Part shown: in pieces, positions 1 through 64,000 of the stretch
How the letters are laid out: each line of letters begins with the position of its first letter
Position numbering within the stretch: the first letter of the stretch is position 1
NCBI GenBank assembly: GCA_963762565.1
Contig: CAVXLD010000004.1
Coordinates: forward strand, 32,001 to 96,000
DNA: 64,000 nt
From: an uncultured Verrucomicrobiae bacterium
GTDB lineage: Bacteria; Verrucomicrobiota; Verrucomicrobiia; Chthoniobacterales; JAFAMB01
Direction of reading: 5' to 3'
Program-made: the position numbers and the translations under genes
Notes under the pieces: generated by a model
What the model saw: the letters and a program-made list of their open reading frames with translations, nothing else
Told to the model about the DNA's origin: nothing
The model's database searches: none

Positions 1-86
1 CATGTTCCCAGGGGTTCACGCAAAACCACTGGTCCCGGCCTCGGTCTTGTGCTTTGGTGGTAATTTACGGGTTTTTACTTTTACCG

Positions 87-2993
87 ATGGCTGCGGAGAA
101 TATTCGCATTGTAGGCGCTCGCCAGCACAACCTTAAAGGAGTTAACGTCGAGTTTCCGCGAGAAAGACTGGTTGTCATAACCGGTATGAGCGGATCAGGC
201 AAGTCCTCGCTCGCTTTCGATACGCTCTACGCAGAAGGACAGCGCCGATACGTGGAGAGTCTCTCCGCGTACGCCCGGCAATTCCTCGATAAGATGGAAA
301 AGCCGGATGTCGACTTCATTGAGGGTTTGTCTCCGGCGATTGCCATCGAGCAGCGCGGATCGGTGGCGAACCCGAGGTCGACTATCGCGACCACCACGGA
401 AATTTATGACTATCTGCGGCTCCTTTTTTCGGCGATTGGCCAACCGCATGATCCGGCTACCGGGGAAAAAATCTTTAAACAGACGCCCCAACAAATCGTT
501 GATCAAATTCTGACTTACCCGGAGGAAACCAGGTTCCTGGTCATCGCGCCTGTGGTCCGCCATGAGGTAGGAGAGTTCCGTGATGTTTTGGAAAAGATCC
601 GCCGAGAAGGTTTTGTTCGAGTCCGAATCGACGGAGAGATCTTTGAGCTAGCCCGGCCTGAACCGATTCGCCTCGCGAAAGATAGCCGCCATACGATCGA
701 GATCGTCGTTGACAGGTTGGTGTTGCGGGAAGGAGTCCGGACCCGTTTGGCCGACTCAATCGACACTGCTTTAAAATGGGGCGCCAATCGAATCGTTATC
801 AGCCGGCAACTGCCAAATACGGAAGACTGGGAGGAACTAGCCTACTCGACCGAATTTTGTAATCCGAAGACTGAGTTCATTTTACAGGAACTCACGCCTA
901 AGCATTTCTCGTTCAACAGCTTAGCTGGAGCCTGCCCGAATTGCCAAGGACTCGGTTCGGTCAGCTATTTCGATCCCGAACTTGTGATTCCCGATCAGGC
1001 TCGACCCTTGGGGGATGGTGCCATTGCGCCCTGGCGTAAAGCTAGCAAACGCATCCATGCCTACCACCAAGCCCTGCTCGGCTCTTTGGTGGAGGCTTAC
1101 AAGGGCAATCTAGAATCGCCGTTCGCTGATTTGTCCGCTAATTGCCGGGAGGCCGTATTATATGGCACCGGTGAGCTGGCGCTGCGATTTAAGTTCGGAA
1201 GCCGAGATGTCGAAAAACCCTTCGAAGGTGTTCTGGCTCAGCTGGAGCAATTGAAAAGAAACACCGAAAGCGAATTTACTCGTGCCCGCTTAAAGAGCTT
1301 CCAAGGCAGACAGCCGTGCGAAGTTTGTAAGGGAGCACGGCTACGCCCGGAAATTCTGGCGGTCACAATCGAAAACTCCAAGGGTTTCGAGGTAAACATT
1401 CATCAATTTTGCCAGTTAACGATTGAAAACGCGCTAGGCTTCCTGGCCGAGATTGCCCTTTCTAAGCATCAGAAACATGTAGCGGCCGAGGTGCTCAGGG
1501 AGATCACGGCCCGGCTACGTTTTCTAGCTGAGGTAGGCCTTGGATATCTTACTTTGAATCGGGAGAGTGGAACACTTTCCGGCGGTGAAGCCCAGCGTAT
1601 CCGGCTGGGCACCCAAATCGGGTCGGGACTAGCCGGCGTCCTCTATGTCTTGGATGAGCCTAGCATCGGTTTACATCAACGCGACAACGATCGCCTGATC
1701 CAGACCCTGAAGCGGCTTCGGGATATGGGAAATACCGTAGTCGTGGTCGAGCACGACGAAGACACCATTCGCGCCGCTGACTATGTGATCGATCTTGGAC
1801 CGGGCGCCGGGCCACGCGGAGGTCAGATCGTAGCAGCCGGCTCTGTTGCCGATATCGAAGCCAGCGAAGAATCTCTAACCGGCCAATACCTCAAAGGAGC
1901 GCTCCAAATACCGGTGCCGCGATCTCGGGTGCGGCCGCGCGGAACATTGTACAATCGCGGCCGCTTGCCGGACCCGGGCGCCGAAGGTTGGCTGACGGTG
2001 ACGGGCGCTCGGGAAAACAACCTGCGGAACCTCACCATCTCTTTTCCCTTAGGCTGCTTGGTGTGTGTAACCGGCGTTTCCGGCAGCGGCAAATCAACCT
2101 TGGTCGATGACATTCTCCGGCGGGCACTATTCCGGCACTTTTATCAGTCTAAAGATAAACCTGGCGCACACGACCGCCTACTCGGGTTAGACCAAGTCGA
2201 CAAAGCCATTGTCATCGACCAAAGTCCGATTGGTCGTACGCCACGCTCGAACGCCGCGACCTACTCAGGAGCGTTTGGTCCTATCCGCGAGCTGTTCAGT
2301 CAATTGCCTACCGCCCGGATACGCGGTTACGACAGCGGACGGTTTAGCTTTAACCTGAAGGGCGGTCGCTGCGAGAATTGTCAGGGCGACGGGTTAATCA
2401 AAATCGAGATGCATTTTCTCGCGGATGTCTACGTCGAGTGCGAGATCTGTCGCGGGGCCCGCTATAACCGCGAGACCCTGGAAATCACGTATCGTGGAAA
2501 AAATATCGCCGATATCCTGGCGATGTCGGTTGATGAAGCCGCCAGGTTCTTCCGCAACGTGCCCGCGATTTACGACCGTTTGGAACCGCTTGTGGATGTT
2601 GGCCTTGGATACCTGACGCTGGGTCAGTCTGGCACCCAACTTTCCGGAGGCGAAGCGCAACGGGTAAAATTGGCTGCCGAACTCGCCAAAAAAGCGACCG
2701 GACGCACAATGTACATCCTGGATGAACCGACGACCGGTCTCCACTTCGCGGATATCCGCCAATTGCTCGACGTGCTGATAAAGCTTCGGAACCAAGGAAA
2801 TACTTTGATCGTGATTGAGCATAACCTCGAAGTGATTAAAACCGCGGATTGGGTTATCGATCTGGGACCGGAAGGCGGTGTCGACGGCGGACTGGTGATC
2901 GCTCAAGGTCCGCCGGAATACATTGCTGAGGTAGAAGCCAGCCACACCGGGCGGTATCTACGGAGAATGTTCGAACAATGCACGGGCTCGTAG
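87..2993 (+). CDS. uvrA: Excinuclease ABC subunit A
   Basis: GARQHNLK start, two Walker A motifs ([16 protein letters not shown]), LSGGEAQR signatures twice, CxxC zinc fingers. Start moved to ATG at 87. Confidence 0.97.
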
Positions 2994-5608
2994 AGGAGCG
3001 AACGGAAAATTCGGGAGGGCGCGCGTCCCCGCGCGCCGCGAGGGCGCGTCTCAATGCAAAGGTGTATTTTCGTCGGCAATTATGCAACGCCCTCGGCTTC
3101 GGTAACAACGGATCGCGAGGACGCGATCCCTCCCGAGCAATGGGCCCGCGTTCACGACGAGGTACAACACTCGCCGCCATCTTCTGTTGCCTCACTCTTC
3201 TCCCGATCATTGCTTGCGCGGACCTATACGACGAAGCGGTTCAGGCCGACCAGGAAGGAATTCCCGAGGTCAGTATTGTAAAGCTTCGCAGCTATCTAGC
3301 TGCGCCCGGCGCCCAGCACGTCGCTGAAGCAAAGCTTTTGTTGGCCAAATGTTACCTATCCACTAGACAGCCAGCTAAAGCCCTTGAGGTCCTGGATGCG
3401 CCCGCTTTGAATTCAATCGTCGGGCGCAGCTTCCGCGCTGAGGCATTGCTACGTTCCGGTCGCTGGAAAGAGGCCGAAATGATGTGGACAGAGATTTTGC
3501 GGGATCCGAGTGTTGCGGGTAACGCCGTCGACGCCCGGCTCGGCCTCGCAGAGGCACAGCAACAGTTAGGCGCTACTCGCGAAGCTTTGCAGACGTTATC
3601 GCCGCTCGTCAACGATCAAGCTCTGGCCGATGCCAGGCCATTTTTGCTGGCGGCAGAATTGGAATTGCAACTCTCTGATTTTAAGACAGCCCAAGATCTA
3701 CTGGCCAAGGTCAACCAACCCGACCCGTTGCAAGCGGCCAGAAAAGAGGCGTTATCCGGCCGTCTTTCGCTGGTAACAAGCGATCTGGACGCGGCCCAGA
3801 AAAGCTTTAATCAGGTGTTAGCGTCTGAACCAGGACAAGATTCGCGCGTTGCCACTATCGCTCACCTCGGATTAGCGAACGTTTACATCGCCCGAAAAGA
3901 GTATGAGGAAGCCGAATCGATTGTCGAAAAGATCATCGGCGAGCAGCCTCAGACTGAGAATCTGCCAGACCTTTTTCAGGCCTTATATTCTATCTATCTG
4001 CTCGAGCAAACTCCTTCGCTGGATGATCTCACCCGCTGGTCACAGGAAGATCCTAAACAGGTCGGCTCGGACAGGCCCGTATTGGCCCAATTCTACCTTG
4101 GCAAGCTTGAACTTACGATCGGTTCGCACACTAACGGGCTAAATTTACTGAGGCAGTTCATTGCGGACCACGCCAGCCATCCACTGGCCGGGGCGGCGGC
4201 TATCGCGCTGGCTCAACAATTGGATGCAGATGGAAATTTCGGGGAAGCGGTTGGGATCGCGAACCAATGGCTAGCCGCGAATCCCCGTGCCAATCCCGCA
4301 GAACAAGCCGGCGTGCAGGGAGTTTTAGCGGACGCTTTGGTGCAGGGAAAGAATTTCACTTCCGCATTCGATCTGTACACACGACTCAGTCAAGAACCTG
4401 GCCCCGACCAGAGCCGCTTTTTGTATAATGCCGCCACCTGCGCGCTCCGACTTGGTAACGAGGCTCTCTACCGCCAATCGTTCGAAGCCTTGGCTAGCTT
4501 ACCCAACACTGAATCCGAGCGCGCAGCTCTAGAGTTCGAAAAAGCGATGATAGAAGCTAAAACCGGGAGCGCATTAGCAGAAAAAAACTTGCGCCAATTT
4601 CTGGTCGATTTTCCGGAGGATCCTTATAAGCCTCAAGTTCATCTCGCCTTGGCTGAAATCGCTTTCACCCAGTCTCCTTCGGATCGCAGCCGGCTAAAAT
4701 CCGAACTGACCCAAGTGTCAACTGACGATAGCGTCACCCAAGAAGAGAAGGCGCGACTCGAATTTTTTGCTGCCGCCGAAGACCAGCATCAGCCGATTAC
4801 CGCGGTGTCTCGCCTCGCTCAGGATTTTCTGCAAAAATATCCTCACTCGCGTTTCAGACCGGAGATCCGGATCAAACTCGGAGAGGTTTATTTCCGCCAA
4901 GACGATTATCCAAATGCCCAGACCCAGTTCGAACTAGTCGCTGAAGAGGACCCTGACTCACCGCTTTTGGAAACCGCTCTATTTCTGGCAGGTGAAGCCG
5001 CTCGAAAGAGCATGAATTCTTCGTCGATGGACCATGCAGTCCAGCTGTTTGAGGAGGTTTACAAACTTAACGGTCCACTGCGTTACCGGGCACGCCTCGA
5101 ACAGGCATTGACCAAGAGACAGGCTCTGCAGGATCGGGAAGCGATTATCCTGCTAAACGATCTACTGAATCAGACCATTCCCGTGGACATCCGTTGCGAA
5201 GCAATGGACGCCAAAGGAGATGCTCAGTTCACCTTGGGACCAAAGGATGAAGCCGAGTACCGCGAAGCCATCAAGACCTTCGATTCGTTGGCCGGGCTGG
5301 AGGGAGTCTCGGCGGTTTGCCGGCAGAGCGCCCTATACAAAAAGGCAAAATGCTACGAGAAAATCGGGCAATGGGATGATGCCTTAGCCGCTTACTATGA
5401 CGTCCTGAGCATTGACTACGGAGCACCCGGCGAAATCTGGTATTTCCGAGCGGGATTCGATGCCGCCCAGATTCTGGAGTCCAAAAAATCTTGGGCATCG
5501 GCCGCTGCTATCTATCAAAAGCTGGCCGCAATTCCGAGTAGTCGAGCCGAAGAAGCCAAGAATCGCCTGACGCGTTTGCGGCTGGAACACTTTCTTTGGC
5601 CCGAATAA
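2978..5608 (+). CDS. Exported TPR-repeat protein; start either 2978 (reading through repeat B1) or 3140
   Basis: Many helical TPR-like repeats; hydrophobic signal peptide LAAIFCCLTLLPIIACA after M at 3140. Confidence 0.8.
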   Translation: MHGLVEERTENSGGRASPRAARARLNAKVYFRRQLCNALGFGNNGSRGRDPSRAMGPRSRRGTTLAAIFCCLTLLPIIACADLYDEAVQADQEGIPEVSIVKLRSYLAAPGAQHVAEAKLLLAKCYLSTRQPAKALEVLDAPALNSIVGRSFRAEALLRSGRWKEAEMMWTEILRDPSVAGNAVDARLGLAEAQQQLGATREALQTLSPLVNDQALADARPFLLAAELELQLSDFKTAQDLLAKVNQPDPLQAARKEALSGRLSLVTSDLDAAQKSFNQVLASEPGQDSRVATIAHLGLANVYIARKEYEEAESIVEKIIGEQPQTENLPDLFQALYSIYLLEQTPSLDDLTRWSQEDPKQVGSDRPVLAQFYLGKLELTIGSHTNGLNLLRQFIADHASHPLAGAAAIALAQQLDADGNFGEAVGIANQWLAANPRANPAEQAGVQGVLADALVQGKNFTSAFDLYTRLSQEPGPDQSRFLYNAATCALRLGNEALYRQSFEALASLPNTESERAALEFEKAMIEAKTGSALAEKNLRQFLVDFPEDPYKPQVHLALAEIAFTQSPSDRSRLKSELTQVSTDDSVTQEEKARLEFFAAAEDQHQPITAVSRLAQDFLQKYPHSRFRPEIRIKLGEVYFRQDDYPNAQTQFELVAEEDPDSPLLETALFLAGEAARKSMNSSSMDHAVQLFEEVYKLNGPLRYRARLEQALTKRQALQDREAIILLNDLLNQTIPVDIRCEAMDAKGDAQFTLGPKDEAEYREAIKTFDSLAGLEGVSAVCRQSALYKKAKCYEKIGQWDDALAAYYDVLSIDYGAPGEIWYFRAGFDAAQILESKKSWASAAAIYQKLAAIPSSRAEEAKNRLTRLRLEHFLWPE
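3013..3134 (+). repeat. Family B REPIN-like element (GGAG-type hairpin doublet), copy B1
   Basis: GGGAGGGCGCGCGTCCCCGCGCGCCG ... CGGATCGCGAGGACGCGATCCCTCCC, about 122 bp, recurring at 13405, 30067, 31078, 40221, 51533, 55102. Confidence 0.9.
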
Positions 5609-5624
5609 TGCAGGGAGTGAAAGA

Positions 5625-5900
5625 TGATTGGTGATTAGTGAATGGCAATTGGTGGGGCTGATGGCTGGTAGGGCGAGGCTCCCGAAAGAGCGGGGGATTA
5701 ACCAAGGCTCAGCTGCTTAACCTTACCAATCAACAAGCGAGGCCTTTAAAACGCGCCGAGCCATGGTCTATCATGGGCCACGGCTCGGCGCGTCCCTCGG
5801 CCTCGCCCAACGATCGGTCCAGTACAGGCAATTTTCCCTTGATTAACTGCTGGGTCTTTCGGGGAGCCTCGCCCTCCCAATCACCAATCACCAATCACCT
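5625..5900. repeat. Family A long-loop REP doublet (GTAG-type) with GTGATTG heptamer flanks, copy A1
   Basis: GGTAGGGCGAGGCTCCCGAA at 5667 ... GCGCCGAGCC / GGCTCGGCGC ... GGAGCCTCGCCCTCCC at 5878; flanked by (GTGATTG)n and (CAATCAC)n. Confidence 0.9.
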
Positions 5901-5907
5901 TTCACGA

Positions 5908-6954
5908 ATGCCGCCCATTACCTCAGCGCCGTCGAAAACCCAGAGCTCGCCTGGCCACTGGCGCGCCACCGTCTGGACCTGGGTTCGCCGTAACGGTTTT
6001 GTCCTTGGGCTATTCACTGCGGTCATCATCGCTTTTTTGTTCCCGCAACCAGGCTCGAGAAAAGGGTGGTTACATCCCGAATTAATCAGCGATTTCGGCA
6101 TCGCGTTGATTCTGTTTCTGCAGGGCCTCTCAATGCCTCTGGAGAAAGTTAAACGCGGCGCAGGAAATTGGCGGCTGCATGTGACTATTCAGGTCTTTAC
6201 ATTCGTCATTTTTCCAATTGTCGGTCTCGCTTTTCAGCTGGTAGAGCCGCACATCTGGATCAACGAACCGCGCGGAATCCAAGAAGGTTTCCTGTATTTG
6301 TGTGTCTTACCTTCAACGGTATCAACGTCTGTTGTGTTAACCTCGGTCGCACGAGGAAATACTGCCGCTGCGATTCTTAGCGCTGCGTTTTCGAACATCG
6401 TCGGTGTCGTGCTGACGCCCTTGTTGGTTAGCTTCTTAATGCAGGCCACCGGCCAATCGGGCCCGATCGGCCCGCTTCTGTTTCAGATAACCTGTTTGAC
6501 GCTTCTTCCGTTCGCCGTGGGAGTTGGCCTTCGACGTTTTATCCAGGCTTGGATCGACGCCAACAAAGCATGGGTTAATCTGATCTGTAATTCCGTAATT
6601 CTATTTATTGTTTATACTGCGTTCTGCGACTCCGTGAGCGAACGAATCTGGGATAAATACGGCCTCGTTCTTACCGTGGGAGTACTTCTATCTGTCGTCC
6701 TCCTCTTCGCAATCATGTCGCTGTTGATTTATCTGACTTCCTTAGCCGCGAAGTTCAACCGGGAAGACGGGATCGCCGTTTACTTTTGTTCGGTGAAGAA
6801 AACGCTCGCCATGGGAGTGCCATTGGCAATGCTGATTTTCGGGTCTCGCGCTGACCTCAGCCTAATTCTTTTGCCGATCATGTTTTACCACCCACTGCAG
6901 TTGTTTGTGAACGGCCTGCTAGCGAACAGGTGGGCGCGTGAAGCGAAAACGTGA
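5908..6954 (+). CDS. Bile acid:sodium symporter family (SBF-like/YfeH) transporter
   Basis: Multi-TM protein with LCVLPSTVS and SVKKTLAMGVP motifs. Start trimmed to ATG 5908 because the upstream frame is repeat A1. Confidence 0.88.
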   Translation: MPPITSAPSKTQSSPGHWRATVWTWVRRNGFVLGLFTAVIIAFLFPQPGSRKGWLHPELISDFGIALILFLQGLSMPLEKVKRGAGNWRLHVTIQVFTFVIFPIVGLAFQLVEPHIWINEPRGIQEGFLYLCVLPSTVSTSVVLTSVARGNTAAAILSAAFSNIVGVVLTPLLVSFLMQATGQSGPIGPLLFQITCLTLLPFAVGVGLRRFIQAWIDANKAWVNLICNSVILFIVYTAFCDSVSERIWDKYGLVLTVGVLLSVVLLFAIMSLLIYLTSLAAKFNREDGIAVYFCSVKKTLAMGVPLAMLIFGSRADLSLILLPIMFYHPLQLFVNGLLANRWAREAKT

Positions 6955-7226
6955 TTGGTGATTAGTGATTGGTGGTTGGTGGGGCTGATGGCTGGTAGGG
7001 AGAGGCTCCCGAAAGAGCGAGGGATTGACCAAGGCTCAGCTAAGTAAACCTCACCAATCAACAAGCGAGGTCTATTAAGCGCGCCGAGCCGTGGTCTATC
7101 GTGGGTCACGGCTCGGCGCGACTCTCGGCCCCGCTCAACGACTGGTCCAGTGCAGGCAGTGTTCCCTTGATTAAGCGCTGGGTCTTTCGGGGAGCCTCGC
7201 CCTACCAATCACCAATCACCAATCAC
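6951..7226. repeat. Family A long-loop REP doublet, copy A2 (close direct copy of A1)
   Basis: Core 6994-7206 aligns by eye along its whole length with 5667-5878, with the same heptamer flanks. Confidence 0.9.
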
Positions 7227-7789
7227 GTCTCCCCGCCCCTCACTTCACCTGCAATCCCGCCGCATGCCTGCAACATCTCAGGCATCTCCCGGGGCGAGAC
7301 CACGACCGCGCCGGCTTTGGTTTGAAGATAGATCGCTTTTTGGAGCGTGGTGCAGGCGACGTGGAATTGTTCCTGGCGTCGTCGAGATCGACCGCCCGGA
7401 GTTTCCGGTGGTCGGGTGACGATCGCCCGGTATCGACCGTGAAAACCGAAGGGTCCATACGCACCAATCGCTTGAAAAGCAAAGGCCCGGCGAAGTGGTT
7501 GACGCTTCATTGCAATCTCGTCGACACCCAATATTTCGTAACTTTTATTGACTCCCAAACGACGCACGATCACTAAGGTGCTTCCGTCCACCCTATATTC
7601 GCGCGTTGAGGTCGCCCAGCTGATAAAGATCAACACCGCGCAAACTATCGCTAGCGCATAAAGGAGGACCGCTAATGGAGAAACATGCCCAAATCCGATC
7701 CAAAGGAATACGATCGGTGGGACAAAAATCGCCACCGTTATAACATTCGCCCAAAAGCTGAGCGGAGCCGGCCGAAAACGCATCCCCAA
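7223..7789 (-). CDS. Membrane protein with probable bacterial PH domain
   Basis: Two N-terminal TM helices, then YRVDGSTLVIVR, GPFGFHG and VVVSP typical of membrane-flanked bPH proteins. Confidence 0.6.
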   Translation of the reverse strand: MGMRFRPAPLSFWANVITVAIFVPPIVFLWIGFGHVSPLAVLLYALAIVCAVLIFISWATSTREYRVDGSTLVIVRRLGVNKSYEILGVDEIAMKRQPLRRAFAFQAIGAYGPFGFHGRYRAIVTRPPETPGGRSRRRQEQFHVACTTLQKAIYLQTKAGAVVVSPREMPEMLQACGGIAGEVRGGET

Positions 7790-7863
7790 TGCCTTAGCAG
7801 TAACGCACCTTACTGCAACTCACTTGTGAGGGGATTCGTGGCCCGTCGCACGGGGTGAGCCAA

Positions 7864-8067
7864 GTAATCAGTAAGACAGTAATCAGTGGTTAAGACGAAG
7901 CCGCGATAGGAGTAAGGCCAAGCCGTAACCAAGCTTTGTTGTTGAGGCGAGCCGCAAGTGCCGCTTAAGATTGATGCAGGATCCCTCAGCGTCTCAAAAA
8001 AATGGCTGGAGCGAGTGCCATCGAATGGATGCATGCCTTTCCACTGATTACTGATTGCTGATTACTG
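7864..8067. repeat. Inverted pair of GTAATCA heptamer arrays
   Basis: GTAATCAGTAAGACAGTAATCAGTGG at 7864 and CCACTGATTACTGATTGCTGATTACTG at 8041; same unit at about 26457 and 60757. Confidence 0.75.
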
Positions 8068-8108
8068 CTTGCTGGCGCGCCTCTCACCTTCACCTCTCAA
8101 CCTCTCCA

Positions 8109-10040
8109 ATGAAATTACTCGACTTCATCCTCGGCCGTCCGCTGGCAACCAGTGAAGACCAGCAAGAACGAGTTGGTTCAATCTCAGGTGTCTCGGTATT
8201 CGGTCTGGATGCGCTAAGCTCCGCGGCTTACGGACCGGAAGCGGCGCTCACTGTCTTGATCCCTCTGGGTGCGGTAGGGCTCGGTTTCGGGCTCCCCATT
8301 ACGATCGCGGTCTCCGCTATTCTGGCCATCGTTTATTTCAGTTATCGCCAGACAATCGCCGCTTACCCGGGCGGCGCAGGCTCCTACACAGTAGCCAAGG
8401 AGAATCTCGGTGATCGAGCCGGTTTGCTAGGCGCGGCCGCGTTAATGATTGATTACACACTAAATGTAGCAGTCGGTATTTCAGCCGGAATTGGCGCTCT
8501 GGTTTCCGCGTTCCCGGCGCTGCAGCCTTACACGGTCTGGCTGTGCTTAGGGGTGCTGGCGTTGCTCTCTTTCATGAATCTTCGCGGACTACGCGAATCC
8601 GGTCTCGCGTTCCTGCCGCCGACCTATCTTTTCGTTTTTACCCTGGGGATCGTGATCATCCTGGGAGTATTCCAGTCGCTGATTACCGGGCAACACCCGC
8701 AAGCAGTTATACCGCCGCCATCCGCCCCACAGGTAACAACAACAATTTCGCTCTGGCTTTTCCTCAAAGCGTTCGCTGCCGGCTGCACCGCTATGACCGG
8801 CGTGGAAGCCGTAAGCAATGGAGTACAAGCGTTCCGAGAACCGGTCGTAGGATCGGCTCGCAAGACGCTAACCCTTATCGTTGCCATCTTAATCCTGCTG
8901 CTGATCGGCGTGGCTTACCTCGTACAGGTATATCACATCAATGCCACCGACCCAGGATCGAGCCAGTATCAGAGTATCTTGTCCATGATGACTCAGGCCG
9001 TGGTCGGCCGCGGAGTCTTTTACTATATAACCATGGCTGCCGTGCTGTTAGTGCTCTGTCTTTCGGCGAACACTTCTTTTGCTGATTTCCCCCGGGTCTG
9101 CCGGACGATCGCTCAAGACGGCTATCTTCCTTATTCGTTCACCGTACGTGGCCGGCGCTTGGTCTTTACCGAAGGGATCATCTTACTGACGATATTGTCC
9201 GGTATCTTATTGTTTGTTTTCAACGGAGTAACCGACCGGCTGATCCCGCTGTTCGCAGTTGGGGCGTTCCTGGCGTTCACTTTGTCGCAAGCCGGCATGG
9301 TGATGCATTGGCTGAGAAAGAAGCAGCCAGGGGTAACCGGCAGCGTGATCCTTAATGCCATTGGAGCAGTCGCGACCGGTGTCACGTTTTTCATCGTCAT
9401 CGTTACGAAATTCGCTGAAGGCGCTTGGTTAGTGCTCCTGGTGCTGCCGGGTTTATACCTCTTCATGTTACTGATTCACCGCCATTACACGAAAGTTGGC
9501 GAAGAGCTCACGCTCACCCATGCGATCAAACTGAAACGGCCGCGCCCAATGATGGCGGTAATCCCGATCATGACCCTCAATTCGCTGGCCGAAAAAGCAC
9601 TGCAAATCGCGTACAGTCTCTCAGAAGAGGTAAGCGTCATTCATATTCAGCGGGAAAACAGCCAGCAAGATTTCTGCGAGGAATGGGAAAAACAGATTCA
9701 ACCCGCTATCAGCCAGGTTAACTTGCCGTTGCCACATCTGGAAGTAATCGAATCACCTTATCGACATGTGGTCGCTCCGACGCTGGATTACATCTGGCGC
9801 TTAGAGAAAGATAACCCGGACCGCACGATCGCTGTCCTGATCCCACAGTTAATCGAATCGCATTGGTACTACAGCTTTTTGCATAATCAGCGGGCAAGGA
9901 TCCTTCGGTCCGTCCTTCTGCTTAAAAGCATGAATCGTATCGTGATTGTGAACGTGCCTTGGCACATCCAAAAGCGAGATCCGGTCCGGCAAGCGACCAA
10001 AGCGCTTTGGGAAAAGTCGCCTTGTTGGCTGGACAATTGA
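8109..10040 (+). CDS. APC-family permease, KimA/YdaO-like (possible K+ transporter)
   Basis: DALSSAAYGPE, YPGGAGSY, TGVEAVSNG, LIPLFAVG and C-terminal SPYR/LHNQ motifs of the YdaO/KimA group. Confidence 0.85.
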   Translation: MKLLDFILGRPLATSEDQQERVGSISGVSVFGLDALSSAAYGPEAALTVLIPLGAVGLGFGLPITIAVSAILAIVYFSYRQTIAAYPGGAGSYTVAKENLGDRAGLLGAAALMIDYTLNVAVGISAGIGALVSAFPALQPYTVWLCLGVLALLSFMNLRGLRESGLAFLPPTYLFVFTLGIVIILGVFQSLITGQHPQAVIPPPSAPQVTTTISLWLFLKAFAAGCTAMTGVEAVSNGVQAFREPVVGSARKTLTLIVAILILLLIGVAYLVQVYHINATDPGSSQYQSILSMMTQAVVGRGVFYYITMAAVLLVLCLSANTSFADFPRVCRTIAQDGYLPYSFTVRGRRLVFTEGIILLTILSGILLFVFNGVTDRLIPLFAVGAFLAFTLSQAGMVMHWLRKKQPGVTGSVILNAIGAVATGVTFFIVIVTKFAEGAWLVLLVLPGLYLFMLLIHRHYTKVGEELTLTHAIKLKRPRPMMAVIPIMTLNSLAEKALQIAYSLSEEVSVIHIQRENSQQDFCEEWEKQIQPAISQVNLPLPHLEVIESPYRHVVAPTLDYIWRLEKDNPDRTIAVLIPQLIESHWYYSFLHNQRARILRSVLLLKSMNRIVIVNVPWHIQKRDPVRQATKALWEKSPCWLDN

Positions 10041-10047
10041 GGTGGCT

Positions 10048-10318
10048 TGGGGCGAGGTCTCCCGAAAGACCGAAACCCATCAAACAGAGCGATTTCATTT
10101 GCCGCCGTTCTTTCGTTTGCGAGGTCGACAGGCGTGCCGAGCCGGTCCCTGGGTGCGCCAAGTCTCCTGATTGCGCCAGGGAACGAACCCGGAAGAGATC
10201 TTTATTGCTGCTGCACCAGGGCCAGCTCGGCACGCCAACAGGCCACGTGAACCAAACAACCGCGGTACACCAATCCCTTCGCGATCGGTTTCACGTCTTT
10301 CGGGAGCCTCGCCCTACC
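10048..10318. repeat. Family A long-loop REP doublet, copy A3
   Basis: TGGGGCGAGGTCTCCCGAA ... GCCGAGCC ... GCTCGGC ... TTCGGGAGCCTCGCCCTACC between convergent genes. Confidence 0.85.
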
Positions 10319-10332
10319 AGTAAATCTACGAT

Positions 10333-12882
10333 TTACTGCGCTTCTGCCACTACCCCGCCGTCAGCCGAGAATTTCTTACCGAGGGCTGCTTCAGATCCTA
10401 GCAAGACGCTGACGCCGTAATCGTCAAGCTGGTTTATCTGCCGCAGACTCAAGAGCACCTTTAATGATTGGTTGAATTGAGTCGTGGCATCAGCTGTCTT
10501 ACCGGACGTCTGCAGGAGCTTGCCGGCTTGCAAGTAGCCATTAGCCAGAAATTCCTGCCAAGTTACATTCCGGCCATTCGTCTGAAGCAGACGCTCGAAG
10601 ATATCACAACTGACCTTGTAATATCCGAGTGCTTCTTGGCCTTTATCAGTAAGGGCCGTTGCTTCGGCTAAACGTTGGAAAGTCAGTGCTAGCTGCTGCC
10701 GGCGAACTGGGTTGGCCTCATCCCGAGAAACTAATGATTCACTAATCTCAAGACACCGCTGATAGCTGGCGCGAGCCTTTGCCAAGTTGCCATCTGCTCG
10801 GTACAGATCACCCGCCCGGCCCAAGCAGTCCGCTAAATCCTGTTGATAAACAGCCTCTCCCGGCGCCGCCGCCACTAAGCGTTCACAAATCTCCTGGCTC
10901 TGAGCGTACGCTTGTAAAGCAGCGGGGGTTTTATCCAGGTCTGCTAGTACACTGCCGTAATTTTGCAAAGAGACTGAAAACTGGTGCTCATACTTCTTTT
11001 CCTTAGAGTCTTGACTAGCCAGCTGTTGAGCAACCTCCACCGCTTTCTCCAACTTAGGCAAGGCCAAGTCCGGCTTCCCTTCTTCGCGTAAAATGCCGCC
11101 GACGTTTTGGTAAGCGACCGCTAGATCGAATCGTAGACTGCTGTCGGAGGAACTACCATGCAGGAGATTCTCGAACGTGGTTAATTCCTGTTGGTAGTAG
11201 GTCAAGGCATCTTCCATTTTGCCTTGCGCTTCCAGCACGTAGCCGATGCGTTCCTGGCAAATCGCTATATCTCGCTGCTGAGAGATGTCTCCAGGGCTGA
11301 GCTGCGCAAGTCTTTGGCCCGCCGCTAACTGATCAGTATAGGCACGAACTGCCCGGTCGAGGTCACCTGCTTTGACCTCCAGATCGCCAAGTTGATTGCA
11401 AATCTGCCGGACCCGCAGCCAAGCCTCCGGATTCTGTGCGTCCCGTTCCGCCAAAACGCGCAGAATATCGCGCGCCTGCTCAAACGGACCACGTGCTCCG
11501 GCCCAATCTTTTTGAGCCATGAAGGTGACGCCCAGCTTAACCAGAACTTTGGTCCACTCGCTCTTCGGTTCTACCTCTGTGGGTTTGGCCGAAGCGAGCT
11601 TTTCCCAGAGCCCAGCGGCCCGCTGGTAGTTTTCCATGGCCTGTCCGATCTTTCCTTGGGTCGAGAAGATGTTCCCCATCTTCAGAAGGTTTTGCGCCCA
11701 TTCTGCCACCCACTCATCCTTGGCCGGCTCCTGTTTGACCAGATCCTCGAGAAGCCGGCAAGCGTCTTGGTACGCATTAACGGCGCCGTCCAGGTTATTG
11801 TCGTCGGCAAGCAAATCACCCTGGTCGTTCAGAGCGGCCACCCGTAAAACTTGAACCGACGTATTTTGGGCTTCGATTCCGTTCTTTGCGTCATACGTTT
11901 CGACCGCTTTGAGCGACGGCTCCAGCAGATCCGCTCGCCGTACGGGTTTTAACTTTTCCCCGAGGTCGCTGACGATCTGGTGCATTAACTGCTCAGACTG
12001 CAATTTTGCTTCAATCGAGTCCCGAGCCGTTTTATCCGCTGCTGCCACTGAAGCCCGAGCGGTCTTTTCCGCATTCGTTTTTTGAGTACGAGCTACCGCC
12101 AGATTCGTTTCCGATTTTTGAAAACGAGAGAAGGTCACGCTGCCGAACGTTATCGCGGTCGCTAAAGTGGCCGCACTAACAAATGCAGTCAACGCGACGC
12201 CACGGCGTTCCCTACGCCATTTGGACCTCACTTCGGCTAGCCACTCATTGATATAAGATAGGATCTCCCGGCTGGCGACGGTGCCAAAACGGGTAAAGAA
12301 GTGGTCCGGCTCCAGCAAGGCGTTCCCTTTCGGGAAAGCATGAGGCCCTTCGGCGGGGAACTTCTCGCCCAACCGGAGGCGGAGCAATCGCTCAAACGTG
12401 GCCTCGAATTGCTCGTAATTGCGGTACGAATTGATACTGGTAGTAAAATTATTTTCCCACTCGAAATCGCGCTGGTCTACCTTGCCCAGGAGCAAGTCGA
12501 CCGCCTTCGACGGCGATACCATTTGGTTCATGGGAGACGTCGAATCAGCCGCATCGCTCTCGGCGTGGACGAAAACCAGAAAATCAGGAATTTTCCCATT
12601 CTCTCGCCTCGGCATCGCCTGGGCCACATCCTGGGGCATTCCGGGTTCCCGGCGTTCCCCACCCCAAACGCAGGATGATCGCCGTAAGACACAGGCAACC
12701 AAATCAAATTGTCGGGCAGAGGGGAACTTACTGTTTTCAGTCCATCGGCTAGACCAAAGCCAGAGCTCTAATTCGACTCTGGGTTTGAACTCCATTTCGA
12801 CACGAGCCATGGCTTCGCCGGCTCGCTCGCATTCCAAATCGGCATCGTCTGGTGCACAGATCAGGACCCGATATTTTGCCAT
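10333..12882 (-). CDS. Membrane-anchored TPR protein with DUF4062/TIR-like N-terminal domain
   Basis: N-terminal YRVLICAPDDADLECERA resembles the RIFISSPGDV start of STAND-associated domains; one TM helix (GVALTAFVSAATLATAITFG); long TPR-like array. Confidence 0.7.
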   Translation of the reverse strand: MAKYRVLICAPDDADLECERAGEAMARVEMEFKPRVELELWLWSSRWTENSKFPSARQFDLVACVLRRSSCVWGGERREPGMPQDVAQAMPRRENGKIPDFLVFVHAESDAADSTSPMNQMVSPSKAVDLLLGKVDQRDFEWENNFTTSINSYRNYEQFEATFERLLRLRLGEKFPAEGPHAFPKGNALLEPDHFFTRFGTVASREILSYINEWLAEVRSKWRRERRGVALTAFVSAATLATAITFGSVTFSRFQKSETNLAVARTQKTNAEKTARASVAAADKTARDSIEAKLQSEQLMHQIVSDLGEKLKPVRRADLLEPSLKAVETYDAKNGIEAQNTSVQVLRVAALNDQGDLLADDNNLDGAVNAYQDACRLLEDLVKQEPAKDEWVAEWAQNLLKMGNIFSTQGKIGQAMENYQRAAGLWEKLASAKPTEVEPKSEWTKVLVKLGVTFMAQKDWAGARGPFEQARDILRVLAERDAQNPEAWLRVRQICNQLGDLEVKAGDLDRAVRAYTDQLAAGQRLAQLSPGDISQQRDIAICQERIGYVLEAQGKMEDALTYYQQELTTFENLLHGSSSDSSLRFDLAVAYQNVGGILREEGKPDLALPKLEKAVEVAQQLASQDSKEKKYEHQFSVSLQNYGSVLADLDKTPAALQAYAQSQEICERLVAAAPGEAVYQQDLADCLGRAGDLYRADGNLAKARASYQRCLEISESLVSRDEANPVRRQQLALTFQRLAEATALTDKGQEALGYYKVSCDIFERLLQTNGRNVTWQEFLANGYLQAGKLLQTSGKTADATTQFNQSLKVLLSLRQINQLDDYGVSVLLGSEAALGKKFSADGGVVAEAQ

Positions 12883-13047
12883 TGGGCCACACCATCAGAA
12901 TTGGGGTTAGTTCAGCAACTATTTTTTTATGATATTTTAAGATATTACTCTGTAGCACAATGAAGTGCGCTGATTCCCCATAAGGCGAGGCTCAAGCCCA
13001 TATTCTTTAGAAGTACTACAGGTGGCTGGCGACAGTGTAGCGCTGCC

Positions 13048-13248
13048 CTAAATAATGAGCGACGGCCGGTTGGCTTCGGCCGACCGAACTTCTCGGGAAC
13101 CCACCGAACTGCCGCACTCCGTACAAAGATAATCGTAAATCTCTCTGTCGGGGAGGACTAGCAATAGCCGTTCTCGAACCGGGCGGGCGACTTTGCATTT
13201 CTGGCAGTACAGCGATGACGCTCGAAGTGTCTTAAATTGGTTCTTCAT
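13048..13248 (-). CDS. Small zinc-ribbon protein (66 aa)
   Basis: MKNQFKTLRASSLYCQKC...YLCTECGS, two CxxC motifs. The longer ORF call is repeat-derived. Confidence 0.75.
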   Translation of the reverse strand: MKNQFKTLRASSLYCQKCKVARPVRERLLLVLPDREIYDYLCTECGSSVGSREVRSAEANRPSLII

Positions 13249-13404
13249 ACCGGCCAAGTCCCTTACCCAGGGAAACTCCGCCGAATGGTCCGACGCGTCA
13301 ATGCTGAAGAAGCCAGGAGCCAGAATCCAGGAGCCAGGAGGGGGCGCTTCTCGCCTTGGCATGTGGCCCACTTTGACTCTATGATTCTGCCAGCTTCCAA
13401 TTCG

Positions 13405-13587
13405 GGGAGGGCGCGCTGCCTGTCCGACATAGCCTAAGGCATCCGGTCGATTTTTCTGCCAAAGCGGGCGACGTCGGATCCTCGCGCGCTGCGACGACTT
13501 GCCACAACCTAAAGGTGTATTTTCGTCTACGATCACAGCAAGTCCTCGACTTCCGTAGCCTCGGATCGCGGGGACGCGATCCCTCCC
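13405..13587 (+). repeat. Family B element B2 with nested family C insert (13419-13478)
   Basis: GGGAGGGCGCGCTG[CCTGTCCGACATAGCC...GGCGACGTCGGA]TCCTCGCGCGC ... GGATCGCGGGGACGCGATCCCTCCC. Confidence 0.88.
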
Positions 13588-13614
13588 GGGCAATGGTCTC
13601 CTAGCCCGTATTCA

Positions 13615-15303
13615 TCAACGGAGTAAGAGTACAACTACAACGCCCCAGATCGTCAGCAAAGTATTGCCAACGGCGAAACATACGGAGAAACCAAGGGCTG
13701 GGACACGACTTTGAGCCGCATCCTGGACGGCAGCGAGAGCCGCTGTCGTGGCTCTGGCGCCGGCGCAAGCCCCCAAAAGAACGCCGGGATGCATTTTAAA
13801 AACGTATTTGCCCAGTAATAAAGCAAGGTACATCGGGAGGATAGTTACAATCGCCCCGGCAATCAAAAGCATGACCCCGGCGTCCTGTAAACCTTTGATA
13901 AAGAGCGGCCCGGCCTCCAGACCGACCACCGCCACAAACATGGTCAGGCCAAGGTTATTGAATACCCATAACCCGGCGTTGGGAATGTTTCCAAAGGTCG
14001 GGTGTACCGAGCGTAACCATCCAAAAACGAGTCCGGCTACCAAGGTTCCACCGCTAGTACTGAGGCTGACTGGGATACCGTTCACGCTAACCCCCAGCAG
14101 ACCAAAAAGAGCGCCAAGGAAGATTCCAATCCCTACGAGAACCAGGTCGCTCGCATGGCTGGCGCGTAGCGGAAAACCGATATTTTGCGCCATGCGTTCT
14201 ACGTCGCGCCGGTTCCCGCTGATCCGCAACACATCACCTTTGGCAATCTTGACGCCGCTATTAAAAGGAAGCGGTTGACCTCCGCGAGAGAGATCACGAA
14301 CAAAAACCCCACGAGAACGTTGGCCGTCGCCCAGCTCGGCAATTGCTCCGAGTGTGGTACCTACGACCTCCTTGTTCGTGACCATCACCTCAAGCGTCTC
14401 ATCGGGATAGTCTAGTAATTCCGGGTCGGATACCTCGACCCCGATCAGGCTGGAATCGTCAATCAGGTTTTCGGTGCGTGAAGCGATGGCTAGGATATCT
14501 CCCAACTGGATCTTGGTCTCCGGACTACATTCCAGGATTTTCTTGCCCCGCCGTAGTCGCTCAACGAACAGCCTTTGGTCAGGAAACTTGCTTTCGAATT
14601 CGCGGATTGTCTGCTCCTGAAACCCCGGAGCGGTAATTTGATACGCTCGAACATCAACGAGATGATAGGCCGAATGAACCGAGGGATCAGGTTCGTCCCC
14701 GCCTAACCTGGCTTCAAGGCTACGACAAGCATCGACCAGATTGACACCAAGTATTTTCGGACCGAGTGCGGCTAAAAACCAGGCTACACCGGCAGTTCCA
14801 AAAATATAGGTCACGGCAAAAGCGATCGACATTTCATTTATCGACCGCTGCTTGAGCTCAGGACCGAGGGGTAACTGATTGATCGCATCCGCCCCGACAC
14901 CGAGGACAGCAGAGACGGTGCAGGCGCCTCCAAACATACCGGCGCCGTACCCAGTATCGAAGCGGAACAGTTTGGCAACCAGGACTGCGCTGCCGAGACA
15001 GAACAGACAAACAAAGACCGCGAACACCGCTTGGGAGACACCATCCTTCCGCAAACCGCGGACGAATTCAGGACCGACTCCATAGCCCACGGCAAAAAGA
15101 AAGAGGAGAAAGAAGACCGACTTCAGCCCCGGCGATACCGGAATATCAAGTTGGCCGACGACCAGCGCCGTAATCAGGACGCCGGTCACGCTACCGAGCG
15201 TAAAGCCGGCGATCTTAGTCCGCCCGATCAGAAAGCCGAAAGAAACGGTCAGATAAATCGCGAGCTCAGGGTGAAGTCGGAGAGCATCGAGGAGGAAGTG
15301 CAC
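13615..15303 (-). CDS. aspT: Aspartate:alanine antiporter family (AspT/YidE) transporter
   Basis: FFLLFLFAVGYGVGP, two TrkA-C-like cytoplasmic domains, GACAGARATTAAL, VGNTLLTIWG. Start set at GTG 15303. Confidence 0.8.
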   Translation of the reverse strand: MHFLLDALRLHPELAIYLTVSFGFLIGRTKIAGFTLGSVTGVLITALVVGQLDIPVSPGLKSVFFLLFLFAVGYGVGPEFVRGLRKDGVSQAVFAVFVCLFCLGSAVLVAKLFRFDTGYGAGMFGGACTVSAVLGVGADAINQLPLGPELKQRSINEMSIAFAVTYIFGTAGVAWFLAALGPKILGVNLVDACRSLEARLGGDEPDPSVHSAYHLVDVRAYQITAPGFQEQTIREFESKFPDQRLFVERLRRGKKILECSPETKIQLGDILAIASRTENLIDDSSLIGVEVSDPELLDYPDETLEVMVTNKEVVGTTLGAIAELGDGQRSRGVFVRDLSRGGQPLPFNSGVKIAKGDVLRISGNRRDVERMAQNIGFPLRASHASDLVLVGIGIFLGALFGLLGVSVNGIPVSLSTSGGTLVAGLVFGWLRSVHPTFGNIPNAGLWVFNNLGLTMFVAVVGLEAGPLFIKGLQDAGVMLLIAGAIVTILPMYLALLLGKYVFKMHPGVLLGACAGARATTAALAAVQDAAQSRVPALGFSVCFAVGNTLLTIWGVVVVLLLR

Positions 15304-15308
15304 GTGAA

Positions 15309-15448
15309 GGTGAGAAGTGGGAAGTGAGAAGTGATTGGTGATTGGTGATTGGTAGGGCGAGGCTCCCGAACTACGATATAAATTTCGCGAAGCACCGCGT
15401 CTTCGACGAGCTGTCGGCAACTACGCCTGTCCGTGCGCCGAGCCGTGG
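15309..15448 (+). repeat. Family A single long-loop REP (A4) preceded by GTGAGAA/GTGATTG heptamers
   Basis: GGTAGGGCGAGGCTCCCGAA at 15351, closing GCGCCGAGCCGTGG at 15435. Confidence 0.8.
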
Positions 15449-15653
15449 CCCAGCGTGTCGAACCGCTGGGCGATGCGTCCCATAAGTCACATCAGTCCCA
15501 TAAGCCTATCCGTATCCGTCTGCACGCCTACCACGCCCCGCCTCATAGCCCGTTTCTAGCGCCCGATCCATCCACCAAACTCGTAACTTGCGAATCATGT
15601 TCGCAAGCCGGAGCTTACCCCGGCAACTGAAAATTAAACCTGGAATCTGTATC

Positions 15654-16049
15654 ATGACTGATCCAATCAAACCAGATCCACTGCAGGACGAAGTGCACGC
15701 TCCCCGGACAAGCGAACCGAAACGAGATGGGGCCAGCGCGCTGGAATATCTAAAAAGTGAAAATGGTCCCTGGCTTCCGATCGTCGTCGGAGGATCCGCT
15801 CTGTTGATCGCGGCGGGCTATTTCTTAGGGCGATATTATGTACAACTCCATGCTCAAACCCCAACAGATCGCTTTCTTCACGAATTAGAGGATTGGGTAG
15901 AAGAGCGCAGCGAAGGCCTGCCTAAGGTAGTTCGGGACAAACTTAACGCGACCGTTGGATTCTTGGGCGCCTCTCTGCGCAACACGCCAATTAAACAAAT
16001 TGTTTCTCGCTTCCAAAACAAACCGCATCGACCGTTCAACCTCTTCTAA
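15654..16049 (+). CDS. Hypothetical membrane-anchored protein
   Basis: One TM helix (WLPIVVGGSALLIAAGYFLG); stop overlaps the next start (TAATG). Confidence 0.6.
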   Translation: MTDPIKPDPLQDEVHAPRTSEPKRDGASALEYLKSENGPWLPIVVGGSALLIAAGYFLGRYYVQLHAQTPTDRFLHELEDWVEERSEGLPKVVRDKLNATVGFLGASLRNTPIKQIVSRFQNKPHRPFNLF

Positions 16050-16345
16050 TGAATCAAGAAACTACTTCTTCTGTCGGAGCGTCAGAATTTTCGGCTGAAA
16101 ATGTGGATCGCCTCTTCGGCCGGCTGGATGAGAAGGTCCGGCAATCACCGCGTGAAGCGGTGCTGATCGCCTTCTTAGCTGGGGCTCTGTTGCAGGTGTT
16201 CGCCATCCGACACCTAGTATTGACCGCGGCCCGCGTCATTTTGTGGTTAGCGACTCCGGTACTATTTGTGTTTACCGCATGGAGGCTGTTTCAACTGGGC
16301 AACTCCGACGGGGGGTTAGGCCGATTTTTTGGAACTAAACAGTAG
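16049..16345 (+). CDS. Small membrane protein, ElaB/YqjD (DUF883)-like
   Basis: KVRQSPREAVLIAFLAGALL resembles the DUF883 C-terminal motif; coupled to the upstream ORF. Confidence 0.55.
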   Translation: MNQETTSSVGASEFSAENVDRLFGRLDEKVRQSPREAVLIAFLAGALLQVFAIRHLVLTAARVILWLATPVLFVFTAWRLFQLGNSDGGLGRFFGTKQ

Positions 16346-16373
16346 GACTCGCCGATGTCGGCGGATGCCCCAC

Positions 16374-16725
16374 GCGCTTCGCGCGAATAACCAATAGCCG
16401 ATAGCCAATAGCCAAGGGGCCGGTCGCAAGAAAGTCGTGCGCTTTGGCGTGGATCGAATGTGGACGGGCGTAAGCTCGGTGGAGCATCAACCCCAAGATC
16501 ACAAGACCGAAGATCACAATACGGAAAGGTCACGAAGGCCACAAAGACCGATCGTATGAGTCTGATTTTCAGTTTCAGTCTTCGTGTCCTTTGTGATCTT
16601 TCCGTATTGTGAATCTCTAGTTTCTCTGGGAAGTCGAACGCATGATCCACAGGCAAAATCGATAAGCCGATCTTTCGTTGGCTATTGGCTATTGGCTATC
16701 GGCTATTGAGATATGCGCGAAGCGC
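16374..16725. repeat. Nested palindromic repeat cluster
   Basis: Outer (CCAATAG)n ... (CTATTGG)n pair with GCGCTTCGCGC/GCGCGAAGCGC ends; inner CACAATACGGAAAG...CTTTCCGTATTGTG pair. Confidence 0.8.
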
Positions 16726-17720
16726 TAATCGTGCCGCAGAAGCTTGCGGAAATAGTCGATCGATACGGCCAGAATGATCACTGCTCCGACAAAGACCCCT
16801 TGCCAATAGGGATCAATGCCAAAAAGCAGCAGACCATTCCGCAGAACTTCGAGAATAATCGCACCGATCACCGTTCCCAGAATTGTGCCTTCGCCGCCAG
16901 CCAGGTTCGCTCCGCCGATCACAGTAGCAGCAATGACGGCTAACTCATTTCCAGTACCCATGTCAGCCGTCACGCTTCCTAAGTAACTGAATTGAGTGAG
17001 GCCGGCGATTCCGGCCATCAGCGCACACAACATATAGACGATAATCTTAAGGCGATCGACCCGCAGACCCGTCAATCTCGCGGTGCGCTCGCTTCCGCCT
17101 ACCGCGTAGACGTACCGACCCCAAACCGTCCGCGAAAGCAGAATCCAGAAAAATAGGCTGGCGATACAGAAAATAATAAATGGATTCGGGATCCCGAAAA
17201 TATCGCCTCCACCGATCCAGAGAAAAGACCGGTATTCGTCGCCAAATATCGAAATCGGTCGTCCATGCGTAACGATGAGGGCAAAGCTTCTGGCGATGGC
17301 TAGGGTGGCCAGCGTTGGCACAAAGGGAGACATCTTAAGCTGGGTGATACAGAACCCGTTTAAGAGCCCGATACAACAGGCGGCCGAAAGGCTGAGGAGG
17401 ATGGCAAGAGGCTCTGGCACGCCATGGGTTAACAAATAGGCAACGATCACCGCCGTCATGCCAAACACCGATCCCACCGAAAGGTCGATTCCGCCGGTTA
17501 GGATGACGCAGGTCATACCCATCGCCACGATCCCAACGAACGAGAAATTCGTCGTAATATTGGCGATATTCTGGAGGTTTCGAAACTGTGGGATAAAGAT
17601 TGCCAGGACGAGCAACATCAAGATGAGGGCGCCAAGGATCCCTATCTCGCGGGGAAGGCGAACAGTCCGCCGGCGTGACGTCTTTTCTGGATGGGGGGGC
17701 GCCACGGCTTCGGAGTTCAT
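16725..17720 (-). CDS. Monosaccharide ABC transporter permease (RbsC family)
   Basis: GMTCVILTGGIDLSVG, GRYVYAVGG..ARLTG, ELAVIAATVIGG motifs. Confidence 0.92.
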   Translation of the reverse strand: MNSEAVAPPHPEKTSRRRTVRLPREIGILGALILMLLVLAIFIPQFRNLQNIANITTNFSFVGIVAMGMTCVILTGGIDLSVGSVFGMTAVIVAYLLTHGVPEPLAILLSLSAACCIGLLNGFCITQLKMSPFVPTLATLAIARSFALIVTHGRPISIFGDEYRSFLWIGGGDIFGIPNPFIIFCIASLFFWILLSRTVWGRYVYAVGGSERTARLTGLRVDRLKIIVYMLCALMAGIAGLTQFSYLGSVTADMGTGNELAVIAATVIGGANLAGGEGTILGTVIGAIILEVLRNGLLLFGIDPYWQGVFVGAVIILAVSIDYFRKLLRHD

Positions 17721-17919
17721 CTCGAATTCTAGAATCGAATCACAGCGTTATGGAGGATTTTTTACGGGATTCAAACAAATTCCTGCAGAAAAGGCTTGCA
17801 ACCAGCTCTTAACGGATGTGCTCTCTTCAATTCAAGCATTTAGATAAAACGCGCAGCGTCTATCTAGATGTAAATATCTCCTGCATTGGTCCAAATGCAG
17901 GATCCCCCAACTACCAATT

Positions 17920-18876
17920 ATGCCAAACCAGAAATTGTTTCTCTTGGCGGGCGTGGCGGTTTGCTCGCTCGCTTTGCCGGCAGGCCTCCATGCCGCCGGA
18001 AAACAGAAGACCTTCGCGATTGTCCCGAAGTCGATTAGCATCTCATTCTACAACGATGTGGAAAAAGGTTGTAAGGAGGAAGGCGCCAAGCTGGGCGTGA
18101 ATGTCATTTATACGGGTCCAGACACCGCCGACGCCGCAAAACAGGTGCAAGTCTTACAGGATTTGGTCAGTCGCGGTGTCGATGGCTTTGCCGTTGCTCC
18201 CATGGACGGCGATGCCGTGATTGGAGTGATCGAATCTGCGACTAAGAAAGGAATCAAAGTGATCTGTTTCGACTCGGACTCTCCCAAATCGCAACGGACC
18301 TGTTTTGTTGGTACGAACAATGAACAAGGTGGCTACGAAGGCGGCAAAGCCTTTGCGTCGATGTTACCCAAAGGCAAATTTGCAGTTCTTACGGGTGGTT
18401 TGGCTTCCGTAAACCATAACCAGCGTGGCGACGGATTTCGTAAAGCATTGAAAGAGGCAGGAGGTGACTACACCGAAATCTCGGGTTCACCCTTCCCCTG
18501 CAATGACGACGCCGCAAAATCGATCCAGATCATCCAAGACACCTTGACTCGGTACCCCGATCTGGATGGGTTTTTCTTTTCGGGCGGCTGGCCTCTTTTC
18601 GGCGCTCCGGAAGCCTATCTGCGGGCAATGGGCAAGCACCTTGACGACATCAAGAGTAAGAAGTTTGTGGTCATCTCTTTCGACACCTTGCCGGAAGAGC
18701 TCAAAATCGTGAAACAGGGCGCCTGCAATGGCCTGATCGGCCAACGACCCTACGCGATGGGAGTCAAGAGCGTCGATATTCTGAATGACCTTACCGAAGG
18801 CAAAACCGTCCCTGCGGTTGTTGATACCGGCGTTGACGTCGTGACTTCGGCGAATGTGGATCAATTCTTGAAGTAA
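17920..18876 (+). CDS. Sugar ABC transporter substrate-binding protein (RbsB family), possibly inositol-binding
   Basis: Signal peptide, ICFDSD, VGTNN, GQRPYAMG motifs; adjacent to the iol operon. Confidence 0.9.
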   Translation: MPNQKLFLLAGVAVCSLALPAGLHAAGKQKTFAIVPKSISISFYNDVEKGCKEEGAKLGVNVIYTGPDTADAAKQVQVLQDLVSRGVDGFAVAPMDGDAVIGVIESATKKGIKVICFDSDSPKSQRTCFVGTNNEQGGYEGGKAFASMLPKGKFAVLTGGLASVNHNQRGDGFRKALKEAGGDYTEISGSPFPCNDDAAKSIQIIQDTLTRYPDLDGFFFSGGWPLFGAPEAYLRAMGKHLDDIKSKKFVVISFDTLPEELKIVKQGACNGLIGQRPYAMGVKSVDILNDLTEGKTVPAVVDTGVDVVTSANVDQFLK

Positions 18877-18886
18877 TCGACCCGGT

Positions 18887-18912
18887 GGGCGGAAAGCGCC
18901 TGCTTTCCGCCC
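18887..18912. terminator. GC-rich hairpin between convergent genes, probable terminator
   Basis: GGGCGGAAAGC-gcct-GCTTTCCGCCC perfect 11-bp stem; no clear U-tract. Confidence 0.5.
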
Positions 18913-19004
18913 GTCCAGACGAATCTGTCGCCAACTCTTATTTCTTACGAGTCAACCTTTTCGGCGCGATGTTAGACTAGGCAATAGTTAATGCTCGTCG
19001 TCCC

Positions 19005-19820
19005 TCAGCCCTTCATTGGAACCGTAATTGGGTTCCCGGCCCAATTTTGGGATACCCAATCGTACTCCGGGTCGTTGATCGCGGTTATCTTCCTGACATC
19101 CCCGGCCAGAAAATTCAGGTAATAGGCATTCGTTCCCGGCGCTTTGACAACTGGGTGGTATCCTTCGTGGATCAGGACCAAATCACCATTCTGAACTGGA
19201 ATCGCCACATCTAGATCCGTGTCTCGAGTATAGATCCGCTGAATCGCGAAACCGTTCTCCGGACGCAACCGATAGTAATAGGTCTCTTCGTGGTAAGAAG
19301 AATTATCGCGAGTGTCATGGCGATGGGGAGGAAAACTCGACCAATTGCCGCTCGGAGTATGAATCTCGTAAACGGTTAATCGCTCGGTGAGTTCGTCGGA
19401 ATCAGCCAGAGCACTCACGCCCCGTTTCACGTTAGCGTCACCGCGCACCGATGTCTTGATCTCGTCTTTTGAGATTCGCCGGGCCGGCAATTTACCTTCA
19501 GCAGGAGCGCCACCGATGGCCACCTCGATCGACTTGGCAGCTCGCAGCGAAAAATTGCTCCGGGGAGGGAGATAATAAATATCCGTGAGTTCCTCAAATA
19601 CCGACCTCCGCGAGAATGAAAACTCTTCCTCACCAAAGGCACAGAACCCTTCACCACTCAGCGGTACGACGACAAACTCTGACTCTTCCGTGTTGAACCG
19701 TTGAGTCTGCTCGGGCTCCAAAGCGAGGACGCGGAAGGAAAGATAACGCCACTCGGCTTCCTTCGGCGTAACGTTGATGCGAAACGGATTCGAATAGTTA
19801 GATCGATAATGGCGGTTCAC
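19005..19820 (-). CDS. iolB: 5-deoxy-glucuronate isomerase
   Basis: TPSGNWSSFPPHRHD, HEETYYY, GYHP motifs. Confidence 0.93.
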   Translation of the reverse strand: MNRHYRSNYSNPFRINVTPKEAEWRYLSFRVLALEPEQTQRFNTEESEFVVVPLSGEGFCAFGEEEFSFSRRSVFEELTDIYYLPPRSNFSLRAAKSIEVAIGGAPAEGKLPARRISKDEIKTSVRGDANVKRGVSALADSDELTERLTVYEIHTPSGNWSSFPPHRHDTRDNSSYHEETYYYRLRPENGFAIQRIYTRDTDLDVAIPVQNGDLVLIHEGYHPVVKAPGTNAYYLNFLAGDVRKITAINDPEYDWVSQNWAGNPITVPMKG

Positions 19821-20836
19821 GGCTGTATCTCCGAAACTTTAACCGGGCGGTTCTCCTTCCAACTACGACTTGCCGCGATTGCCAGCCGCAGCGTCTCGAG
19901 CGCGTCTTCTGCGCCCGGAGACGGCATTTGGCCGGACTTGATCGCTTCAAAAAATGCTTGTAACTCCAGCCGATACGCGGCCTCGAAACGATCGGGAAAG
20001 TTTTCGTAATGATCGTAGCGAGCGCCAAATTCGCGCGACAAAGTCATCGGCGTTTTCTGCGGCGCTTCGATCACAACTTTGGCGTCTGCACCGGCTACTT
20101 CCGTCCGGATATCATAACCCCACTTTGAGCGCCGGGACGTTTCCACAACCCCTAACGCTCCATTCTTAAACTTGAGCAGGGTAACGGCCGTATCGCAGTC
20201 CTGGGCTTGGGCGAAGCGGTCGTCGATCAACACGGATCCCCAGGCGGACACCTCTTCAACCTCACCCACCAAAAACCGAGCCAAGTCGAGATCGTGAACC
20301 GCCATGTCCAGAAAGGAACCGCCGCTTTGAAGCAGAAACTTGAGCGGCGGCGGATAGGTATCACGGCTTAAAGCCCGAAAGGTTTCGATGCGGCCGAGCT
20401 CTCCCTGATCAATCCTTTTCTTCGCCTCCGCGTAACCCGGGTCATAGCGGCGCATGAAACCGAGCTGCACAAAAGCGCTCTTCTTTTGAATCAAATCAAC
20501 GACCCTCTTTGTCTCAGCCAAATCGAGGGCAATCGGCTTCTCGCTAAACACAGCTTTCCCAGCCTGCACGGCGGTCTCGATCAGTCGGGCATGCGTATCG
20601 GTCGGGGTAACGATAATCACGACATCGACCGATGGATCCAGAATTGCTTCTTCCGTGCTGACGATCGCCCAATCCGCACCTGATAATTCGCGCCCACGCT
20701 CAGCCGCCTTCAGATTCGGATCGGCTACCACCCTGACGCGAACACCATTGATCGACGCTAGATTTCGCAGATGAGTCTCGCCCATCCGCCCGCAACCGAG
20801 AAACGCAACGCCAATTTCCGCTTTCGCTTTGGTCAT
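19817..20836 (-). CDS. iolG: Inositol 2-dehydrogenase family (Gfo/Idh/MocA)
   Basis: GCGRMG, EKP, GFMRRYD, DMAVHDLD, GYDIRTEV. Confidence 0.8.
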   Translation of the reverse strand: MTKAKAEIGVAFLGCGRMGETHLRNLASINGVRVRVVADPNLKAAERGRELSGADWAIVSTEEAILDPSVDVVIIVTPTDTHARLIETAVQAGKAVFSEKPIALDLAETKRVVDLIQKKSAFVQLGFMRRYDPGYAEAKKRIDQGELGRIETFRALSRDTYPPPLKFLLQSGGSFLDMAVHDLDLARFLVGEVEEVSAWGSVLIDDRFAQAQDCDTAVTLLKFKNGALGVVETSRRSKWGYDIRTEVAGADAKVVIEAPQKTPMTLSREFGARYDHYENFPDRFEAAYRLELQAFFEAIKSGQMPSPGAEDALETLRLAIAASRSWKENRPVKVSEIQP

Positions 20837-21843
20837 TGAATCTCCTCTAGACGAACCACACGCCCTTCCTTATGGCTCCGAGTCGCTGCAATCCCAATTC
20901 GCAATGCTTCGACGGCATCGACCGCGCCCGGCGTTGGAGGACGGCCTTCTTGCACGCAAGCGAAGAACGACTCCAGCTCCGCTTGAAACGCGTCTTTGAA
21001 TCGATCCATGAAGAAGTAAAAATGATCTTCCTCGGAGCCCCCCTCCCGGTAATGACGCAACGGGCTCTTGCGTTCGGCGTGAACCACCAGTTTACCGCGT
21101 TCTCCGAATACTTCGGTTACAATGTCGTAGCCGTAGATCGCTCGACGTGAATTCTCGATCACCCCGAGCGCTCCGTTCTTAAACCGCAAGAGGGTGGTCG
21201 CGGTATCAACATCACCAAAGTCGGCCGCATCTTTAAGGAACCGGGCAGCTCCCCAGGCGCTGACCGATTCTACTTCGCCCACCAGAAATCGAGCCAGATC
21301 AATCTCGTGAATCATCTGATCCAAGAAGAGTCCGCCGCTCGTCTCAAGGTATTCCCGAGGAGGCGGCGCCGGGTCGCGGCCGACCGACCTGAATTGGTCA
21401 ATGCGGCCAATTAAGTTTCGATCGATCTTTCTCCGAGCTTCCGCATAACCGGTATCAAACCTTCGCTGGAACCCGATTTGGAAAGGAATAGCGGCTTGCT
21501 CGACCGCATGGAGCGCCTTCTTGGTGCGTTCCAGGTCCAATGCAACCGGCTTCTCACAAAACACCGCTTTGCCGGAGCGCGCGCCGGCCTCAATCAAATC
21601 TGCGTGGGTGCCGGTTGGGGTACAGATTACGACCGCATCGATCTCTTTTGATGCGAAGACTTCGGCAGGATCGCTGATCGCTTTTGCGCCCGGAGCCTTG
21701 GCGGCAATCTTTTCCGCTGCTTCCAGAATGGCATCACAAACCGTGGTCAAGGAAACACTGGGAGACCCGATCAATGTCCTGGCATGCTCTTGGCCAATCC
21801 GGCCGGCGCCGAGCAGAGCAACTCGAGTTCGTTTAGTATTCAT
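20833..21843 (-). CDS. iolG: Inositol 2-dehydrogenase family (Gfo/Idh/MocA), second paralog
   Basis: GAGRIG, CEKP, GFQRRFD, SGGLFLDQMIHEID, NSRRAIYGYD. Confidence 0.82.
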   Translation of the reverse strand: MNTKRTRVALLGAGRIGQEHARTLIGSPSVSLTTVCDAILEAAEKIAAKAPGAKAISDPAEVFASKEIDAVVICTPTGTHADLIEAGARSGKAVFCEKPVALDLERTKKALHAVEQAAIPFQIGFQRRFDTGYAEARRKIDRNLIGRIDQFRSVGRDPAPPPREYLETSGGLFLDQMIHEIDLARFLVGEVESVSAWGAARFLKDAADFGDVDTATTLLRFKNGALGVIENSRRAIYGYDIVTEVFGERGKLVVHAERKSPLRHYREGGSEEDHFYFFMDRFKDAFQAELESFFACVQEGRPPTPGAVDAVEALRIGIAATRSHKEGRVVRLEEIQ

Positions 21844-22772
21844 CTCTTGTTTTGAAAATCAGCTGCGATCCGTCGTGAAACCTGCAGGGCCGATAGCCCG
21901 TATTTATCGAGCAGAAAATCGTTGGGCGCAGATTCACCCCATTTGTCTTCGAGGCCGTAGCGGATCACCCGGCGTGGAGAATTCGCGGAGAGCAGCTCAG
22001 CCACCAGGCCGCCAAGCCCGCCGAAGATGCTATGTTCTTCCACGGTGAAAATGAGGTCGTAAGCGGAACAAGCGTCTATCAATGCGGCCTCGTTCAAAGG
22101 CTTAATCGAAGGAATGTGGAGAACGCCGAGCTCGATCTGTTGTTTCGCCAATTCGTTCGCCGCTTCAAAACAACGAGACGATTGCGGACCGGTCGAGATC
22201 AACAGGGCATGCTCGCCCCGGCGCAGCCAACGAATTTCACCGAGAGTGAATTGGTAATCCGCCGTAAACACATCCGCGCTGGCATCGCGAGTCAGTCGAA
22301 GATAGACCGGGCCCTCATATTCTGTGGCCCATTTAATCATAGCGGCGCATTCGTATTGATCCGCCGGCGCCAGCAGGGTCATCCCCGGCATCGCCCGCAT
22401 GATGGCCAGGTCCTCGACATCGTGGTGCGTTTTCCCGGTGTAACCGGTCATCAACCCCGAGTAAGCCGCACCAATTTTTACATTGGCGTTGGTCTGCGCA
22501 ACGAGCATCCGAATTGGATCAATCGCCCGATGAGTGAAGAAGACAGTGAAAGTCGAAAGCCAAGGAACAAAGCCCACCGCTGCCATACCGACCGCAACGC
22601 CCACCATGTTTTGCTCAGCGATCCCCATCTCCAAAAACCGGTCCGGATGAGCAGCCGCGAATTTGTCCGCTTTGGTGGAATTCGCGAGATCTCCATCGAG
22701 CATCACGACCCGCTGATCTTCCTTCGCCAAAGCTACCAGGGTGTCAGCCCAGACATCTCTTAGTGCTTTCAT
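21840..22772 (-). CDS. Split transketolase, C-terminal (pyrimidine-binding) subunit
   Basis: EMGIAEQNM, THH.VED, PVYLRL, TVEEHSIFGGLG. Confidence 0.92.
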   Translation of the reverse strand: MKALRDVWADTLVALAKEDQRVVMLDGDLANSTKADKFAAAHPDRFLEMGIAEQNMVGVAVGMAAVGFVPWLSTFTVFFTHRAIDPIRMLVAQTNANVKIGAAYSGLMTGYTGKTHHDVEDLAIMRAMPGMTLLAPADQYECAAMIKWATEYEGPVYLRLTRDASADVFTADYQFTLGEIRWLRRGEHALLISTGPQSSRCFEAANELAKQQIELGVLHIPSIKPLNEAALIDACSAYDLIFTVEEHSIFGGLGGLVAELLSANSPRRVIRYGLEDKWGESAPNDFLLDKYGLSALQVSRRIAADFQNKR

Positions 22773-23647
22773 TTTGCAGCCTCCGTGATCTGAAGTTCAC
22801 GCCGGGCAAGGTCGAGCTCAGCCGGGTTCGCAACCTTGGAATGCCATTCGAATTTCCCTTCGGTGAACGACAACCCTTTCCCTTTGAGCGTGCGCGCTAC
22901 AATCATGGTCGGGCGGCCAACCGGCGGTTGAGCTTTGCATTCCCGGATAGCGGGCAGGATTTCGTCGAAGCGATGGCCGTCGATCTGGACGACGCGCCAA
23001 CCCAGGTTCGCGAAAATCGCCGGCAAATCCACGTTATTCCAGGGATCGCGCCGGTCGCCTCGACCGTCAGCATCGTTCTGTTTCAACCAGCCAAACTGTT
23101 GGAGCCCGTTCGAATCCAGGATCGCGGTCAGATTCCCTAGCTGATAACGCGGGGCTAGGTGGAGTCCCTCCCAAATCATACCCTCTTGCAGTTCGCCGTC
23201 CCCGATCATGACAAAGGAATGAAAGCGTTCCTGTTTTTTCTGGGCCCCCAAGGCGAATCCGATCCCGACCGAAAGCCCCATTCCCAACGATCCGGTAGAT
23301 GTTTCGAGACCCGGTAGCTTGGTGACGTCTGGATGGCCTTGCAGCCGGGAATTGCCTTTGTCGAATGTCTTCAATTCTTCGACTGGAAAAAATCCTCTGA
23401 GCGCCATCACAGTGTATAGCCCGATGGCGGCATGACCTTTGGAAAGAATGAAACGGTCGCGCTCCGGCCATTTCGGTTCTTCCGGCCTGATCTCCATGCC
23501 CCGAAAGAAAAGGCTGATCAGCAGATCCATGGCTGACATGGGTCCGCCCACATGGCCGGCGCCGCTTCCGGCAACCGTGCTAAGCACCAACCAACGGCCT
23601 TGCCGCGATAGTTCCTCGAGATCGGAATAATCGGTATCTAGTTTCAT
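22769..23647 (-). CDS. Split transketolase, N-terminal (ThDP diphosphate-binding) subunit
   Basis: GHVGG, RDRFILSKGH, LQGHP, TGSLG, GDGELQEG...N ThDP motif. Confidence 0.93.
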   Translation of the reverse strand: MKLDTDYSDLEELSRQGRWLVLSTVAGSGAGHVGGPMSAMDLLISLFFRGMEIRPEEPKWPERDRFILSKGHAAIGLYTVMALRGFFPVEELKTFDKGNSRLQGHPDVTKLPGLETSTGSLGMGLSVGIGFALGAQKKQERFHSFVMIGDGELQEGMIWEGLHLAPRYQLGNLTAILDSNGLQQFGWLKQNDADGRGDRRDPWNNVDLPAIFANLGWRVVQIDGHRFDEILPAIRECKAQPPVGRPTMIVARTLKGKGLSFTEGKFEWHSKVANPAELDLARRELQITEAAK

Positions 23648-24513
23648 GTGATCAGTGGTTCTAGGTAGCGTCGATTGTTGGCCGCTATCTGGGTAGGATC
23701 GTCCGGGGTAGTGTCTTGTTCGACCACTAGCCAGCCGTTGTAGCCGGCTTGGCGCAGCGAATCGATGACGTCGGGCACTCTCGCGATGCCCTCACCCAGC
23801 GGAGCGAAGATGTAGGATTTTAAGGCCTGAGCAAAACTCCAACCGTTCTCCCGGGACTCCTTGAGCACCTGACCGTCGACATCTTTGATATGAACGTAAC
23901 CGACACGGTTACCGTATTTCTTTAGTGCCCGCAGGTTGTCACCGCCGCCGTAAGCAAGATGGCCGCAGTCCAGGCACCAGCTCACCAACTCCGGGTCCGT
24001 TTCGTCCAGGAGCCGGGTGGTTTCTTCCTCGGTTTCTACGTAGGTGCCGACGTGATTATGGAAAACGACCCGTACCCCAATCGAAGCCAGTTCTTTGGCC
24101 AGATCGTTTAGTCCGGTCCCGAGCGATTTCCATTGGTCATCAGTTAGGGCGCCGCTGGCATCAACGTGCCCGGCCTCACCGCGACGTCGATCGTCGCCGC
24201 TGTCGGCTGCGATCAAGTAGCCACCTCCAGCCGACTGGAAAAACCGGCCGATCTCGACTGCCCGAGCGATTTCGGCCTCACGTTTTTGACGATTACGCAG
24301 CTCCAAACCAACAAAGCCACCCAGCATTTGCAGGCTCCGCTGCTGGAGGTCGGACCGTAGCTTGGCGGTTTCTCGCTCCATGTTCATGCCCCATTCGGTG
24401 GCAACGTACCCCGCGGCCACCATCTCATCCAACAACGCTGGATAAGGCACCCAGGGCCGATAGTCGGTTACGTCTCCGTTGTTCCAATTAACCGGCGCAG
24501 TGGCGAGCTTCAT
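23644..24513 (-). CDS. iolE: Myo-inosose-2 dehydratase (TIM barrel)
   Basis: APVNWNN, FHNHVGT, LDCGH, HIKD, WLVVEQD; lies within the iol operon. Confidence 0.8.
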   Translation of the reverse strand: MKLATAPVNWNNGDVTDYRPWVPYPALLDEMVAAGYVATEWGMNMERETAKLRSDLQQRSLQMLGGFVGLELRNRQKREAEIARAVEIGRFFQSAGGGYLIAADSGDDRRRGEAGHVDASGALTDDQWKSLGTGLNDLAKELASIGVRVVFHNHVGTYVETEEETTRLLDETDPELVSWCLDCGHLAYGGGDNLRALKKYGNRVGYVHIKDVDGQVLKESRENGWSFAQALKSYIFAPLGEGIARVPDVIDSLRQAGYNGWLVVEQDTTPDDPTQIAANNRRYLEPLIT

Positions 24514-26402
24514 GCTAAAACCGGGCGCTGCTTCTTGGTGGCTTCCTCGTAGTTCACCCGGGTTGTCTTGGTGTGATCCGCCGAGCTAACTTCTGCGACC
24601 GGCACATCCCACCAGGTTCCCATTCCCGGCATTCGGTTTTCGGGATCGACCGGGATCACCACTACCGTGATCCGGTCTGACTTACGCGCTTTCTCCAGCG
24701 CCGCTTTCACTTCGCTGGAAGTGGTCGCGAAGATGGATAGGGCGCCCATCGATGCCGCATGTTTCTGGAAGTCGACCGGAACATAATCGCCCGCCGGTGC
24801 ACCCTCTTTCCCGTCGCGGAAACGGAGTTCGTTACCGAAATCGGCTACCCCGACCGCCCGCTGCAAACCGAGAATGCATTGGAACCCGTGGTTGTCGACC
24901 AATACAATCGTGATCCGAATTCCTTCAGCGACTGCGGTCACGATCTCGGAATTCATCATCAGATAAGAGCCGTCCCCAACCATCACGACGACTTCCCGTT
25001 CCGGTTCCGCCAATTTCACCCCCAGGCCACCTGCGATCTCGTAACCCATGCAAGAATATCCGTATTCGAGGTGATAGGCTTTCGGATCCTCAGGCCGCCA
25101 GAGCCGGAGTAGCTCGCCCGGCAGGCCACCAGCCGCGCAAACGACGGTCGCCTTGCCGCCGAAGCTTTCGTTGACTAATCCGATGACGGCGGTCTCAGCC
25201 AGTTTGCCCGGTGTATCATTCTTTACCGAGCGTATGTCAGTGACTTTGGCATCCCACTCCGCCTTCAGCGATTTTACCTGGCTCCGGTATTCCTGGCTGG
25301 TTCCTCTGTAGCCGCTTTCGCGCAACGCCTGGCTCAATGCACCCAGCGCTCGTTTCGCATCGGCCACGACCGGCAACGCGGCTAGCTTATTCGCGTCCAT
25401 CGGCACCACATTGATGCCGATAAATCGGACCGACGGGTTCTGGTAAGCCGATTTCGACGCGGTGGTGAAATCGCTCAGCCGGGTGCCCAATGCGATCACT
25501 AAATCCGCGTCCACAGCTAACCGGTTTGCACTGGTAGATCCGTTTGATCCAACCGGGCCAGCATTCAGCTCATGGTTCCAATTGAGAACCCCCTTCCCGG
25601 CTTGCGTCTCGCTGATTGGGATCCCGAACTCTTCCACGAAGGCCCGCAAATCTTCGGCTGCCTCGGCGTAAATGGTACCGCCACCCGAAACGATCAACGG
25701 TTTTGACGCACCGGCGATCAACTCTGCCGCCTTACGAATCAGCTCCGGCTCAGGCAATGGCCGGCGCACATGCCAAACCCGGCGCTCGAAAAATTCGACC
25801 GGATAATCGTAAGCTTCGGCCTGAACATCTTCCGGCAAACTAATGGTGACGGCGCCAGTCTCTGCGGGATCGGTCAAGACACGAAAGGCTTCCGGTAAGC
25901 TGGCCAATAATTGTTCGGGTCGGGAGATGCGATCGAAAAACTTCGAAACCGGCCGGAAAGCATCACTTACGCTGACATCTCTTTCCAGAGGATGCTCCAA
26001 TTGTTGAAGCACCGGGTCAGGAATACGATTGGCGAAATAATCGCTGGGCAATAGCAGGACGGGCAACCGATTGACGCTCGCCGCAGCGGCGCCGGTAATC
26101 ATGTTCGTGGCGCCGGGACCAATTGAGGTTGTGCAGGCAAACGTCGCTAACCGGTTTCGATGTTTGGCAAATGCAGCCGATAAGTGGACCATCGCCTGTT
26201 CATTCTGAGGTCGATAAAAGGGCAGCCCTTCTTCCCGAGCCAACTCGACGATGCCTTGACCAAAGCCGGCGACGTTGCCGTGCCCGAAGATACCCCAAAT
26301 CCCTTCGATAAAGCGGCTTTGACGGCCGTCGCGTTCAACGAATTGGCGAGCCAGGAATCGGGTCAGAGCCTGGCCAGTGGTTAGTCGTACGGTACGATTC
26401 AT
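24510..26402 (-). CDS. iolD: 3D-(3,5/4)-trihydroxycyclohexane-1,2-dione acylhydrolase
   Basis: GIFGHGNV, NEQAM, TSIGPGATNM, EYGYSCMGYEIAG, WWDVPVAEVS. Confidence 0.96.
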   Translation of the reverse strand: MNRTVRLTTGQALTRFLARQFVERDGRQSRFIEGIWGIFGHGNVAGFGQGIVELAREEGLPFYRPQNEQAMVHLSAAFAKHRNRLATFACTTSIGPGATNMITGAAAASVNRLPVLLLPSDYFANRIPDPVLQQLEHPLERDVSVSDAFRPVSKFFDRISRPEQLLASLPEAFRVLTDPAETGAVTISLPEDVQAEAYDYPVEFFERRVWHVRRPLPEPELIRKAAELIAGASKPLIVSGGGTIYAEAAEDLRAFVEEFGIPISETQAGKGVLNWNHELNAGPVGSNGSTSANRLAVDADLVIALGTRLSDFTTASKSAYQNPSVRFIGINVVPMDANKLAALPVVADAKRALGALSQALRESGYRGTSQEYRSQVKSLKAEWDAKVTDIRSVKNDTPGKLAETAVIGLVNESFGGKATVVCAAGGLPGELLRLWRPEDPKAYHLEYGYSCMGYEIAGGLGVKLAEPEREVVVMVGDGSYLMMNSEIVTAVAEGIRITIVLVDNHGFQCILGLQRAVGVADFGNELRFRDGKEGAPAGDYVPVDFQKHAASMGALSIFATTSSEVKAALEKARKSDRITVVVIPVDPENRMPGMGTWWDVPVAEVSSADHTKTTRVNYEEATKKQRPVLA

Positions 26403-26843
26403 AAGATGTGAGAGGTGGTTGGTGAGGGGTCAGGTTACCGGGGGCATGCCACAGAAGTAATCAGTAAACAGTAATCAGTGATCGAAAAATGAGGGTCACC
26501 ACGATACGACGAAGCGTGGCGCCGGTTCGGGGGAACACCGGTGGTTGCGTGTGGGGGGGCGTTAAGGGGGACGGTCGACTTTCGTTTGGTTTTCGTTGTG
26601 ATAAAGAAATGAAATCGAATCCTTTCCGTTTCAACCTGAATTTTTGACGAAATTTTAGCGGACCAGACCATCACCACCGCTTCTGGCCGGATCGGTTTTC
26701 CGCTCTTGGAAACATTCGGACCAGCATCCTTCAGACAACCCTCGCCATCATGAAAAAAGAGTTCGAATTGCTTTCGTTGGTCGCAGAAGACGATATCCTT
26801 TTGCTTCCCGGGTTCAGAGAACCGGATCGCCCGACTTAACAGT

Positions 26844-28985
26844 ATGAAACATTGTTCCGTCCGAATCATGGCCATAGTGGCAGGATCCCCGCTGGTGTTG
26901 ATGGCGCCCAGCAGCCAGGCAGACCAGGGCGCTTGGTTGTTCAACGCGCCGCCGCTGAAGCAATTGAAGGAAAAATACCATTTTACCCCAGACGCAGCCT
27001 GGTTGGAGCACATCCAAAAGAGCAGCGTTCGGTTTGACAACGGAGCCAGCGGTTCGTTTGTGTCCGCGAACGGTTTAGTCATCACCAATCAGCACGTCGG
27101 GGCCGACGCTTTGCAGGAATTCGGAGACGCTCAGCACAATTATACTCGAGACGGATTTTACGCCGCCACACCGGCCGAGGAAAAGCGGTGTTACGACTTG
27201 GAACTCAACGTTCTGGAGTCAATCGAGGATGTCACCGGGCGAGTCAACGCCGCAGTCCCCCCTGCCAGCAAACCCGAGGAGGCCGTGGCGGCACGGCGAA
27301 AAGTCATCGCCGAGATCGAGCAGGAGTCGGCCAAAAGAACTGGGTTGCGCAGCGACGTGGTGACTCTTTTCGAAGGAGGCAGTTATCAATTGTACCGCTA
27401 TAAACGATATACCGATGTGCGCCTGGTTTTTGCGCCGGAGGAGGGAATAGCGTCTTATGGTGGCGATCCCGATAATTTCGAATATCCGCGCTACGATTTG
27501 GATATCTGTCTGTTTCGCGTATACGAAAATAATCAACCGGTTCATCCTGAGCATTATCTGCGGGTTAATGTTGACGGGCCATCTGAGCATGACTTGGTCT
27601 TCGTGAGCGGAAATCCAAGTAGTACCAATCGCATGTGTACCGTCGCCGCGATCGAAGAGGAACGGGATACTATCCTGCCGACCATTTTGGCGGCCCTCAA
27701 ACGAAGAGAAGTTTTCCTGACCGCTTATAGCGCGCGCGCGATAGAAAACGCACGACGGGCCCGAGACTACCTTTTGGAAATACAGAATTCCAGAAAGGCC
27801 TGCGACGGTCTGTTAGCCGGATTACTCGATCCGGAATCGCTCCGTCTGATCTCTGAAAATGAAAATGGATTGAAATCGGCTGCCGCTCAAGACGCTCGTT
27901 TTTCGAATATTCCGGATGCGTATGCGGAGATTCAGAAGGCCATCTCTGCTGATCCGGAAAATATTGTGAAGTTTATGTTCTATGAGAATTCCCACGCGAG
28001 GACTTCGGTGTTCGAACCGTTCGGAGCGTACCCGATAGGGTTCGACGGTCAGTTGTTTGCGATTGCTCGTGCTTTAGTTCGCGCGACTGAAGAACGCGAA
28101 AAACCAAACGAGAAACGCTTGCCCGAGTACCGCGACTCCGCTCGACCGAGCCTGGAGCTCGGGTTGTTCTCTGCAGCACCGATCTACGATGATTTAGAGA
28201 TACTGGCACTCAGCGATGCGCTAACTAGTTTGGTTTCCGCTTACGGAGTTGATGACCCGGTCGTCCGTGGCTTGCTGCAGGGGAAGTCTCCTCACGACCG
28301 CGCTTACGAGTTAGTGAAAAACACGCGGCTAAAGGACGTCCAATTTCGCCATCAGCTTTATGACGGAGGCGTTGCCGCCTTAAGAGCTGCTGCTGATCCA
28401 ATGATTCAATTTGCGCAAGCAGCCGATCAGGTTGCTCGCCAGGCGCGAGAGACCATGGAGGAACAGGACGAGGTGATGAATAAGGCATACGCCGAAATCG
28501 CAAAAGCAAAACTGGCACTCGAGGCAGACCAATTCCCGCCCGATGCAACTTTCACTTTACGGTTGTCTTTCGGAACCGTGCAGGGCTACGAGCAAGATGG
28601 AAAAACGATCCCGACATTTACGAATTTTGCGGGATTGTATCAGCGGGCCGATGAACACGAAAATCGCCCGCCATTCGCATTGCCAACCCGCTGGGTAAAT
28701 AAGCGTACAGTAATCGACTCGAAAACCCCCTTTGACTTTGTGGCCACGACAGACATCGTCGGCGGCAATAGCGGCAGCCCAGTGATAAATCGGAACGGCG
28801 ATTTTGTTGGCATCATCTTTGACGCAAACATTCAGTCATTGCCTTGGGATTATCTTTATTCGGATAAACAAGGACGGGCTGTCGCAGTTGATTCTCGAGC
28901 GATTCTTGAAGCGCTAAAACACGGCTACGACGTTCCGGCTCTGGTAAGCGAGTTAGCCGGGGGAACGCAGACTGCCGACAAGTAA
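26844..28985 (+). CDS. S46 family dipeptidyl peptidase
   Basis: ADQGAWL, SGSFVS..GLVITNQH, DVRLVFAP, GGDPDNFEYPR, DIVGGNSGSP. Confidence 0.92.
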   Translation: MKHCSVRIMAIVAGSPLVLMAPSSQADQGAWLFNAPPLKQLKEKYHFTPDAAWLEHIQKSSVRFDNGASGSFVSANGLVITNQHVGADALQEFGDAQHNYTRDGFYAATPAEEKRCYDLELNVLESIEDVTGRVNAAVPPASKPEEAVAARRKVIAEIEQESAKRTGLRSDVVTLFEGGSYQLYRYKRYTDVRLVFAPEEGIASYGGDPDNFEYPRYDLDICLFRVYENNQPVHPEHYLRVNVDGPSEHDLVFVSGNPSSTNRMCTVAAIEEERDTILPTILAALKRREVFLTAYSARAIENARRARDYLLEIQNSRKACDGLLAGLLDPESLRLISENENGLKSAAAQDARFSNIPDAYAEIQKAISADPENIVKFMFYENSHARTSVFEPFGAYPIGFDGQLFAIARALVRATEEREKPNEKRLPEYRDSARPSLELGLFSAAPIYDDLEILALSDALTSLVSAYGVDDPVVRGLLQGKSPHDRAYELVKNTRLKDVQFRHQLYDGGVAALRAAADPMIQFAQAADQVARQARETMEEQDEVMNKAYAEIAKAKLALEADQFPPDATFTLRLSFGTVQGYEQDGKTIPTFTNFAGLYQRADEHENRPPFALPTRWVNKRTVIDSKTPFDFVATTDIVGGNSGSPVINRNGDFVGIIFDANIQSLPWDYLYSDKQGRAVAVDSRAILEALKHGYDVPALVSELAGGTQTADK

Positions 28986-29006
28986 TTTCCCGCTCAGCTG
29001 ATATCC

Positions 29007-29327
29007 GGAAGGGCGAGGCTCCCGAAAGAGCGAGCGGTTGAACAAGGCTCAGCTGCCTAAACCTCGCCAACTACAAGCTAGGTACACAAGCGCGCCGAGC
29101 CATGGTCTATCATGGGCCACGGCTCCGACTTCGCTCTCACTTTGTACCTAGATCACTAACAGCGCCGAAAAGCTACGTCGGACAAGTCGGCGCGTCTTTT
29201 GGCGTTGGTCGATGATAGGTTGAGTGCAGGCGATTTTCCCTTGACTACAGACTGGGTCTCTCAGGAGCCTCGCCCCGCCAATCGCCAATCACCAATCACC
29301 AATCACCAATCACCAATCACCAATCAC
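29007..29327. repeat. Family A doublet A5 (A1/A2 subfamily) with nested family C insert at 29124-29186
   Basis: Aligns with A1 except for 63 bp TCCGACTTCGC...GCTACGTCGGACAAG inserted in the GGC^TCGGCGCG arm; long (CAATCAC)n tail. Confidence 0.88.
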
Positions 29328-30007
29328 ACCTCCACACTTTCCCCGGGCTGCAGGATCGCAACCTTCGCTTTGCCTTCGGCGAGGCGGGCAAACTCTTTCG
29401 GGTCGCCAAATAGAGGCGGCCACGTGCCGTAGTGGATCGGGACGACGACCGTTGGATGGAGGAATTCGACCGCTTTGGCTGCGTCCTTTGGTCCCATAAC
29501 GAAATGTTCGCCAATGGGCAGAAACGCGAGGTCGATCGCCGCATCGTCCCCGATCAATTTCATGTCCGAGAAAAGAGCAGTATCACCGGCGTGAAAAACG
29601 GTTTTGCCTTCTACCTGAATAATCACTCCGGCCGGTTCTCCAAGATAGATGGGACGCCCATTCTCATCCGTTACCGATGAGCTGTGGATCGCTTGGGTGA
29701 ATTTGACGGCGCCGAAGGGATATTTGCACCAGCCACCGTGATTCTGGGGTGACGCCTTTGCGCCCTGGGTACCCAACCAACTTGCCAACTCAAAAGTCGA
29801 AATGATTGTGGCGCCCGTACGTTTGGCAATGGGCAACGCGTCCGCAATATGATCGCTGTGCCCGTGCGTCAGCACGATAAAATCCGGCTCCAAATCATCT
29901 GCTTTTGCACCCGCTTTAGGATTCCCCGTGAGGAACGGATCGATAAGAATCTTCGTTTTATCGGTCTCGAGATAAACCGTCGCGTGTCCAAGAAAGGTCG
30001 CTTTCAT
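29324..30007 (-). CDS. Metal-dependent hydrolase, metallo-beta-lactamase fold (UPF0173-like)
   Basis: LIDPFL, THGHSDH, HAGDTALFSDM, PIHYGTWP. Confidence 0.92.
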   Translation of the reverse strand: MKATFLGHATVYLETDKTKILIDPFLTGNPKAGAKADDLEPDFIVLTHGHSDHIADALPIAKRTGATIISTFELASWLGTQGAKASPQNHGGWCKYPFGAVKFTQAIHSSSVTDENGRPIYLGEPAGVIIQVEGKTVFHAGDTALFSDMKLIGDDAAIDLAFLPIGEHFVMGPKDAAKAVEFLHPTVVVPIHYGTWPPLFGDPKEFARLAEGKAKVAILQPGESVEV

Positions 30008-30066
30008 AAGAGGCTATAACGTTCGTACGTTGTAGTTTCTAGTGGGTTTCGGCTACGCCCATCGCC

Positions 30067-30187
30067 GGGAGGGATCGCGTCCTCGCGATCCGTTGTCGTC
30101 GAAGCCGAGGACGGTTCTAATCGCGGACGAAAATACATCGTTGGGTGCTGACACGTCCTCGCGGCGCGCGGGGACGCGCGCCCTCCC
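30067..30187 (-). repeat. Family B element B3
   Basis: Reverse-orientation copy with both terminal hairpins intact. Confidence 0.88.
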
Positions 30188-30248
30188 CGACTCGCACCCG
30201 CGTAGCGAGCCAGGAACACCTCGAGGCCATCACTTTGCCAGCCTAAAA

Positions 30249-30929
30249 CTACTCTCCGTTCACGATCGCAATCGCGAAACCGTCGTATCCTTTGCTGCCC
30301 ACAGTCTGAATGGCGGTCGCAGAAACTCCCTGTTCCTTTGCGAGCAGCTCAAAGAAACGACGCATACCCACTACGCTCGGATCTTTACTCCCAGGATCGG
30401 CGACAGCGCCTTTGCGGATCACGTTATCCGTTATGATCAGGGTACCCGGGCGCGACAGTTTAAGCGCCCAGACGAAATAATCAGCGGTGCTAACTTTATC
30501 GGCGTCGATAAAAATGAAATCGAACGGTGCGATCCCTTCAGTCGCCAAGCCCGGCAAAAGATCTAATCCCCGGCCCACCCGGAGCTCGACTCGGTCGGTT
30601 AGGCCAGCGCGTCGAAGATTAGCGCTCGCTACCTCGGCGTGTTCCGGGCTCGCTTCCAAAGTGATCAAACGCCCATCTTTAGGCAAAGCTCGAGCTAACC
30701 AAATGGTGCTATAGGCGCCTAGTGTACCGAGTTCTAAGATCTTGCGGGCTCCGATTAGCCGCGCGAACAGCCACAAAAGCTTCCCTTGGGTGGGCGTTAC
30801 ACTGATCGCCGGGAGCCCTGCAGCATCGCTATCCTTAAGAGCAGCTTCCAGCGCCGGATCGGAAGGGATCAGCAAATCCGTGAGGTATTCGTCTACCACC
30901 GTCCATTGATCTTCATAGTCCAGTTTCAT
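30249..30929 (-). CDS. SAM-dependent O-methyltransferase (YrrM/CCoAOMT-like)
   Basis: ILELGTLGAYST, FDFIFIDADK, ITDNV, KGYDGF. Start at ATG 30929. Confidence 0.92.
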   Translation of the reverse strand: MKLDYEDQWTVVDEYLTDLLIPSDPALEAALKDSDAAGLPAISVTPTQGKLLWLFARLIGARKILELGTLGAYSTIWLARALPKDGRLITLEASPEHAEVASANLRRAGLTDRVELRVGRGLDLLPGLATEGIAPFDFIFIDADKVSTADYFVWALKLSRPGTLIITDNVIRKGAVADPGSKDPSVVGMRRFFELLAKEQGVSATAIQTVGSKGYDGFAIAIVNGE

Positions 30930-31077
30930 TTGCTCGGTTCTCCAGGGGAAACGTGGTGAACGAACACTAAAGTTGTGGGCCCGGCAAATAAAAGCGGAGG
31001 CAACCATGAAGCGCTGCCTTCCCGCGGCCGCGCATGCGCGTCAACATAAGGGCGCAGGCGTTGGCCGGCCCCTGACC

Positions 31078-31200
31078 GGGAGGGCGCGCGTCCTCGCGCG
31101 CCGCAAAGACGTGCCAAGCTTACAGACCTATTCCGATCACTCGACTGACAAACACGCTCGGCTTCGGGAACAACGGATCGCGGGGACGCGATCCCCTCCC
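31078..31200 (+). repeat. Family B element B4
   Basis: GGGAGGGCGCGCGTCCTCGCGCGCCG ... CGGATCGCGGGGACGCGATCCCCTCCC. Confidence 0.88.
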
Positions 31201-31249
31201 AGCGCTGGGTCCGGCACGTGCCACGCGGCCGCGGGAAGGCATCGCTCCA

Positions 31250-34200
31250 CTACTGCAGCAGACTGGCGATTTCCTCGACGGAAAGGCCGGTCATCATCGG
31301 TTCTTCGCTCTCCACGGTTGCATCGATGATTTCGCGTTTTTTCTTTTGCAGATCCAAGATCTTTTCTTCGACCGTGCCGCGAGTGATCAGCTTGTATGAA
31401 GTGACAACCTGGGTCTGGCCAATGCGGTGCGCGCGATCGGTAGCTTGATCTTCGACCGCGGGGTTCCACCAGGGATCAACATGCAGGACCGTGTCGGCAG
31501 CCGACAGATTCAGACCGACGCCGCCGGCTTTCAAACTGATCAAGAAAACCGGTATTTCTGCACCCGATTGGAACTGGTCAACCACAGCGGCACGATTCTT
31601 AGTTTCGCCATCCAGATAACAATAGTTAATCCCATCGTTTTTTAGTTCCTCTTCGATCCGGCGCAGCATGCTGACAAACTGGCTGAAAACGAGCATGCGG
31701 TGGCCACCGTCCATTGCCTCTTCCATGAGCTCCATCAGTAAATCTAATTTCCCCGACCGGGTTTCCGGCGTTTGACCCAATAAGCGGAGATCGCCGCAAA
31801 CCTGCCGCAAACGAAGTAACACGGTGAGCATAGCAACCCGAGCGGCGCCGCTTTTCTTCTCACTGGCGAGTGTCTCGACTTTCTGACGGCCCTCTCGTTG
31901 CAGCTTGGCGTAGAGTTCCCGTTGTTCAGCGGTGAGATCACAAAAAGCGACTTGCTCGATCTTGGCGGGGAGGTCGCGCGCCACTTCTTGTTTCAGCCGG
32001 CGCAACATGACCGGCCGGAGCCTTTTGGCCAATCGTTCACGCTCCGGCTGCGAACCACGGGTAATTGGCAGCTCATAACGTTCCCTGAATTCGTCCCGGT
32101 CCCCTAGATAACCGGGCAACGCGAAATTCATGATCGACCAAAGATCGCGTACTGAATTTTCCACCGGAGTGCCAGTCAGCACGAACCGGTGATTTGCTCG
32201 GAGCGCCATGGCCGCTTGCGCGTTTTGAGTGTCCGGATTTTTGATATGGGTCGCTTCATCTAATACCACTGCCCCAAAATGAAAGTCGCGGTATAGGCCA
32301 GAATCTCTCCGCAGCAACGGATAGCTGGTTAGCACAAGATTATGCTGGGAAAGTTCGTTGAAGCGGGCGTGCCGATCACCCCCCTCCAGTGTCAGCAGCT
32401 TCAATTCAGGAACGAACCGAGCCGCTTCCCGGCGCCAGTTAAATAGCAAGGAAGCCGGGCACACAATCAACGAAGTACCCGCGACGGTTCTGAGAAACGC
32501 GAGCATTTGCACGGTTTTTCCTAAGCCCATTTCATCCGCCAAAATTCCGCCCAACCGGTTCTCAGCCAGAAAATGAAGCCAATAAACGCCTTCTTTCTGG
32601 TAAGGGCGAAGCACGGTCTCAAGCGAACCGAGTGGCTGCGTTTGCAGCGGCTTTAACTGTTGCTGCGATTCGGTCCACTGACGCCACTCCGTCGTCGCGC
32701 CAATTGTCGCCCCAAGATCTCGGGCCGCACCGTCGATGAACCCTGCTTGCGCACGCGAGATGCGGTACCGGCCCGGTTGAAACTGAGTCGGATAGCAGTC
32801 CTGGATAATATTGCGGAACTCCTCCAATTTGCCGGGGTCAAATACCGCCAGCGTACCATCCCGGAGCTTGGTAAATCCTTGCCCGACCTGCAGTAACCGT
32901 TGGATATCACCGCCCGAAAAACGGTCGCCGCGTTCAGACTCAAGGCTATACGACAGTTCAAACCAATCTTCTCCGGAGCTGACTACATCCAGTTTCGGCG
33001 TAATCCGCTCTAAACGCTGGGTCACATTTTGGAACCGCGAACCGATCGAGACTTTCCATTTTTTCTGTAGTTCAGGAAGAACGACTGCGAAAAACCGCAG
33101 GATCGGATTTTGTCCCTGTAATACGAAGTCGCCCATGGTGCTGGGTCCTTGAAAGCCGGCCTCACGCAAGGTCCCGGCCGCGTTTTGTTCGAACCCGATA
33201 TTCCTTGAATACGTTTTTGAATCGAATTCGTAGACAAAGGTCTCGGTTGCCGGTGTCGCTCCGAAAGTCACCATGCGCTTGCCGTACAGGAATTGAAGTT
33301 TGGCGGTGAGATGATTGAGCGAACCCTCGAACGTGCCAAAGATCTCAGGCTTACCCGGCTCGGAAACCTTAATATCAACGTGGCCTTCGATTTCAAAAAA
33401 GGCTGCCAAGGACGGCAGTTCTCGGAGGATAAAGCCTTCGCTTTGATCCGCCGCCAGAATCACCGGTTCCAACAGCACTTGGAAATAGGCGCTGGATAGT
33501 CCTGGAGCCACCGGGCGAAACTGATTCTCCGCCCATTGCCATACACTGCTAATGCCCACCAGAAGAGCTCGCGACGGGTTCGCGAGGCCGACTTCAGTGC
33601 TGAGTTTCAGACGGCGATCGGCTAGCTCCTCAACTTTAAGCCGAGGTTTAATTTCGTCATCGCGGACCGATACCGATGTGGTTCGCCCAAGCGTCAGTCT
33701 CGGGTGTTGAACCAGGAGCCCCAACACTTCCAGAAATTGGTTCCGCGAAAGTGTCAGCATACCTGGCAGCCGTCCATCGGCATAGTTCCGCAAGCCTTCC
33801 AAGGCGCGGAAATCCATCTCAGCGCAAGAATAAGAACGCTCGTTAGAAAGCGCGCTCGCTAACACCCTCTTCCCTCCAGTCTCAACTTCGCACCCGATCA
33901 TCACCTGGTTCCGGTCCCAGCCGTTGAGGAAGGTGGGCGGCAAGATGAAATACGCTTCAATCCGGTTTTCGGTTCCGTCCAACTTTAGAACCGGCTTCAC
34001 TTCGCGTGGTGGAGCCGGCGTTTGAGCTGGCGCTGCGACCGCTGGTTTGGGCCGGATGAAAGCAAGACCGACGGCTAGAGAATGCGCACAGATTGTCCCC
34101 CAGTCTCGCGACTCGCGGCAAGAACAGAGGTTTTCGATATCAGTCTTCGTCCGGATCTTAAGGCCCGCCCGATACTCAGTCGTTCCTTCACGCACCAAAC

Positions 34201-34330
34201 CCCGAAGCACGGGCGAATTGTAGGCTGCGCTCACCACTCTCCCCATCTCAAGCAGCGCCCGAGCGTGTTTCATCGCTTGCCACCCTCCGGTATCCATCAA
34301 GAAACGCTCGGTGATTTCGATCCGATCCAT
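31250..34330 (-). CDS. SWIM zinc finger-SNF2 family helicase/ATPase
   Basis: CSC...CAH SWIM motif; LADEMGLGKT, LDEA, LTGTPVEN, SLKAGGVGLNL, DRAHRIGQ. Confidence 0.95.
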   Translation of the reverse strand: MDRIEITERFLMDTGGWQAMKHARALLEMGRVVSAAYNSPVLRGLVREGTTEYRAGLKIRTKTDIENLCSCRESRDWGTICAHSLAVGLAFIRPKPAVAAPAQTPAPPREVKPVLKLDGTENRIEAYFILPPTFLNGWDRNQVMIGCEVETGGKRVLASALSNERSYSCAEMDFRALEGLRNYADGRLPGMLTLSRNQFLEVLGLLVQHPRLTLGRTTSVSVRDDEIKPRLKVEELADRRLKLSTEVGLANPSRALLVGISSVWQWAENQFRPVAPGLSSAYFQVLLEPVILAADQSEGFILRELPSLAAFFEIEGHVDIKVSEPGKPEIFGTFEGSLNHLTAKLQFLYGKRMVTFGATPATETFVYEFDSKTYSRNIGFEQNAAGTLREAGFQGPSTMGDFVLQGQNPILRFFAVVLPELQKKWKVSIGSRFQNVTQRLERITPKLDVVSSGEDWFELSYSLESERGDRFSGGDIQRLLQVGQGFTKLRDGTLAVFDPGKLEEFRNIIQDCYPTQFQPGRYRISRAQAGFIDGAARDLGATIGATTEWRQWTESQQQLKPLQTQPLGSLETVLRPYQKEGVYWLHFLAENRLGGILADEMGLGKTVQMLAFLRTVAGTSLIVCPASLLFNWRREAARFVPELKLLTLEGGDRHARFNELSQHNLVLTSYPLLRRDSGLYRDFHFGAVVLDEATHIKNPDTQNAQAAMALRANHRFVLTGTPVENSVRDLWSIMNFALPGYLGDRDEFRERYELPITRGSQPERERLAKRLRPVMLRRLKQEVARDLPAKIEQVAFCDLTAEQRELYAKLQREGRQKVETLASEKKSGAARVAMLTVLLRLRQVCGDLRLLGQTPETRSGKLDLLMELMEEAMDGGHRMLVFSQFVSMLRRIEEELKNDGINYCYLDGETKNRAAVVDQFQSGAEIPVFLISLKAGGVGLNLSAADTVLHVDPWWNPAVEDQATDRAHRIGQTQVVTSYKLITRGTVEEKILDLQKKKREIIDATVESEEPMMTGLSVEEIASLLQ

Positions 34331-34354
34331 ATGTGTCTAAGGTCAACAGCAATT

Positions 34355-34450
34355 GGTAGGGCGAGGCTCCGGAAAGAGCACACGACCGTCGCAGGGGCGA
34401 AAGATGTCTCGTCGCTATAGAGGATGCAACACCGGAACGCTGCCGAGCCG
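34355..34450 (+). repeat. Family A single long-loop REP (A6)
   Basis: GGTAGGGCGAGGCTCCGGAA ... GCTGCCGAGCC in the divergent promoter region. Confidence 0.78.
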
Positions 34451-34509
34451 GGGCGACTCGAAAGATTCTCCTTTGCTTGTTACCTCCCTGGAACCAAACT
34501 AGCTGTTCG

Positions 34510-35313
34510 ATGAAACTCTTCGCGGTTGCCAACCAGAAAGGGGGCGTGGGTAAGACAACCACGGCAGTGAACCTTTCGGCCTGCTTAGCGGAGAAAGGCA
34601 AGCGCGTATTACTGATCGACTTGGATCCTCAGGCTAACGCCACCAGCGCGATCGGCTTCGAGAATGGTGTTGGCAATAGCATTTATCCTGCGCTCATCGG
34701 TTATGCCAAGGTCGAAGACAAGATTGCCATAACCCGGTACAAGGGGCTTTCTCTGGTCCCCGGAGACCTCGATTTAGCAGGAGCAGAAGTCGAGGTTGCT
34801 CGTCTGGAAGATCATCTTACCCGCCTGAGAGTGGCGACCCGGTCGATGCTATCCCAAAGCGCATTCGATTATGCTTTTCTGGATTGTCCCCCATCCTTGG
34901 GCATTCTCATGACCAATGCTTTGGCAGCAGCCGATCAACTGATCATTCCTTTGCAATGCGAATATTTTGCCTTGGAAGGTCTCTCCAAGATTGTTCACGT
35001 CATCGAACAGATCCGGGCGGTGAATCCGTCGCTTACGATTGCCGGGATCGTGATGACCATGTTCGACGGCCGCACCAATCTGAGCCAACAAGTCGTCGAC
35101 GAAGTACGGAATCACTTCAAGAAACTGGTTTTTCAAACGATTATCCCGCGTTCGGTTCGACTGGGTGAAGCGCCAAGCTTCGGTAAACCCATCATCGAAT
35201 ATGACCCAAATGGAATTGGGGCCATCTCCTATCGAGCGCTGGCGATAGAGTTTCTAAATCGTGACCTTGGTAACGAATCGTTCACGCAAGCGCCCGGTAT
35301 CGCCGCGATGTGA
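34510..35313 (+). CDS. parA: ParA/Soj family ATPase
   Basis: ANQKGGVGKTTT, DLDPQANAT, DCPPSLG, QCEYFALEG, EAPSFG. Confidence 0.93.
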   Translation: MKLFAVANQKGGVGKTTTAVNLSACLAEKGKRVLLIDLDPQANATSAIGFENGVGNSIYPALIGYAKVEDKIAITRYKGLSLVPGDLDLAGAEVEVARLEDHLTRLRVATRSMLSQSAFDYAFLDCPPSLGILMTNALAAADQLIIPLQCEYFALEGLSKIVHVIEQIRAVNPSLTIAGIVMTMFDGRTNLSQQVVDEVRNHFKKLVFQTIIPRSVRLGEAPSFGKPIIEYDPNGIGAISYRALAIEFLNRDLGNESFTQAPGIAAM

Positions 35314-35351
35314 TAGGCGAAACAGGCGAAACTCGCCTGAGGCTCGTTCGC

Positions 35352-35447
35352 ATGACAGATAACAAATCACAAATGACAGATCGGCTTCAGGTCGCCGGTT
35401 TGACGCAATATTTGTCATTTGTCATCTGTCATCTGTCGTTTGTCATG
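35352..35447. repeat. Palindromic ATGACAA/TTGTCAT heptamer array
   Basis: ATGACAGATAACAAATCACAAATGACAGA ... TTTGTCATTTGTCATCTGTCATCTGTCGTTTGTCAT. Confidence 0.8.
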
Positions 35448-35543
35448 GGAGCGAGCCTCAGGCGAGCTCCGCTGCTTTCGCGGCTAAAAAAAGTTGAGCA
35501 TTTTGGTGGAAAAATGATTGCCCTACTAAATAAGTAGGGTATT

Positions 35544-36059
35544 ATGCGCCCAATGAAAGCGTTCCCCCACGATTCTTCCACGGCCCTCGTTGCCCAAAGC
35601 CGGGACAATGCTTTTCGGCTGACGGTTGCTGGTCTCGCTAGCCGCACCCATCAATTTAACCTGCAAGACCTTCGTTTGAATTTCAGCGAACGATCTTTTG
35701 GCGGCCGGCAAGGTGACCGTTTTTCAGCGACCGAAGAATCGTGGCAAGGCTGCTCCCTAAACGAGCTGATCGAGTTCGTTGGCGTATCCGGCCAAGCTCA
35801 TTATATCGAGTTCGTTTGTTCGCAGTCCGTTCCGGATAGAGCTTTTTCGGTCCCGATCGCAGATCTTGAGCACCAAGAGATCGGGCTGGTGTGGGAGCGG
35901 GACGGAGCATCTCTTTCAGCGGAGGACGGTGGGCCTCTGTTGGCGTTAATACCTGGATTGGACGGGTATCAACCATTGCCGGGCGTGTCTCGGATCAATC
36001 TGGTGATCATTCCGTGTTCAGCTTATCGAGGTGGGTTCGATCCGGTGTTAGCAGCATGA
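35544..36059 (+). CDS. Molybdopterin-binding oxidoreductase-like domain protein, divergent
   Basis: FRLTVAG, WQGCSL, DGASLSAEDGGPLLALIPG resemble the sulfite oxidase/MsrP Mo-binding domain. Confidence 0.55.
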   Translation: MRPMKAFPHDSSTALVAQSRDNAFRLTVAGLASRTHQFNLQDLRLNFSERSFGGRQGDRFSATEESWQGCSLNELIEFVGVSGQAHYIEFVCSQSVPDRAFSVPIADLEHQEIGLVWERDGASLSAEDGGPLLALIPGLDGYQPLPGVSRINLVIIPCSAYRGGFDPVLAA

Positions 36060-36121
36060 CGTTGGGGAATCCTGGAGCGGCCTTGAGAGCGAGGCCGCTC
36101 CAGGTCAGGGAAAGAGGTTTT

Positions 36122-36328
36122 GGTAGGGCGAGGCTCCGGAATAGCCGGGAAGTGCTCGCAGCGCGCGATCCATTTCGTTGGTGTATCGGACGCGACACCT
36201 GAAAGCTGCCGAGCCGTGGGTGGCGCCACCCACGGCTCGGCAGCTCTTAGGCTTTGCGTCCCATGAACCACTGAAACGCCATTTCGCCTTGCGAATCTGT
36301 TTCGGTCATTCCGGAGCCTCGCCCTACC
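36122..36328. repeat. Family A long-loop REP doublet, copy A7
   Basis: GGTAGGGCGAGGCTCCGGAA ... GCTGCCGAGCCGTGGGTGGCGCCACCCACGGCTCGGCAGC ... TTCCGGAGCCTCGCCCTACC. Confidence 0.9.
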
Positions 36329-36381
36329 GGCTATACCTCTCGCATTGCAACTCTCTCAGCTGCGGTTAACCTGCAACGCAT

Positions 36382-37554
36382 ATGTTGTCTCGCAGTGCCG
36401 CCGTGGTTCTTTCGTGTTCTCTTCTTTTTCTTTCGAACGCCCACGCTAGCGATTTTCGAGGTGCTTGGGTCGCTTCTGTCTACAACCTCAACTTTCCCAG
36501 CCGGCCTGGCCTTTCAGCCGAGGAACAGGAACGGCAAATAGCCAGCATCGTTGAAACCGCGAAAAAAGCGGGCCTGAACGCGTTGATGATCCAAGTGCGG
36601 CCGGAAGGAGACGCGCTCTATCGTTCTGAGCTGGAGCCATGGAGCCGCTATTTGACCGGGGTTCAAGGCCAGTCTCCGGGCTACGATCCTTTGCAGGTTT
36701 TTCTGCAGGAAGGATCCCGCTATGGCATTGCGATTCATGCCTGGATCAATCCCTATCGGGCGGCCACTAATTCCAATCTACCGCGAGCCTCAGCCCATGA
36801 AGCGTACACTTTGAGCGGCGCCGTACGTCGAGTTGGTTCTTCACTCTGGCTCGACCCGGGTGATCCGGCCGTGCGCAAGCATGTGGCCGCCGTGGTCAGA
36901 GACTTGCTCGAACGTTATGCCGTCGCCGGCGTTATCCTGGATGATTATTTTTATCCGTATCCGTCGCGAGCAAATCCGCGGGGGTATTTTCCTGATAGCA
37001 ACACTTTCGCAAGGTATCGGTCCGAAGGTGGCACGCTGAGTCTGGACGATTGGCGTCGGCATAACGTCGATCTCCTGATTAGCGAACTCCATGAAACGGT
37101 AAAAGCCGTCCGGCCACACGCTTTGTTTGGAGTCAGCCCCTTTGGGATCTATACCCGGGGAGAACCTGCCTCGGTCCATGCGGAATTGGATCAATATCGC
37201 GATCTTTACGCCGATCCGGTGAAATGGATACGTGAAGGTTGGGTCGATTACCTCTCACCACAGCTTTATTGGCAAGACGCGGGCCCGCAAAGTTATTCGG
37301 CTTTACTGGCTTGGTGGCGCAGTCCCGCAGTGAATCCCCAGGGAGTTCCGATTTATCCTAGCATTACGCTGGACAAGCTCAGCAGTTGGCCCGCGAGTGA
37401 GATCGCACATCAACTTACCGTGGAGCGGACCATCAAACCCCGAGGTGACGGAGGCTTCATCATTTGGAATATGGGACCTCTAATGAGCAACCGAAAAGGC
37501 GTCGCCGGTGTGATCGAGCGAGGCGCAGGGACCGAAGTAGCCGTTGGACGGTAG
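36382..37554 (+). CDS. Exported glycoside hydrolase-like family 10 (YddW/DigH-like)
   Basis: FRGAWVASVYNLNFPS, QVRPEGDALY, HAWINPYR, DDYFYPY, DYLSPQLYW. Confidence 0.9.
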   Translation: MLSRSAAVVLSCSLLFLSNAHASDFRGAWVASVYNLNFPSRPGLSAEEQERQIASIVETAKKAGLNALMIQVRPEGDALYRSELEPWSRYLTGVQGQSPGYDPLQVFLQEGSRYGIAIHAWINPYRAATNSNLPRASAHEAYTLSGAVRRVGSSLWLDPGDPAVRKHVAAVVRDLLERYAVAGVILDDYFYPYPSRANPRGYFPDSNTFARYRSEGGTLSLDDWRRHNVDLLISELHETVKAVRPHALFGVSPFGIYTRGEPASVHAELDQYRDLYADPVKWIREGWVDYLSPQLYWQDAGPQSYSALLAWWRSPAVNPQGVPIYPSITLDKLSSWPASEIAHQLTVERTIKPRGDGGFIIWNMGPLMSNRKGVAGVIERGAGTEVAVGR

Positions 37555-37559
37555 GTACG

Positions 37560-37798
37560 CGTTTGGCGTTCGGCGTTTGGCGTGAGCAACTGTGGGCGTA
37601 GCCCAACGATGGCACAGGATGCCGCGAATCCGCTCCGCGACCGAATGGGACTTATAGGACCTATGGGACCTATGGGTCGTATCTCATTAGTCCCAGTAGT
37701 CCCATGGGTCCCATCCGTTCGAATCGCCCAACGCTCGCCCCCCGCGCCGAACGCCGAACGCCGAACGCCAAACGCCAAACGGCTAACGTCTAACGCGA
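37560..37798. repeat. Nested palindromic repeat cluster
   Basis: Outer (GGCGTTC/T)n ... (GAACGCC)n; inner (ATGGGACCT)n ... (AGTCCCAT)n. Confidence 0.82.
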
Positions 37799-37845
37799 AC
37801 GGTTTACCGACCGGTAATCTGTGCTTATCGTAGTTTTATTACGCT

Positions 37846-38829
37846 ATGGACTTCGTATCTCTAGGAAACACTGGATTAAAAGTATCGCGGATCTGTCTGG
37901 GGTGCATGAGTTATGGCACCTCGAAATGGAGGGACTGGGTTCTCGATGAAGATGCCTCTTTCCCTTTCTACGGACAGGCGCTGGATGCCGGCATTAATTT
38001 TTTCGATACGGCCGACATCTATTCTAACGGCGTCAGCGAAGAAGTAACCGGCCGAGCACTAAAGAAGTTTGGAGTGCATCGCGAGGAAGTGGTGATCGCA
38101 ACCAAGGTGTACAGTCCCATGGGAGAGACCCCTAACGAACGGGGCACTTCCAAAAAACACATTCGTCATGCCATCGACGCCAGTCTGCGACGGCTCGGGG
38201 TCGATTATGTGGATCTTTATCAGATTCATCGTAACGACCGTACCACCCCAATCGAAGAGACCCTCGAAGCTCTCACTGACGTGGTTCAGCAAGGAAAGGC
38301 GTTATACGTCGGCGCATCCAGCATGTACGCCTGGGAATTCGCCAAATACTTGTACGCAGCCGATACCCACGGCTATGCCCGGTTCGTTACGATGCAAAAC
38401 CACTACAATCTGATTTACCGCGAAGAGGAACGGGAGATGATTCCGCTCTGCCGAGAGGAAAAAGTCGGCCTCATCCCATGGAGTCCGTTAGCACGTGGCT
38501 TTTTGACTGGGACTCGTAGTCGCGGGGATAAAGGAGACACCACCAGAGCCAAGAGCGATGATTTCGCCCATCGGATGTACTATCAGGAAAGCGATTATGT
38601 AGTGGTCGATCGGCTCGCCGAACTGGCCAAGAAACATGGGATTCCGAACGCACAAATCGCTTTGGCTTGGATGTTACATAAACCAGGCGTCACCTCACCC
38701 ATTATCGGAGCGACAAAACCGCATCACATCGAGGACGCAGTCAAAGCATCGGAACTCAAGCTCAGTGACGAGGAAATCAAATACCTCGAGGAACCTTACC
38801 AGCCGCATCCAGTGCTAGGGTTTGCATAA
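37846..38829 (+). CDS. Aldo/keto reductase (YajO-like)
   Basis: LGCMSYG, FFDTADIYS, DLYQIHR, MQNHYNL, PWSPLARG. Confidence 0.93.
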   Translation: MDFVSLGNTGLKVSRICLGCMSYGTSKWRDWVLDEDASFPFYGQALDAGINFFDTADIYSNGVSEEVTGRALKKFGVHREEVVIATKVYSPMGETPNERGTSKKHIRHAIDASLRRLGVDYVDLYQIHRNDRTTPIEETLEALTDVVQQGKALYVGASSMYAWEFAKYLYAADTHGYARFVTMQNHYNLIYREEEREMIPLCREEKVGLIPWSPLARGFLTGTRSRGDKGDTTRAKSDDFAHRMYYQESDYVVVDRLAELAKKHGIPNAQIALAWMLHKPGVTSPIIGATKPHHIEDAVKASELKLSDEEIKYLEEPYQPHPVLGFA

Positions 38830-38855
38830 AAAGAGGGCGAAGCGCAGCCATATTT

Positions 38856-39141
38856 GGTGGGGCGAGGCTCCCTCATGCTGAAAGAGCCTCGCAAAGCGGT
38901 TGATCCTCAATCATCGCCGGTCCTCAACTCCGAAAAACTGCCGAGCCGCTGGCCCAGCACATACATCACCCACCGCTTACCAGGAACGTCCCACAAATCT
39001 TGATAAGACTAGGCGGCATTAACCCGTTCGAATCGCGCAACACCGCGACTCGGCAAGCGTTCCAGTCTAACAGAACCGTAGGGCCTGTCCCGGACTGAAC
39101 CCTTCGCGGAAGAGTTGGGTTCTACGGGAGCCGCGCCTACC
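38856..39141. repeat. Family A doublet, degenerate copy A8
   Basis: GGTGGGGCGAGGCTCC ... CTGCCGAGCCG ... GACTCGGCA ... GGGAGCCGCGCCTACC. Confidence 0.72.
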
Positions 39142-39148
39142 AAGTTCT

Positions 39149-40135
39149 TCACACCGTTACCACGATCTTGCCGATCTGGTCGTTGGACTCCATATAACGG
39201 TGTGCTTCTACGATCTCTTCCAGCTTGAAGGTTTTTGCGATGATCGGTTTAAGCGCACCAGCGGTTAACCCTTCGATGACAAATTTTCTGGCCCGAGCAG
39301 AACGCTCCGGGTCCTTGTGAATCTCGAAAATAGTGTAGCCGCGAATGCTGAGGCCTTTCCGAAGCCCTCCAAACAACGGATACGGGGTTGGTCGAGGATC
39401 CAACGCGCCGTATTCCATAATCGTTGCTTGGTAACCAGCCGCTTCCGCCAGCGTTTCCAGGCCTGGGCCGGCGATCGGATCAAAGGCGAGAGCGAATCCC
39501 TTTCCGCCGGTAATTTCTTCAACCCGGCCGACGAGATCTTCGCTTCCCGTGTTGATCACAAAATCGGCTCCTGCATCCAACAGCCCCTCTGCTTTCGCTT
39601 TGTTTCGAGTTGTGGCGATCGAGGTTGCGCCCACGAGTTTCGCGATCTGAATCGCGGCCAAGCCGACGCTGCTGGCGGCAGCCGTGATCAAGAAATGTTG
39701 CCCTTTCTTCAAACCGCCAAACTCGACGACGCCATAGGCGGTTAGGTACTGCATCCAGATCGAGGTGCCTTCGACCGCCGACAGACGCTGGGGATAAGGC
39801 GCAAGCGCGTAGGCCGGCAAAACCGCGTATTCGCCGTAAGTACCGTATTCGTTCATATGGAAGGCAGGGATCGAACTGACGCGGTCACCCGGTTTCAGGT
39901 CAGTCACTCCCGGTCCAACGGACTCGATGATCCCCGACGCTTCATACCCGATTAGCGCCGGCAAAACCGGTTGATCAATGTATTTGCCGGTGCGGAACAT
40001 CACCTCAGCGCGATTTAGGCCGATTGCCTCGACCTTCAGCAAAGCTTCGCCTTCTCCGGGCTGCGGCTTTGGTAACTCTTCCAGTTTCAATACGCTAGCA
40101 TCGCCGACCTCATGAAAACGAACGATCTTTGGCAT
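39149..40135 (-). CDS. MDR-family NADPH:quinone oxidoreductase-like protein
   Basis: [36 protein letters not shown]. Confidence 0.9.
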
Positions 40136-40220
40136 ATAAAAATTTTGTTGTTAGCTGTGTCCCTCAGGATAGAGCGTGGAGAGAGAGGTGCAAATGCGGG
40201 TGGCTGTGGTTTCTCGGATC

Positions 40221-40535
40221 GGGGAGGGCGCGCTGCCCCGCGCGCCGCGACGACGTTCCACCACCCAGCGGCGTATTTTCTTCCAGGATCAGAACACGTC
40301 CCCGGTTTCGGTCACCACTTCGTTCTTGGGTTGAGTGCAAGGCCCATCGCCCGGGAGGGATCGCGTCCTCGCGATCAGTTGTTACCGAAGCCGAGGACGT
40401 GTTGTGACCGCGGAAGAAAATACGCCGCCGGGTGGTGGCACGTTCTCGCGGCGCGCGGGGATCCGACGTCGCCCCGTTGGCAGAAAAATCGATCGCATGC
40501 CTTAGGCTATGTCGGACAGGCAGCGCGCCCTCCCC
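40221..40535. repeat. Inverted pair of family B elements (B5), the right one with family C insert at 40462-40520
   Basis: Truncated + copy 40221-40318 facing a complete - copy 40353-40535; internal regions are reverse-complementary. Confidence 0.85.
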
Positions 40536-40544
40536 GAATCCCCT

Positions 40545-41555
40545 CTACCGTACTACGGTGAACGCGATTCCCTGCACGGTGGCGCGCCGGCGCCGGTTCA
40601 AGATGGTTACCGACGGAACTTCGCCAAATAGACGCCGATACGCGGCCGAGAACCGGCCAAAGTGATAAAAACCCCAACGTGTAGCCACCCCAGTCACGCT
40701 CACGTTTCGGACGTCCGCCCGAAGAAGCTCGAAGCGTGCGGCATTCAACCGGGCTAGCTGCGACCAAGTTCGGGGCGATACCCCGTACGCCTCTTTGAAG
40801 AGCATCTCGATACTGCGCTCGCTCATGTGAGTGGCGTGACATAGCGCCCGGCTACTGAACGGCCGATCCATGTGTTCTCTCAGATATTCTTCCGCGCGCC
40901 GCATCGCTCCATAACGATACCCGGCAAAACTGGTCAGACTTCGCCCAGGTGCATCGCCAGTACTGGCGATTGCTCGAACAAATTCGTTTACAACCTCTTC
41001 GCACAAGCTGTTCGCACCAGGGCCCGCCAAGGTTTCCGGATTGCTAAGGTCGCTTAAGGCCAGTTCGATGGCGGATGAAACGCCCCGGGCTTCATCACGG
41101 ACCCGAAAGTTGGTGGTTCCCTTCTCCGGCAGCTCCAAAGGCTGGCCGGTCAGAAGCATGGCAATATCTTGAAGTTCTTTTCGATCGGTGAGAACGACTT
41201 GCCAGCTTGTGTGCGGCGCATTGCGGAACTGGAGCTCGGTCCCTTCCGCGAAACACATGATCTCCCCTCTTCCTATATTGAATCCATTGCACCAAGCCGG
41301 CCTTTCAATGCGAGGGGTGAATCCGAGACAGATCTGATCGACAGAAAATTGTCCGTTCACAGCAAACGCGGGGTCATAGTCACCACAATCGACTGACGAG
41401 TTACCGAAGACGATGCGCCGGTGGCGAACATCGAAGCTGCCGCCTTCTAGTAACCGATGATCGAAGCGGCCATCACGAATCACTTCTAATAGGGTTTCCG
41501 GATCGAAGGTCTCGATCCGCCTATCCACAAAGCCACATTGCTCGGTACGTAGCAT
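40545..41555 (-). CDS. AraC-family transcriptional regulator (EutR-like)
   Basis: C-terminal double HTH: SERSIEMLFKEAYGVSP, VATRWGFYHFGRFSAAYRRLFGEVPS. Confidence 0.9.
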   Translation of the reverse strand: MLRTEQCGFVDRRIETFDPETLLEVIRDGRFDHRLLEGGSFDVRHRRIVFGNSSVDCGDYDPAFAVNGQFSVDQICLGFTPRIERPAWCNGFNIGRGEIMCFAEGTELQFRNAPHTSWQVVLTDRKELQDIAMLLTGQPLELPEKGTTNFRVRDEARGVSSAIELALSDLSNPETLAGPGANSLCEEVVNEFVRAIASTGDAPGRSLTSFAGYRYGAMRRAEEYLREHMDRPFSSRALCHATHMSERSIEMLFKEAYGVSPRTWSQLARLNAARFELLRADVRNVSVTGVATRWGFYHFGRFSAAYRRLFGEVPSVTILNRRRRATVQGIAFTVVR

Positions 41556-41657
41556 GCAGTCGCTCCGAAAGAAGAATCCCAAGAAACAAACCCCAAAGAG
41601 CCGCGAAGCAACTTCCAGATGAGCGCAATTTGTTCTAAGGTCAAGCTCAATCCGTGG

Positions 41658-42092
41658 TCAAACTGTGTTTTCCACCGATGCCAAGCGTTCTTCGGACAGA
41701 GACAACGGCTTCACCACTTGACGAATTGCTTTAAACAGGTCTTGGGGCGTAAACGGTTTCGGCAAATACGTTACCCCAGATTGTTCCAGCTCCTGTTCCA
41801 GACCCGAATCGCGCACACCCGTAATCACGACTATCCCGGTGCGCCAGTCATGGATGTCCTCAAAAGCCCTTATCTGGCGCAGAAGAGAAAACCCGTCTTG
41901 CGCTGGCATGATGAGGTCAAGCAAGACGGCATGAGGGCGCACTTGCCCTATGGCTTGCATGCCCTCAGCCGCATCCTCGCAAAGTGTTACCGACGCCCCG
42001 AAATGGGTTACGCAGCGTCCGACAACCGTTCGAATCATCGGATCATCATCCACAACTACAATCTTCAGAGATGCTAAACTGCCGGGTAACAT
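41658..42092 (-). CDS. Single-domain response regulator (receiver)
   Basis: VVDDD, LLDLIMP, VITG, LPKPF. Confidence 0.9.
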   Translation of the reverse strand: MLPGSLASLKIVVVDDDPMIRTVVGRCVTHFGASVTLCEDAAEGMQAIGQVRPHAVLLDLIMPAQDGFSLLRQIRAFEDIHDWRTGIVVITGVRDSGLEQELEQSGVTYLPKPFTPQDLFKAIRQVVKPLSLSEERLASVENTV

Positions 42093-42240
42093 ACCAATAG
42101 GGCGGTCACGCTTACCCGAAGCATTTCGCTCAACGGCAGAGAATTGCTCTTGGGGGTCGTCGCCAAGAAGTAGTGCACCTTGGCCATTTCCGGCAATCCA
42201 CTTTCCGAAATTCTACTGGAGTTTCCGCTTTACCGACGGG

Positions 42241-43095
42241 TCAGGCTACCGCCTCGCGCCACACTTGGTTCAGTAACGATCTGAGCCGAACCGCTTCTTC
42301 CCAACTGTTTGGCAGCTGTTCAAAGTTGTATCCTCCCTTAACCGGTCCCATCTCCGGCACCGCTATCATTGTTCGATCCTCACCCTTGTCCGAGCCCAAC
42401 CAGGCAGCCATCGTTGCCCGAACAAAAGGTAGCCATTCCATCAGTTCTTTGGTCAAACTCCCGTCCCCACGAGTTACCGGCACCTGACAATGATGCCCGT
42501 TGAATGGCCGAAAATGAAATTGCGTTGATCTGCGGATCAAATCCGGCCGGACCAGAAGACGTTCGATGTAACTCTCCGGACTCAAATGTTTCACCACCGA
42601 CAGATGAGAAAAATCCCAGGTCATCGGCAGCAGTCTCCCAGTTTTCCGGAAATAACCGTCGGCCAAGGCATAAGTTTTTTCCGGGGTCTCGGTGCAGGTA
42701 TCCCGGTGCACCTCAACGGCGGGTTCTATCTCGCCGATCCGGTCGGCTTTTTCCATCAACTGGAGGGTTAGACGCAAAGCCTCGTCTGCTGCAGTATCAT
42801 GGTCGGCAAGCTGGACATTGATATGCCGTGCACCGGCATCCTTTTGACTTTTTAGTAAGTCCGAAAACTTAGTCTCATCGCCCGACGCAAAATAGCCGAC
42901 AACTAGTAGCTGCCGCTTTTCCGCCTCTTGCGCATGCTTCGGTCCGAGCTGAGCCGTGAAACCATCGAAGCCGGCAGCTTTAACGGCATCGAGTCGCTCT
43001 TCCAACGACCAAGGCTTGGCCGCCGACGGATAATCGGTCAGCGACCACAAGTTGGCCACGTGATGGAGTTTCGGGGGCATCGTTTTTGGGTTCAT
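42241..43095 (-). CDS. Xylose isomerase-like TIM barrel protein
   Basis: AAGFDG, EVHRDTCTE, WDFSH, PEMGP..GY metal-ligand pattern. Confidence 0.7.
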   Translation of the reverse strand: MNPKTMPPKLHHVANLWSLTDYPSAAKPWSLEERLDAVKAAGFDGFTAQLGPKHAQEAEKRQLLVVGYFASGDETKFSDLLKSQKDAGARHINVQLADHDTAADEALRLTLQLMEKADRIGEIEPAVEVHRDTCTETPEKTYALADGYFRKTGRLLPMTWDFSHLSVVKHLSPESYIERLLVRPDLIRRSTQFHFRPFNGHHCQVPVTRGDGSLTKELMEWLPFVRATMAAWLGSDKGEDRTMIAVPEMGPVKGGYNFEQLPNSWEEAVRLRSLLNQVWREAVA

Positions 43096-43358
43096 CCGAT
43101 TTTTTTAAGGATAGTCAAGGGGGCAGAGGCAGGAGCTAGGAGGGGGCATGCGCTGGGCTTTGCGAACGGATAGGACCTATAGGACTGATGGGACTTATAG
43201 GGTCCGAATCATATAAGTCCTATTTTGTCGCAGGGCCCACCGCGGTCACACATCGCCCACCGCCATACGCCGGAACGCTCACCCCACCCCAACGCGCAAC
43301 AAAAAGGTTGCGCATCCCCAAATCCCGCTTACCCTAAAAAGCAACTAAATAGTTGCAT

Positions 43359-43811
43359 ATGTCTAACCGCATCGAAAAACAAATCGAACTCAACGCCCCG
43401 ATTTCCAGGGTTTGGCGGGCGCTGACTGACTACCGTGAATTTGGGGAATGGTTTCAGGTTAAATTGGAAGGGCCGTTCGTACCGGGCAAGACCTCTCGTG
43501 GCCATATCACTTATCCCGGCTATGAACATCTAAAATGGGAAGCCGTCGTACAAAAACTGGAACCTGAACGGCTTTTCTCGTTCACCTGGCATCCGTACGC
43601 TGTCGACCCTGACGCCGATTACTCCAAGGAGCCGTCAACCTTGGTCGAGTTCAGACTCGAGCCAAAAGATAACGGCACCGTGTTATATCTGACAGAATCC
43701 GGATTTGACGCGCTACCTAAGGACCGCCAATTCGAAGCCTTCAGGATGAACGAAGACGGTTGGACGGAGCAGATGAGCAATATCGAGAGTCATCTGAAGC
43801 AAAGGCCCTAA
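43359..43811 (+). CDS. SRPBCC (AHSA1-like) domain protein
   Basis: APISRVWRALTD..FGEWF, FSFTWHP, LTESGF, GWTEQ. Confidence 0.9.
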   Translation: MSNRIEKQIELNAPISRVWRALTDYREFGEWFQVKLEGPFVPGKTSRGHITYPGYEHLKWEAVVQKLEPERLFSFTWHPYAVDPDADYSKEPSTLVEFRLEPKDNGTVLYLTESGFDALPKDRQFEAFRMNEDGWTEQMSNIESHLKQRP

Positions 43812-43824
43812 GACGCCGCTAACT

Positions 43825-44166
43825 ATGAGTCGAAACATTAACCGCCGGGGCGGGCTTAAGATCCGAGCAGCAGCTTTTGCGGCATTAGGTGCGGAAGCCC
43901 GGTTGGTTTTGATTGAAAAACTGTCGACCGGAGCGCCACAGTCCATCTCTCGGCTTGCCGACGGATCGACACTGACCCGGCAGGCTATCACGAAACATCT
44001 TCGGGTGCTGGAAGAGGCTGGCGTGGTTAAGAGTATTCGCGTCGGACGGGAAAGTCTCTTCGAGTTCAGGTCAGAACCGCTGAAGGAGCTTCAGTCTTAT
44101 TTGGAGTGCGTCTCGAAACAATGGGACGATGTCCTGGCAAGACTAAAACGATTCGTGGAAAGCTAA
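43825..44166 (+). CDS. ArsR/SmtB family transcriptional regulator
   Basis: FAALG...TRQAITKHLRVLEEAG..GRE; common partner of SRPBCC genes. Confidence 0.9.
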   Translation: MSRNINRRGGLKIRAAAFAALGAEARLVLIEKLSTGAPQSISRLADGSTLTRQAITKHLRVLEEAGVVKSIRVGRESLFEFRSEPLKELQSYLECVSKQWDDVLARLKRFVES

Positions 44167-44474
44167 GCGTGCACAAGCCGCCCAGCGCCTGGAGGGGAGC
44201 CGCTTTGGCACGCGCCGGGCCGACCTTCCAAGTTCGCCTCAATATGATCCCGGCCTATGCGCAGAAAAGCAGGCGGCTCCCGGGAACTGACCCAGCGCCT
44301 GGGCAGCTCTATCGCTGGTGTCCACGCCCCCTACCACGGATTGAACCACAGCCTAATGCAACATCCTGGGTTATTCGCGGGAGCCGCCTGTTGCCACATC
44401 TCTCAGCCGGATTGTGCCCCGAAACGAAATGTCACGAGCTCGCGGGATACAGGCCAAAGCGGCTCCCCTCCAAG

Positions 44475-45287
44475 CTATTCGCGAAGCGCTGGTAATCCCC
44501 AACGCAGCTTGAGCTCCTCATATTCGCTAATAGGGAGCTGCACGATCAGCGGCCCCTTCTTTGGGTCGAGCCAGCGCAATAGACGAAATAGATGGTCATA
44601 ATCGGTAGCAGTGCATCCGGTGGTACCCGGATAACGCGGGTCCCATACATGAAGGAAGATGCAGGATCCAAATCCAGGAATCGCCGTGGGATTGTGCTCG
44701 ATCACTACGCCGAGGCGGTAACGCCCTCCGACCTGAAGCATCGATTCTGAACTCGTCCAATCCGGATGCTGAATTTTGGATCGATCCACGATCTGATTGT
44801 AGAATTTTGATTTTGGATCATCGACCGCTTCTGTGGATGCAGTGACCACGCGATAGGGTAACCGGAGAAATCGCACTTGCTCCGGAGTAGCGATCCCGAA
44901 CACGGGGCCGAACCGAAAGACCCCCGCCGGTGCTTTCAAATCCCCTTCCCGCTTTTGCGGTCCACCTGGTTCACCGTGGCCATGGAGACCGACGCCCCAA
45001 GCCAATCCATGCTGGCCGATTACCGCAGGGAAAGGCCGGCCATAAGGCCGCCAACGGTAGCCATCGCCAGTACTCCGCTCGTACAGCCGAATAGTAGCGT
45101 TTACGTCATCCCAACTCTTCGTCGTAACCGTTACCAGTTGCTCACAGGAAGCCAGTTCCCGGATAGCCTCCCTTAAATTTGGCGGTGAACCGGTGGCACT
45201 CCAGGGACACAACCAGAGCAAGCCCAAGATCCAACCGCAGATGGACGCAGATTTACGCAGATAGTATCGTCTTTGGTTACAGCTCAT
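44475..45287 (-). CDS. L,D-transpeptidase (YkuD) family exported protein
   Basis: KREGDLKAPAG, GSCIFLH...TTGC catalytic motif; signal peptide. Confidence 0.85.
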   Translation of the reverse strand: MSCNQRRYYLRKSASICGWILGLLWLCPWSATGSPPNLREAIRELASCEQLVTVTTKSWDDVNATIRLYERSTGDGYRWRPYGRPFPAVIGQHGLAWGVGLHGHGEPGGPQKREGDLKAPAGVFRFGPVFGIATPEQVRFLRLPYRVVTASTEAVDDPKSKFYNQIVDRSKIQHPDWTSSESMLQVGGRYRLGVVIEHNPTAIPGFGSCIFLHVWDPRYPGTTGCTATDYDHLFRLLRWLDPKKGPLIVQLPISEYEELKLRWGLPALRE

Positions 45288-45407
45288 TCATCAGCTGCCC
45301 GCTGCAGATTTATATAGGGCTTTATTTCTTTTGGGGGAAATTCCGTAAGCAAGCTTGCCGAAGTTCGATGTCGGCAAGCCTCTTGCATCGTGCTTTAAGA
45401 TATTTCC

Positions 45408-46403
45408 ATGGATTTCGTAGCCCTTGGCAACAGTGGACTCAAAGTCTCTCGGCTCTGCTTAGGCTGTATGAGTTACGGCAGTTCAAAAGCGCGGCCCTGG
45501 ATTCTTGATGAAGAAGCTGCCTTCCCCTTTTACCGTCAAGCAATCGATGCCGGCATCAACTTCTTTGACACCGCCGACTTATATTCCCAGGGCAAGAGTG
45601 AAGAGGTCCTCGGTCAGGCGTTGAAAAAGTTCGGCATACGCCGGGAAGAGGTCGTCATTGCGACGAAAGTGTTTTATCCAACGGGTACGACTCCCAACGA
45701 GCAAGGTACCTCCAAGAAACACGTCCGGCATGCGATCGACGCCAGCCTGAAACGTCTTGGTGTCGATTACGTCGATCTTTATCAAATCCATCGCTACGAC
45801 CCATCAACCCCGATGGAAGAAACATTGGAAGGGCTCTCCGATGTGATTAAGCGGGGAAAAGCATTATACATCGGCGCCTCCAGCATGTACGCCTGGGAAT
45901 TCGCCAAATTTCTATCTGCGGCTGACGCTAACAGTCTCCCCCGATTTATCTCGATGCAAAATCATTACAACCTGGTTTACCGCGAAGAGGAACGGGAAAT
46001 GATTCCGCTTTGCCGGGAAGAGAAAATCGGGGTTATCCCGTGGAGCCCATTAGCTCGCGGTTTCCTCGCCGGAAACCGCCCGCGTTCTGAAGAAGCCAAA
46101 CCTGGCGAAGGTGAAACCACACGGGGAAAAACTGACGCCACAGCACAGCGCTTCTATTACCAGGAAAGCCACTATCAGGTAGTCGATCGAGTCACGGATC
46201 TAGCCAAGAGACGGAGTGTTAGCAATGCCCAGGTTGCGTTGGCTTGGATGCTGCATAAGCCGGGCATCACTTCTCCTATTATCGGAGCCACTAAACGGCA
46301 CCATCTGGAAGAAGCAGTCAAAGCACTCGACGTCCACCTAAGCGAAGACGAGATCAACTATTTGGAGGCCCCCTATCAACCGCATCCGGTGCTGGGAATG
46401 TAA
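45408..46403 (+). CDS. Aldo/keto reductase (YajO-like), paralog of 37846-38829
   Basis: Same motifs, with long identical stretches such as YREEEREMIPLCREEK and YQPHPVLG. Confidence 0.93.
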   Translation: MDFVALGNSGLKVSRLCLGCMSYGSSKARPWILDEEAAFPFYRQAIDAGINFFDTADLYSQGKSEEVLGQALKKFGIRREEVVIATKVFYPTGTTPNEQGTSKKHVRHAIDASLKRLGVDYVDLYQIHRYDPSTPMEETLEGLSDVIKRGKALYIGASSMYAWEFAKFLSAADANSLPRFISMQNHYNLVYREEEREMIPLCREEKIGVIPWSPLARGFLAGNRPRSEEAKPGEGETTRGKTDATAQRFYYQESHYQVVDRVTDLAKRRSVSNAQVALAWMLHKPGITSPIIGATKRHHLEEAVKALDVHLSEDEINYLEAPYQPHPVLGM

Positions 46404-46439
46404 AGGAATCCCTACCCCAGCGCGATCCACCCCGAGACC

Positions 46440-46530
46440 GGAGGGGCGTTGCATTCCGCGCTGTAGTTCTATCGCTCGTCGGCACCTACTAAACATATCA
46501 GCCTCCACGCTCGGATAGACGCGACGCCCC
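46440..46530 (+). repeat. Left long-loop GGAG REP flanking the RAYT gene
   Basis: GGAG-GGGCGTTGC ... GCGACGCCCC; inverted copy at 47101-47189. Confidence 0.82.
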
Positions 46531-46539
46531 GGGAAAGCA

Positions 46540-47000
46540 TCACCACGACAGACGGACCATTTCTCCCTGGAACGGCCAATCATCCGGATGATCAACCAAG
46601 CCATGGCGTACCGGGTTCCACCGAACATAAATCCATTTGGACTCATAGGCGGCTGAACCAAGAAGTTGTCGGTCCAAAAACTTCGTTGCCAGATTGGCCG
46701 GTCCGCGTATCGCAACCACCGTCGAGTCACATAGCCTTTCCATTTGGCGACCCAATCGGGCAAAGAAACAAAGGAACTATCGTTTTCTCCGACAAACAGA
46801 TGAATATGCTCCGGCATGATAACGTAGCGACCAACCGGATAGTCATCATGAAAATGCCAGGCGTCTCGTAAGAGAGAGTGCATTTCGTCGCAGGCGAGGA
46901 TTTGTTTTCGGTTCTTCGTGCAGATTGTTAGGAGCAAGATGATCGCTTCGCGTTCCAGCGAAAGAAGATGAGGAGGGTGCTGTCTCGGGCGAGATATCAT
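46540..47000 (-). pseudogene. REP-associated tyrosine transposase (RAYT/TnpA-REP, HUH Y1), frameshifted near 46675
   Basis: LTICTKNR, YVIMPEHIH (HUH), KWKG, IWQRSFW in one frame; DR..., YVRWNPVRHGLV..PDDWP in the -1 frame. One base is missing at TTTTTGGAC. Confidence 0.88.
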
Positions 47001-47100
47001 AACTCCATATTATCAGGTTATGATAGTCTGACACTGTTTTTTCAGGTGCAAAAGATGGCGAACGTATCTCCTCCATCAACGCTTGGCGGGGTGGTTACCA

Positions 47101-47189
47101 GGGCGTCGCGTCTATCCAAACGTGCGAGCAGCAACGTTTACGGGCGTCGATAAACGTCAGAACTACAACGCGAAATGCAACGCCCCTCC
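47101..47189 (-). repeat. Right long-loop GGAG REP flanking the RAYT gene
   Basis: GGGCGTCGCGTCTATCC ... AGAACTACAACGCGAAATGCAACGCCCCTCC, patchy reverse complement of 46440-46530. Confidence 0.82.
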
Positions 47190-47271
47190 GATTGGGTATG
47201 ACAGCGCGCTCGTCGCTAATTCACCGCTCGATGTTTTGCCCGGTGCAAACTTCTCATTAATCAGCTTTCAT

Positions 47272-48249
47272 CTAAATTTCCCCAAGGCGAATACAAGCCG
47301 CAAACCGGTCCCCCTCTTTCTTGGCTAATTCCGGAACTTTGAGCTTACACGCCTCGATCGCGAAAGGACAACGCGGATGGAAACTGCAACCAGCCGGAGG
47401 ATTCAACGGAGAAGGCGGGTCGCCCTGCAAAATAATGCGCTGACGATGCCGCTCTAGTTGCGGGTTTGGAATTGGAACGGCGCTAACCAATGCCCGCGTA
47501 TACGGATGCAACGGGCGATCGACCACTTCACTGGCGGGCCCGACCTCAACCAGCTTACCCAGGTACATCACGGCGATCCGGTCAGAGATATATTTCACCA
47601 CCGAAATGTCATGGGAGATGAAGATCATGGTGAGCTCCATCTCACGGCATAGTTTCAAGATCAGATTCAAAATCTGGGATTGAATCGATACGTCGAGGGC
47701 TGACACCGGCTCGTCTGCAATCACCAGTTTCGGTTTTGGAGCTAAGGCGCGAGCGATGGCGATTCGTTGGCGTTGGCCTCCGGAGAACTCGTGCGGATAT
47801 CGAAGCATTTGATTTCCCGGTAAGCCGACCATTCCCATCAGCTCAGTCACCTTCGCTACCATCTCTTTGCGCCGATATTTGTTTCGCGTCCGGATCGCCT
47901 CCGACAAAGTATCGAATACTGTCATCCGAGGATTGAGAGACGCGTAAGGATCCTGAAAGATCATTTGAAAATCGACCCTGGCGGCGCGAACAGCGCGGAA
48001 ACTGAGGTGGGAGAGGCTCTTACCCTCTAGAAACACTTCGCCGTCGGTGCTGCGGAGAAGTTGCATAATCGTCCGTGCGAGCGTGGACTTGCCGCATCCG
48101 GATTCGCCAACCAATCCGAGAATTTCACCTTTTCGCAGCATGACGGTGACTCCGTCCACCGCTTTGACCGATCCGATTCGCCGCCGGGCAACGAGTCCCC
48201 GATAGATCGGAAAGTGAGTCTTCAGGTCTTGGAGATACAGGAACACCAT
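47272..48249 (-). CDS. oppF: Oligopeptide ABC transporter ATP-binding protein
   Basis: GESGCGKS, FQDPYASLNP, FSGGQRQR, HPYT, FHPRCP. Start overlaps the oppD stop (TAATG). Confidence 0.9.
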   Translation of the reverse strand: MVFLYLQDLKTHFPIYRGLVARRRIGSVKAVDGVTVMLRKGEILGLVGESGCGKSTLARTIMQLLRSTDGEVFLEGKSLSHLSFRAVRAARVDFQMIFQDPYASLNPRMTVFDTLSEAIRTRNKYRRKEMVAKVTELMGMVGLPGNQMLRYPHEFSGGQRQRIAIARALAPKPKLVIADEPVSALDVSIQSQILNLILKLCREMELTMIFISHDISVVKYISDRIAVMYLGKLVEVGPASEVVDRPLHPYTRALVSAVPIPNPQLERHRQRIILQGDPPSPLNPPAGCSFHPRCPFAIEACKLKVPELAKKEGDRFAACIRLGEI

Positions 48250-49259
48250 TATACGGCGGCTAGAACAGGCTTTAATCGCAGGTCGGTAACCTCGCCTCGG
48301 AGCACGCGAGAACATGAAGTGCTGTGACCCGGGGTCGGCTCTTCGAGAATAGTCGCAGTGTTCCGGCAAAGATCGGCTGCAAAGGGACAACGCGGAGCAA
48401 ACGCACATCCGGGCAGAACCCGGCTGAGATCTGGCGGAGCGCCCGGTATAGTAAATAGTGTTTCGCCTTTACGGTGCAGAGCCGGGATCGATTGTTGCAG
48501 AGCCGCGTTATAAGGGTGTAAAGGCATCCCAAAAATATCCTCAGTAAATCCCGATTCGGCCACTCGCCCGGCATACATAACATTTACTCGACGACAGAAC
48601 GAGGCCACCACCCCGAGATCATGAGTAACGAAGATTACTGCTGTTCCCAGGTCTTTCTGCCGTAGCCGGATCAGCTCAAGAATTTGCGCCTGAACCGTCA
48701 CATCGAGCGCTGTCGTAGGCTCGTCTGCAATTAGAATTTCGGGGCGGTTAATCAGGGCCATGGCGATCATGACCCGCTGCCGCATTCCTCCAGAGAATTG
48801 ATGCGGATAAAGATGAACTCTTCTGGCCGCGTCCTGAATCCCAACCTCTTCCAAACTGGTAATTGCCTTCTTCAATGCCTGCCGCCGGCTGATCTTTTCA
48901 TGAACTAACAGCGGTTCCATCAGCTGATCGGACACCCGAAGATAGGGATTTAACGAGGTCATCGGGTCCTGGAAAATCATCGAGATCCGTTTGCCGCGGA
49001 TCCGTCGAAGATCGCTACCGCGACAGTCTAGCAGATCGATTCCGGCAAACCTGGCAGTACCAGATTCGATGCGGCCCGGCGGCTGCGGGATCAGTCCAAG
49101 AATCGAATAACAAGTAACCGATTTGCCGGAGCCGGATTCTCCGACAATCCCTAGTGTCTCACCTTCATCAACAGAGAACGAAACTCCATCGACAGCCCGG
49201 ACCACACCGGCTCGGGTGTAAAACGAAGTCCGCAAATTTTCTACCTCAAGCAAAGGCAT
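48249..49259 (-). CDS. oppD: Oligopeptide ABC transporter ATP-binding protein
   Basis: [37 protein letters not shown]. Confidence 0.9.
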
Positions 49260-49261
49260 AG

Positions 49262-49489
49262 AAATTCACCACAGAAACACGGAGAAAAAACGGAACCGCA
49301 GATGGACGCAGATTTACGCAGATAAAGTGCAGTTTCTCCGCTTGGCTCATAGATTTTTAGATCGTTCCAGGCGAATAGCTAGATCGTTCGAACATTATGT
49401 TTCCGTTACTGATAAAAATAAAATGACGCAACCAGGAAACTCGGGGTTCGGTTTTTCTCCGCGTCCTCTGTGTCTCTGTGGTGAAATTC
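49262..49489. repeat. Nested palindromic repeat inside the opp operon
   Basis: AATTCACCACAGAAACACGGAGAAAAA ... TTTTTCTCCGCGTCCTCTGTGTCTCTGTGGTGAAATT with an inner AACCGCAGATGGACGCAGATTTACGCAGAT unit. Confidence 0.8.
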
Positions 49490-49500
49490 ATCATTCGCGG

Positions 49501-50580
49501 TTAGTCTTTGGCTGATTTGGGATCGAGAGCATCTCGCAGGCCGTCACCCAGGAAATTCAGCGAAAAGAGGGTTAAAGAAAAGAAAGCGGCAGGGATCCAT
49601 AGCAGCCATGGACTGGTCTCGATGGCGCTGGCGCCCTCGTTGATCAGGACACCCCAGGAACTCATCGGCGGTGGAACACCAAGACCCAGAAAACTTAGCA
49701 CCGCCTCCAGTAACATCACGTTCGGAACTGTTAAGGTGGCATAAATGATGATCGAACTGGCGACGTTTGGAATCAGATGGCGAAAGAGAATCCTCGGTCC
49801 GCTGAGACCCAAAGAAACGGCGGCTTCAACGAACTCCTGATGTTTGAGCGAAATTATCTGGCCGCGAACGATCCGCGCCATGGTCAGCCATTCTACAGCG
49901 CCGATGGCGACAAACAGTAGAATGAAATTGCGACCAAACATCACCATTAGAAGAATGACGATGACGGTGAATGGTAGAGCGTAAAAGATGTCAACGATCC
50001 GCATCATCAGGTTGTCGATTTTGCCGCCAACGAAGCCGGCAGTGGCGCCCCAAATGACACCAATTAGAACGGAAACGAGCGTGGCCGCGAACCCCACTGC
50101 CAACGAGATCCGGCCACCGATCAGCACCCGGGTTAGTAGATCGCGGCCCAACGAATCGGTGCCGAACAAATGCCGTTGCTGCGATGGTTTGTATCGGACG
50201 TTTCCAGCTGTATATTGTTCCCCGCTGGCCAGCTTTTCCGCGATGGCCTTTCGGTCTGCTCGCGGTAAGTCCACAAATTCGTCCTCGATGTTACTCAAGG
50301 CGAGGTTGTCCTGCTTCAGTGCGCCATTCTTTAAGGTTTCGATCCGCGAGATAATCTTATCTAGCGGCGGGCTGACCTTTAGGGGTAGATCCGTATCTTC
50401 GTACCGGTAACCGGTGAAGAAAGGGCCGAGCAAACAGATGCCGGTCATGAACAGGAAAAAACCGAGACCGAACAACGCTAAGTGATTCTTCTTTAAACGG
50501 AACCACGCGTCGCTCCAGAGCGAAGAGCCATGAACCAGCTCGATCTCCGGCTGCGCAGTGGTGGTTAGTGCGATAGACAT
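49501..50580 (-). CDS. oppC: Oligopeptide ABC transporter permease
   Basis: SLWSDAW, HLFGTDSLGRD, EFVEAA..LG, SFLGLG, GDGLRDALDP. Confidence 0.9.
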   Translation of the reverse strand: MSIALTTTAQPEIELVHGSSLWSDAWFRLKKNHLALFGLGFFLFMTGICLLGPFFTGYRYEDTDLPLKVSPPLDKIISRIETLKNGALKQDNLALSNIEDEFVDLPRADRKAIAEKLASGEQYTAGNVRYKPSQQRHLFGTDSLGRDLLTRVLIGGRISLAVGFAATLVSVLIGVIWGATAGFVGGKIDNLMMRIVDIFYALPFTVIVILLMVMFGRNFILLFVAIGAVEWLTMARIVRGQIISLKHQEFVEAAVSLGLSGPRILFRHLIPNVASSIIIYATLTVPNVMLLEAVLSFLGLGVPPPMSSWGVLINEGASAIETSPWLLWIPAAFFSLTLFSLNFLGDGLRDALDPKSAKD

Positions 50581-50589
50581 TCTGTCGTT

Positions 50590-51519
50590 TTAACGGCGAG
50601 CGCGAGGGTCCATGGCCAATTGCAGCACGTCCGAGACCAAATTGAAGAAAACGATCAATGCCCCGTAGAAAACCACGGTGCCAAAAATCAAAGGATAATC
50701 GCGATTAAAAACCGATTTGATAAATTCCTGACCTAACCCCGGGACATTGAAAACTTTTTCGACGACAAAGGAGCCGGTAATCAGTCCGGCAAAAGCCGGT
50801 CCCAGAAAAGAGACCACCGGCATAAGCCCCCCTCTCATGGTATGTTTGAAAATGATTTGGTAGGTGGGAACGCCTTTTGCCCGAGCCGTTCGGATGAAGT
50901 CCTGATTAAGAATGTCGAGCATCCCCCCACGGGTCAGCCTGGCAATGTAAGCAGCGTAGAACAACCCGAGCGTAACCGCCGGCAGCACCAGGGGAGGGAG
51001 CGGCGTATAATCCAAACCATACCAGCCGCTGACGGGCGCCAGGTTTAGATTCAAGCCGAAAAACAGAGCCAGGATCGGCCCCATCACAAAAGTAGGAACG
51101 CAAATCCCGGCCATAGCCAACGTCATTGGCAAATAATCAAGCCATTTGTTCTTATTCATCGCCGCGATGGTCCCAGCGGTGATCCCGATAACGAGCGCGA
51201 TACCCAATGCCAGGGTCCCGATTTGCAGTGAAATCGGAAATGCTCGGGCGATCACCTCGTTGACCGTCTCCGTCTGATAGCTGTAAGAAGGGCCGAAATC
51301 CAAGCGCACGACTTTCTGAATATAACCGAGGTATTGCTGCCAGAGCGGTTTATCCAGACCGTAATACTCGTTAAGCCTTTGGATAACCTCGGGAGTCGCT
51401 TGGCGCTCTGCGCTGAACGGGCCACCCGGAGCCGCTTTTGATAGGAAGAAAGTCAGCGTCAGCAGGATCCAAAGCACCGGAATCAACTGCAACAAACGCC
51501 CGATGATAATTTTGATCAT
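50590..51519 (-). CDS. oppB: Oligopeptide ABC transporter permease
   Basis: APGGPF, YGLDKP, DFGPSY, FIRTARAKG, DPR. Start at ATG 51519. Confidence 0.9.
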   Translation of the reverse strand: MIKIIIGRLLQLIPVLWILLTLTFFLSKAAPGGPFSAERQATPEVIQRLNEYYGLDKPLWQQYLGYIQKVVRLDFGPSYSYQTETVNEVIARAFPISLQIGTLALGIALVIGITAGTIAAMNKNKWLDYLPMTLAMAGICVPTFVMGPILALFFGLNLNLAPVSGWYGLDYTPLPPLVLPAVTLGLFYAAYIARLTRGGMLDILNQDFIRTARAKGVPTYQIIFKHTMRGGLMPVVSFLGPAFAGLITGSFVVEKVFNVPGLGQEFIKSVFNRDYPLIFGTVVFYGALIVFFNLVSDVLQLAMDPRARR

Positions 51520-51532
51520 GTGGCAGGAACCT

Positions 51533-51772
51533 GGGAGGGCGCGCAGCTTGTCCGACGTAGCCTCTGGTCTTTTGCTTGTTCGCGGCTCTGGTGGGCGAAG
51601 TCGGATCCTCGCGCGCTGTGTTCGGGTCTGCAACTCCTGCCCTCAGCAAACCCTGACCAGCGGAACACGCGCGGCTTCGAAAAGAACGGATCGCGAGGAT
51701 CCGACGTCGCCAATCCTGGGGAAGAGCAAGCCAGCAACAGACGGCTATGTCGGACAGGCAGCGATCCCTCCC
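51533..51772 (+). repeat. Family B element B6 with family C inserts in both hairpins (51547-51605 and 51700-51758)
   Basis: GGGAGGGCGCGCAG[CTTGTCCGAC...GTCGGA]TCCTCGCGCGC ... GGATCGCGAGGA[TCCGAC...GTCGGACAGG]CAGCGATCCCTCCC. Confidence 0.88.
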
Positions 51773-51787
51773 AATGTTCCCCCTTAA

Positions 51788-53443
51788 TCATTTCGGCGCA
51801 GCACCGTTCTCTTCCGTGGCTAAATCGATGTATTTGTAGTTGTGAGCATCCAAAGCAAGTGGATTCCAATTCTTCACGCTCGGATCCATCAAGTAAAATC
51901 GTGTGAGCCAGTAGACCAGAACCGCCGGTGGTTCGCTCAGGAGGAGCCGTTCCGCATCATGGAGGATATCGAAGCGCTTTTTTGGATCACCGGTATGGGC
52001 CGATTCGTCCAATAGCTGGTCATAGTCGAGATCTGCCCAGTGAGTATTGTTGTTGCCGTTCCCCGTCGTCCATATTCCCAGGAAGGTTATTGGATCCATG
52101 AAGTCGCCAATCCACGAGTAGCGGCCAATATCGTAATTCATGGCATCCTCCGTATCCTGCAAAACTTTCCACTCCTGATTCTCGATATCGACGTCAATAT
52201 TCAATTCTTGTTTCCACATTTGCTGGATCGCCTCCGTAATTGCCCGAACGGATTGGTTGCTATTTATCAAGATTCGGAATTTTGGAAACCCTCGTCCATT
52301 GGCGTAGCCTGCCTGCGCCAACAACTGTCGGGCTCGATCTGGATCATAATGGATGAGATCGAGAGCTTCATAATCTCCGAGTCCCGGTGGCGTGACGCCA
52401 GTCGCCGGCAGTTGTTTGGCCCGCAGAATATTTCTGACGATTGCGTCACGGTCGACCGCAAGGTTTAACGCCAGACGAACTTTGGGGTCATCCAGTGGCT
52501 TACGCTCAACGTTAAGACGATAGTAATAAACAGCTTCATAGGGATCAATCCGAATCAATTCTGGATGTTCCCGCCGGTAATAGGGAACTTTGTCCAGCGG
52601 TACTGAACTGGTCTTATGCAACTGTCCCGCTCGAAAGGCGCGCTCCTCCGTATCGACATTCTCAATTGAATAGAAGTTGATCCCGATCAACTTGACGTTC
52701 TCGGCGTCCCAATAATAGGGGTTCCGCACCATTTCAATCACGTCATTCTGACGCCAGGTCTTCAAAACAAATGGACCGGTCCCAACGTAATTGCCCGGCT
52801 CGGTCCACTTCGTATCCCGTTCGTCGATTCTGCCATATTTCAGGACGGTTGGAATGTGGACCGGGAACCAATATTGATTGACCAAAACAGAGAGGAAATA
52901 GGGGGTTGGTCCAACCAAGTCGATTCGCAAAGTACGGTCATCGTCGGCGTGTACCCCAACTTCATCGAAGTCTTTTAGCTTCCCGCCATAATAGTCTTTG
53001 GCTCCCTTCATAATAAAAAGGGAATCGACATAAGGTGAGCCCAAGCCGGCGGTTAGAATCCGTTGGTAAGAAGCGACGAAATCGTGCGCTGTGACCGGGT
53101 CGCCGTTTGACCATTTCGCATTCTCCCGGATGTGAAAAAACCAGGCCGAATAATCTTGGTTGTGTTCCCAGTGATCCGACAATCCGGGGGTCTGTTTCGA
53201 CTGATCGTATTCATCAAGTTCAACCAACCCGCTCATCAAAGCGTTGACGATGTGATAATCGCTCGCCGACTGCATGAGTTGAGGATCGAGCGTCCGCGGT
53301 TCTGTGCCTTCGCTGATGAGAAGGATCTTATGCCGGTTTGCTTCTTGCAGCGTCTTGCTAGACCCAAACGCCTCTAGACCAAAGCCTACAAACAACCAAA
53401 AAAAGCCGCACCCCCACGCAAAGGGAGATAGTGGCTTTATCAT
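51788..53443 (-). CDS. oppA: Oligopeptide ABC transporter substrate-binding protein
   Basis: EPRTLDP, AKWSNGDPVTA, GTGPF, WIGDFMDP. Start ATG 53443 after AAGGA. Confidence 0.9.
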   Translation of the reverse strand: MIKPLSPFAWGCGFFWLFVGFGLEAFGSSKTLQEANRHKILLISEGTEPRTLDPQLMQSASDYHIVNALMSGLVELDEYDQSKQTPGLSDHWEHNQDYSAWFFHIRENAKWSNGDPVTAHDFVASYQRILTAGLGSPYVDSLFIMKGAKDYYGGKLKDFDEVGVHADDDRTLRIDLVGPTPYFLSVLVNQYWFPVHIPTVLKYGRIDERDTKWTEPGNYVGTGPFVLKTWRQNDVIEMVRNPYYWDAENVKLIGINFYSIENVDTEERAFRAGQLHKTSSVPLDKVPYYRREHPELIRIDPYEAVYYYRLNVERKPLDDPKVRLALNLAVDRDAIVRNILRAKQLPATGVTPPGLGDYEALDLIHYDPDRARQLLAQAGYANGRGFPKFRILINSNQSVRAITEAIQQMWKQELNIDVDIENQEWKVLQDTEDAMNYDIGRYSWIGDFMDPITFLGIWTTGNGNNNTHWADLDYDQLLDESAHTGDPKKRFDILHDAERLLLSEPPAVLVYWLTRFYLMDPSVKNWNPLALDAHNYKYIDLATEENGAAPK

Positions 53444-53451
53444 ATTGTCCT

Positions 53452-55269
53452 TTATTTCGGCGCAGCAGTGCCCTCTTCCGTTTCCAAGTCGAGGTACTTG
53501 AAATTGTGAACGTCCAGAGCCAGCGGATTCCAGTTTTTCACGCTCGGATCGAGTAGATAAACCCGCGTATACCAGTAAATACAAACAACGGGCGGCTCGC
53601 TTAAAAACAACCGTTCTGCATCATGGAGAACATCAAAACGTTTCTGCGGGTCACTGGTATGCGCGGCTTGGTCTATGAGCTGATCATAGGTTGAATTGCT
53701 CCAGCCCGTAGCATTGTTGGCGTTCCCGGTTGTCCATATATTCAGAAACGTGGCCGGATCCATGAAGTCGCCGATCCAGCCGCCCCGGATAATGTCATAA
53801 TTCATCGAATTCTGACTTTGCAGATACACTTTCCATTCCTGATTTTCGATGCCGACATCAATGTTCAATTCTTGCTTCCACATCTGTTGGATCGCCTCCG
53901 CGATCACCCGATGGGCTTCGTGGGTATTGATCAGGATGTTGAACTTCGGAAAACCCTTGCCGTTCGGATAGCCGGCTTCTGCCAGCAATTGCCGGGCTCG
54001 CTCCGGGTCATAATGAATCACATCGAGCGGCTCATAACCATCCATTCCCGGCGGCACTAAACCAGCCTCGGGGCGCTGCTTGGCCCTGGTAATGTTGGTC
54101 ACAATCGCCTCCCGGTTTACTGCGAAATTCAGCGCCAATCGAACCTTAGGATTATCCAATGGCTTTCGGTTAGTATTCAGACGGTAAAAGTAGTCGGCTA
54201 CGAAAGGATCGATCCGAATCAGCTCGGGATGTTCCCGCCGGTAATAAGGAATCCGATCTAACGGAACGTCCAAGGTCTTGTGCAGTTGTCCGGCCTCGAA
54301 TGCTCGCTCTGCGGTATCGGAATTCTCGATCGAATAAAAGTTGATCCCGTTCAATTTGACGGTCGTTGCATCCCAGTAAAGCGGGTTACGCACGACTTCG
54401 ATCACATCATTTTGGCGCCAGATCTTTAATTTAAAAGGCCCTGTTCCCACGTAGTTGCTGGGCAAGGTCCACTTGGTACCGCGCTCATCCATCCTACCGA
54501 ACTTGAGGATTGTCGGCATATGAACTGGAAACCAGCAGGGGTACAGAATTGCGGATAACAAATACGGCGTTGGTCCGATCAGTTCTATCTTGAGCGTGTG
54601 AGGATCCTCAGCGTGAACGCCGACCTGATCAAAGTCGGTTAATTTTTGATCGTAGTAATCCTTCGCGCCCTTAATGATGAACAGGGCTTCGGAATATACT
54701 GCGCCTAAACTCGCTGTCAGAATACGCCGGTAAGAATCGACAAAGTCCTGCGCGGTTACCGGATCCCCGTTTGACCACTTCGCATTCTCGCGAATATGGA
54801 ATGTCCATAAGGAATAATCTTCATTGTGATCCCAATGATCGGCCAAACCAGGCACCACCTTCGCTTGATCGTATTCATCGTTCTCAACCAGGCCGTCCAT
54901 CAATGAATTGATGATTTCGTCTTCAGTCTGGCCTTGGCAAATTTGTGGATCCAGAGTTTGCGGCTCCGATATCTCATTGATGAGCAGGATCTTGTGCCGG
55001 TTTGCTTCTTCTAGAGTCCGGCTCATGGCGAATAGAGAAGAAGCAGGGGCAAGGAAGAGACAAACGGCGGTGAGTAAAGCGGCGTGTCGAAGCCGAGCCC
55101 CGGGAGGGATCGCGTCCCCGCGATCCGTTGTCACCGAAGCCCAGCGCGTTTTGTTACCATGGACGAAAATATGGCCCTGAGTTAGAACACGTTCTCGCGG
55201 CGCGCGGGGACGCGCGCCCTCCCCTGCAATGGGTCTCGATTCATTACAAGGGCTAGGACCAAACTTCAT
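53452..55269 (-). CDS. oppA: Oligopeptide ABC transporter substrate-binding protein, tandem paralog, with repeat B7 in frame in the N-terminus
   Basis: Same motifs; ATG at 55269 overlaps the upstream peptidase stop (TGATG). Confidence 0.88.
   Translation of the reverse strand: MKFGPSPCNESRPIAGEGARPRAPRERVLTQGHIFVHGNKTRWASVTTDRGDAIPPGARLRHAALLTAVCLFLAPASSLFAMSRTLEEANRHKILLINEISEPQTLDPQICQGQTEDEIINSLMDGLVENDEYDQAKVVPGLADHWDHNEDYSLWTFHIRENAKWSNGDPVTAQDFVDSYRRILTASLGAVYSEALFIIKGAKDYYDQKLTDFDQVGVHAEDPHTLKIELIGPTPYLLSAILYPCWFPVHMPTILKFGRMDERGTKWTLPSNYVGTGPFKLKIWRQNDVIEVVRNPLYWDATTVKLNGINFYSIENSDTAERAFEAGQLHKTLDVPLDRIPYYRREHPELIRIDPFVADYFYRLNTNRKPLDNPKVRLALNFAVNREAIVTNITRAKQRPEAGLVPPGMDGYEPLDVIHYDPERARQLLAEAGYPNGKGFPKFNILINTHEAHRVIAEAIQQMWKQELNIDVGIENQEWKVYLQSQNSMNYDIIRGGWIGDFMDPATFLNIWTTGNANNATGWSNSTYDQLIDQAAHTSDPQKRFDVLHDAERLFLSEPPVVCIYWYTRVYLLDPSVKNWNPLALDVHNFKYLDLETEEGTAAPK
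55102..55223 (-). repeat. Family B element B7 inside the 5' end of the oppA ORF
   Basis: Both terminal hairpins intact; translates as GEGARPRAP...TTDRGDAIPPG. Confidence 0.88.
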
Positions 55270-57389
55270 CACATTGTCCCTGACTCAATGCCAACCTTCT
55301 TTAGAAAAGGTTGCAATGATTGTTTGCGACCTAGAAAACGCTGGACAGATTCGGATACATCCCGCGAATTCCCGACTGCATAAATATCATCGCGTAACCG
55401 GCGTCCGACGGTGGGATCAAGAAATCCGTCTGGAGCCTTTTGAAAAACGGATGCCATATCCGCCGCGATTGCGTCCGCCCAGGCGTATCCGTAGTAACCG
55501 GCATCATAGCCGTCAAAAAGATGTCCGAACGACGCGAGCATGGCACTGCTGGGATCCCCCGGGAAGAATACGTCATCTAGAACCGAATTGGCGTAGCCGT
55601 TAAGATTCGCCTTCTGCTCCGCCGTCAGAGGCATATGCAGTTTCAGATCCATGATAGCAAAAGAAAGCTGACGACGATACCAGGAGGCCTTGGTAGCGAG
55701 ATCCGCTTCTTTCAGCTTTGACAAGATCTCGGCCGGAATCTTTTTGCTGGGATCTCGATAATCTGCGGCGAAACTATCCAATACGTTCTTATCCCAGGTG
55801 AAGTATTCCAACATCTGGGACGGCGCCTCAACGAAATCCTGAGGTACATTCAGCCCGGAAAAACTCGAATAATCCACCGTAGTGAGGATCGCATGCATGG
55901 CATGACCGAATTCGTGAAAGATGGTGGTTACTTCCTGATGATCCAACAAGGATGGCGCGTCCGCGGACGGCGACGGGAAATTGCAGATCAGCTCAGCTGT
56001 CGGTCGCTGATATTTTCCGTCGGCCAGAAGTTTGCCGTCGATCCCGGAAAAGGTAGCAAAATGGTTATACTTTCCGGGTCTCGGGAATAGGTCCATGTAC
56101 AGCAGCCCAAGCGGTTGGCTGGTGGCCGCATCAATAATGGCGTAGAGCTTCAGGTCATCCACATATTTTGCCGGTGACTCCAACGGTTCGATCTTGATCC
56201 CAAAGATCCTTTCATACACCGTGAACATTCCCTGCAGAACCCGATCCATGGGGAAATAGACTCGCAAAGCTTCCTCATCGATCGCGTATTTTTGCTTCTC
56301 GAGCTGATTCGAGACAAAGTACCAATCCCAAAGGTTCACCTCCGGATTGGTGGAGCCGGGGAATCCTGCCTTTATCTTCTTAAACTCTGCTATTTCCTCG
56401 TCGTATTTTGGCTGAAGACCCGACTTGAGTCTTTCCAGGAAATCCAAAGCGTTGCTCCCTGATTTAGCCATTCTGGTCTCAGTCTGATAATCCGCCCAAG
56501 ACTGGTAGCCGAGGAGCGTTGCCAGTTGTGCCCGCAAAGAAATGACTCGCGCCGCAATCGGGAGATTCTTGTCTTTAGCCCGGGTGTCTCGCGCGATTTG
56601 TAGTTTTTTGCGTGTCTCTTCTTTGACGCAATTCGAAGCGACCGTCATAAACTCCGGCGCAACATTCGCATCGACAGTATATTGATCGTCGCCGGTTTTT
56701 ACCTGAGCAAGGAAGTTATCCGGCACTCCATCCAAATCATTTTTCGAAAACGTTAGTTTGGCGCTGGCATTATTGCTGTTAACCGCAAAATGCGTATCCC
56801 AAAACGCGATTTGTTTCCGTAAGCCTTCGACCTCTTTCCGTTTCGTTTCGTCGAGCGTTAATCCAGCTCGTTTATAGTCCCGCAACGTAAAGTCTAACAG
56901 ACGCTGTTCTACCGGCTTAAGCTGCGGTTTGGTGTCGGCAAATGCACGAACCGATTGATAGACGTCTTCACGATAGTCGATCCCAACCACAAACTCGTTT
57001 AGCTTCTGGACGGCGTCGATGGCCGCAGCCCGCATCTTAGGGTCGGGATGCGCCTGCTCGATAATATCGAGCCGGTGATGAACGGTCTGCAGCTCGAACG
57101 TCACGTCATCCAGGGCTCGAATTGTATTCTCGAAAGTAAGCTGGCCGGCGGTAAGCTTGCCGATATCGTCCAATTTTTTATTGGCAGACGCGACCGCCGC
57201 ATCGGCGTCGGCGGCGATTTGCTCCGGCGTGGTTTCCCAGTTCAGAGGGGTAAGTAACGTGTTAAACTTGGCCGCTTGTTCCTGAAGCTCAGCCAGGATT
57301 GGCTGGGCCTTCTGTGGATTGTGGTCCGACTGGGCAATGCTGATTAAGGGGAACAGCAGGGTCGCAAATGCGCTAAGGCTGGATTTCAT
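55269..57389 (-). CDS. M3 family metallopeptidase (thimet oligopeptidase-like), with signal peptide
   Basis: DLFPRPGKYNH, FHEFGHAMH (HEXXH), DFVEAPSQMLE, YDAGYYGY. Start ATG 57389. Confidence 0.93.
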   Translation of the reverse strand: MKSSLSAFATLLFPLISIAQSDHNPQKAQPILAELQEQAAKFNTLLTPLNWETTPEQIAADADAAVASANKKLDDIGKLTAGQLTFENTIRALDDVTFELQTVHHRLDIIEQAHPDPKMRAAAIDAVQKLNEFVVGIDYREDVYQSVRAFADTKPQLKPVEQRLLDFTLRDYKRAGLTLDETKRKEVEGLRKQIAFWDTHFAVNSNNASAKLTFSKNDLDGVPDNFLAQVKTGDDQYTVDANVAPEFMTVASNCVKEETRKKLQIARDTRAKDKNLPIAARVISLRAQLATLLGYQSWADYQTETRMAKSGSNALDFLERLKSGLQPKYDEEIAEFKKIKAGFPGSTNPEVNLWDWYFVSNQLEKQKYAIDEEALRVYFPMDRVLQGMFTVYERIFGIKIEPLESPAKYVDDLKLYAIIDAATSQPLGLLYMDLFPRPGKYNHFATFSGIDGKLLADGKYQRPTAELICNFPSPSADAPSLLDHQEVTTIFHEFGHAMHAILTTVDYSSFSGLNVPQDFVEAPSQMLEYFTWDKNVLDSFAADYRDPSKKIPAEILSKLKEADLATKASWYRRQLSFAIMDLKLHMPLTAEQKANLNGYANSVLDDVFFPGDPSSAMLASFGHLFDGYDAGYYGYAWADAIAADMASVFQKAPDGFLDPTVGRRLRDDIYAVGNSRDVSESVQRFLGRKQSLQPFLKKVGIESGTM

Positions 57390-57503
57390 ATGAGATCCGA
57401 TCGAGAGGGGCGGCATCGATGGGATGCCAAATATGGAAGGGGTCGGGTAGGTTGTAAAGGATTGGTAAGGGGAGGCGCAAGACCCCGGGGCGTGGCCGAT
57501 TTT

Positions 57504-57598
57504 GGTGGGGCGAGGCTCCCGAACGACCGAAATAGTTTCACAGAGGGACACGCTACCCCCTGATACCGCCTTCGGTGGTTCGGGACCCTCGCCCCACC
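57504..57598. repeat. Shortened family A element (A9), outer arms only
   Basis: GGTGGGGCGAGGCTCCCGAACGACCGAA ... TTCGGTGGTTCGGGACCCTCGCCCCACC. Confidence 0.78.
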
Positions 57599-57627
57599 AA
57601 ATGGGGCCTAGCCCCAGGCACACCGAC

Positions 57628-58389
57628 CTACCCTTTGCCCGGCGAACGAGAGAGTTTCTGGATCGCGTCACGCAGTTCAGCCGCCCGTTCGTAAGCCTCA
57701 TCTGCAATCGCGCGTTCCAAATCTCTTTCCATCAATTCCAACGGACTTAATGGAAGGTTCGCTTTAACCTCGGACAGCCATTCATTCAAAAAGGCAAGCT
57801 CCGAGCTGGTTTCGATCCATTCTGGCTGGCTGATTGATCGGTAGAAATTTTCGATCTGTTGAATCCCGCTCTCAATGACCCGGATCGCTTGTCCGACTCG
57901 TCCACCCTGGACCTCAATCGATGCCCGAGCCCGCGTATTCATCATCACGATGTAGGGACGAAATTGTTCGAATGCCCATCTGGATTCCTCTTCTCGAACA
58001 TGATTCGTCACAAAATCGCACACTTCGATATTTCGATCGGTATCCCGGACAACGTTCGGATAATCCTGCAACTGAAAAAGACTCAAGTAACGATGATAAT
58101 ACTGCACTGCCTCCTGCTGTAGGGCGACAAGATCGCCATCACCCAGCTCATACGTGGTACCCCGAGTCTGCGCCATACTGGCTCGCGACTGGTGGTATTG
58201 GAGCAACGATTCATATCCGAACGGTCGCTCGCCGTCCGGTCGACCCTGCAATTCCATCTGGATAAGGCCGAGATCAATCCGAAGCTGCAGCTTTTCACGT
58301 CCATCGTTCCCCACGATCTTACGCGCTTTCACCTGTCCGGGTTCATGCGACCACCCGTCCAACAAGTTGTTCAAGTCCAGATTGCTCAC
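57628..58389 (-). CDS. UvrB/UvrC motif-containing protein
   Basis: C-terminal LERAIADEAYERAAELRD UVR motif; N-terminal LQLRIDLGLIQME..GRPDG. Start probably GTG 58389. Confidence 0.8.
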   Translation of the reverse strand: MSNLDLNNLLDGWSHEPGQVKARKIVGNDGREKLQLRIDLGLIQMELQGRPDGERPFGYESLLQYHQSRASMAQTRGTTYELGDGDLVALQQEAVQYYHRYLSLFQLQDYPNVVRDTDRNIEVCDFVTNHVREEESRWAFEQFRPYIVMMNTRARASIEVQGGRVGQAIRVIESGIQQIENFYRSISQPEWIETSSELAFLNEWLSEVKANLPLSPLELMERDLERAIADEAYERAAELRDAIQKLSRSPGKG

Positions 58390-58443
58390 TCCCGCGGAAT
58401 ATCGAAGTAGGTTGGGAAATGTCAAAAGGGGGAAACGGGAGGA

Positions 58444-58744
58444 GCCAGGAGCTAGAATCTAGGAGGGCGTGCGGCGTGAAACGCCCGGTAGGGCGAGGCT
58501 CCCGAATAGCCAATCGGTTTAGCCGAAGCATTTCTGTAGCACGCAGCCCCGCCGCAGTGTTACGCCGTGAAACGCGCCGAGCCGTGGTATACCGTGGGCC
58601 ACGGCTCGGCGCGTCTTTAGACCTTGCACATTGACCTCTTGCCGTCTGTGCGGTTTACCCTTGGTGAATCGCACAGCTTTTCGGGAGCCTCGCCCCACCA
58701 AATTGGGGACCACACGCCCTCCTAGCTCCTAGATTCTAGCTCCT
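58444..58744. repeat. Family A doublet A10 (58487-58699) nested in a CTAGGAG/CTCCTAG heptamer palindrome
   Basis: AGGAGCTAGAATCTAGGAGGGCGTG ... CACGCCCTCCTAGCTCCTAGATTCTAGCTCCT surrounds a full doublet. Confidence 0.87.
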
Positions 58745-58807
58745 CTCACCGAGCCAACCACTCCGAGAAACGAAGTGGCGGCTCCGTGGTTACCAACACC
58801 CAGCGCC

Positions 58808-60490
58808 CTAGAACAGCGGCTGTGTGCCTTCGATTTGGACGGCCTGCAGCTCACTTGGGTTTAGCCCGAGCAGCTCCAGGATCGTCGGGGCGATCTGCGT
58901 GGTCTCAACCGGCGTTGTGACATTCGAACCAGCAATCGCTCCCGGCCATGCCACCAGGATCGGCACGTTTCGATCCTCTAGGTGATCACCGCCGTGTTCG
59001 GCGATCTTGCCCTTACCCCCCGTAAAAACAACTCCGTACTGAGCCAGACCGATCACGTCAGGGACTCGAGGATCCATCTGATCGACCCCGATAAGCTCGG
59101 CTGCAGCTTGGCCGGTATAGATTTGTGACAGGCCCGCAGACTTGACGGGCTTACCATCTACACTCGCCGAGGAATCGTTGTATTTAGTAAGGAACTGTTT
59201 CGCAAAATCGGTTGCGGCCGCAGACCGATCGTTGAGCCAGAGCAACATCCCGTCATCATCGGTCCCGAGTGCAACCAAGGGTTTCGCGGCGCCATGCGAT
59301 TTAGCCCAGGCAGCGTTCATCGCGCTGATAATTTGGCTGTCGCTGATCCGGTTAAGCGCAGCAACATTCATCGGGCACTGTCCGTGTTTAGCCGAAAAAA
59401 TGATCGCGGTGTCGCTGAGGATTCCCTGGCTGGTGAGGGCGCTCACCATCTCGCCCAGAGATTTGTCAACGAAATCGAGCGCGTTGGTTAACACAACCCC
59501 AGGAGTAAAACCATCAGCCAGATACCCGCCCTGGGCGTTCCCCGACGGATCGCCTTCGGTTGGAGAAGTCGGCAACTTCTGACCGGTTGAAACCGTCTGG
59601 AAGTTCATGCCAAAGATCGCCGGAGTACCAGGATTGCCCGTACCGTCGTGGGAATGCCCATTGATCCAGTTAACGACGGCCTCCACCTTGTAGTTGTCAT
59701 ACTGCTGAGTGAAAAGATTGTTCGTTGTCCAATCGTTCGCGTTTGGATCGATCGGATCGGTCTTGATGGCGCTGCTATTAATCTCGGGCGTAAAGTAGTC
59801 ATCGACACCTTGGCCGGACGGTCCTGACAGGATCATGTAGGCCGGGTGTTTATCAGACCACGCCGTCAACAAGTTGTGGGCATGGGCTACCTCGAAGACG
59901 GTGTTTACCTGCAGATACGTGTTGGGGTAGATCGGCAGACAGGTCGAAGGATTAAAGATCAGATTCGCGCGATTGATCACCAACAGGGGATTGCCGGTCA
60001 TCTCAAGAATGTTAGCCCAAGGGTTTTTTCCCGGGGCAGGCACGAGGCCCTGACCGGCGTCGAGCGCGCCCTTGTTGATGTCTAGAGCTTCGAAGTAGGT
60101 CACTTCACCGCCAGGCACCGGTCCGCTACAATTGGTGGTTCCTGCCGGGAACACCGCGTGGTTCCAGGTGTCATCATAATAGATACCGGTGGTACGAGGG
60201 TTACCTCCAGTGAGCTGCCCTACCATTCCCGGGAACGAATCTGAAGGGAAGGGCGTGCTGGCGTTGGAGAAATCGACGCCTTGAGCCATCAGCGCCGCTA
60301 ACGTGGATTTGGGATGGGTCTCGACGTACCAAGCCAAATCAGATTGATGCATCCCATCAATCGATATCAGCAGTACATGGCTGACCGTGGAGACGTTGTT
60401 GCTGTTAATGCTTCCCGCTGTCGCCGGAAGCGCCAACAGAATACTGGCGGCTATACCGCCGAGCGTTGCAGTTGTCGTCCTATAATTCAT
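58808..60490 (-). CDS. Alkaline phosphatase superfamily protein (type I phosphodiesterase/nucleotide pyrophosphatase), exported
   Basis: LLISIDGMH, PSDSFPG, FSAKHG, AEHGG; signal peptide. Confidence 0.87.
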   Translation of the reverse strand: MNYRTTTATLGGIAASILLALPATAGSINSNNVSTVSHVLLISIDGMHQSDLAWYVETHPKSTLAALMAQGVDFSNASTPFPSDSFPGMVGQLTGGNPRTTGIYYDDTWNHAVFPAGTTNCSGPVPGGEVTYFEALDINKGALDAGQGLVPAPGKNPWANILEMTGNPLLVINRANLIFNPSTCLPIYPNTYLQVNTVFEVAHAHNLLTAWSDKHPAYMILSGPSGQGVDDYFTPEINSSAIKTDPIDPNANDWTTNNLFTQQYDNYKVEAVVNWINGHSHDGTGNPGTPAIFGMNFQTVSTGQKLPTSPTEGDPSGNAQGGYLADGFTPGVVLTNALDFVDKSLGEMVSALTSQGILSDTAIIFSAKHGQCPMNVAALNRISDSQIISAMNAAWAKSHGAAKPLVALGTDDDGMLLWLNDRSAAATDFAKQFLTKYNDSSASVDGKPVKSAGLSQIYTGQAAAELIGVDQMDPRVPDVIGLAQYGVVFTGGKGKIAEHGGDHLEDRNVPILVAWPGAIAGSNVTTPVETTQIAPTILELLGLNPSELQAVQIEGTQPLF

Positions 60491-60853
60491 CTTTTTCTAG
60501 GTTTCTTCTGCGCACCCGTGTGCTGTGATGAGCCACCTCCTTTCCGGTTGAGGTGTTACTAACCCGAAGGGAGGTGAGCTTCCCGGCGAGGTAAGCAAAC
60601 CAGACCGCGGGGAGACAACGAGTTCAATGTAACGAAATGGTCATCGAAAACGTGCCACCTGCCGGGGAGAAGATGCTCGAAGAACGCGCCGTAGTAACGG
60701 CCCGGGCAAGGGAAGGCGCGCGTCCCCGCGCGCCGAGTTGTTCCGCTTATTTCGAAGTAATCAGTAATCAGTGTCCGCCGTGGCTCGGCTCGGATCAGAA
60801 CTGCTTACCGCTTACCGCTTACTGCTCACTTCGGGAACAAGGGCTGCGAGCGA

Positions 60854-61606
60854 TCACACGCACCCAACGAGCAAATCCGCCAATCCCCGTGGATCCGTGA
60901 CAATGGCGTCGTGGCCGGTGGATAGTTCCAAGTAACGCCAGTCGGTTTGAGCCCTTACCCATTCATGTGTCGGAACTGCCGGCTCGTAAATTGGATTCGT
61001 GCAAGCAATGTAAGTTTTGCTTATGCCATTTCCGAGAGGATGCTTTAGCTGGATGGGCGCCCGATAACAGTTGACGGGGAGCGGAGTCAATTGTCGCCTC
61101 AGCCATTCAGCATCGGCCGGGTCGGTCACACCAAAGGCCTCTGGAGAAGGGGGCGGAATCGTGATGCCTCCGCTACTTTTTTCGGCGAGTTCAATCCGTC
61201 GAGCGACGATAGCCGAATCGAGTTGGCTGAAGCCGCTCTCCCCGTCTCTGAGGAGCACGGTATCGACATAAATCAGGCGCCTGAGCCGCTCCGGCAGCCG
61301 ATCCGCCACTGCCGAGACAGTATTGCCACCAAAGCTGTGCCCCACCAGAATGATATCGTTCAACTCTTCGGCCGCGATCACATTCACGATATCAGTGGCA
61401 AAATCTTCAATCGTTAAATCCGGGCGAGTCAAATGAACGCGTTCGCCGAAACCGGTCAGAGTTGGAGCAAAAACGACGTGTCCGGCTGAGCGCAGGATCG
61501 CGATTACCCGCCGCCAGCACCAGCCGCCGTGCCAGGCGCCATGTACTAAGACGAAGGTATGAGTTGAAGGCACGGCACAAAAGCAGCCAATTGGCGCTAA
61601 AGACAA
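60854..61606 (-). CDS. Alpha/beta hydrolase (methylesterase-like)
   Basis: VLVHGAWHGGWCW, GHSFGG nucleophile elbow, TGHD. Confidence 0.9.
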   Translation of the reverse strand: MSLAPIGCFCAVPSTHTFVLVHGAWHGGWCWRRVIAILRSAGHVVFAPTLTGFGERVHLTRPDLTIEDFATDIVNVIAAEELNDIILVGHSFGGNTVSAVADRLPERLRRLIYVDTVLLRDGESGFSQLDSAIVARRIELAEKSSGGITIPPPSPEAFGVTDPADAEWLRRQLTPLPVNCYRAPIQLKHPLGNGISKTYIACTNPIYEPAVPTHEWVRAQTDWRYLELSTGHDAIVTDPRGLADLLVGCV

Positions 61607-61739
61607 ATTTCACCATAAGAGAACAAAATATTTACAAAAGAACGAACTAACAAACAAAAACCACACACCAATAATCAACTTCGTTTCTCGTTGCCTTCTG
61701 TAAAAAAGTTCTTCTTGGTGTCTCGGCTCTGAAGTAAGG

Positions 61740-62036
61740 CTATTCGAAGTCGTAGACAACGACCTTGGCGAAGAGTGGTTTACACTGCTCCACGAATTCC
61801 AAGTGTTGCGGATGAACCTGGTAATCATCTTGAGCTTGTTTGCTCTCGAAGTGGATGTTCAGCGCAGCTTGGTAGGTCTCATCAACGATGTCGCGGTGGC
61901 TGGTTGCCATCTTTCCAACGTGGAAATTCACAATGCCCGGGATTGATTCCAGGTATTTCTTGGCCGCGGCGATCACCTGATCAGGAGCGTCGGGCTTGCT
62001 CGGGTCGGTCCAAAAGATCACGACGTGTGAAAACAT
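61740..62036 (-). CDS. Stress-responsive alpha/beta barrel (Dabb) protein
   Basis: MFSHVVIF, IPG, YQVHPQH, VYDF. Confidence 0.87.
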   Translation of the reverse strand: MFSHVVIFWTDPSKPDAPDQVIAAAKKYLESIPGIVNFHVGKMATSHRDIVDETYQAALNIHFESKQAQDDYQVHPQHLEFVEQCKPLFAKVVVYDFE

Positions 62037-62213
62037 CCAGCGATATACGCTGAGATGCTCTGGCAACGCAACCATTCGACAAGCTCAGGGCCGGCCCAGG
62101 CTCTTAGCCCCCGGTGTTTAAATCGTGCTCGTGCTCGTGTCGTCTAGTGCTCGAAAGAGCATGTTGCCCCTAATGTGGCTTCGAAAATGTGGACAGCTCT
62201 CGTGGAGGTTTTT

Positions 62214-62376
62214 TGTCCCGTAGGGACTAGATGATAGTAGCCTGGCAGTTTACTGCCTGGAACCGGTTAGAAAAAGGGTTACGTCCCGTTAGGGTACGGT
62301 GTGATACCGGTACAACGCTTGTCCGCACCTGCATGAGTCGAGCGACACAACCGAATCATACGTTCTACGAGACGGG
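62214..62376 (+). repeat. Probable additional palindromic element (GTCCCGTAGGGAC type)
   Basis: Hairpins GTCCCGTAGGGAC and CCTGGCAGTTTACTGCCTGG, second unit GTCCCGTTAGGGTACGG. Only one copy in the window. Confidence 0.5.
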
Positions 62377-62490
62377 CCATCTGCGTTATCTGCGTTAATC
62401 TGCAGGATATTTAATCTTCTATTTAGTCTGGGGTGAACAAGGGACTCTTAGTAAGATCGACGCGTGTACGACTGGTGTTTTCGGACGGAC

Positions 62491-63663
62491 CTAAACCAGA
62501 AGGCGCTTCGCTTCTGTATCGGTAAGACGCGGGAAGGTTGTGCCGGGAACGCCTATCTTCACGGCCCGGCCCGATTCAGCCGAGTCTATAATCCCCAGCA
62601 TTACCGCCAGCGCGTGTAACCCAAAGCGACCTGAGCACCGGTGGGGCCGGCCTTCGACTATGGCGGTTGCCATTTCCGCAAGGCCAAGCGAACGATAATT
62701 CGCTACGACTGGATTTCCTAAAGGATAGTTGATCCCTCCAAATGGCTTTTCATCTGTTTTGTGAATGAGCCAGTCTACTTGGTCGCTTGCTAACGCCACG
62801 CTGTTTGGATCGTGAATGTTCAGCAGTCTGTTATTGGCGGAAAGTTCCACGTCCCCTCCAAATGTGTCTGGATCCGGGACGCGGATTGATGCCAACGTTC
62901 CGTGCAGCTCGATCGGTCGAACCCCATGCTTCCAGACGTCCCAACTGGCCAAGAAGCTGACAATAGCTCCACTCGAGAATGTTAGTATTGTGTTCAGTGT
63001 GGTAAAGGTACCGACCGAAAAGGTCTCGCCTTTTTTAGGTCCCTCGCCGAAACGCCGCTCCACCGGGCTGATCTGGCCTACGGCTCGAACCTCACTAACT
63101 GGACCAAGAAGAGCCGTCAAAGCAGCTACATAGTACGGACCGAGATCTAACACTGGGCCAGCGCCCTTTTGATAAAACACCACCGGATTGGGGTGCCAAT
63201 GCTCCATTCCCTTGGTCATGACCGCTGCCAACCCGGTGACGATGGGACCGACACGCCCCTCATCGATCAGAGCTTTGGCAGTCTGCAGGCCAGCCCCCAG
63301 AATCGTATCCGGAGCACACCCTACCCGCAGACCCTTCGCCTCAGCCTCCTCCATCAACGCAACAGCGTCCTCAAGGGAGGTTGCCAAGGGCTTTTCACTA
63401 TAAACGTGTTTTCCAGCGGCGATCGCGGCTCGTGAAACTTCCGCGTGAGTAGCAGGCAGTGTCAGATTGAGTACAATCTCGATGTCGTCGGCGGCAAGAA
63501 GGTTCCTGACACTCGTTTCTCGCAACGAATATTTGTTAGCTAATCGTTCAGCCGCCGCAGGGTTAACGTCGGAGCATGCGACAATCTCGATATCGCGAAA
63601 GAGTTTCGCGTTTCTGACATAGATGTCTGAAATATTCCCGCAGCCGATGATACCAACACGCAT
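62491..63663 (-). CDS. Gfo/Idh/MocA family oxidoreductase
   Basis: GCGNIS, KHVYSEKP, CAPDT, WHPNP, GPVLDLGPYY. Confidence 0.9.
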   Translation of the reverse strand: MRVGIIGCGNISDIYVRNAKLFRDIEIVACSDVNPAAAERLANKYSLRETSVRNLLAADDIEIVLNLTLPATHAEVSRAAIAAGKHVYSEKPLATSLEDAVALMEEAEAKGLRVGCAPDTILGAGLQTAKALIDEGRVGPIVTGLAAVMTKGMEHWHPNPVVFYQKGAGPVLDLGPYYVAALTALLGPVSEVRAVGQISPVERRFGEGPKKGETFSVGTFTTLNTILTFSSGAIVSFLASWDVWKHGVRPIELHGTLASIRVPDPDTFGGDVELSANNRLLNIHDPNSVALASDQVDWLIHKTDEKPFGGINYPLGNPVVANYRSLGLAEMATAIVEGRPHRCSGRFGLHALAVMLGIIDSAESGRAVKIGVPGTTFPRLTDTEAKRLLV

Positions 63664-63676
63664 TTAAATTCGATTC

Positions 63677-63997
63677 GCACAGTACGGAAAGAACACAAAG
63701 GTCACAAAGACAGAAAAATCTCACGCAAAGCCGCAAAGGCGCAAAGGTTTGGGACAAAGGCGGATTTAAGCAGCAAGGAACAAACGCAGCGACAATCACT
63801 GTTCGCTATTCTTTTGTCTCTTTTCTGCGTCCGAGGAAACTTAGCCACAGAAGCCTTACACAGGAGGCAAGGGAGGAAACAGAGATCTCCGTTACCTCTG
63901 TTACCTCCTGTTGAAAATCCGTCTTCCTTTGCGTCTTTGCGTCTTTGCGTGAGATTTTTTGTCTTAATGTCCTTTGCCATCTTTCCGTATTGTGATT
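63677..63997. repeat. Three-layer nested palindrome cluster
   Basis: Outer CACAGTACGGAAAG...CTTTCCGTATTGTG; middle TCACGCAAAG.CGCAAAG...CTTTGCGTCTTTGCGTGA; inner ACAGGAGG...CCTCCTGT. Confidence 0.83.
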
Positions 63998-64000
63998 TGA

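Follow-up and report, generated by a model that had tools for sequence, protein, structure and literature searches.

The closest described systems are the REPINs of Pseudomonas fluorescens SBW25, in which variable DNA of fixed length lies between two REPs (PMC3337134, PMC3116915). As the main descriptions portray them (PMC3116915, PMC3337134; bioRxiv 10.1101/2021.07.10.451892), SBW25 REPIN–RAYT systems have one vertically inherited RAYT and inverted doublets that lie between genes in their hundreds; the REPs are conserved, and the variable DNA is constant in length although each copy differs from every other. The REP/BIME elements of E. coli, served by TnpAREP (group 2; PDB 4ER8), combine a GTAG foot, an HUH/tyrosine enzyme and a REPtron layout with a short lower stem containing a paired mismatch; they measure 29–37 nt, their upper stem-loop tolerates sequence change in vitro and removing the folded upper stem abolishes binding, according to the main accounts (PMC3333891, PMC8266576). 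The GTAG families of Di Nocera et al. 2013 (PMC3733652), which have PVC members and include the long-looped GTAG-14/15 and ‘TIRtrons’, are palindromes tagged with GTAG or GTGG that show an unpaired GA in the stem (GTAG-24), head-to-head dimers and several repeat-specific RAYTs per genome; the longest loops given in the text of that paper, as distinct from its Figures 1 and 9, are 9–15 nt, apart from self-complementary ones of up to 27 nt.

We analysed a repeat family, family A, in a 64,000-nt stretch (the window) and in the remainder of the same genome (G000). It has a GTAG/GTGG foot, a putative short stem with a GA mismatch, inverted dimers and a RAYT flanked by its own repeats in common with such systems, and departs from each of the three in its loop. 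In SBW25 the variable DNA is located between a pair of intact short REPs and contributes to the hairpin, whereas each REP of family A itself encloses ∼74 nt, partner loops within a dimer are just 45% alike and a separate central spacer is present. Where E. coli REPs have a folded upper stem, family A has 74 nt for which no conserved fold is predicted, and its loop is far longer than those in the text of Di Nocera et al. Family A also resembles MITEs in being non-coding, ∼210 nt long, dispersed and bounded by inverted ends, but it is paired with a single-copy RAYT instead of a mobile transposase, and its interiors are far more diverged than expected of short-lived MITE bursts. The sequence-only reading had not recognised this architecture, and our literature search of article text, as opposed to figures and supplements, likewise returned no REP with such a loop. 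Fixed-length variable DNA between the two REPs of a REPIN is already known; its placement inside the REP loop is new. We consider it likely that family A consists of REPINs, probably copied by their own RAYT, in which the 4-nt loop of a REP (GTAG-GGC-GA-GGC-loop-GCC-GA-GCC) has been replaced by ∼74 nt of inherited, drifting DNA that probably came from a REP tandem.

Gaps of 72–77 nt between GGCTC and GAGCC had been reported for the window, and we recovered them (left units 72–77 nt, right units 75–77 nt; Table 1). The fixed loop length also holds genome-wide. A search for left arms allowing at most one mismatch returned 539. For 101 of them no exact closing arm lies within 200 nt, and another 15 enclose a nested arm; the remaining 423 are two-armed units with an exact closing arm and without a nested second arm. 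The gap is 69–78 nt in 418 of these, 81–85 nt in three, 42 nt in one and 5 nt in one. The exact pattern matched 375 times in the genome-wide search that had been suggested, and its reversed control 0 times. A unit spans ∼94 nt and its loop 73.7±1.7 nt, compared with 20–40 nt and a loop of a few bases for a GTAG-type REP; this genome holds only one short-loop copy, and intermediate loops (gap 15–45 nt) were absent from four congeners. The GTAG-type foot is retained, with 453 of 490 arms starting GTAG or GTGG, and the 443 units are extragenic: 8 lie deep in long open reading frames, against ∼227 expected. A ruler-like constraint, as previously invoked, is only partly needed: 1-nt indels alone would give the observed spread of ±1.7 nt, so that selection is required only for the near absence of larger deletions.

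Table 1. Family-A elements and other long-loop features (gap, nt between GGCTC and GAGCC).
Feature	Position	Strand	Details
Family-A dimer, compact	5668..5877		Left unit 5668-5762 (+), gap 76; centre 19 nt; right unit 5782-5877 (-), gap 77
Family-A dimer, compact, paralogue of 5668 dimer	6995..7205		Units 6995-7090 (+), 7110-7205 (-); gaps 77, 77
Family-A dimer, long centre	10048..10317		Left 10048-10143 (+), left arm damaged, gap 77 (manual count); right 10224-10317 (-), gap 75, 1 mismatch in closing arm
Long-loop unit, single	15352..15444	+	Gap 74
Family-A dimer, 5668 subfamily	29008..29278		Left 29008-29101 (+), gap 75; right (-) from 29278, gap 76, closing arm split by small inserted hairpin cassette (~29127-29186)
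Long-loop unit, single	34356..34449	+	Gap 75
Family-A dimer, compact	36123..36327		Units 36123-36215 (+), gap 74; 36234-36327 (-), gap 75
Left unit and decayed partner	38857..39140		38857-38947 (+), gap 72; partner 39048-39140 (-)
Family F REPtron (different long-loop family)	46440..47189	-	RAYT-like gene ~46550-47000 (-), frameshifted in assembly; inward-facing REPs 46440-46529 (+) and 47101-47189 (-), loops 68, 67 nt
Collapsed dimer	57505..57597		Two left arms face to face; centre and both closing arms deleted; not noted in the sequence-only reading
Family-A dimer, compact	58488..58698		Units 58488-58583 (+), 58603-58698 (-); gaps 77, 77
Family-A RAYT	G000:C10:17378-17833	-	Outside window

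The cognate RAYT was found only by way of a congener's protein; a Pfam Y1_Tnp search of the bacterium's own genome gave 12 matches, none of them flanked by family A, and missed it. The protein passes NCBIfam NF047646 with 84.5 bits (cut-off 80) and matches E. coli TnpAREP (4ER8) at E=6e-7. The gene is single and intact in this genome and occupies the same locus in three congeners (G002, G003 and G004). Inward-facing long-loop units lie on both sides of it in G000 and G002, and the downstream unit is visible in G003 and G004, where the orthologues sit at contig ends. No orthologue was detected in G005 (81% complete) at E≤1e-20, and none was seen in G001. Family A is thus associated, in the manner of REPIN–RAYT systems, with a single-copy, vertically inherited RAYT flanked by its cognate repeat. 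In a midpoint-rooted RAYT tree the long-loop clade (100/100) is nested in a clade whose other five members are flanked by a short REP; the branch joining the two (91/92) falls below the tool's strict mark. Alignment of long-loop with short-loop RAYTs showed no indel and no added domain.

Inverted dimers with their GTAG/GTGG feet outside number 174 and hold 348 of the 443 units. The two units of a dimer duplicate together: among 137 cases in which one loop of two dimers is ≥72% alike, the second loop reaches ≥60% in 74%, compared with a background of 1.4%. The replicating unit is the inverted doublet, and family A is a REPIN family. Sites turn over between congeners, as judged from an orthologue comparison made with repeat masking to exclude repeat-driven matches. 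For 44 elements of G004 with two-sided synteny, the G000 site lacks family A in 29, carries it in 14 and retains an arm only in 1; 21 further elements could not be placed. A short contig lacks the element at 36123, and an empty allele, seen in one 96-nt contig only, has no direct repeat. The seven alignments of long central spacers are too diverged for indel sizes to be read from them.

Loop sequences had been described as looking unrelated between loci, one subfamily (A1/A2/A5) apart. Instead, a shared positional skeleton runs through the whole loop, with a mean pairwise identity of 0.395 compared with 0.285 after shuffling and a nearest-neighbour median of 0.62 compared with 0.44. Across 81 close paralogue pairs 20.7% of loop sites differ versus 1.2% of arm sites, and 63 of the 64 indels are of 1 nt. 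The 36123 dimer is spanned by one strain-level contig of a close relative, which differs at 15 of 143 loop sites, at 2 centre sites and at 0 of 44 arm sites, with no indel. Nine orthologous pairs between G003 and G004 (one counted twice) have a loop identity of 71%. Arm conservation is partly ascertained by the arm-based search itself; when partners were found without looking at the left arm, 138 of 157 had at most one mismatch in 11 nt. Two patches of the loop are probably constrained, namely CCGAA adjoining the stem and a purine run near position 23–27, where some copies, but not others, have a putative GNA mini-hairpin.

We do not claim hypermutation of the loop, for which the evidence is mixed. 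On the 36123 contig the loop changes compare with 5 of 210 third positions and 2 of 116 fourfold sites (Fisher P=0.002 and 0.005, respectively, or P=0.08 if the neutral rate is 7%). Against this, another contig shows 10 differences over a 251-nt dimer span within a run of ∼2% coding difference, and between G003 and G004 loops stand at 0.71 versus 0.64 for fourfold sites. On the favouring side again, G000 and G004 give 0.35 for variable columns versus 0.53 for fourfold sites, with some sites probably re-inserted.

A head-to-tail REP pair with decayed inner arms is the probable ancestor of the loop. Relatives carry the same arms separated by a 5-nt gap (matches in 23 of 61 genomes, up to 107 copies), and sister-genus RAYTs related to that of family A serve the same REP with a 4-nt loop. 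When 361 non-redundant loops were compared with the 5′ 16 nt of the short REP, the match peaked immediately ahead of the closing arm, at the register predicted (0.378, whereas none of 44 other offsets exceeded 0.316; shuffled-query P=0.002, which is optimistic because the likeness had been seen in the consensus beforehand). The 3′ end of the loop would then be the remains of a second REP, lying exactly in register, as expected of a head-to-tail pair without inner arms. A near-complete first REP still starts seven long units, and intact head-to-tail short-REP tandems of similar span are present in other genomes at 17 of 80 loci. The sequence following the first-REP remnant bears no resemblance to the flank after the closing arm. 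The start of the loop also resembles the 3′ flank of family C, a weak motif that is all the loop has in common with other families. Alignment of every loop to one decayed MITE interior had been named beforehand as an outcome that would overturn the sequence-only reading; the loops do largely trace to one decayed ancestor, but in appearance this ancestor is a tandem of REPs rather than a MITE.

The pairing GGCTC/GAGCC, proposed earlier, is probably not the one recognised, and GGC-GA-GGC/GCC-GA-GCC is the likely stem. REPs flanking related RAYTs keep GGC-GA...GA-GCC while the inner three pairs are swapped together (GGC/GCC, GAA/TTC, AAA/TTT and AAG/CTT, long-loop family D included), and the GCC preceding GAGCC is 99% fixed in family A, as the proposed pairing would explain. 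Folding of six single units gave z values of −0.8 to +1.3 relative to shuffles and predicted the 8-bp stem in none, and none of 19 copies with an altered left arm carries a compensating change. An inner loop helix (GGCC with GGCC) was rejected, being absent from the covarying columns. It may be that the RAYT-linked dimer is the unit and its arms never pair across the loop, the left arm serving as a terminal repeat read by the enzyme or a host protein, the closing arms as a central hairpin and the ‘loop’ as a REPIN spacer of the known type. Such an arrangement fits the lack of a predicted arm stem in single units and the best fold of the dimers, by far the most stable, which is a long rod of −59 to −75 kcal mol−1 (−59 for the whole 5668 dimer): the two left arms pair with each other, as do the two closing arms, and pairing is strong at the ends and centre but patchy along the loops. 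It also accords with the classical family-B spacer of the same genome, which has the same length (71.6±1.8 nt), and with the published REPIN spacers of fixed length and variable sequence. However, RAYT-flanking units without a partner retain the closing arm, as do dimers whose unpaired centres measure 45–110 nt, the two arms are exact halves of the short REP served by sister RAYTs, family D has a compensated stem across ∼50 nt, and forcing the arm stem costs only 0–1.8 kcal mol−1 in three units. We consider this arrangement unlikely.

Two further explanations concern what the loop holds. From the sequence alone it had been suggested, as one possibility, that an HUH enzyme captures cargo; conservation of length at near-saturated sequence and the tie to an HUH enzyme, the RAYT, both stand, but capture does not. 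The RAYT would have to capture or template new DNA into the loop at each move, making loops cargo, guides or a record of foreign DNA. Loop diversity is indeed extreme, just 3% having a neighbour at ≥90%; some syntenic sites have loops no more alike than random paralogues, and TnpAREP can join strands and has been proposed to pick up flanking DNA (discussed in PMC3333891). The loops are nevertheless mutually homologous along the common skeleton, change gradually by point substitution in place and co-duplicate with the dimer partner. Only 7 of 443 loop cores match the masked genome at E≤1e-4, none of them to foreign sequence (six hits are damaged family-A copies and one is a 22-nt match beside a family-B repeat), and a phage search with one dimer and a plasmid search with another gave only chance matches of 21–22 nt. 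Non-homologous, foreign-matching segments, the mark of a CRISPR-like system or cargo carrier, are not what these loops contain; cargo capture is largely refuted and we find it barely credible. A role mainly at the RNA level, in which the elements would be retained as small RNAs or 3′-UTR structures and an RNase or RNA-binding protein would fix the loop length, is very unlikely too. In its favour, nearly every element is intergenic, and an action of REPs on mRNA ends has been widely proposed (as set out in PMC3733652). Against it, the loops show no excess of structure (mean z +0.15, folded as DNA), no covarying helix emerged, the most strongly linked columns are consistent with shifts of register between two subfamilies, and an Rfam search of the window found no match. 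An inverted dimer also reads the same on either strand, and the arms are explained by the RAYT link.

In the reading we prefer, of REPINs with an inherited loop inside each REP, RAYT biochemistry suggests that the outer arms would pair across the loop in single-stranded DNA, forming, on top of the tetranucleotide foot, an 8-bp stem that contains tandem G·A mismatches. This putative stem would be the binding site of the RAYT, whose tyrosine would make the cut; now and then the RAYT would copy the entire dimer into another intergenic site. The loop itself would serve as a linker of largely free sequence, apart from its two constrained patches, and copies with large deletions would no longer be copied or kept.

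Three other RAYT-linked families in the genome are also long-looped, near 33 or 70 nt; across the four the loops measure 73.7, 70.2, 68.8, 34.2 and 32.3 nt, and a fifth family has a spacer of 71.6 nt. Helical phasing was rejected as an account of loop length, the loop classes differing by 23 and 36 nt, which are not whole turns. The SSB tetramer of E. coli has footprints of ∼65–70 and 35 nt, which these loop sizes match, and in the fully wrapped mode the DNA enters and exits side by side on the tetramer. Our leading guess is that length is set by a protein footprint, for example that of one SSB tetramer. Because the DNA enters and leaves side by side, wrapping would juxtapose the two arms and, instead of melting the stem, would offer it to the RAYT. 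The REPs of this lineage may have evolved to fit the host SSB (encoded at G000:C10:65419-65733), the loop being a sequence-free landing pad and SSB the ruler for REP and REPIN lengths alike; we regard this broader proposal as quite doubtful. The same search of article text found no paper describing a link between SSB and RAYT: in the portions covered, ‘SSB’ in PMC3333891 occurs as ‘ssBIME’ and PMC3686654 holds nothing relevant.

Loops are limited to 2–5 nt in one published model for REP searches (PMC6006769), so families with long loops would be missed or mis-called as terminal repeats. If the loop is tolerated filler only, family A is a curiosity of repeat evolution. RAYT recognition would widen to hairpin halves lying 74 bases apart, with no added enzyme domain, and the long- and short-loop versions with their closely related enzymes would form a natural pair in which to ask why the variable DNA of REPINs holds its length while drifting.

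All nine left units listed by the sequence-only reading, and its right units, were recovered with the gaps (distance from GGCTC to GAGCC) that it had given. Genome-wide, 539 left arms of family A were found at up to one mismatch, of which 101 lacked an exact closing arm and 15 held a second arm inside. Of the remaining 423 two-armed units (exact closing arm, no nested arm), 418 had gaps of 69–78 nt. The exact long-loop pattern occurred in all five congeners (26–262 copies each) and, at 3–4 copies, in two further genomes of the same taxonomic family; it was absent from the remaining 33 genomes searched, and reversed-pattern controls gave no matches. In a GTDB scan, 12 of the 80 loci listed out of 117 were long-loop units by eye, all titled Verrucomicrobiota or Chthoniobacterales. 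Another 17 of the 80 were flagged with an intact short REP (same arms, 4-nt loop), mostly as head-to-tail tandems in other phyla, and the remaining listed matches look like chance. Two genomes of other genera, G020 and G014 (loci L250–L255), carried 9 and 8 short-loop matches plus 3–4 long-loop copies with the same skeleton, the latter having either survived from an older spread or arrived by transfer.

Of 443 units, 348 were paired in 174 inverted dimers that carry their GTAG/GTGG feet at the outer ends, with only one opposite-orientation pair and one tandem pair in the genome. In about half of the dimers a centre of 18–20 nt lengthened the closing arms into a hairpin; in the others the centre was ∼43–111 nt. 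Similar dimers were alike in both loops in 74% of cases versus a 1.4% background, indicating that the dimer is the copied unit. Genes were avoided (8 of 443 units inside, ∼227 expected). At 29 of 44 sites syntenic with the congener G004 the element was absent, and several of these element-free sites were occupied by another repeat family.

Further features adjoin these elements (see table). In a single weak observation, a 96-nt contig (run X6) lacked a segment that overshoots the two GTAG feet of the 36123 dimer by 10 and 13 nt. Its ends form an inverted repeat of 6 nt, and the mobile unit may therefore reach beyond the feet. The motif of a small hairpin cassette splitting one closing arm had 189 genome matches, mostly in other contexts. 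Many elements adjoin 7-nt tandem arrays (GTGATTG type), at which relatives' metagenome contigs tend to end. After at least four left arms the same AT-rich sequence replaces the loop, which suggests an insertion sequence targeting the repeat. One ORF has its listed start inside the 5668 dimer; as its transporter-like match covers the protein only from residue 110 onward, the true start probably lies downstream.

Locations of repeat families and associated features (bare coordinates, window; C numbers, contigs of the same genome, G000)
Feature	Location	Loop (nt)	Spacer (nt)
Family A RAYT	C10:17378-17833		
Family B, classical	3013-3133, 13405-13586, 30068-30187, 31078, 40222-40534, 55103-55223	4	71.6
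Family C	C1:579877 (locus L012)	34.2 and 70.2, minor class near 57	
Family D	C7:542253	32.3	
Family F, RAYT-like gene and REPs	46440-47189	68.8	
Missing segment	36113-36340		
Hairpin cassette in closing arm	29127-29186		
7-nt arrays	5625-5665, 6950-6990, 15310-15350, 29280-29330		
AT-rich replacement of loop	C1:301666, C1:66508, C11:82805, C12:257823		
ORF	5773-6954		

The cognate RAYT was missed by a Pfam search of the genome and was located via the protein of a congener. This 152-aa protein scored above the NCBIfam cut-off and is related to E. coli TnpAREP. Long-loop units facing inward lie on either side of its gene, and the locus recurs in the congeners G002, G003 and G004. The short REP with family A arms, which reaches 107 copies in one relative, flanks the nearest relatives of this RAYT in other genera (60–62% identity). 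In a midpoint-rooted tree of 39 RAYTs, excluding matches <125 aa and duplicate loci, the long-loop clade (100/100) was nested among five short-loop RAYTs (91/92), making the long loop most likely the derived state. No indel separated long- from short-loop RAYTs.

REPs beside related RAYTs kept GGC-GA...GA-GCC with the inner three pairs altered in step, and the family A stem is likely GGC-GA-GGC/GCC-GA-GCC; the loop it encloses measures 73.7±1.7 nt (n=373). Against this, folding predictions did not form the stem in single units and preferred a rod for the dimer, and 19 variant copies within the family held no compensated arm changes; pairing of the arms across the loop is inferred.

Loops had been described as seemingly unrelated between loci, except in one subfamily, and possibly captured as cargo. 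Neither view held: the loops carry a positional skeleton (pairwise identity 0.395 versus 0.285 when shuffled), six of seven strong loop-core matches in the masked genome were damaged family members, and one dimer searched against phages and one against plasmids gave chance matches only. The loop is inherited in place. The 36123 dimer differed from its counterpart in a close relative's contig by 15 loop changes, no arm change and no indel, and orthologous loops of G003 and G004 were 71% identical (9 pairs, range 47–87%). Because change rates gave mixed results against synonymous sites, we claim drift and not hypermutation. The loops showed no excess folding and no covarying helix. Loop positions 23–27 form a purine-rich patch (T ∼1%) beside near-random positions, and are under constraint. 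Of the 64 indels seen in 81 close pairs, 63 were of 1 nt, large ones being censored since the pairs were drawn from the 70–79 class, and a random walk of 1-nt steps gave a spread of 1.2–1.7 nt, equal to that observed. The true length constraint is the near absence of gaps of 6–68 nt (1 of 423 two-armed units) and of 15–45 nt (none in the four congeners searched).

The reading we prefer, at slightly better than even confidence, is that a head-to-tail REP pair would have lost its inner arms, leaving a long loop between the outer ones. The loop end matches the 5′ portion of the short REP best at exactly the register expected for a second REP (0.378 versus ≤0.316; P=0.002, obtained after the likeness had been noticed), seven long units retain a nearly intact first REP at their start, and the bases of the two would-be local hairpins are now A-rich in the consensus. 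RAYT-driven tandem amplification is a published model (PMC3333891). A weak motif common to the family A loop and the family C flank would also fit recombination between families.

Three more RAYT-flanking families (C, D and F) have long variable loops. Family C, with 389 left arms and a stem of 9 bp, has loop classes of 34–36, 57–60 and 68–73 nt, the middle one being the shortest plus a small inserted hairpin; in congeners, its RAYT lies between tandem arrays. Family D adjoins its own RAYT and shares the GGC-GA foot of family A, with an extended stem and a variable loop (31–34 nt in 51 of 57 arms). In family F, where 14 of 19 left arms genome-wide have 67–71 nt loops, a RAYT-like gene that is frameshifted in the present assembly lies between two inward-facing long-loop REPs; intact relatives are present in congeners. 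Family B, with no assigned RAYT, is a heterodimeric REPIN of two different short-loop REPs (spacer 68–75 nt). Lengths of ∼35 and ∼70 nt match, post hoc, the footprint of E. coli SSB (∼35 or 65 nt), which binds a 70-mer as one tetramer and in its wrapped mode holds DNA entry and exit side by side (bioRxiv 10.1101/2020.12.05.412478); the genome has one SSB gene. That these lengths reflect SSB footprints nevertheless seems unlikely, as the RAYTs of families C and F are related to each other and neither the 57-nt class nor the family A central spacers fit.

Spacers that keep their length while each copy has its own sequence have been described in REPINs (PMC3337134, PMC3116915, bioRxiv 10.1101/2021.07.10.451892), and the upper stem-loop of the E. 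coli REP is structural yet sequence-tolerant (PMC8266576). The longest REP loops that we found described are of 27 nt (PMC3733652, whose figures and supplements may bear on the point), and our literature search found no report of 70-nt REP loops. Family A departs in its loop from classical REPs, for which a short loop is a criterion, but it is real and behaves like a REPIN–RAYT system.

Follow-up and report, generated by a model that had tools for sequence, protein, structure and literature searches.

A split transketolase within a predicted myo-inositol operon of an uncultured Verrucomicrobiae bacterium: a candidate lower branch ending in malate

The Bacillus-type inositol pathway comprises four upper steps (IolG, IolE, IolD and IolB) that lead to the ketose 2-deoxy-5-keto-D-gluconate (DKG), and a lower branch of a kinase (IolC), an aldolase (IolJ) and a CoA-acylating malonate-semialdehyde dehydrogenase (IolA) that ends in DHAP, acetyl-CoA and CO2. 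The passages available from PMC9430895 treat iolC as a core clustered gene of canonical iol clusters, and those from PMC9007349 report a DUF2090 protein as the commonest form of the aldolase. Two further systems, SqwGH of the sulfo-transketolase pathway and the apulose-4-phosphate transketolase of D-apiose catabolism, resemble the transketolase (TK) described here in logic and not by membership. The latter is reported (Carter and colleagues, 2018) to be a split TK that was co-opted by a gene cluster for sugar catabolism; unlike in the DKG route proposed here, its donor carries a phosphate on the fragment that leaves. SqwGH of Clostridium sp. MSTE9 is a TK of two subunits whose genes lie within a catabolic cluster; according to the sections of PMC9594981 drawn on here, it acts on a non-phosphorylated 2-ketose with an anionic tail in place of the phosphate (the sulfonate-tailed sulfofructose), transfers the ketol to G3P to give xylulose 5-phosphate, and releases an anionic aldehyde that is then handled by a dedicated dehydrogenase or reductase. 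The system proposed here differs in having a carboxylate rather than a sulfonate tail, one round of cleavage rather than two, and iol genes as partners. A TK followed by a succinate-semialdehyde dehydrogenase (SSADH) has also been proposed, in excerpts of PMC7970118, to convert 5-keto-D-gluconate, the 2-hydroxy analogue of DKG, to tartaric semialdehyde during tartrate formation in grapevine and Gluconobacter, the bond between C4 and C5 being cut in the same way to leave a C2 ketol and a C4 semialdehyde acid; that proposal, itself unconfirmed, invokes a side activity of a housekeeping TK, whereas the TK here is a dedicated and diverged split enzyme in a catabolic operon.

The window analysed is a 64-kb stretch of DNA from an uncultured Verrucomicrobiae bacterium. 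Seven consecutive ORFs on the minus strand (19005-26402) are encoded in the following order.

24510-26402, minus strand: iolD, ThDP-dependent trihydroxycyclohexane-1,2-dione acylhydrolase (630 aa), first gene of the operon
23644-24513, minus strand: iolE-like gene, xylose-isomerase-type TIM barrel (289 aa; PF01261)
22769-23647, minus strand: TK-N, N-terminal subunit of a split transketolase with the ThDP/metal-binding PP domain (292 aa; PF00456, 161.9 bits)
21840-22772, minus strand: TK-C, C-terminal subunit of the split transketolase with Pyr and C-terminal domains (310 aa; PF02779 and PF02780)
20833-21843, minus strand: iolG-1, inositol 2-dehydrogenase (336 aa; TIGR04380, 380.6 bits, cut-off 355)
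19817-20836, minus strand: iolG-2, second Gfo/Idh/MocA inositol dehydrogenase paralogue (339 aa; TIGR04380, 351.6 bits, slightly below 355)
19005-19820, minus strand: iolB, 5-deoxy-glucuronate isomerase, predicted to make the ketose DKG (271 aa), last gene of the operon

All six gene junctions are 4-nt overlaps, with ATGA at five of them, including both ends of the iolE-like gene, and GTGA at the iolG-2/iolB junction, where the GTG is the start codon of iolB. This gene order, with its coordinates and overlaps, had been proposed in an earlier note on this DNA and was confirmed from the ORF list and a reading of the junctions. The gene names given there stand for iolD, the first iolG, iolB and the TK pair; for iolE and the second iolG they hold at family level rather than equivalog level because their TIGR scores fall under the cut-offs. 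IolD (TIGR04377, 898.7 bits, cut-off 715; three TPP_enzyme domains), IolB (TIGR04378, 269.7 bits, cut-off 205) and IolG-1 exceed their NCBIfam equivalog cut-offs. The IolE-like protein matches TIGR04379 over its full length with 223.2 bits, under the cut-off of 290, and exhibits 52-58% identity to the product of the same-position gene of five surveyed loci (L001, L007, L009, L010 and L012); it is probably an inosose dehydratase of a divergent lineage. Orthologues of IolG-2 (61-73% identity) are found in L004, L005, L007, L009, L012, L013 and L025, and directly 3' of TK-C in L004, L005, L007, L009 and L013. The operon probably also serves a second inositol isomer. Since the upper four steps of the Bacillus-type pathway all have clear homologues in the operon, DKG is the expected intermediate.

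The flanks of the operon contain four further elements.

26456-26483, minus strand: operon leader containing a heptamer repeat (ACTGATT type) in four copies, which lie 54-81 nt 5' of the iolD start
about 18880-18920 (approximate), no strand assigned: G+C-rich hairpin GGGCGGAAAG...CTTTCCGCCC, read in the sequence between the 3' ends of the converging iolB and binding-protein genes
17920-18876, plus strand: sugar-type periplasmic binding protein (PF13407, 218 bits; all NCBIfam matches below cut-off)
16725-17720, minus strand: gene for a ribose-type ABC permease (PF02653), transcribed away from the binding-protein gene

A 10-mer of the leader repeat is found 11 times in the window, where 1.6 occurrences would be expected. 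The hairpin, which is not among the results of the window pattern scan, is probably a terminator. By its position the binding protein is possibly an uptake component for the operon, and comparable binding-protein and permease genes are present at L001, L055, L062 and L063. Scans of the ORFs from 15400 to 19000 revealed no ABC ATPase, hence none adjoining the permease.

TK-N and TK-C jointly span positions 12-622 of the 627-position transketolase model NF004559 (12-282 and 318-622, respectively), and constitute a two-chain TK in which a PP-domain chain is followed by a Pyr and C-terminal chain, encoded by adjacent genes in N-then-C order with an ATGA overlap. The best solved relative of both subunits is the split TK of Carboxydothermus hydrogenoformans (TK-C with 6yaj, E 1.7e-72; TK-N with 6yak, E 1.5e-70), which has the same two-chain architecture. 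TK-N contains the GDG...N motif (migDGelqEG...dsN, aligned to 6yak) and keeps His32, His72 and His105, which align with 6yak histidines, while Glu53 (ThDP-activating) and His116 of TK-C are invariant in alignment A1; the catalytic residues Glu411 and His473, together with H26, H66 and H100 of E. coli TK, thereby all have counterparts. Arg5, Ser32 and Arg162 of TK-C align to Arg318, Ser345 and Arg474 of human TK, and across the clade neither of the anion-binding arginines varies, nor does the serine. Tyr104 and Thr112 align, with agreeing spacing, to human His416 and Asp424 (E. coli-type His461 and Asp469), so that the canonical sugar-phosphate pocket (Arg358, Ser385, His461, Asp469, Arg520) retains Arg/Ser/Arg and has Tyr for His and Thr for Asp. 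The further residue roles follow passages of PMC4601599 and general background on transketolases. The same passages place His461 and Asp469 in the substrate pocket, and the H100 position, which corresponds to His105 of TK-N, marks hydroxylated donors in the part of PMC13663882 available. Because the catalytic residues are kept and the pocket is changed, the protein is a TK by fold and machinery and not a canonical pentose-phosphate TK. The C. hydrogenoformans enzyme has the canonical His...Glu-Asp...Ser-His motif where the window TK has Tyr...Tyr-Thr...Lys-Thr-His, and it lacks an 11-residue Arg-rich insertion found after the metal-binding loop of TK-N. The GRGDRR insertion is confined to the clade of the window TK, in which the Tyr104/Thr112/Lys114 signature is also conserved; the signature itself is not iol-specific, being shared by all of a 70-row clade in which 23 loci have a quite different type of cluster.

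The window was scanned with Pfam across 54 mutually non-overlapping ORFs, each 90 aa or longer (15 + 39), and with NCBIfam across 2 further overlapping ones. None of the 56 ORFs in the 64 kb matched PfkB (IolC), class II aldolase (IolJ), DUF2090 or Aldedh (IolA), which bears out the claim that iolC, iolJ and iolA are absent from the window. An ordinary lower pathway (IolC, IolJ or DUF2090, IolA) could be encoded elsewhere in the genome, with the TK pair as an accessory that might withdraw intermediates from the pentose-phosphate pathway or feed them into it, or else act on a ketose from another cyclitol such as D-chiro-inositol, pinitol or scyllo-inosamine. We regard this as unlikely, though with more weight than the other alternatives below: the search covered 64 kb of the genome, and the passages available from PMC9430895 place the fourth core gene more than 10 kb away in 810 of 1,024 genomes with three clustered. 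Two IolG paralogues in the operon, and DegT aminotransferases in L008 and L013 that hint at different cyclitol substrates, are in keeping with it. Against it, the TK genes are translationally coupled between iolE and iolG in an operon that is conserved as a whole across phyla.

That conservation was evident in a survey of 80 genome loci encoding TK-C relatives. The window falls within a clade of 18 loci in the TK-C tree (SH-aLRT 99%), with iol genes adjoining the TK in 15 of them, and on the tree the iol label can be explained with 6 changes, whereas the 10 listed of 200 shuffles need 17-22. The TK pair is linked to iol genes in 24 of the 80 loci, which represent seven phyla (Deinococcota, Verrucomicrobiota, Chloroflexota, Thermomicrobiota, Actinomycetota, Bacillota and Eremiobacterota). 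Two Thermaceae loci (L001 and L010) encode IolD-IolE-(tartrate-type dehydrogenase)-TKN-TKC-IolG-IolB in the order of the window, each gene being 44-64% identical to its counterpart there. IolB is kept in 17 TK loci, of which 14 also contain IolD and 3 more an ALS-like ThDP enzyme. An IolC-like PfkB is found in 1/80 loci, L013, equal to 1/17 of those with IolB, and no class II aldolase or DUF2090 was detected in the Pfam scans of the surveyed loci. The co-occurrence with iol genes and the anticorrelation with iolC predicted in the earlier note were thus both observed. The kinase, the aldolase and the CoA-acylating malonate-semialdehyde dehydrogenase are absent from the window and from 23 of the 24 related loci, in which a TK pair is found instead.

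These counts weigh against an ordinary pathway located elsewhere, as 16 of the 17 loci with IolB are without any PfkB homologue, and no aldehyde dehydrogenase was best matched to the IolA/MmsA model among the best 25 families listed. The IolC-like kinase of L013 speaks for it and against the DKG route; it scores 258 bits (cut-off 300) and belongs to an iolD-DegT-PfkB-iolB block 4 kb from the TK. Further loci that count against the DKG route are L006 and L011 in the window's own clade, which have no iol genes in view, and L005 and L025 (21 kb each), L004 (9 kb) and L017, which encode TK, IolE and IolG with no IolD or IolB in view.

On balance, we favour the reading that the seven genes constitute a single, translationally coupled operon for myo-inositol catabolism, in which a specialised split TK stands in for the IolC kinase and the IolJ aldolase, its substrate being deduced from pathway logic and gene context. 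By homology, IolG would oxidise inositol, the IolE-like protein would dehydrate the inosose, IolD would open the ring to give 5-deoxy-D-glucuronate, and IolB would convert this to DKG, the sole intermediate shaped as a ketol donor. DKG would be a carboxylate analogue of xylulose 5-phosphate: a 2-ketose whose CH2OH-CO end is free and whose hydroxyls are D-threo. The TK would cut it between C5 and C4, carry the C2 ketol on ThDP and transfer it to an aldose phosphate (G3P, E4P or R5P), yielding a ketose phosphate of the pentose-phosphate pathway without spending ATP on DKG. Because of the chirality of DKG, the fragment released would be (R)-3-hydroxy-4-oxobutanoate, D-malate semialdehyde, and the acid formed from it by an SSADH-type aldehyde dehydrogenase would be D-malate; this in turn may be converted to pyruvate and CO2 by a tartrate/D-malate or LeuB-type dehydrogenase, or to oxaloacetate by a YdiJ-type flavoprotein. 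Genes for these last two steps would lie outside the window, as no aldehyde dehydrogenase, Iso_dh or FAD-linked 2-hydroxyacid dehydrogenase was found in the 64 kb, which counts against the DKG route.

Such genes were present in 9 of the 24 TK-iol loci, whereas the remaining 15 have none of these dehydrogenases within about 10 kb, which again counts against the route. An SSADH-type aldehyde dehydrogenase is encoded in L001, L005 (two copies), L022 (best matched to a lactaldehyde-dehydrogenase model) and L025, a YdiJ-like D-2-hydroxyacid dehydrogenase in L002, L004, L005 and L025, and a LeuB-like gene directly 3' of TK-C in L055 and L063. L001 and L010 contain an in-operon member of the tartrate dehydrogenase family (TIGR02089, above cut-off) with tartrate dehydrogenase/decarboxylase 3flk as best solved relative. 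In the RefSeq annotation of a Curtobacterium plasmid (NZ_CP126261.1), iolG, iolB and iolD are accompanied by an SSADH gene sharing a 4-nt overlap with iolD, and after these come genes for TK-N, TK-C, a PfkB kinase and PEP carboxykinase; iolC, iolJ and iolA are not listed in stretches covering about 95% of the plasmid. The recurrence of SSADH-, D-malate/LeuB- and YdiJ-type genes points to a C4 hydroxy-acid product, and these genes, with PEP carboxykinase, would have no role in a canonical route. The Curtobacterium kinase, of the 1-PFK/hexose-kinase type and translationally coupled to TK-C, counts against the DKG route, as DKG could in principle be its substrate.

The same kinase bears on the quite improbable alternative that the ThDP enzyme, in cleaving DKG, works chiefly as a lyase or with a non-phosphorylated acceptor, so that the C2 unit becomes glycolaldehyde, later glycolate and glyoxylate, or an unphosphorylated ketose that is phosphorylated afterwards. 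L041 and L042 likewise have a PPi-PFK-like kinase before TK-N, the YdiJ-like proteins resemble glycolate oxidase too, both a solved one and, below cut-off, GlcD (about 193-226 bits), the two aldehyde dehydrogenases of L005 would suffice for two aldehydes, and the His461 and Asp469 contacts to sugar phosphate are altered. However, the two phosphate-binding arginines and the serine do not vary within the clade, the kinases encountered belong to phosphofructokinase types, whose substrates are ketose phosphates, and most loci are without any kinase. G3P is, moreover, the acceptor of SqwGH, the closest functional precedent (PMC9594981, in the sections noted above).

Least probable is a role on another carboxylate-tailed ketose, such as 5-keto-D- or L-gluconate, giving tartrate semialdehyde and tartrate, with the iol link being a side route of inositol oxidation. 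This very unlikely alternative draws on the TK proposal for 5-keto-D-gluconate in the excerpts of PMC7970118, on the lack of IolD and IolB in view at L005 and L025, and on related TKs in L041, L042 and L050 that are accompanied by TRAP transporters and Zn-dehydrogenases (idonate 5-dehydrogenase and IolM models, below cut-off) without iol genes. The loci that combine IolB with IolD or an ALS-like enzyme stand against it, their expected product being DKG and not 5-ketogluconate, as does the absence of IolM/IolN-type genes from the window ORF scans. The in-operon dehydrogenases of L001 and L010 favour it by their name of tartrate dehydrogenase, but this family also oxidatively decarboxylates D-malate.

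The earlier proposal that the TK acts on DKG to release malate semialdehyde thus gains from the survey and the C4-acid enzymes and is refined here to D-malate semialdehyde, while the L013 kinase, the plasmid PfkB, the four loci lacking IolD and IolB and the absence of an aldehyde enzyme from the window detract from it. No prior description of a TK-dependent inositol route was found in the literature searched, and the operons of seven phyla suggest an undescribed, ATP-saving lower inositol branch ending in malate. More tentatively, with a probability that we place a little short of even for the two parts together, many bacteria of at least seven phyla may use this lower branch without ATP (DKG and an aldose phosphate to a ketose phosphate and D-malate semialdehyde, then D-malate and pyruvate or oxaloacetate), and the clade marked by Tyr/Thr/Lys in place of the canonical His/Asp/Ala-Pro may as a whole be specialised for carboxylate-tailed ketoses (5-keto-aldonates) rather than sugar phosphates. 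If this is true, the TK of this bacterium would be one member of a large clade of split transketolases that is as yet uncharacterised.

Seven ORFs follow one another on the minus strand between 19005 and 26402 of the window, and their names were taken from Pfam and NCBIfam searches. In operon order, the block is composed of:

minus strand, IolD (TIGR04377, 898.7 bits, cut-off 715)
minus strand, IolE-like TIM barrel (TIGR04379, 223.2 bits, below the cut-off of 290)
22769-23647, minus strand, transketolase N-terminal chain, TK-N (PF00456)
21840-22772, minus strand, transketolase C-terminal chain, TK-C (PF02779 and PF02780)
minus strand, two IolG-type dehydrogenases (380.6 and 351.6 bits, cut-off 355)
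minus strand, IolB (269.7 bits, cut-off 205)

All six junctions are 4-base overlaps, five of them ATGA and one GTGA, and a G+C-rich hairpin at the operon end faces a convergent binding-protein gene. The seven-gene block with 4-nt overlaps described in the earlier note is borne out by the ORF, family and junction data; most of its gene names stand as well, with the exception of iolE and the second iolG, which score under their equivalog cut-offs. The absence of iolC, iolJ and iolA from the 64-kb window was likewise confirmed, as no PfkB kinase, class II aldolase, DUF2090 or aldehyde dehydrogenase was matched among 54 non-overlapping ORFs scanned with Pfam and two skipped ORFs scanned with NCBIfam. 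The operon covers the upper steps of the Bacillus-type iol pathway, but the lower steps are not found within the window. Rfam models had no match in the window at their gathering thresholds, and therefore no ThDP riboswitch is predicted ahead of this operon with its two ThDP enzymes. No tRNA was found in the window, and promoter and terminator patterns were no more numerous than in shuffled sequence.

Near the operon, a sugar-type binding-protein gene (plus strand) and a ribose-type ABC permease gene (minus strand) are divergently arranged at 16725-18876; no ABC ATPase gene lies near this pair, and the ORFs at 15400-16700 are all without a family match. A further Gfo/Idh/MocA oxidoreductase of 390 aa is encoded at 62491-63663, 36 kb from the operon, and has no NCBIfam match at E <= 1e-25. 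A tandem-repeat scan shows the window to be rich in short arrays with a period of 7 bases (3-8 copies, with units such as CCAATCA, GTGATTG, ACTGATT and CGCCGAA), mostly in inter-ORF gaps and in some cases within ORF calls, at the following positions:

5877-5899, 6951-6981, 7204-7226, 7863-7887, 8043-8074, 13311-13340, 15310-15353, 16386-16415, 16678-16708
26456-26483 (54-81 nt upstream of iolD), 29278-29327, 35410-35446, 37559-37583, 37745-37801, 58719-58744, 60756-60772, 60803-60826

These arrays resemble cyanobacterial heptamer repeats. The 10-mer ACTGATTACT, with up to one mismatch, occurs 11 times in the window against 1.6 expected.

The two halves of a split transketolase (TK) bind each other, and for both chains the best solved relatives are those of the Carboxydothermus hydrogenoformans split TK (E-values of 1.7e-72 for TK-C and 1.5e-70 for TK-N). 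In alignment with its relatives TK-C keeps Glu53 and His116, and alignment to the Carboxydothermus enzyme shows that TK-N keeps the GDG...N cofactor motif together with His32, His72 and His105, the last being the EcoTK H100 position described in PMC13663882 as distinguishing TKs from DXS. By these comparisons the catalytic equipment is intact, and fold and catalytic residues assign the window enzyme to the split transketolases. In an alignment to human TK, Arg5, Ser32 and Arg162 of TK-C correspond to Arg318, Ser345 and Arg474, while Tyr104 stands for His416 and Thr112 for Asp424. By spacing, Tyr104 and Thr112 match the positions of His461 and Asp469, which are named among the substrate-binding residues of TK in PMC4601599. 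The pocket motif reads AAY-SGLMTG-YT-GKTH in TK-C versus the canonical ATH-AGLTVG-ED-GASH. With both arginines aligned and Tyr104 and Thr112 changed, the alignment indicates that the two arginines holding the anionic tail are kept and that the remaining pocket is rebuilt; as its substrate pocket departs from the canonical one, the window enzyme is predicted not to be a pentose-phosphate TK. In TK-N, the metal-binding loop is directly followed by an Arg-rich insertion.

Tyr104, Thr112 and Lys114 were considered as a clade-specific substrate signature, which was ruled out by their presence in TKs not linked to iol genes. These residues are common to a whole 70-row clade of the TK-C tree, including 23 loci of another cluster type, and therefore mark a broader specialisation and not 2-deoxy-5-keto-D-gluconate (DKG), the IolB product, as such. 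The features that set the window's clade apart are only His81 of TK-C and the TK-N insertion.

The closest TK-N proteins, seen as proteins alone, are 67-94% identical, are named only 'transketolase' and belong, where a taxon is given, to Chthoniobacterales, Terrimicrobiaceae or Verrucomicrobia. An exhaustive, profile-free search with TK-C returned 17,854 representatives (E <= 0.001), with identity falling to about 40% inside the first thirty matches; the nearest full-length relatives also have Tyr104 and Gly-Lys-Thr-His. For the neighbourhood survey, an alignment of the nearest TK-C relatives was compared with one genome per species, and the best 80 of at least 600 matching stretches were taken as loci (numbered L001 onward). 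Six-frame ORFs of the loci were compared with the window proteins, and cluster representatives and singletons were annotated by Pfam and NCBIfam. ORF choice in G+C-rich loci was guided by GC3 because choosing the longest ORF gave many antisense frames, and leftover gaps were scanned with Pfam.

Among these best 80 of at least 600 stretches, iol-type genes adjoin the TK in 24 loci from seven phyla (by record titles and tree labels); IolD-like genes are present in 15 loci, IolB-like genes in 17, and both together in 14. A maximum-likelihood tree was built from 79 TK-C rows and seven canonical split TKs by a quick search, with SH-aLRT as the only support measure. It places the window inside an 18-locus clade (support 99%), and 15 of these loci are iol-linked, so that the survey called for in the earlier note does find the TK pair co-occurring with iol genes. 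The remaining members of this clade are L028, a 3.1-kb contig, and the actinobacterial L006 and L011. More iol-linked groups lie near this clade, and the iol label takes six changes on the tree versus 17-22 in the ten shuffles printed of 200 run. The two loci of Thermaceae type, L001 and L010, have the gene order of the window with each gene 44-64% identical, which argues for an operon that travels as a unit. Four TK-iol loci have IolE and IolG with no IolD or IolB in view, and in L005 the IolE reaches true equivalog level at 344.6 bits. Three loci (L049, L055 and L063) have IolB plus an acetolactate-synthase-like ThDP enzyme at the place of IolD. In the two from Eremiobacterota (L055 4667-6475 and L063 4662-6470), acetolactate-synthase models score 383-393 bits and exceed IolD at 312-332 bits (cut-off 715); this enzyme may be a non-orthologous ring-opening enzyme.

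Other gene clusters with related TKs were also observed in the survey, at these positions:

L015, L016, L018, L021, L023, L027, L030, L034-L037, L044, L046, L047, L054, L058, L060, L061, L072 (about position 10000 in each), sister-clade loci
L041 1149-13037, L042 1786-15986, L050 1774-19291, Bacillaceae/Staphylococcaceae TK loci
L008 4437-7151 and 12026-13282, L013 1895-3133 and 12022-14616, DegT-type aminotransferase and 860-900-aa protein regions
L043 9117-12700, second split TK pair of Microbacterium sp. BWT-B31

The sister clade of the window's TK holds 23 loci, mostly from Chloroflexota, and most of these belong to a quite different recurrent cluster with varying subsets of a cupin, TK-N, TK-C, an SDR, a metallo-beta-lactamase-fold protein, a PPDK-like protein, transaldolase, aldehyde dehydrogenase, UPF0261 and GntR. 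Several of the loci hold just two or three of these genes; by its gene content the cluster looks like an uncharacterised TK-dependent catabolic pathway. The Bacillaceae/Staphylococcaceae loci have in common related TKs, TRAP-transporter genes, an aldehyde dehydrogenase and two Zn-dehydrogenases (idonate-5-dehydrogenase and IolM-like, below cut-off), and none of the three holds iol genes. L041 and L042 also encode an SSADH-type aldehyde dehydrogenase, a tartrate dehydrogenase (above cut-off) and a PPi-phosphofructokinase-like protein, in place of which L050 encodes Fe-ADHs and a 2-hydroxyacid dehydrogenase. These loci may represent a TK route for an acid sugar, for example a 5-keto-aldonate. 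L008 and L013, both iol-TK loci from Chloroflexota, have in common a DegT-type aminotransferase, whose substrate may be an inosamine, and a protein of 860-900 aa that no Pfam family matches. In L043, the second TK pair lies directly 3' of the first and is more distant (38% and 35% identity).

An IolC-type PfkB kinase was found in only one of the best 80 of at least 600 stretches (L013, 258 bits versus a cut-off of 300), where its block, iolD-DegT-PfkB-iolB, is separated from the TK by 4 kb. Pfam scans of the locus proteins (representatives and singletons) identified neither a class II aldolase nor DUF2090. At the level of loci, these results fit the anticorrelation between the TK pair and iolC that the earlier note raised. 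Nine of the 24 iol-TK loci hold enzymes foreign to the canonical route. Tartrate-dehydrogenase-family genes, above cut-off, are located between iolE and TK-N in L001 and L010 (best solved relative the tartrate dehydrogenase/decarboxylase 3flk), and LeuB-like genes lie immediately 3' of TK-C in L055 and L063. Aldehyde dehydrogenases of succinate-semialdehyde (SSADH) type are encoded in L001, L005 (two copies), L022 and L025, with the L022 protein scoring highest against a lactaldehyde-dehydrogenase model, and YdiJ-like FAD/Fe-S D-2-hydroxyacid dehydrogenases in L002, L004, L005 and L025. No gene for the fate of the proposed aldehyde product is present in the window, nor within about 10 kb in 15 of the 24 iol-TK loci.

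A protein search of the plasmid collection PLSDB, which describes its gene table as incomplete, identified a TK-C 51.7% identical to that of the window on plasmid P20 of Curtobacterium sp. MCJR17_020 (NZ_CP126261.1), with the actinobacterial L006, L043 and L011 as its best matches among the stored loci. The annotated order is transporters, LacI, iolG, iolB, iolD and, in 4-nt overlap with iolD, the gene of an NAD-dependent SSADH; next come two IclR genes, TK-N, TK-C, a PfkB kinase and PEP carboxykinase. The PfkB gene and the GTP-dependent PEP carboxykinase gene after it occupy L081 20981-23950 (equal to NZ_CP126261.1 73548-76517), with a 4-nt overlap between the end of TK-C and PfkB. The mobile island with the iol-TK genes therefore also carries a link to central metabolism. 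No iolC, iolJ or iolA is listed over the approximately 95% of P20 covered by the stretches viewed and the incomplete PLSDB gene table. Elsewhere in the collection, split-TK C-chains with about 42% identity to that of the window, annotated 'transketolase family protein', are encoded on Pantoea megaplasmids. The IolC-like kinase of L013 and the TK-coupled PfkB of P20 count against a lower pathway that relies on the TK; the P20 protein matches 1-PFK/hexose-kinase models and not IolC.

The gene content and residues described here lean slightly towards a TK-dependent lower branch of inositol catabolism acting on DKG, as the earlier note had proposed in place of IolC and IolJ. DKG is the sole pathway intermediate with the CH2OH-CO- end needed in a TK donor, and IolB, its maker, is retained. 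Read from the keto end, the two hydroxyls of DKG are D-threo, as in fructose and xylulose (deduced from the compound name), which is consistent with IolJ being a homologue of fructose-bisphosphate aldolase; DKG then equals xylulose 5-phosphate with -CH2-COO- replacing -CH2-OPO3. Cleavage between C5 and C4 would yield (R)-3-hydroxy-4-oxobutanoate, the carboxylate analogue of D-glyceraldehyde 3-phosphate, and its oxidation would give D-malate, a product stereochemistry that we infer. SSADH-type enzymes would fit this step, their substrate being the deoxy analogue of the proposed aldehyde. Substrates of the tartrate dehydrogenase/DmlA/LeuB family are (2R)-hydroxy acids, D-malate among them; YdiJ-type enzymes, D-2-hydroxyacid dehydrogenases by name, would also suit D-malate, and PEP carboxykinase would fit downstream of a C4 dicarboxylate. 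Aldose phosphates are favoured as the ketol acceptor because the arginines and serine are kept and phosphofructokinase-type genes adjoin the TK in two lineages.

The same TK cleavage is described for SqwGH, which acts on sulfonate-tailed sulfofructose with G3P (PMC9594981); the present system would work by a logic like that of this sulfo-TK pathway. For 5-keto-D-gluconate, TK followed by SSADH is given in PMC7970118 as proposed and never confirmed. The only literature matches that name both a TK and inositol catabolism concern housekeeping tktA (PMC12130570), and for the Dysosmobacter 'novel pathway' an alternative aldolase and not a TK is proposed (PMC13311982). No description linking a TK to DKG or inositol catabolism was found in the full-text literature within reach, which excluded subscription journals and bioRxiv supplements. 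If the proposed branch is correct, this would be the third split TK recruited to cleave a non-phosphorylated sugar, after those for sulfoquinovose and apiose, and the first with a carboxylate-tailed substrate. It would also provide a natural acid-sugar-accepting TK for biocatalysis, supply a physiological origin for D-malate and give the widespread 'tartrate dehydrogenase' genes a function. Phytate-derived myo-inositol is a major carbon source in soil and gut. Genome-based prediction of inositol use, as described in PMC9430895, depends on iolC with iolB, iolD and iolE; such surveys, along with pathway-gap tools, would then overlook inositol users, or assess them wrongly, in Verrucomicrobiota, Chloroflexota, Deinococcota, Actinomycetota and other phyla.
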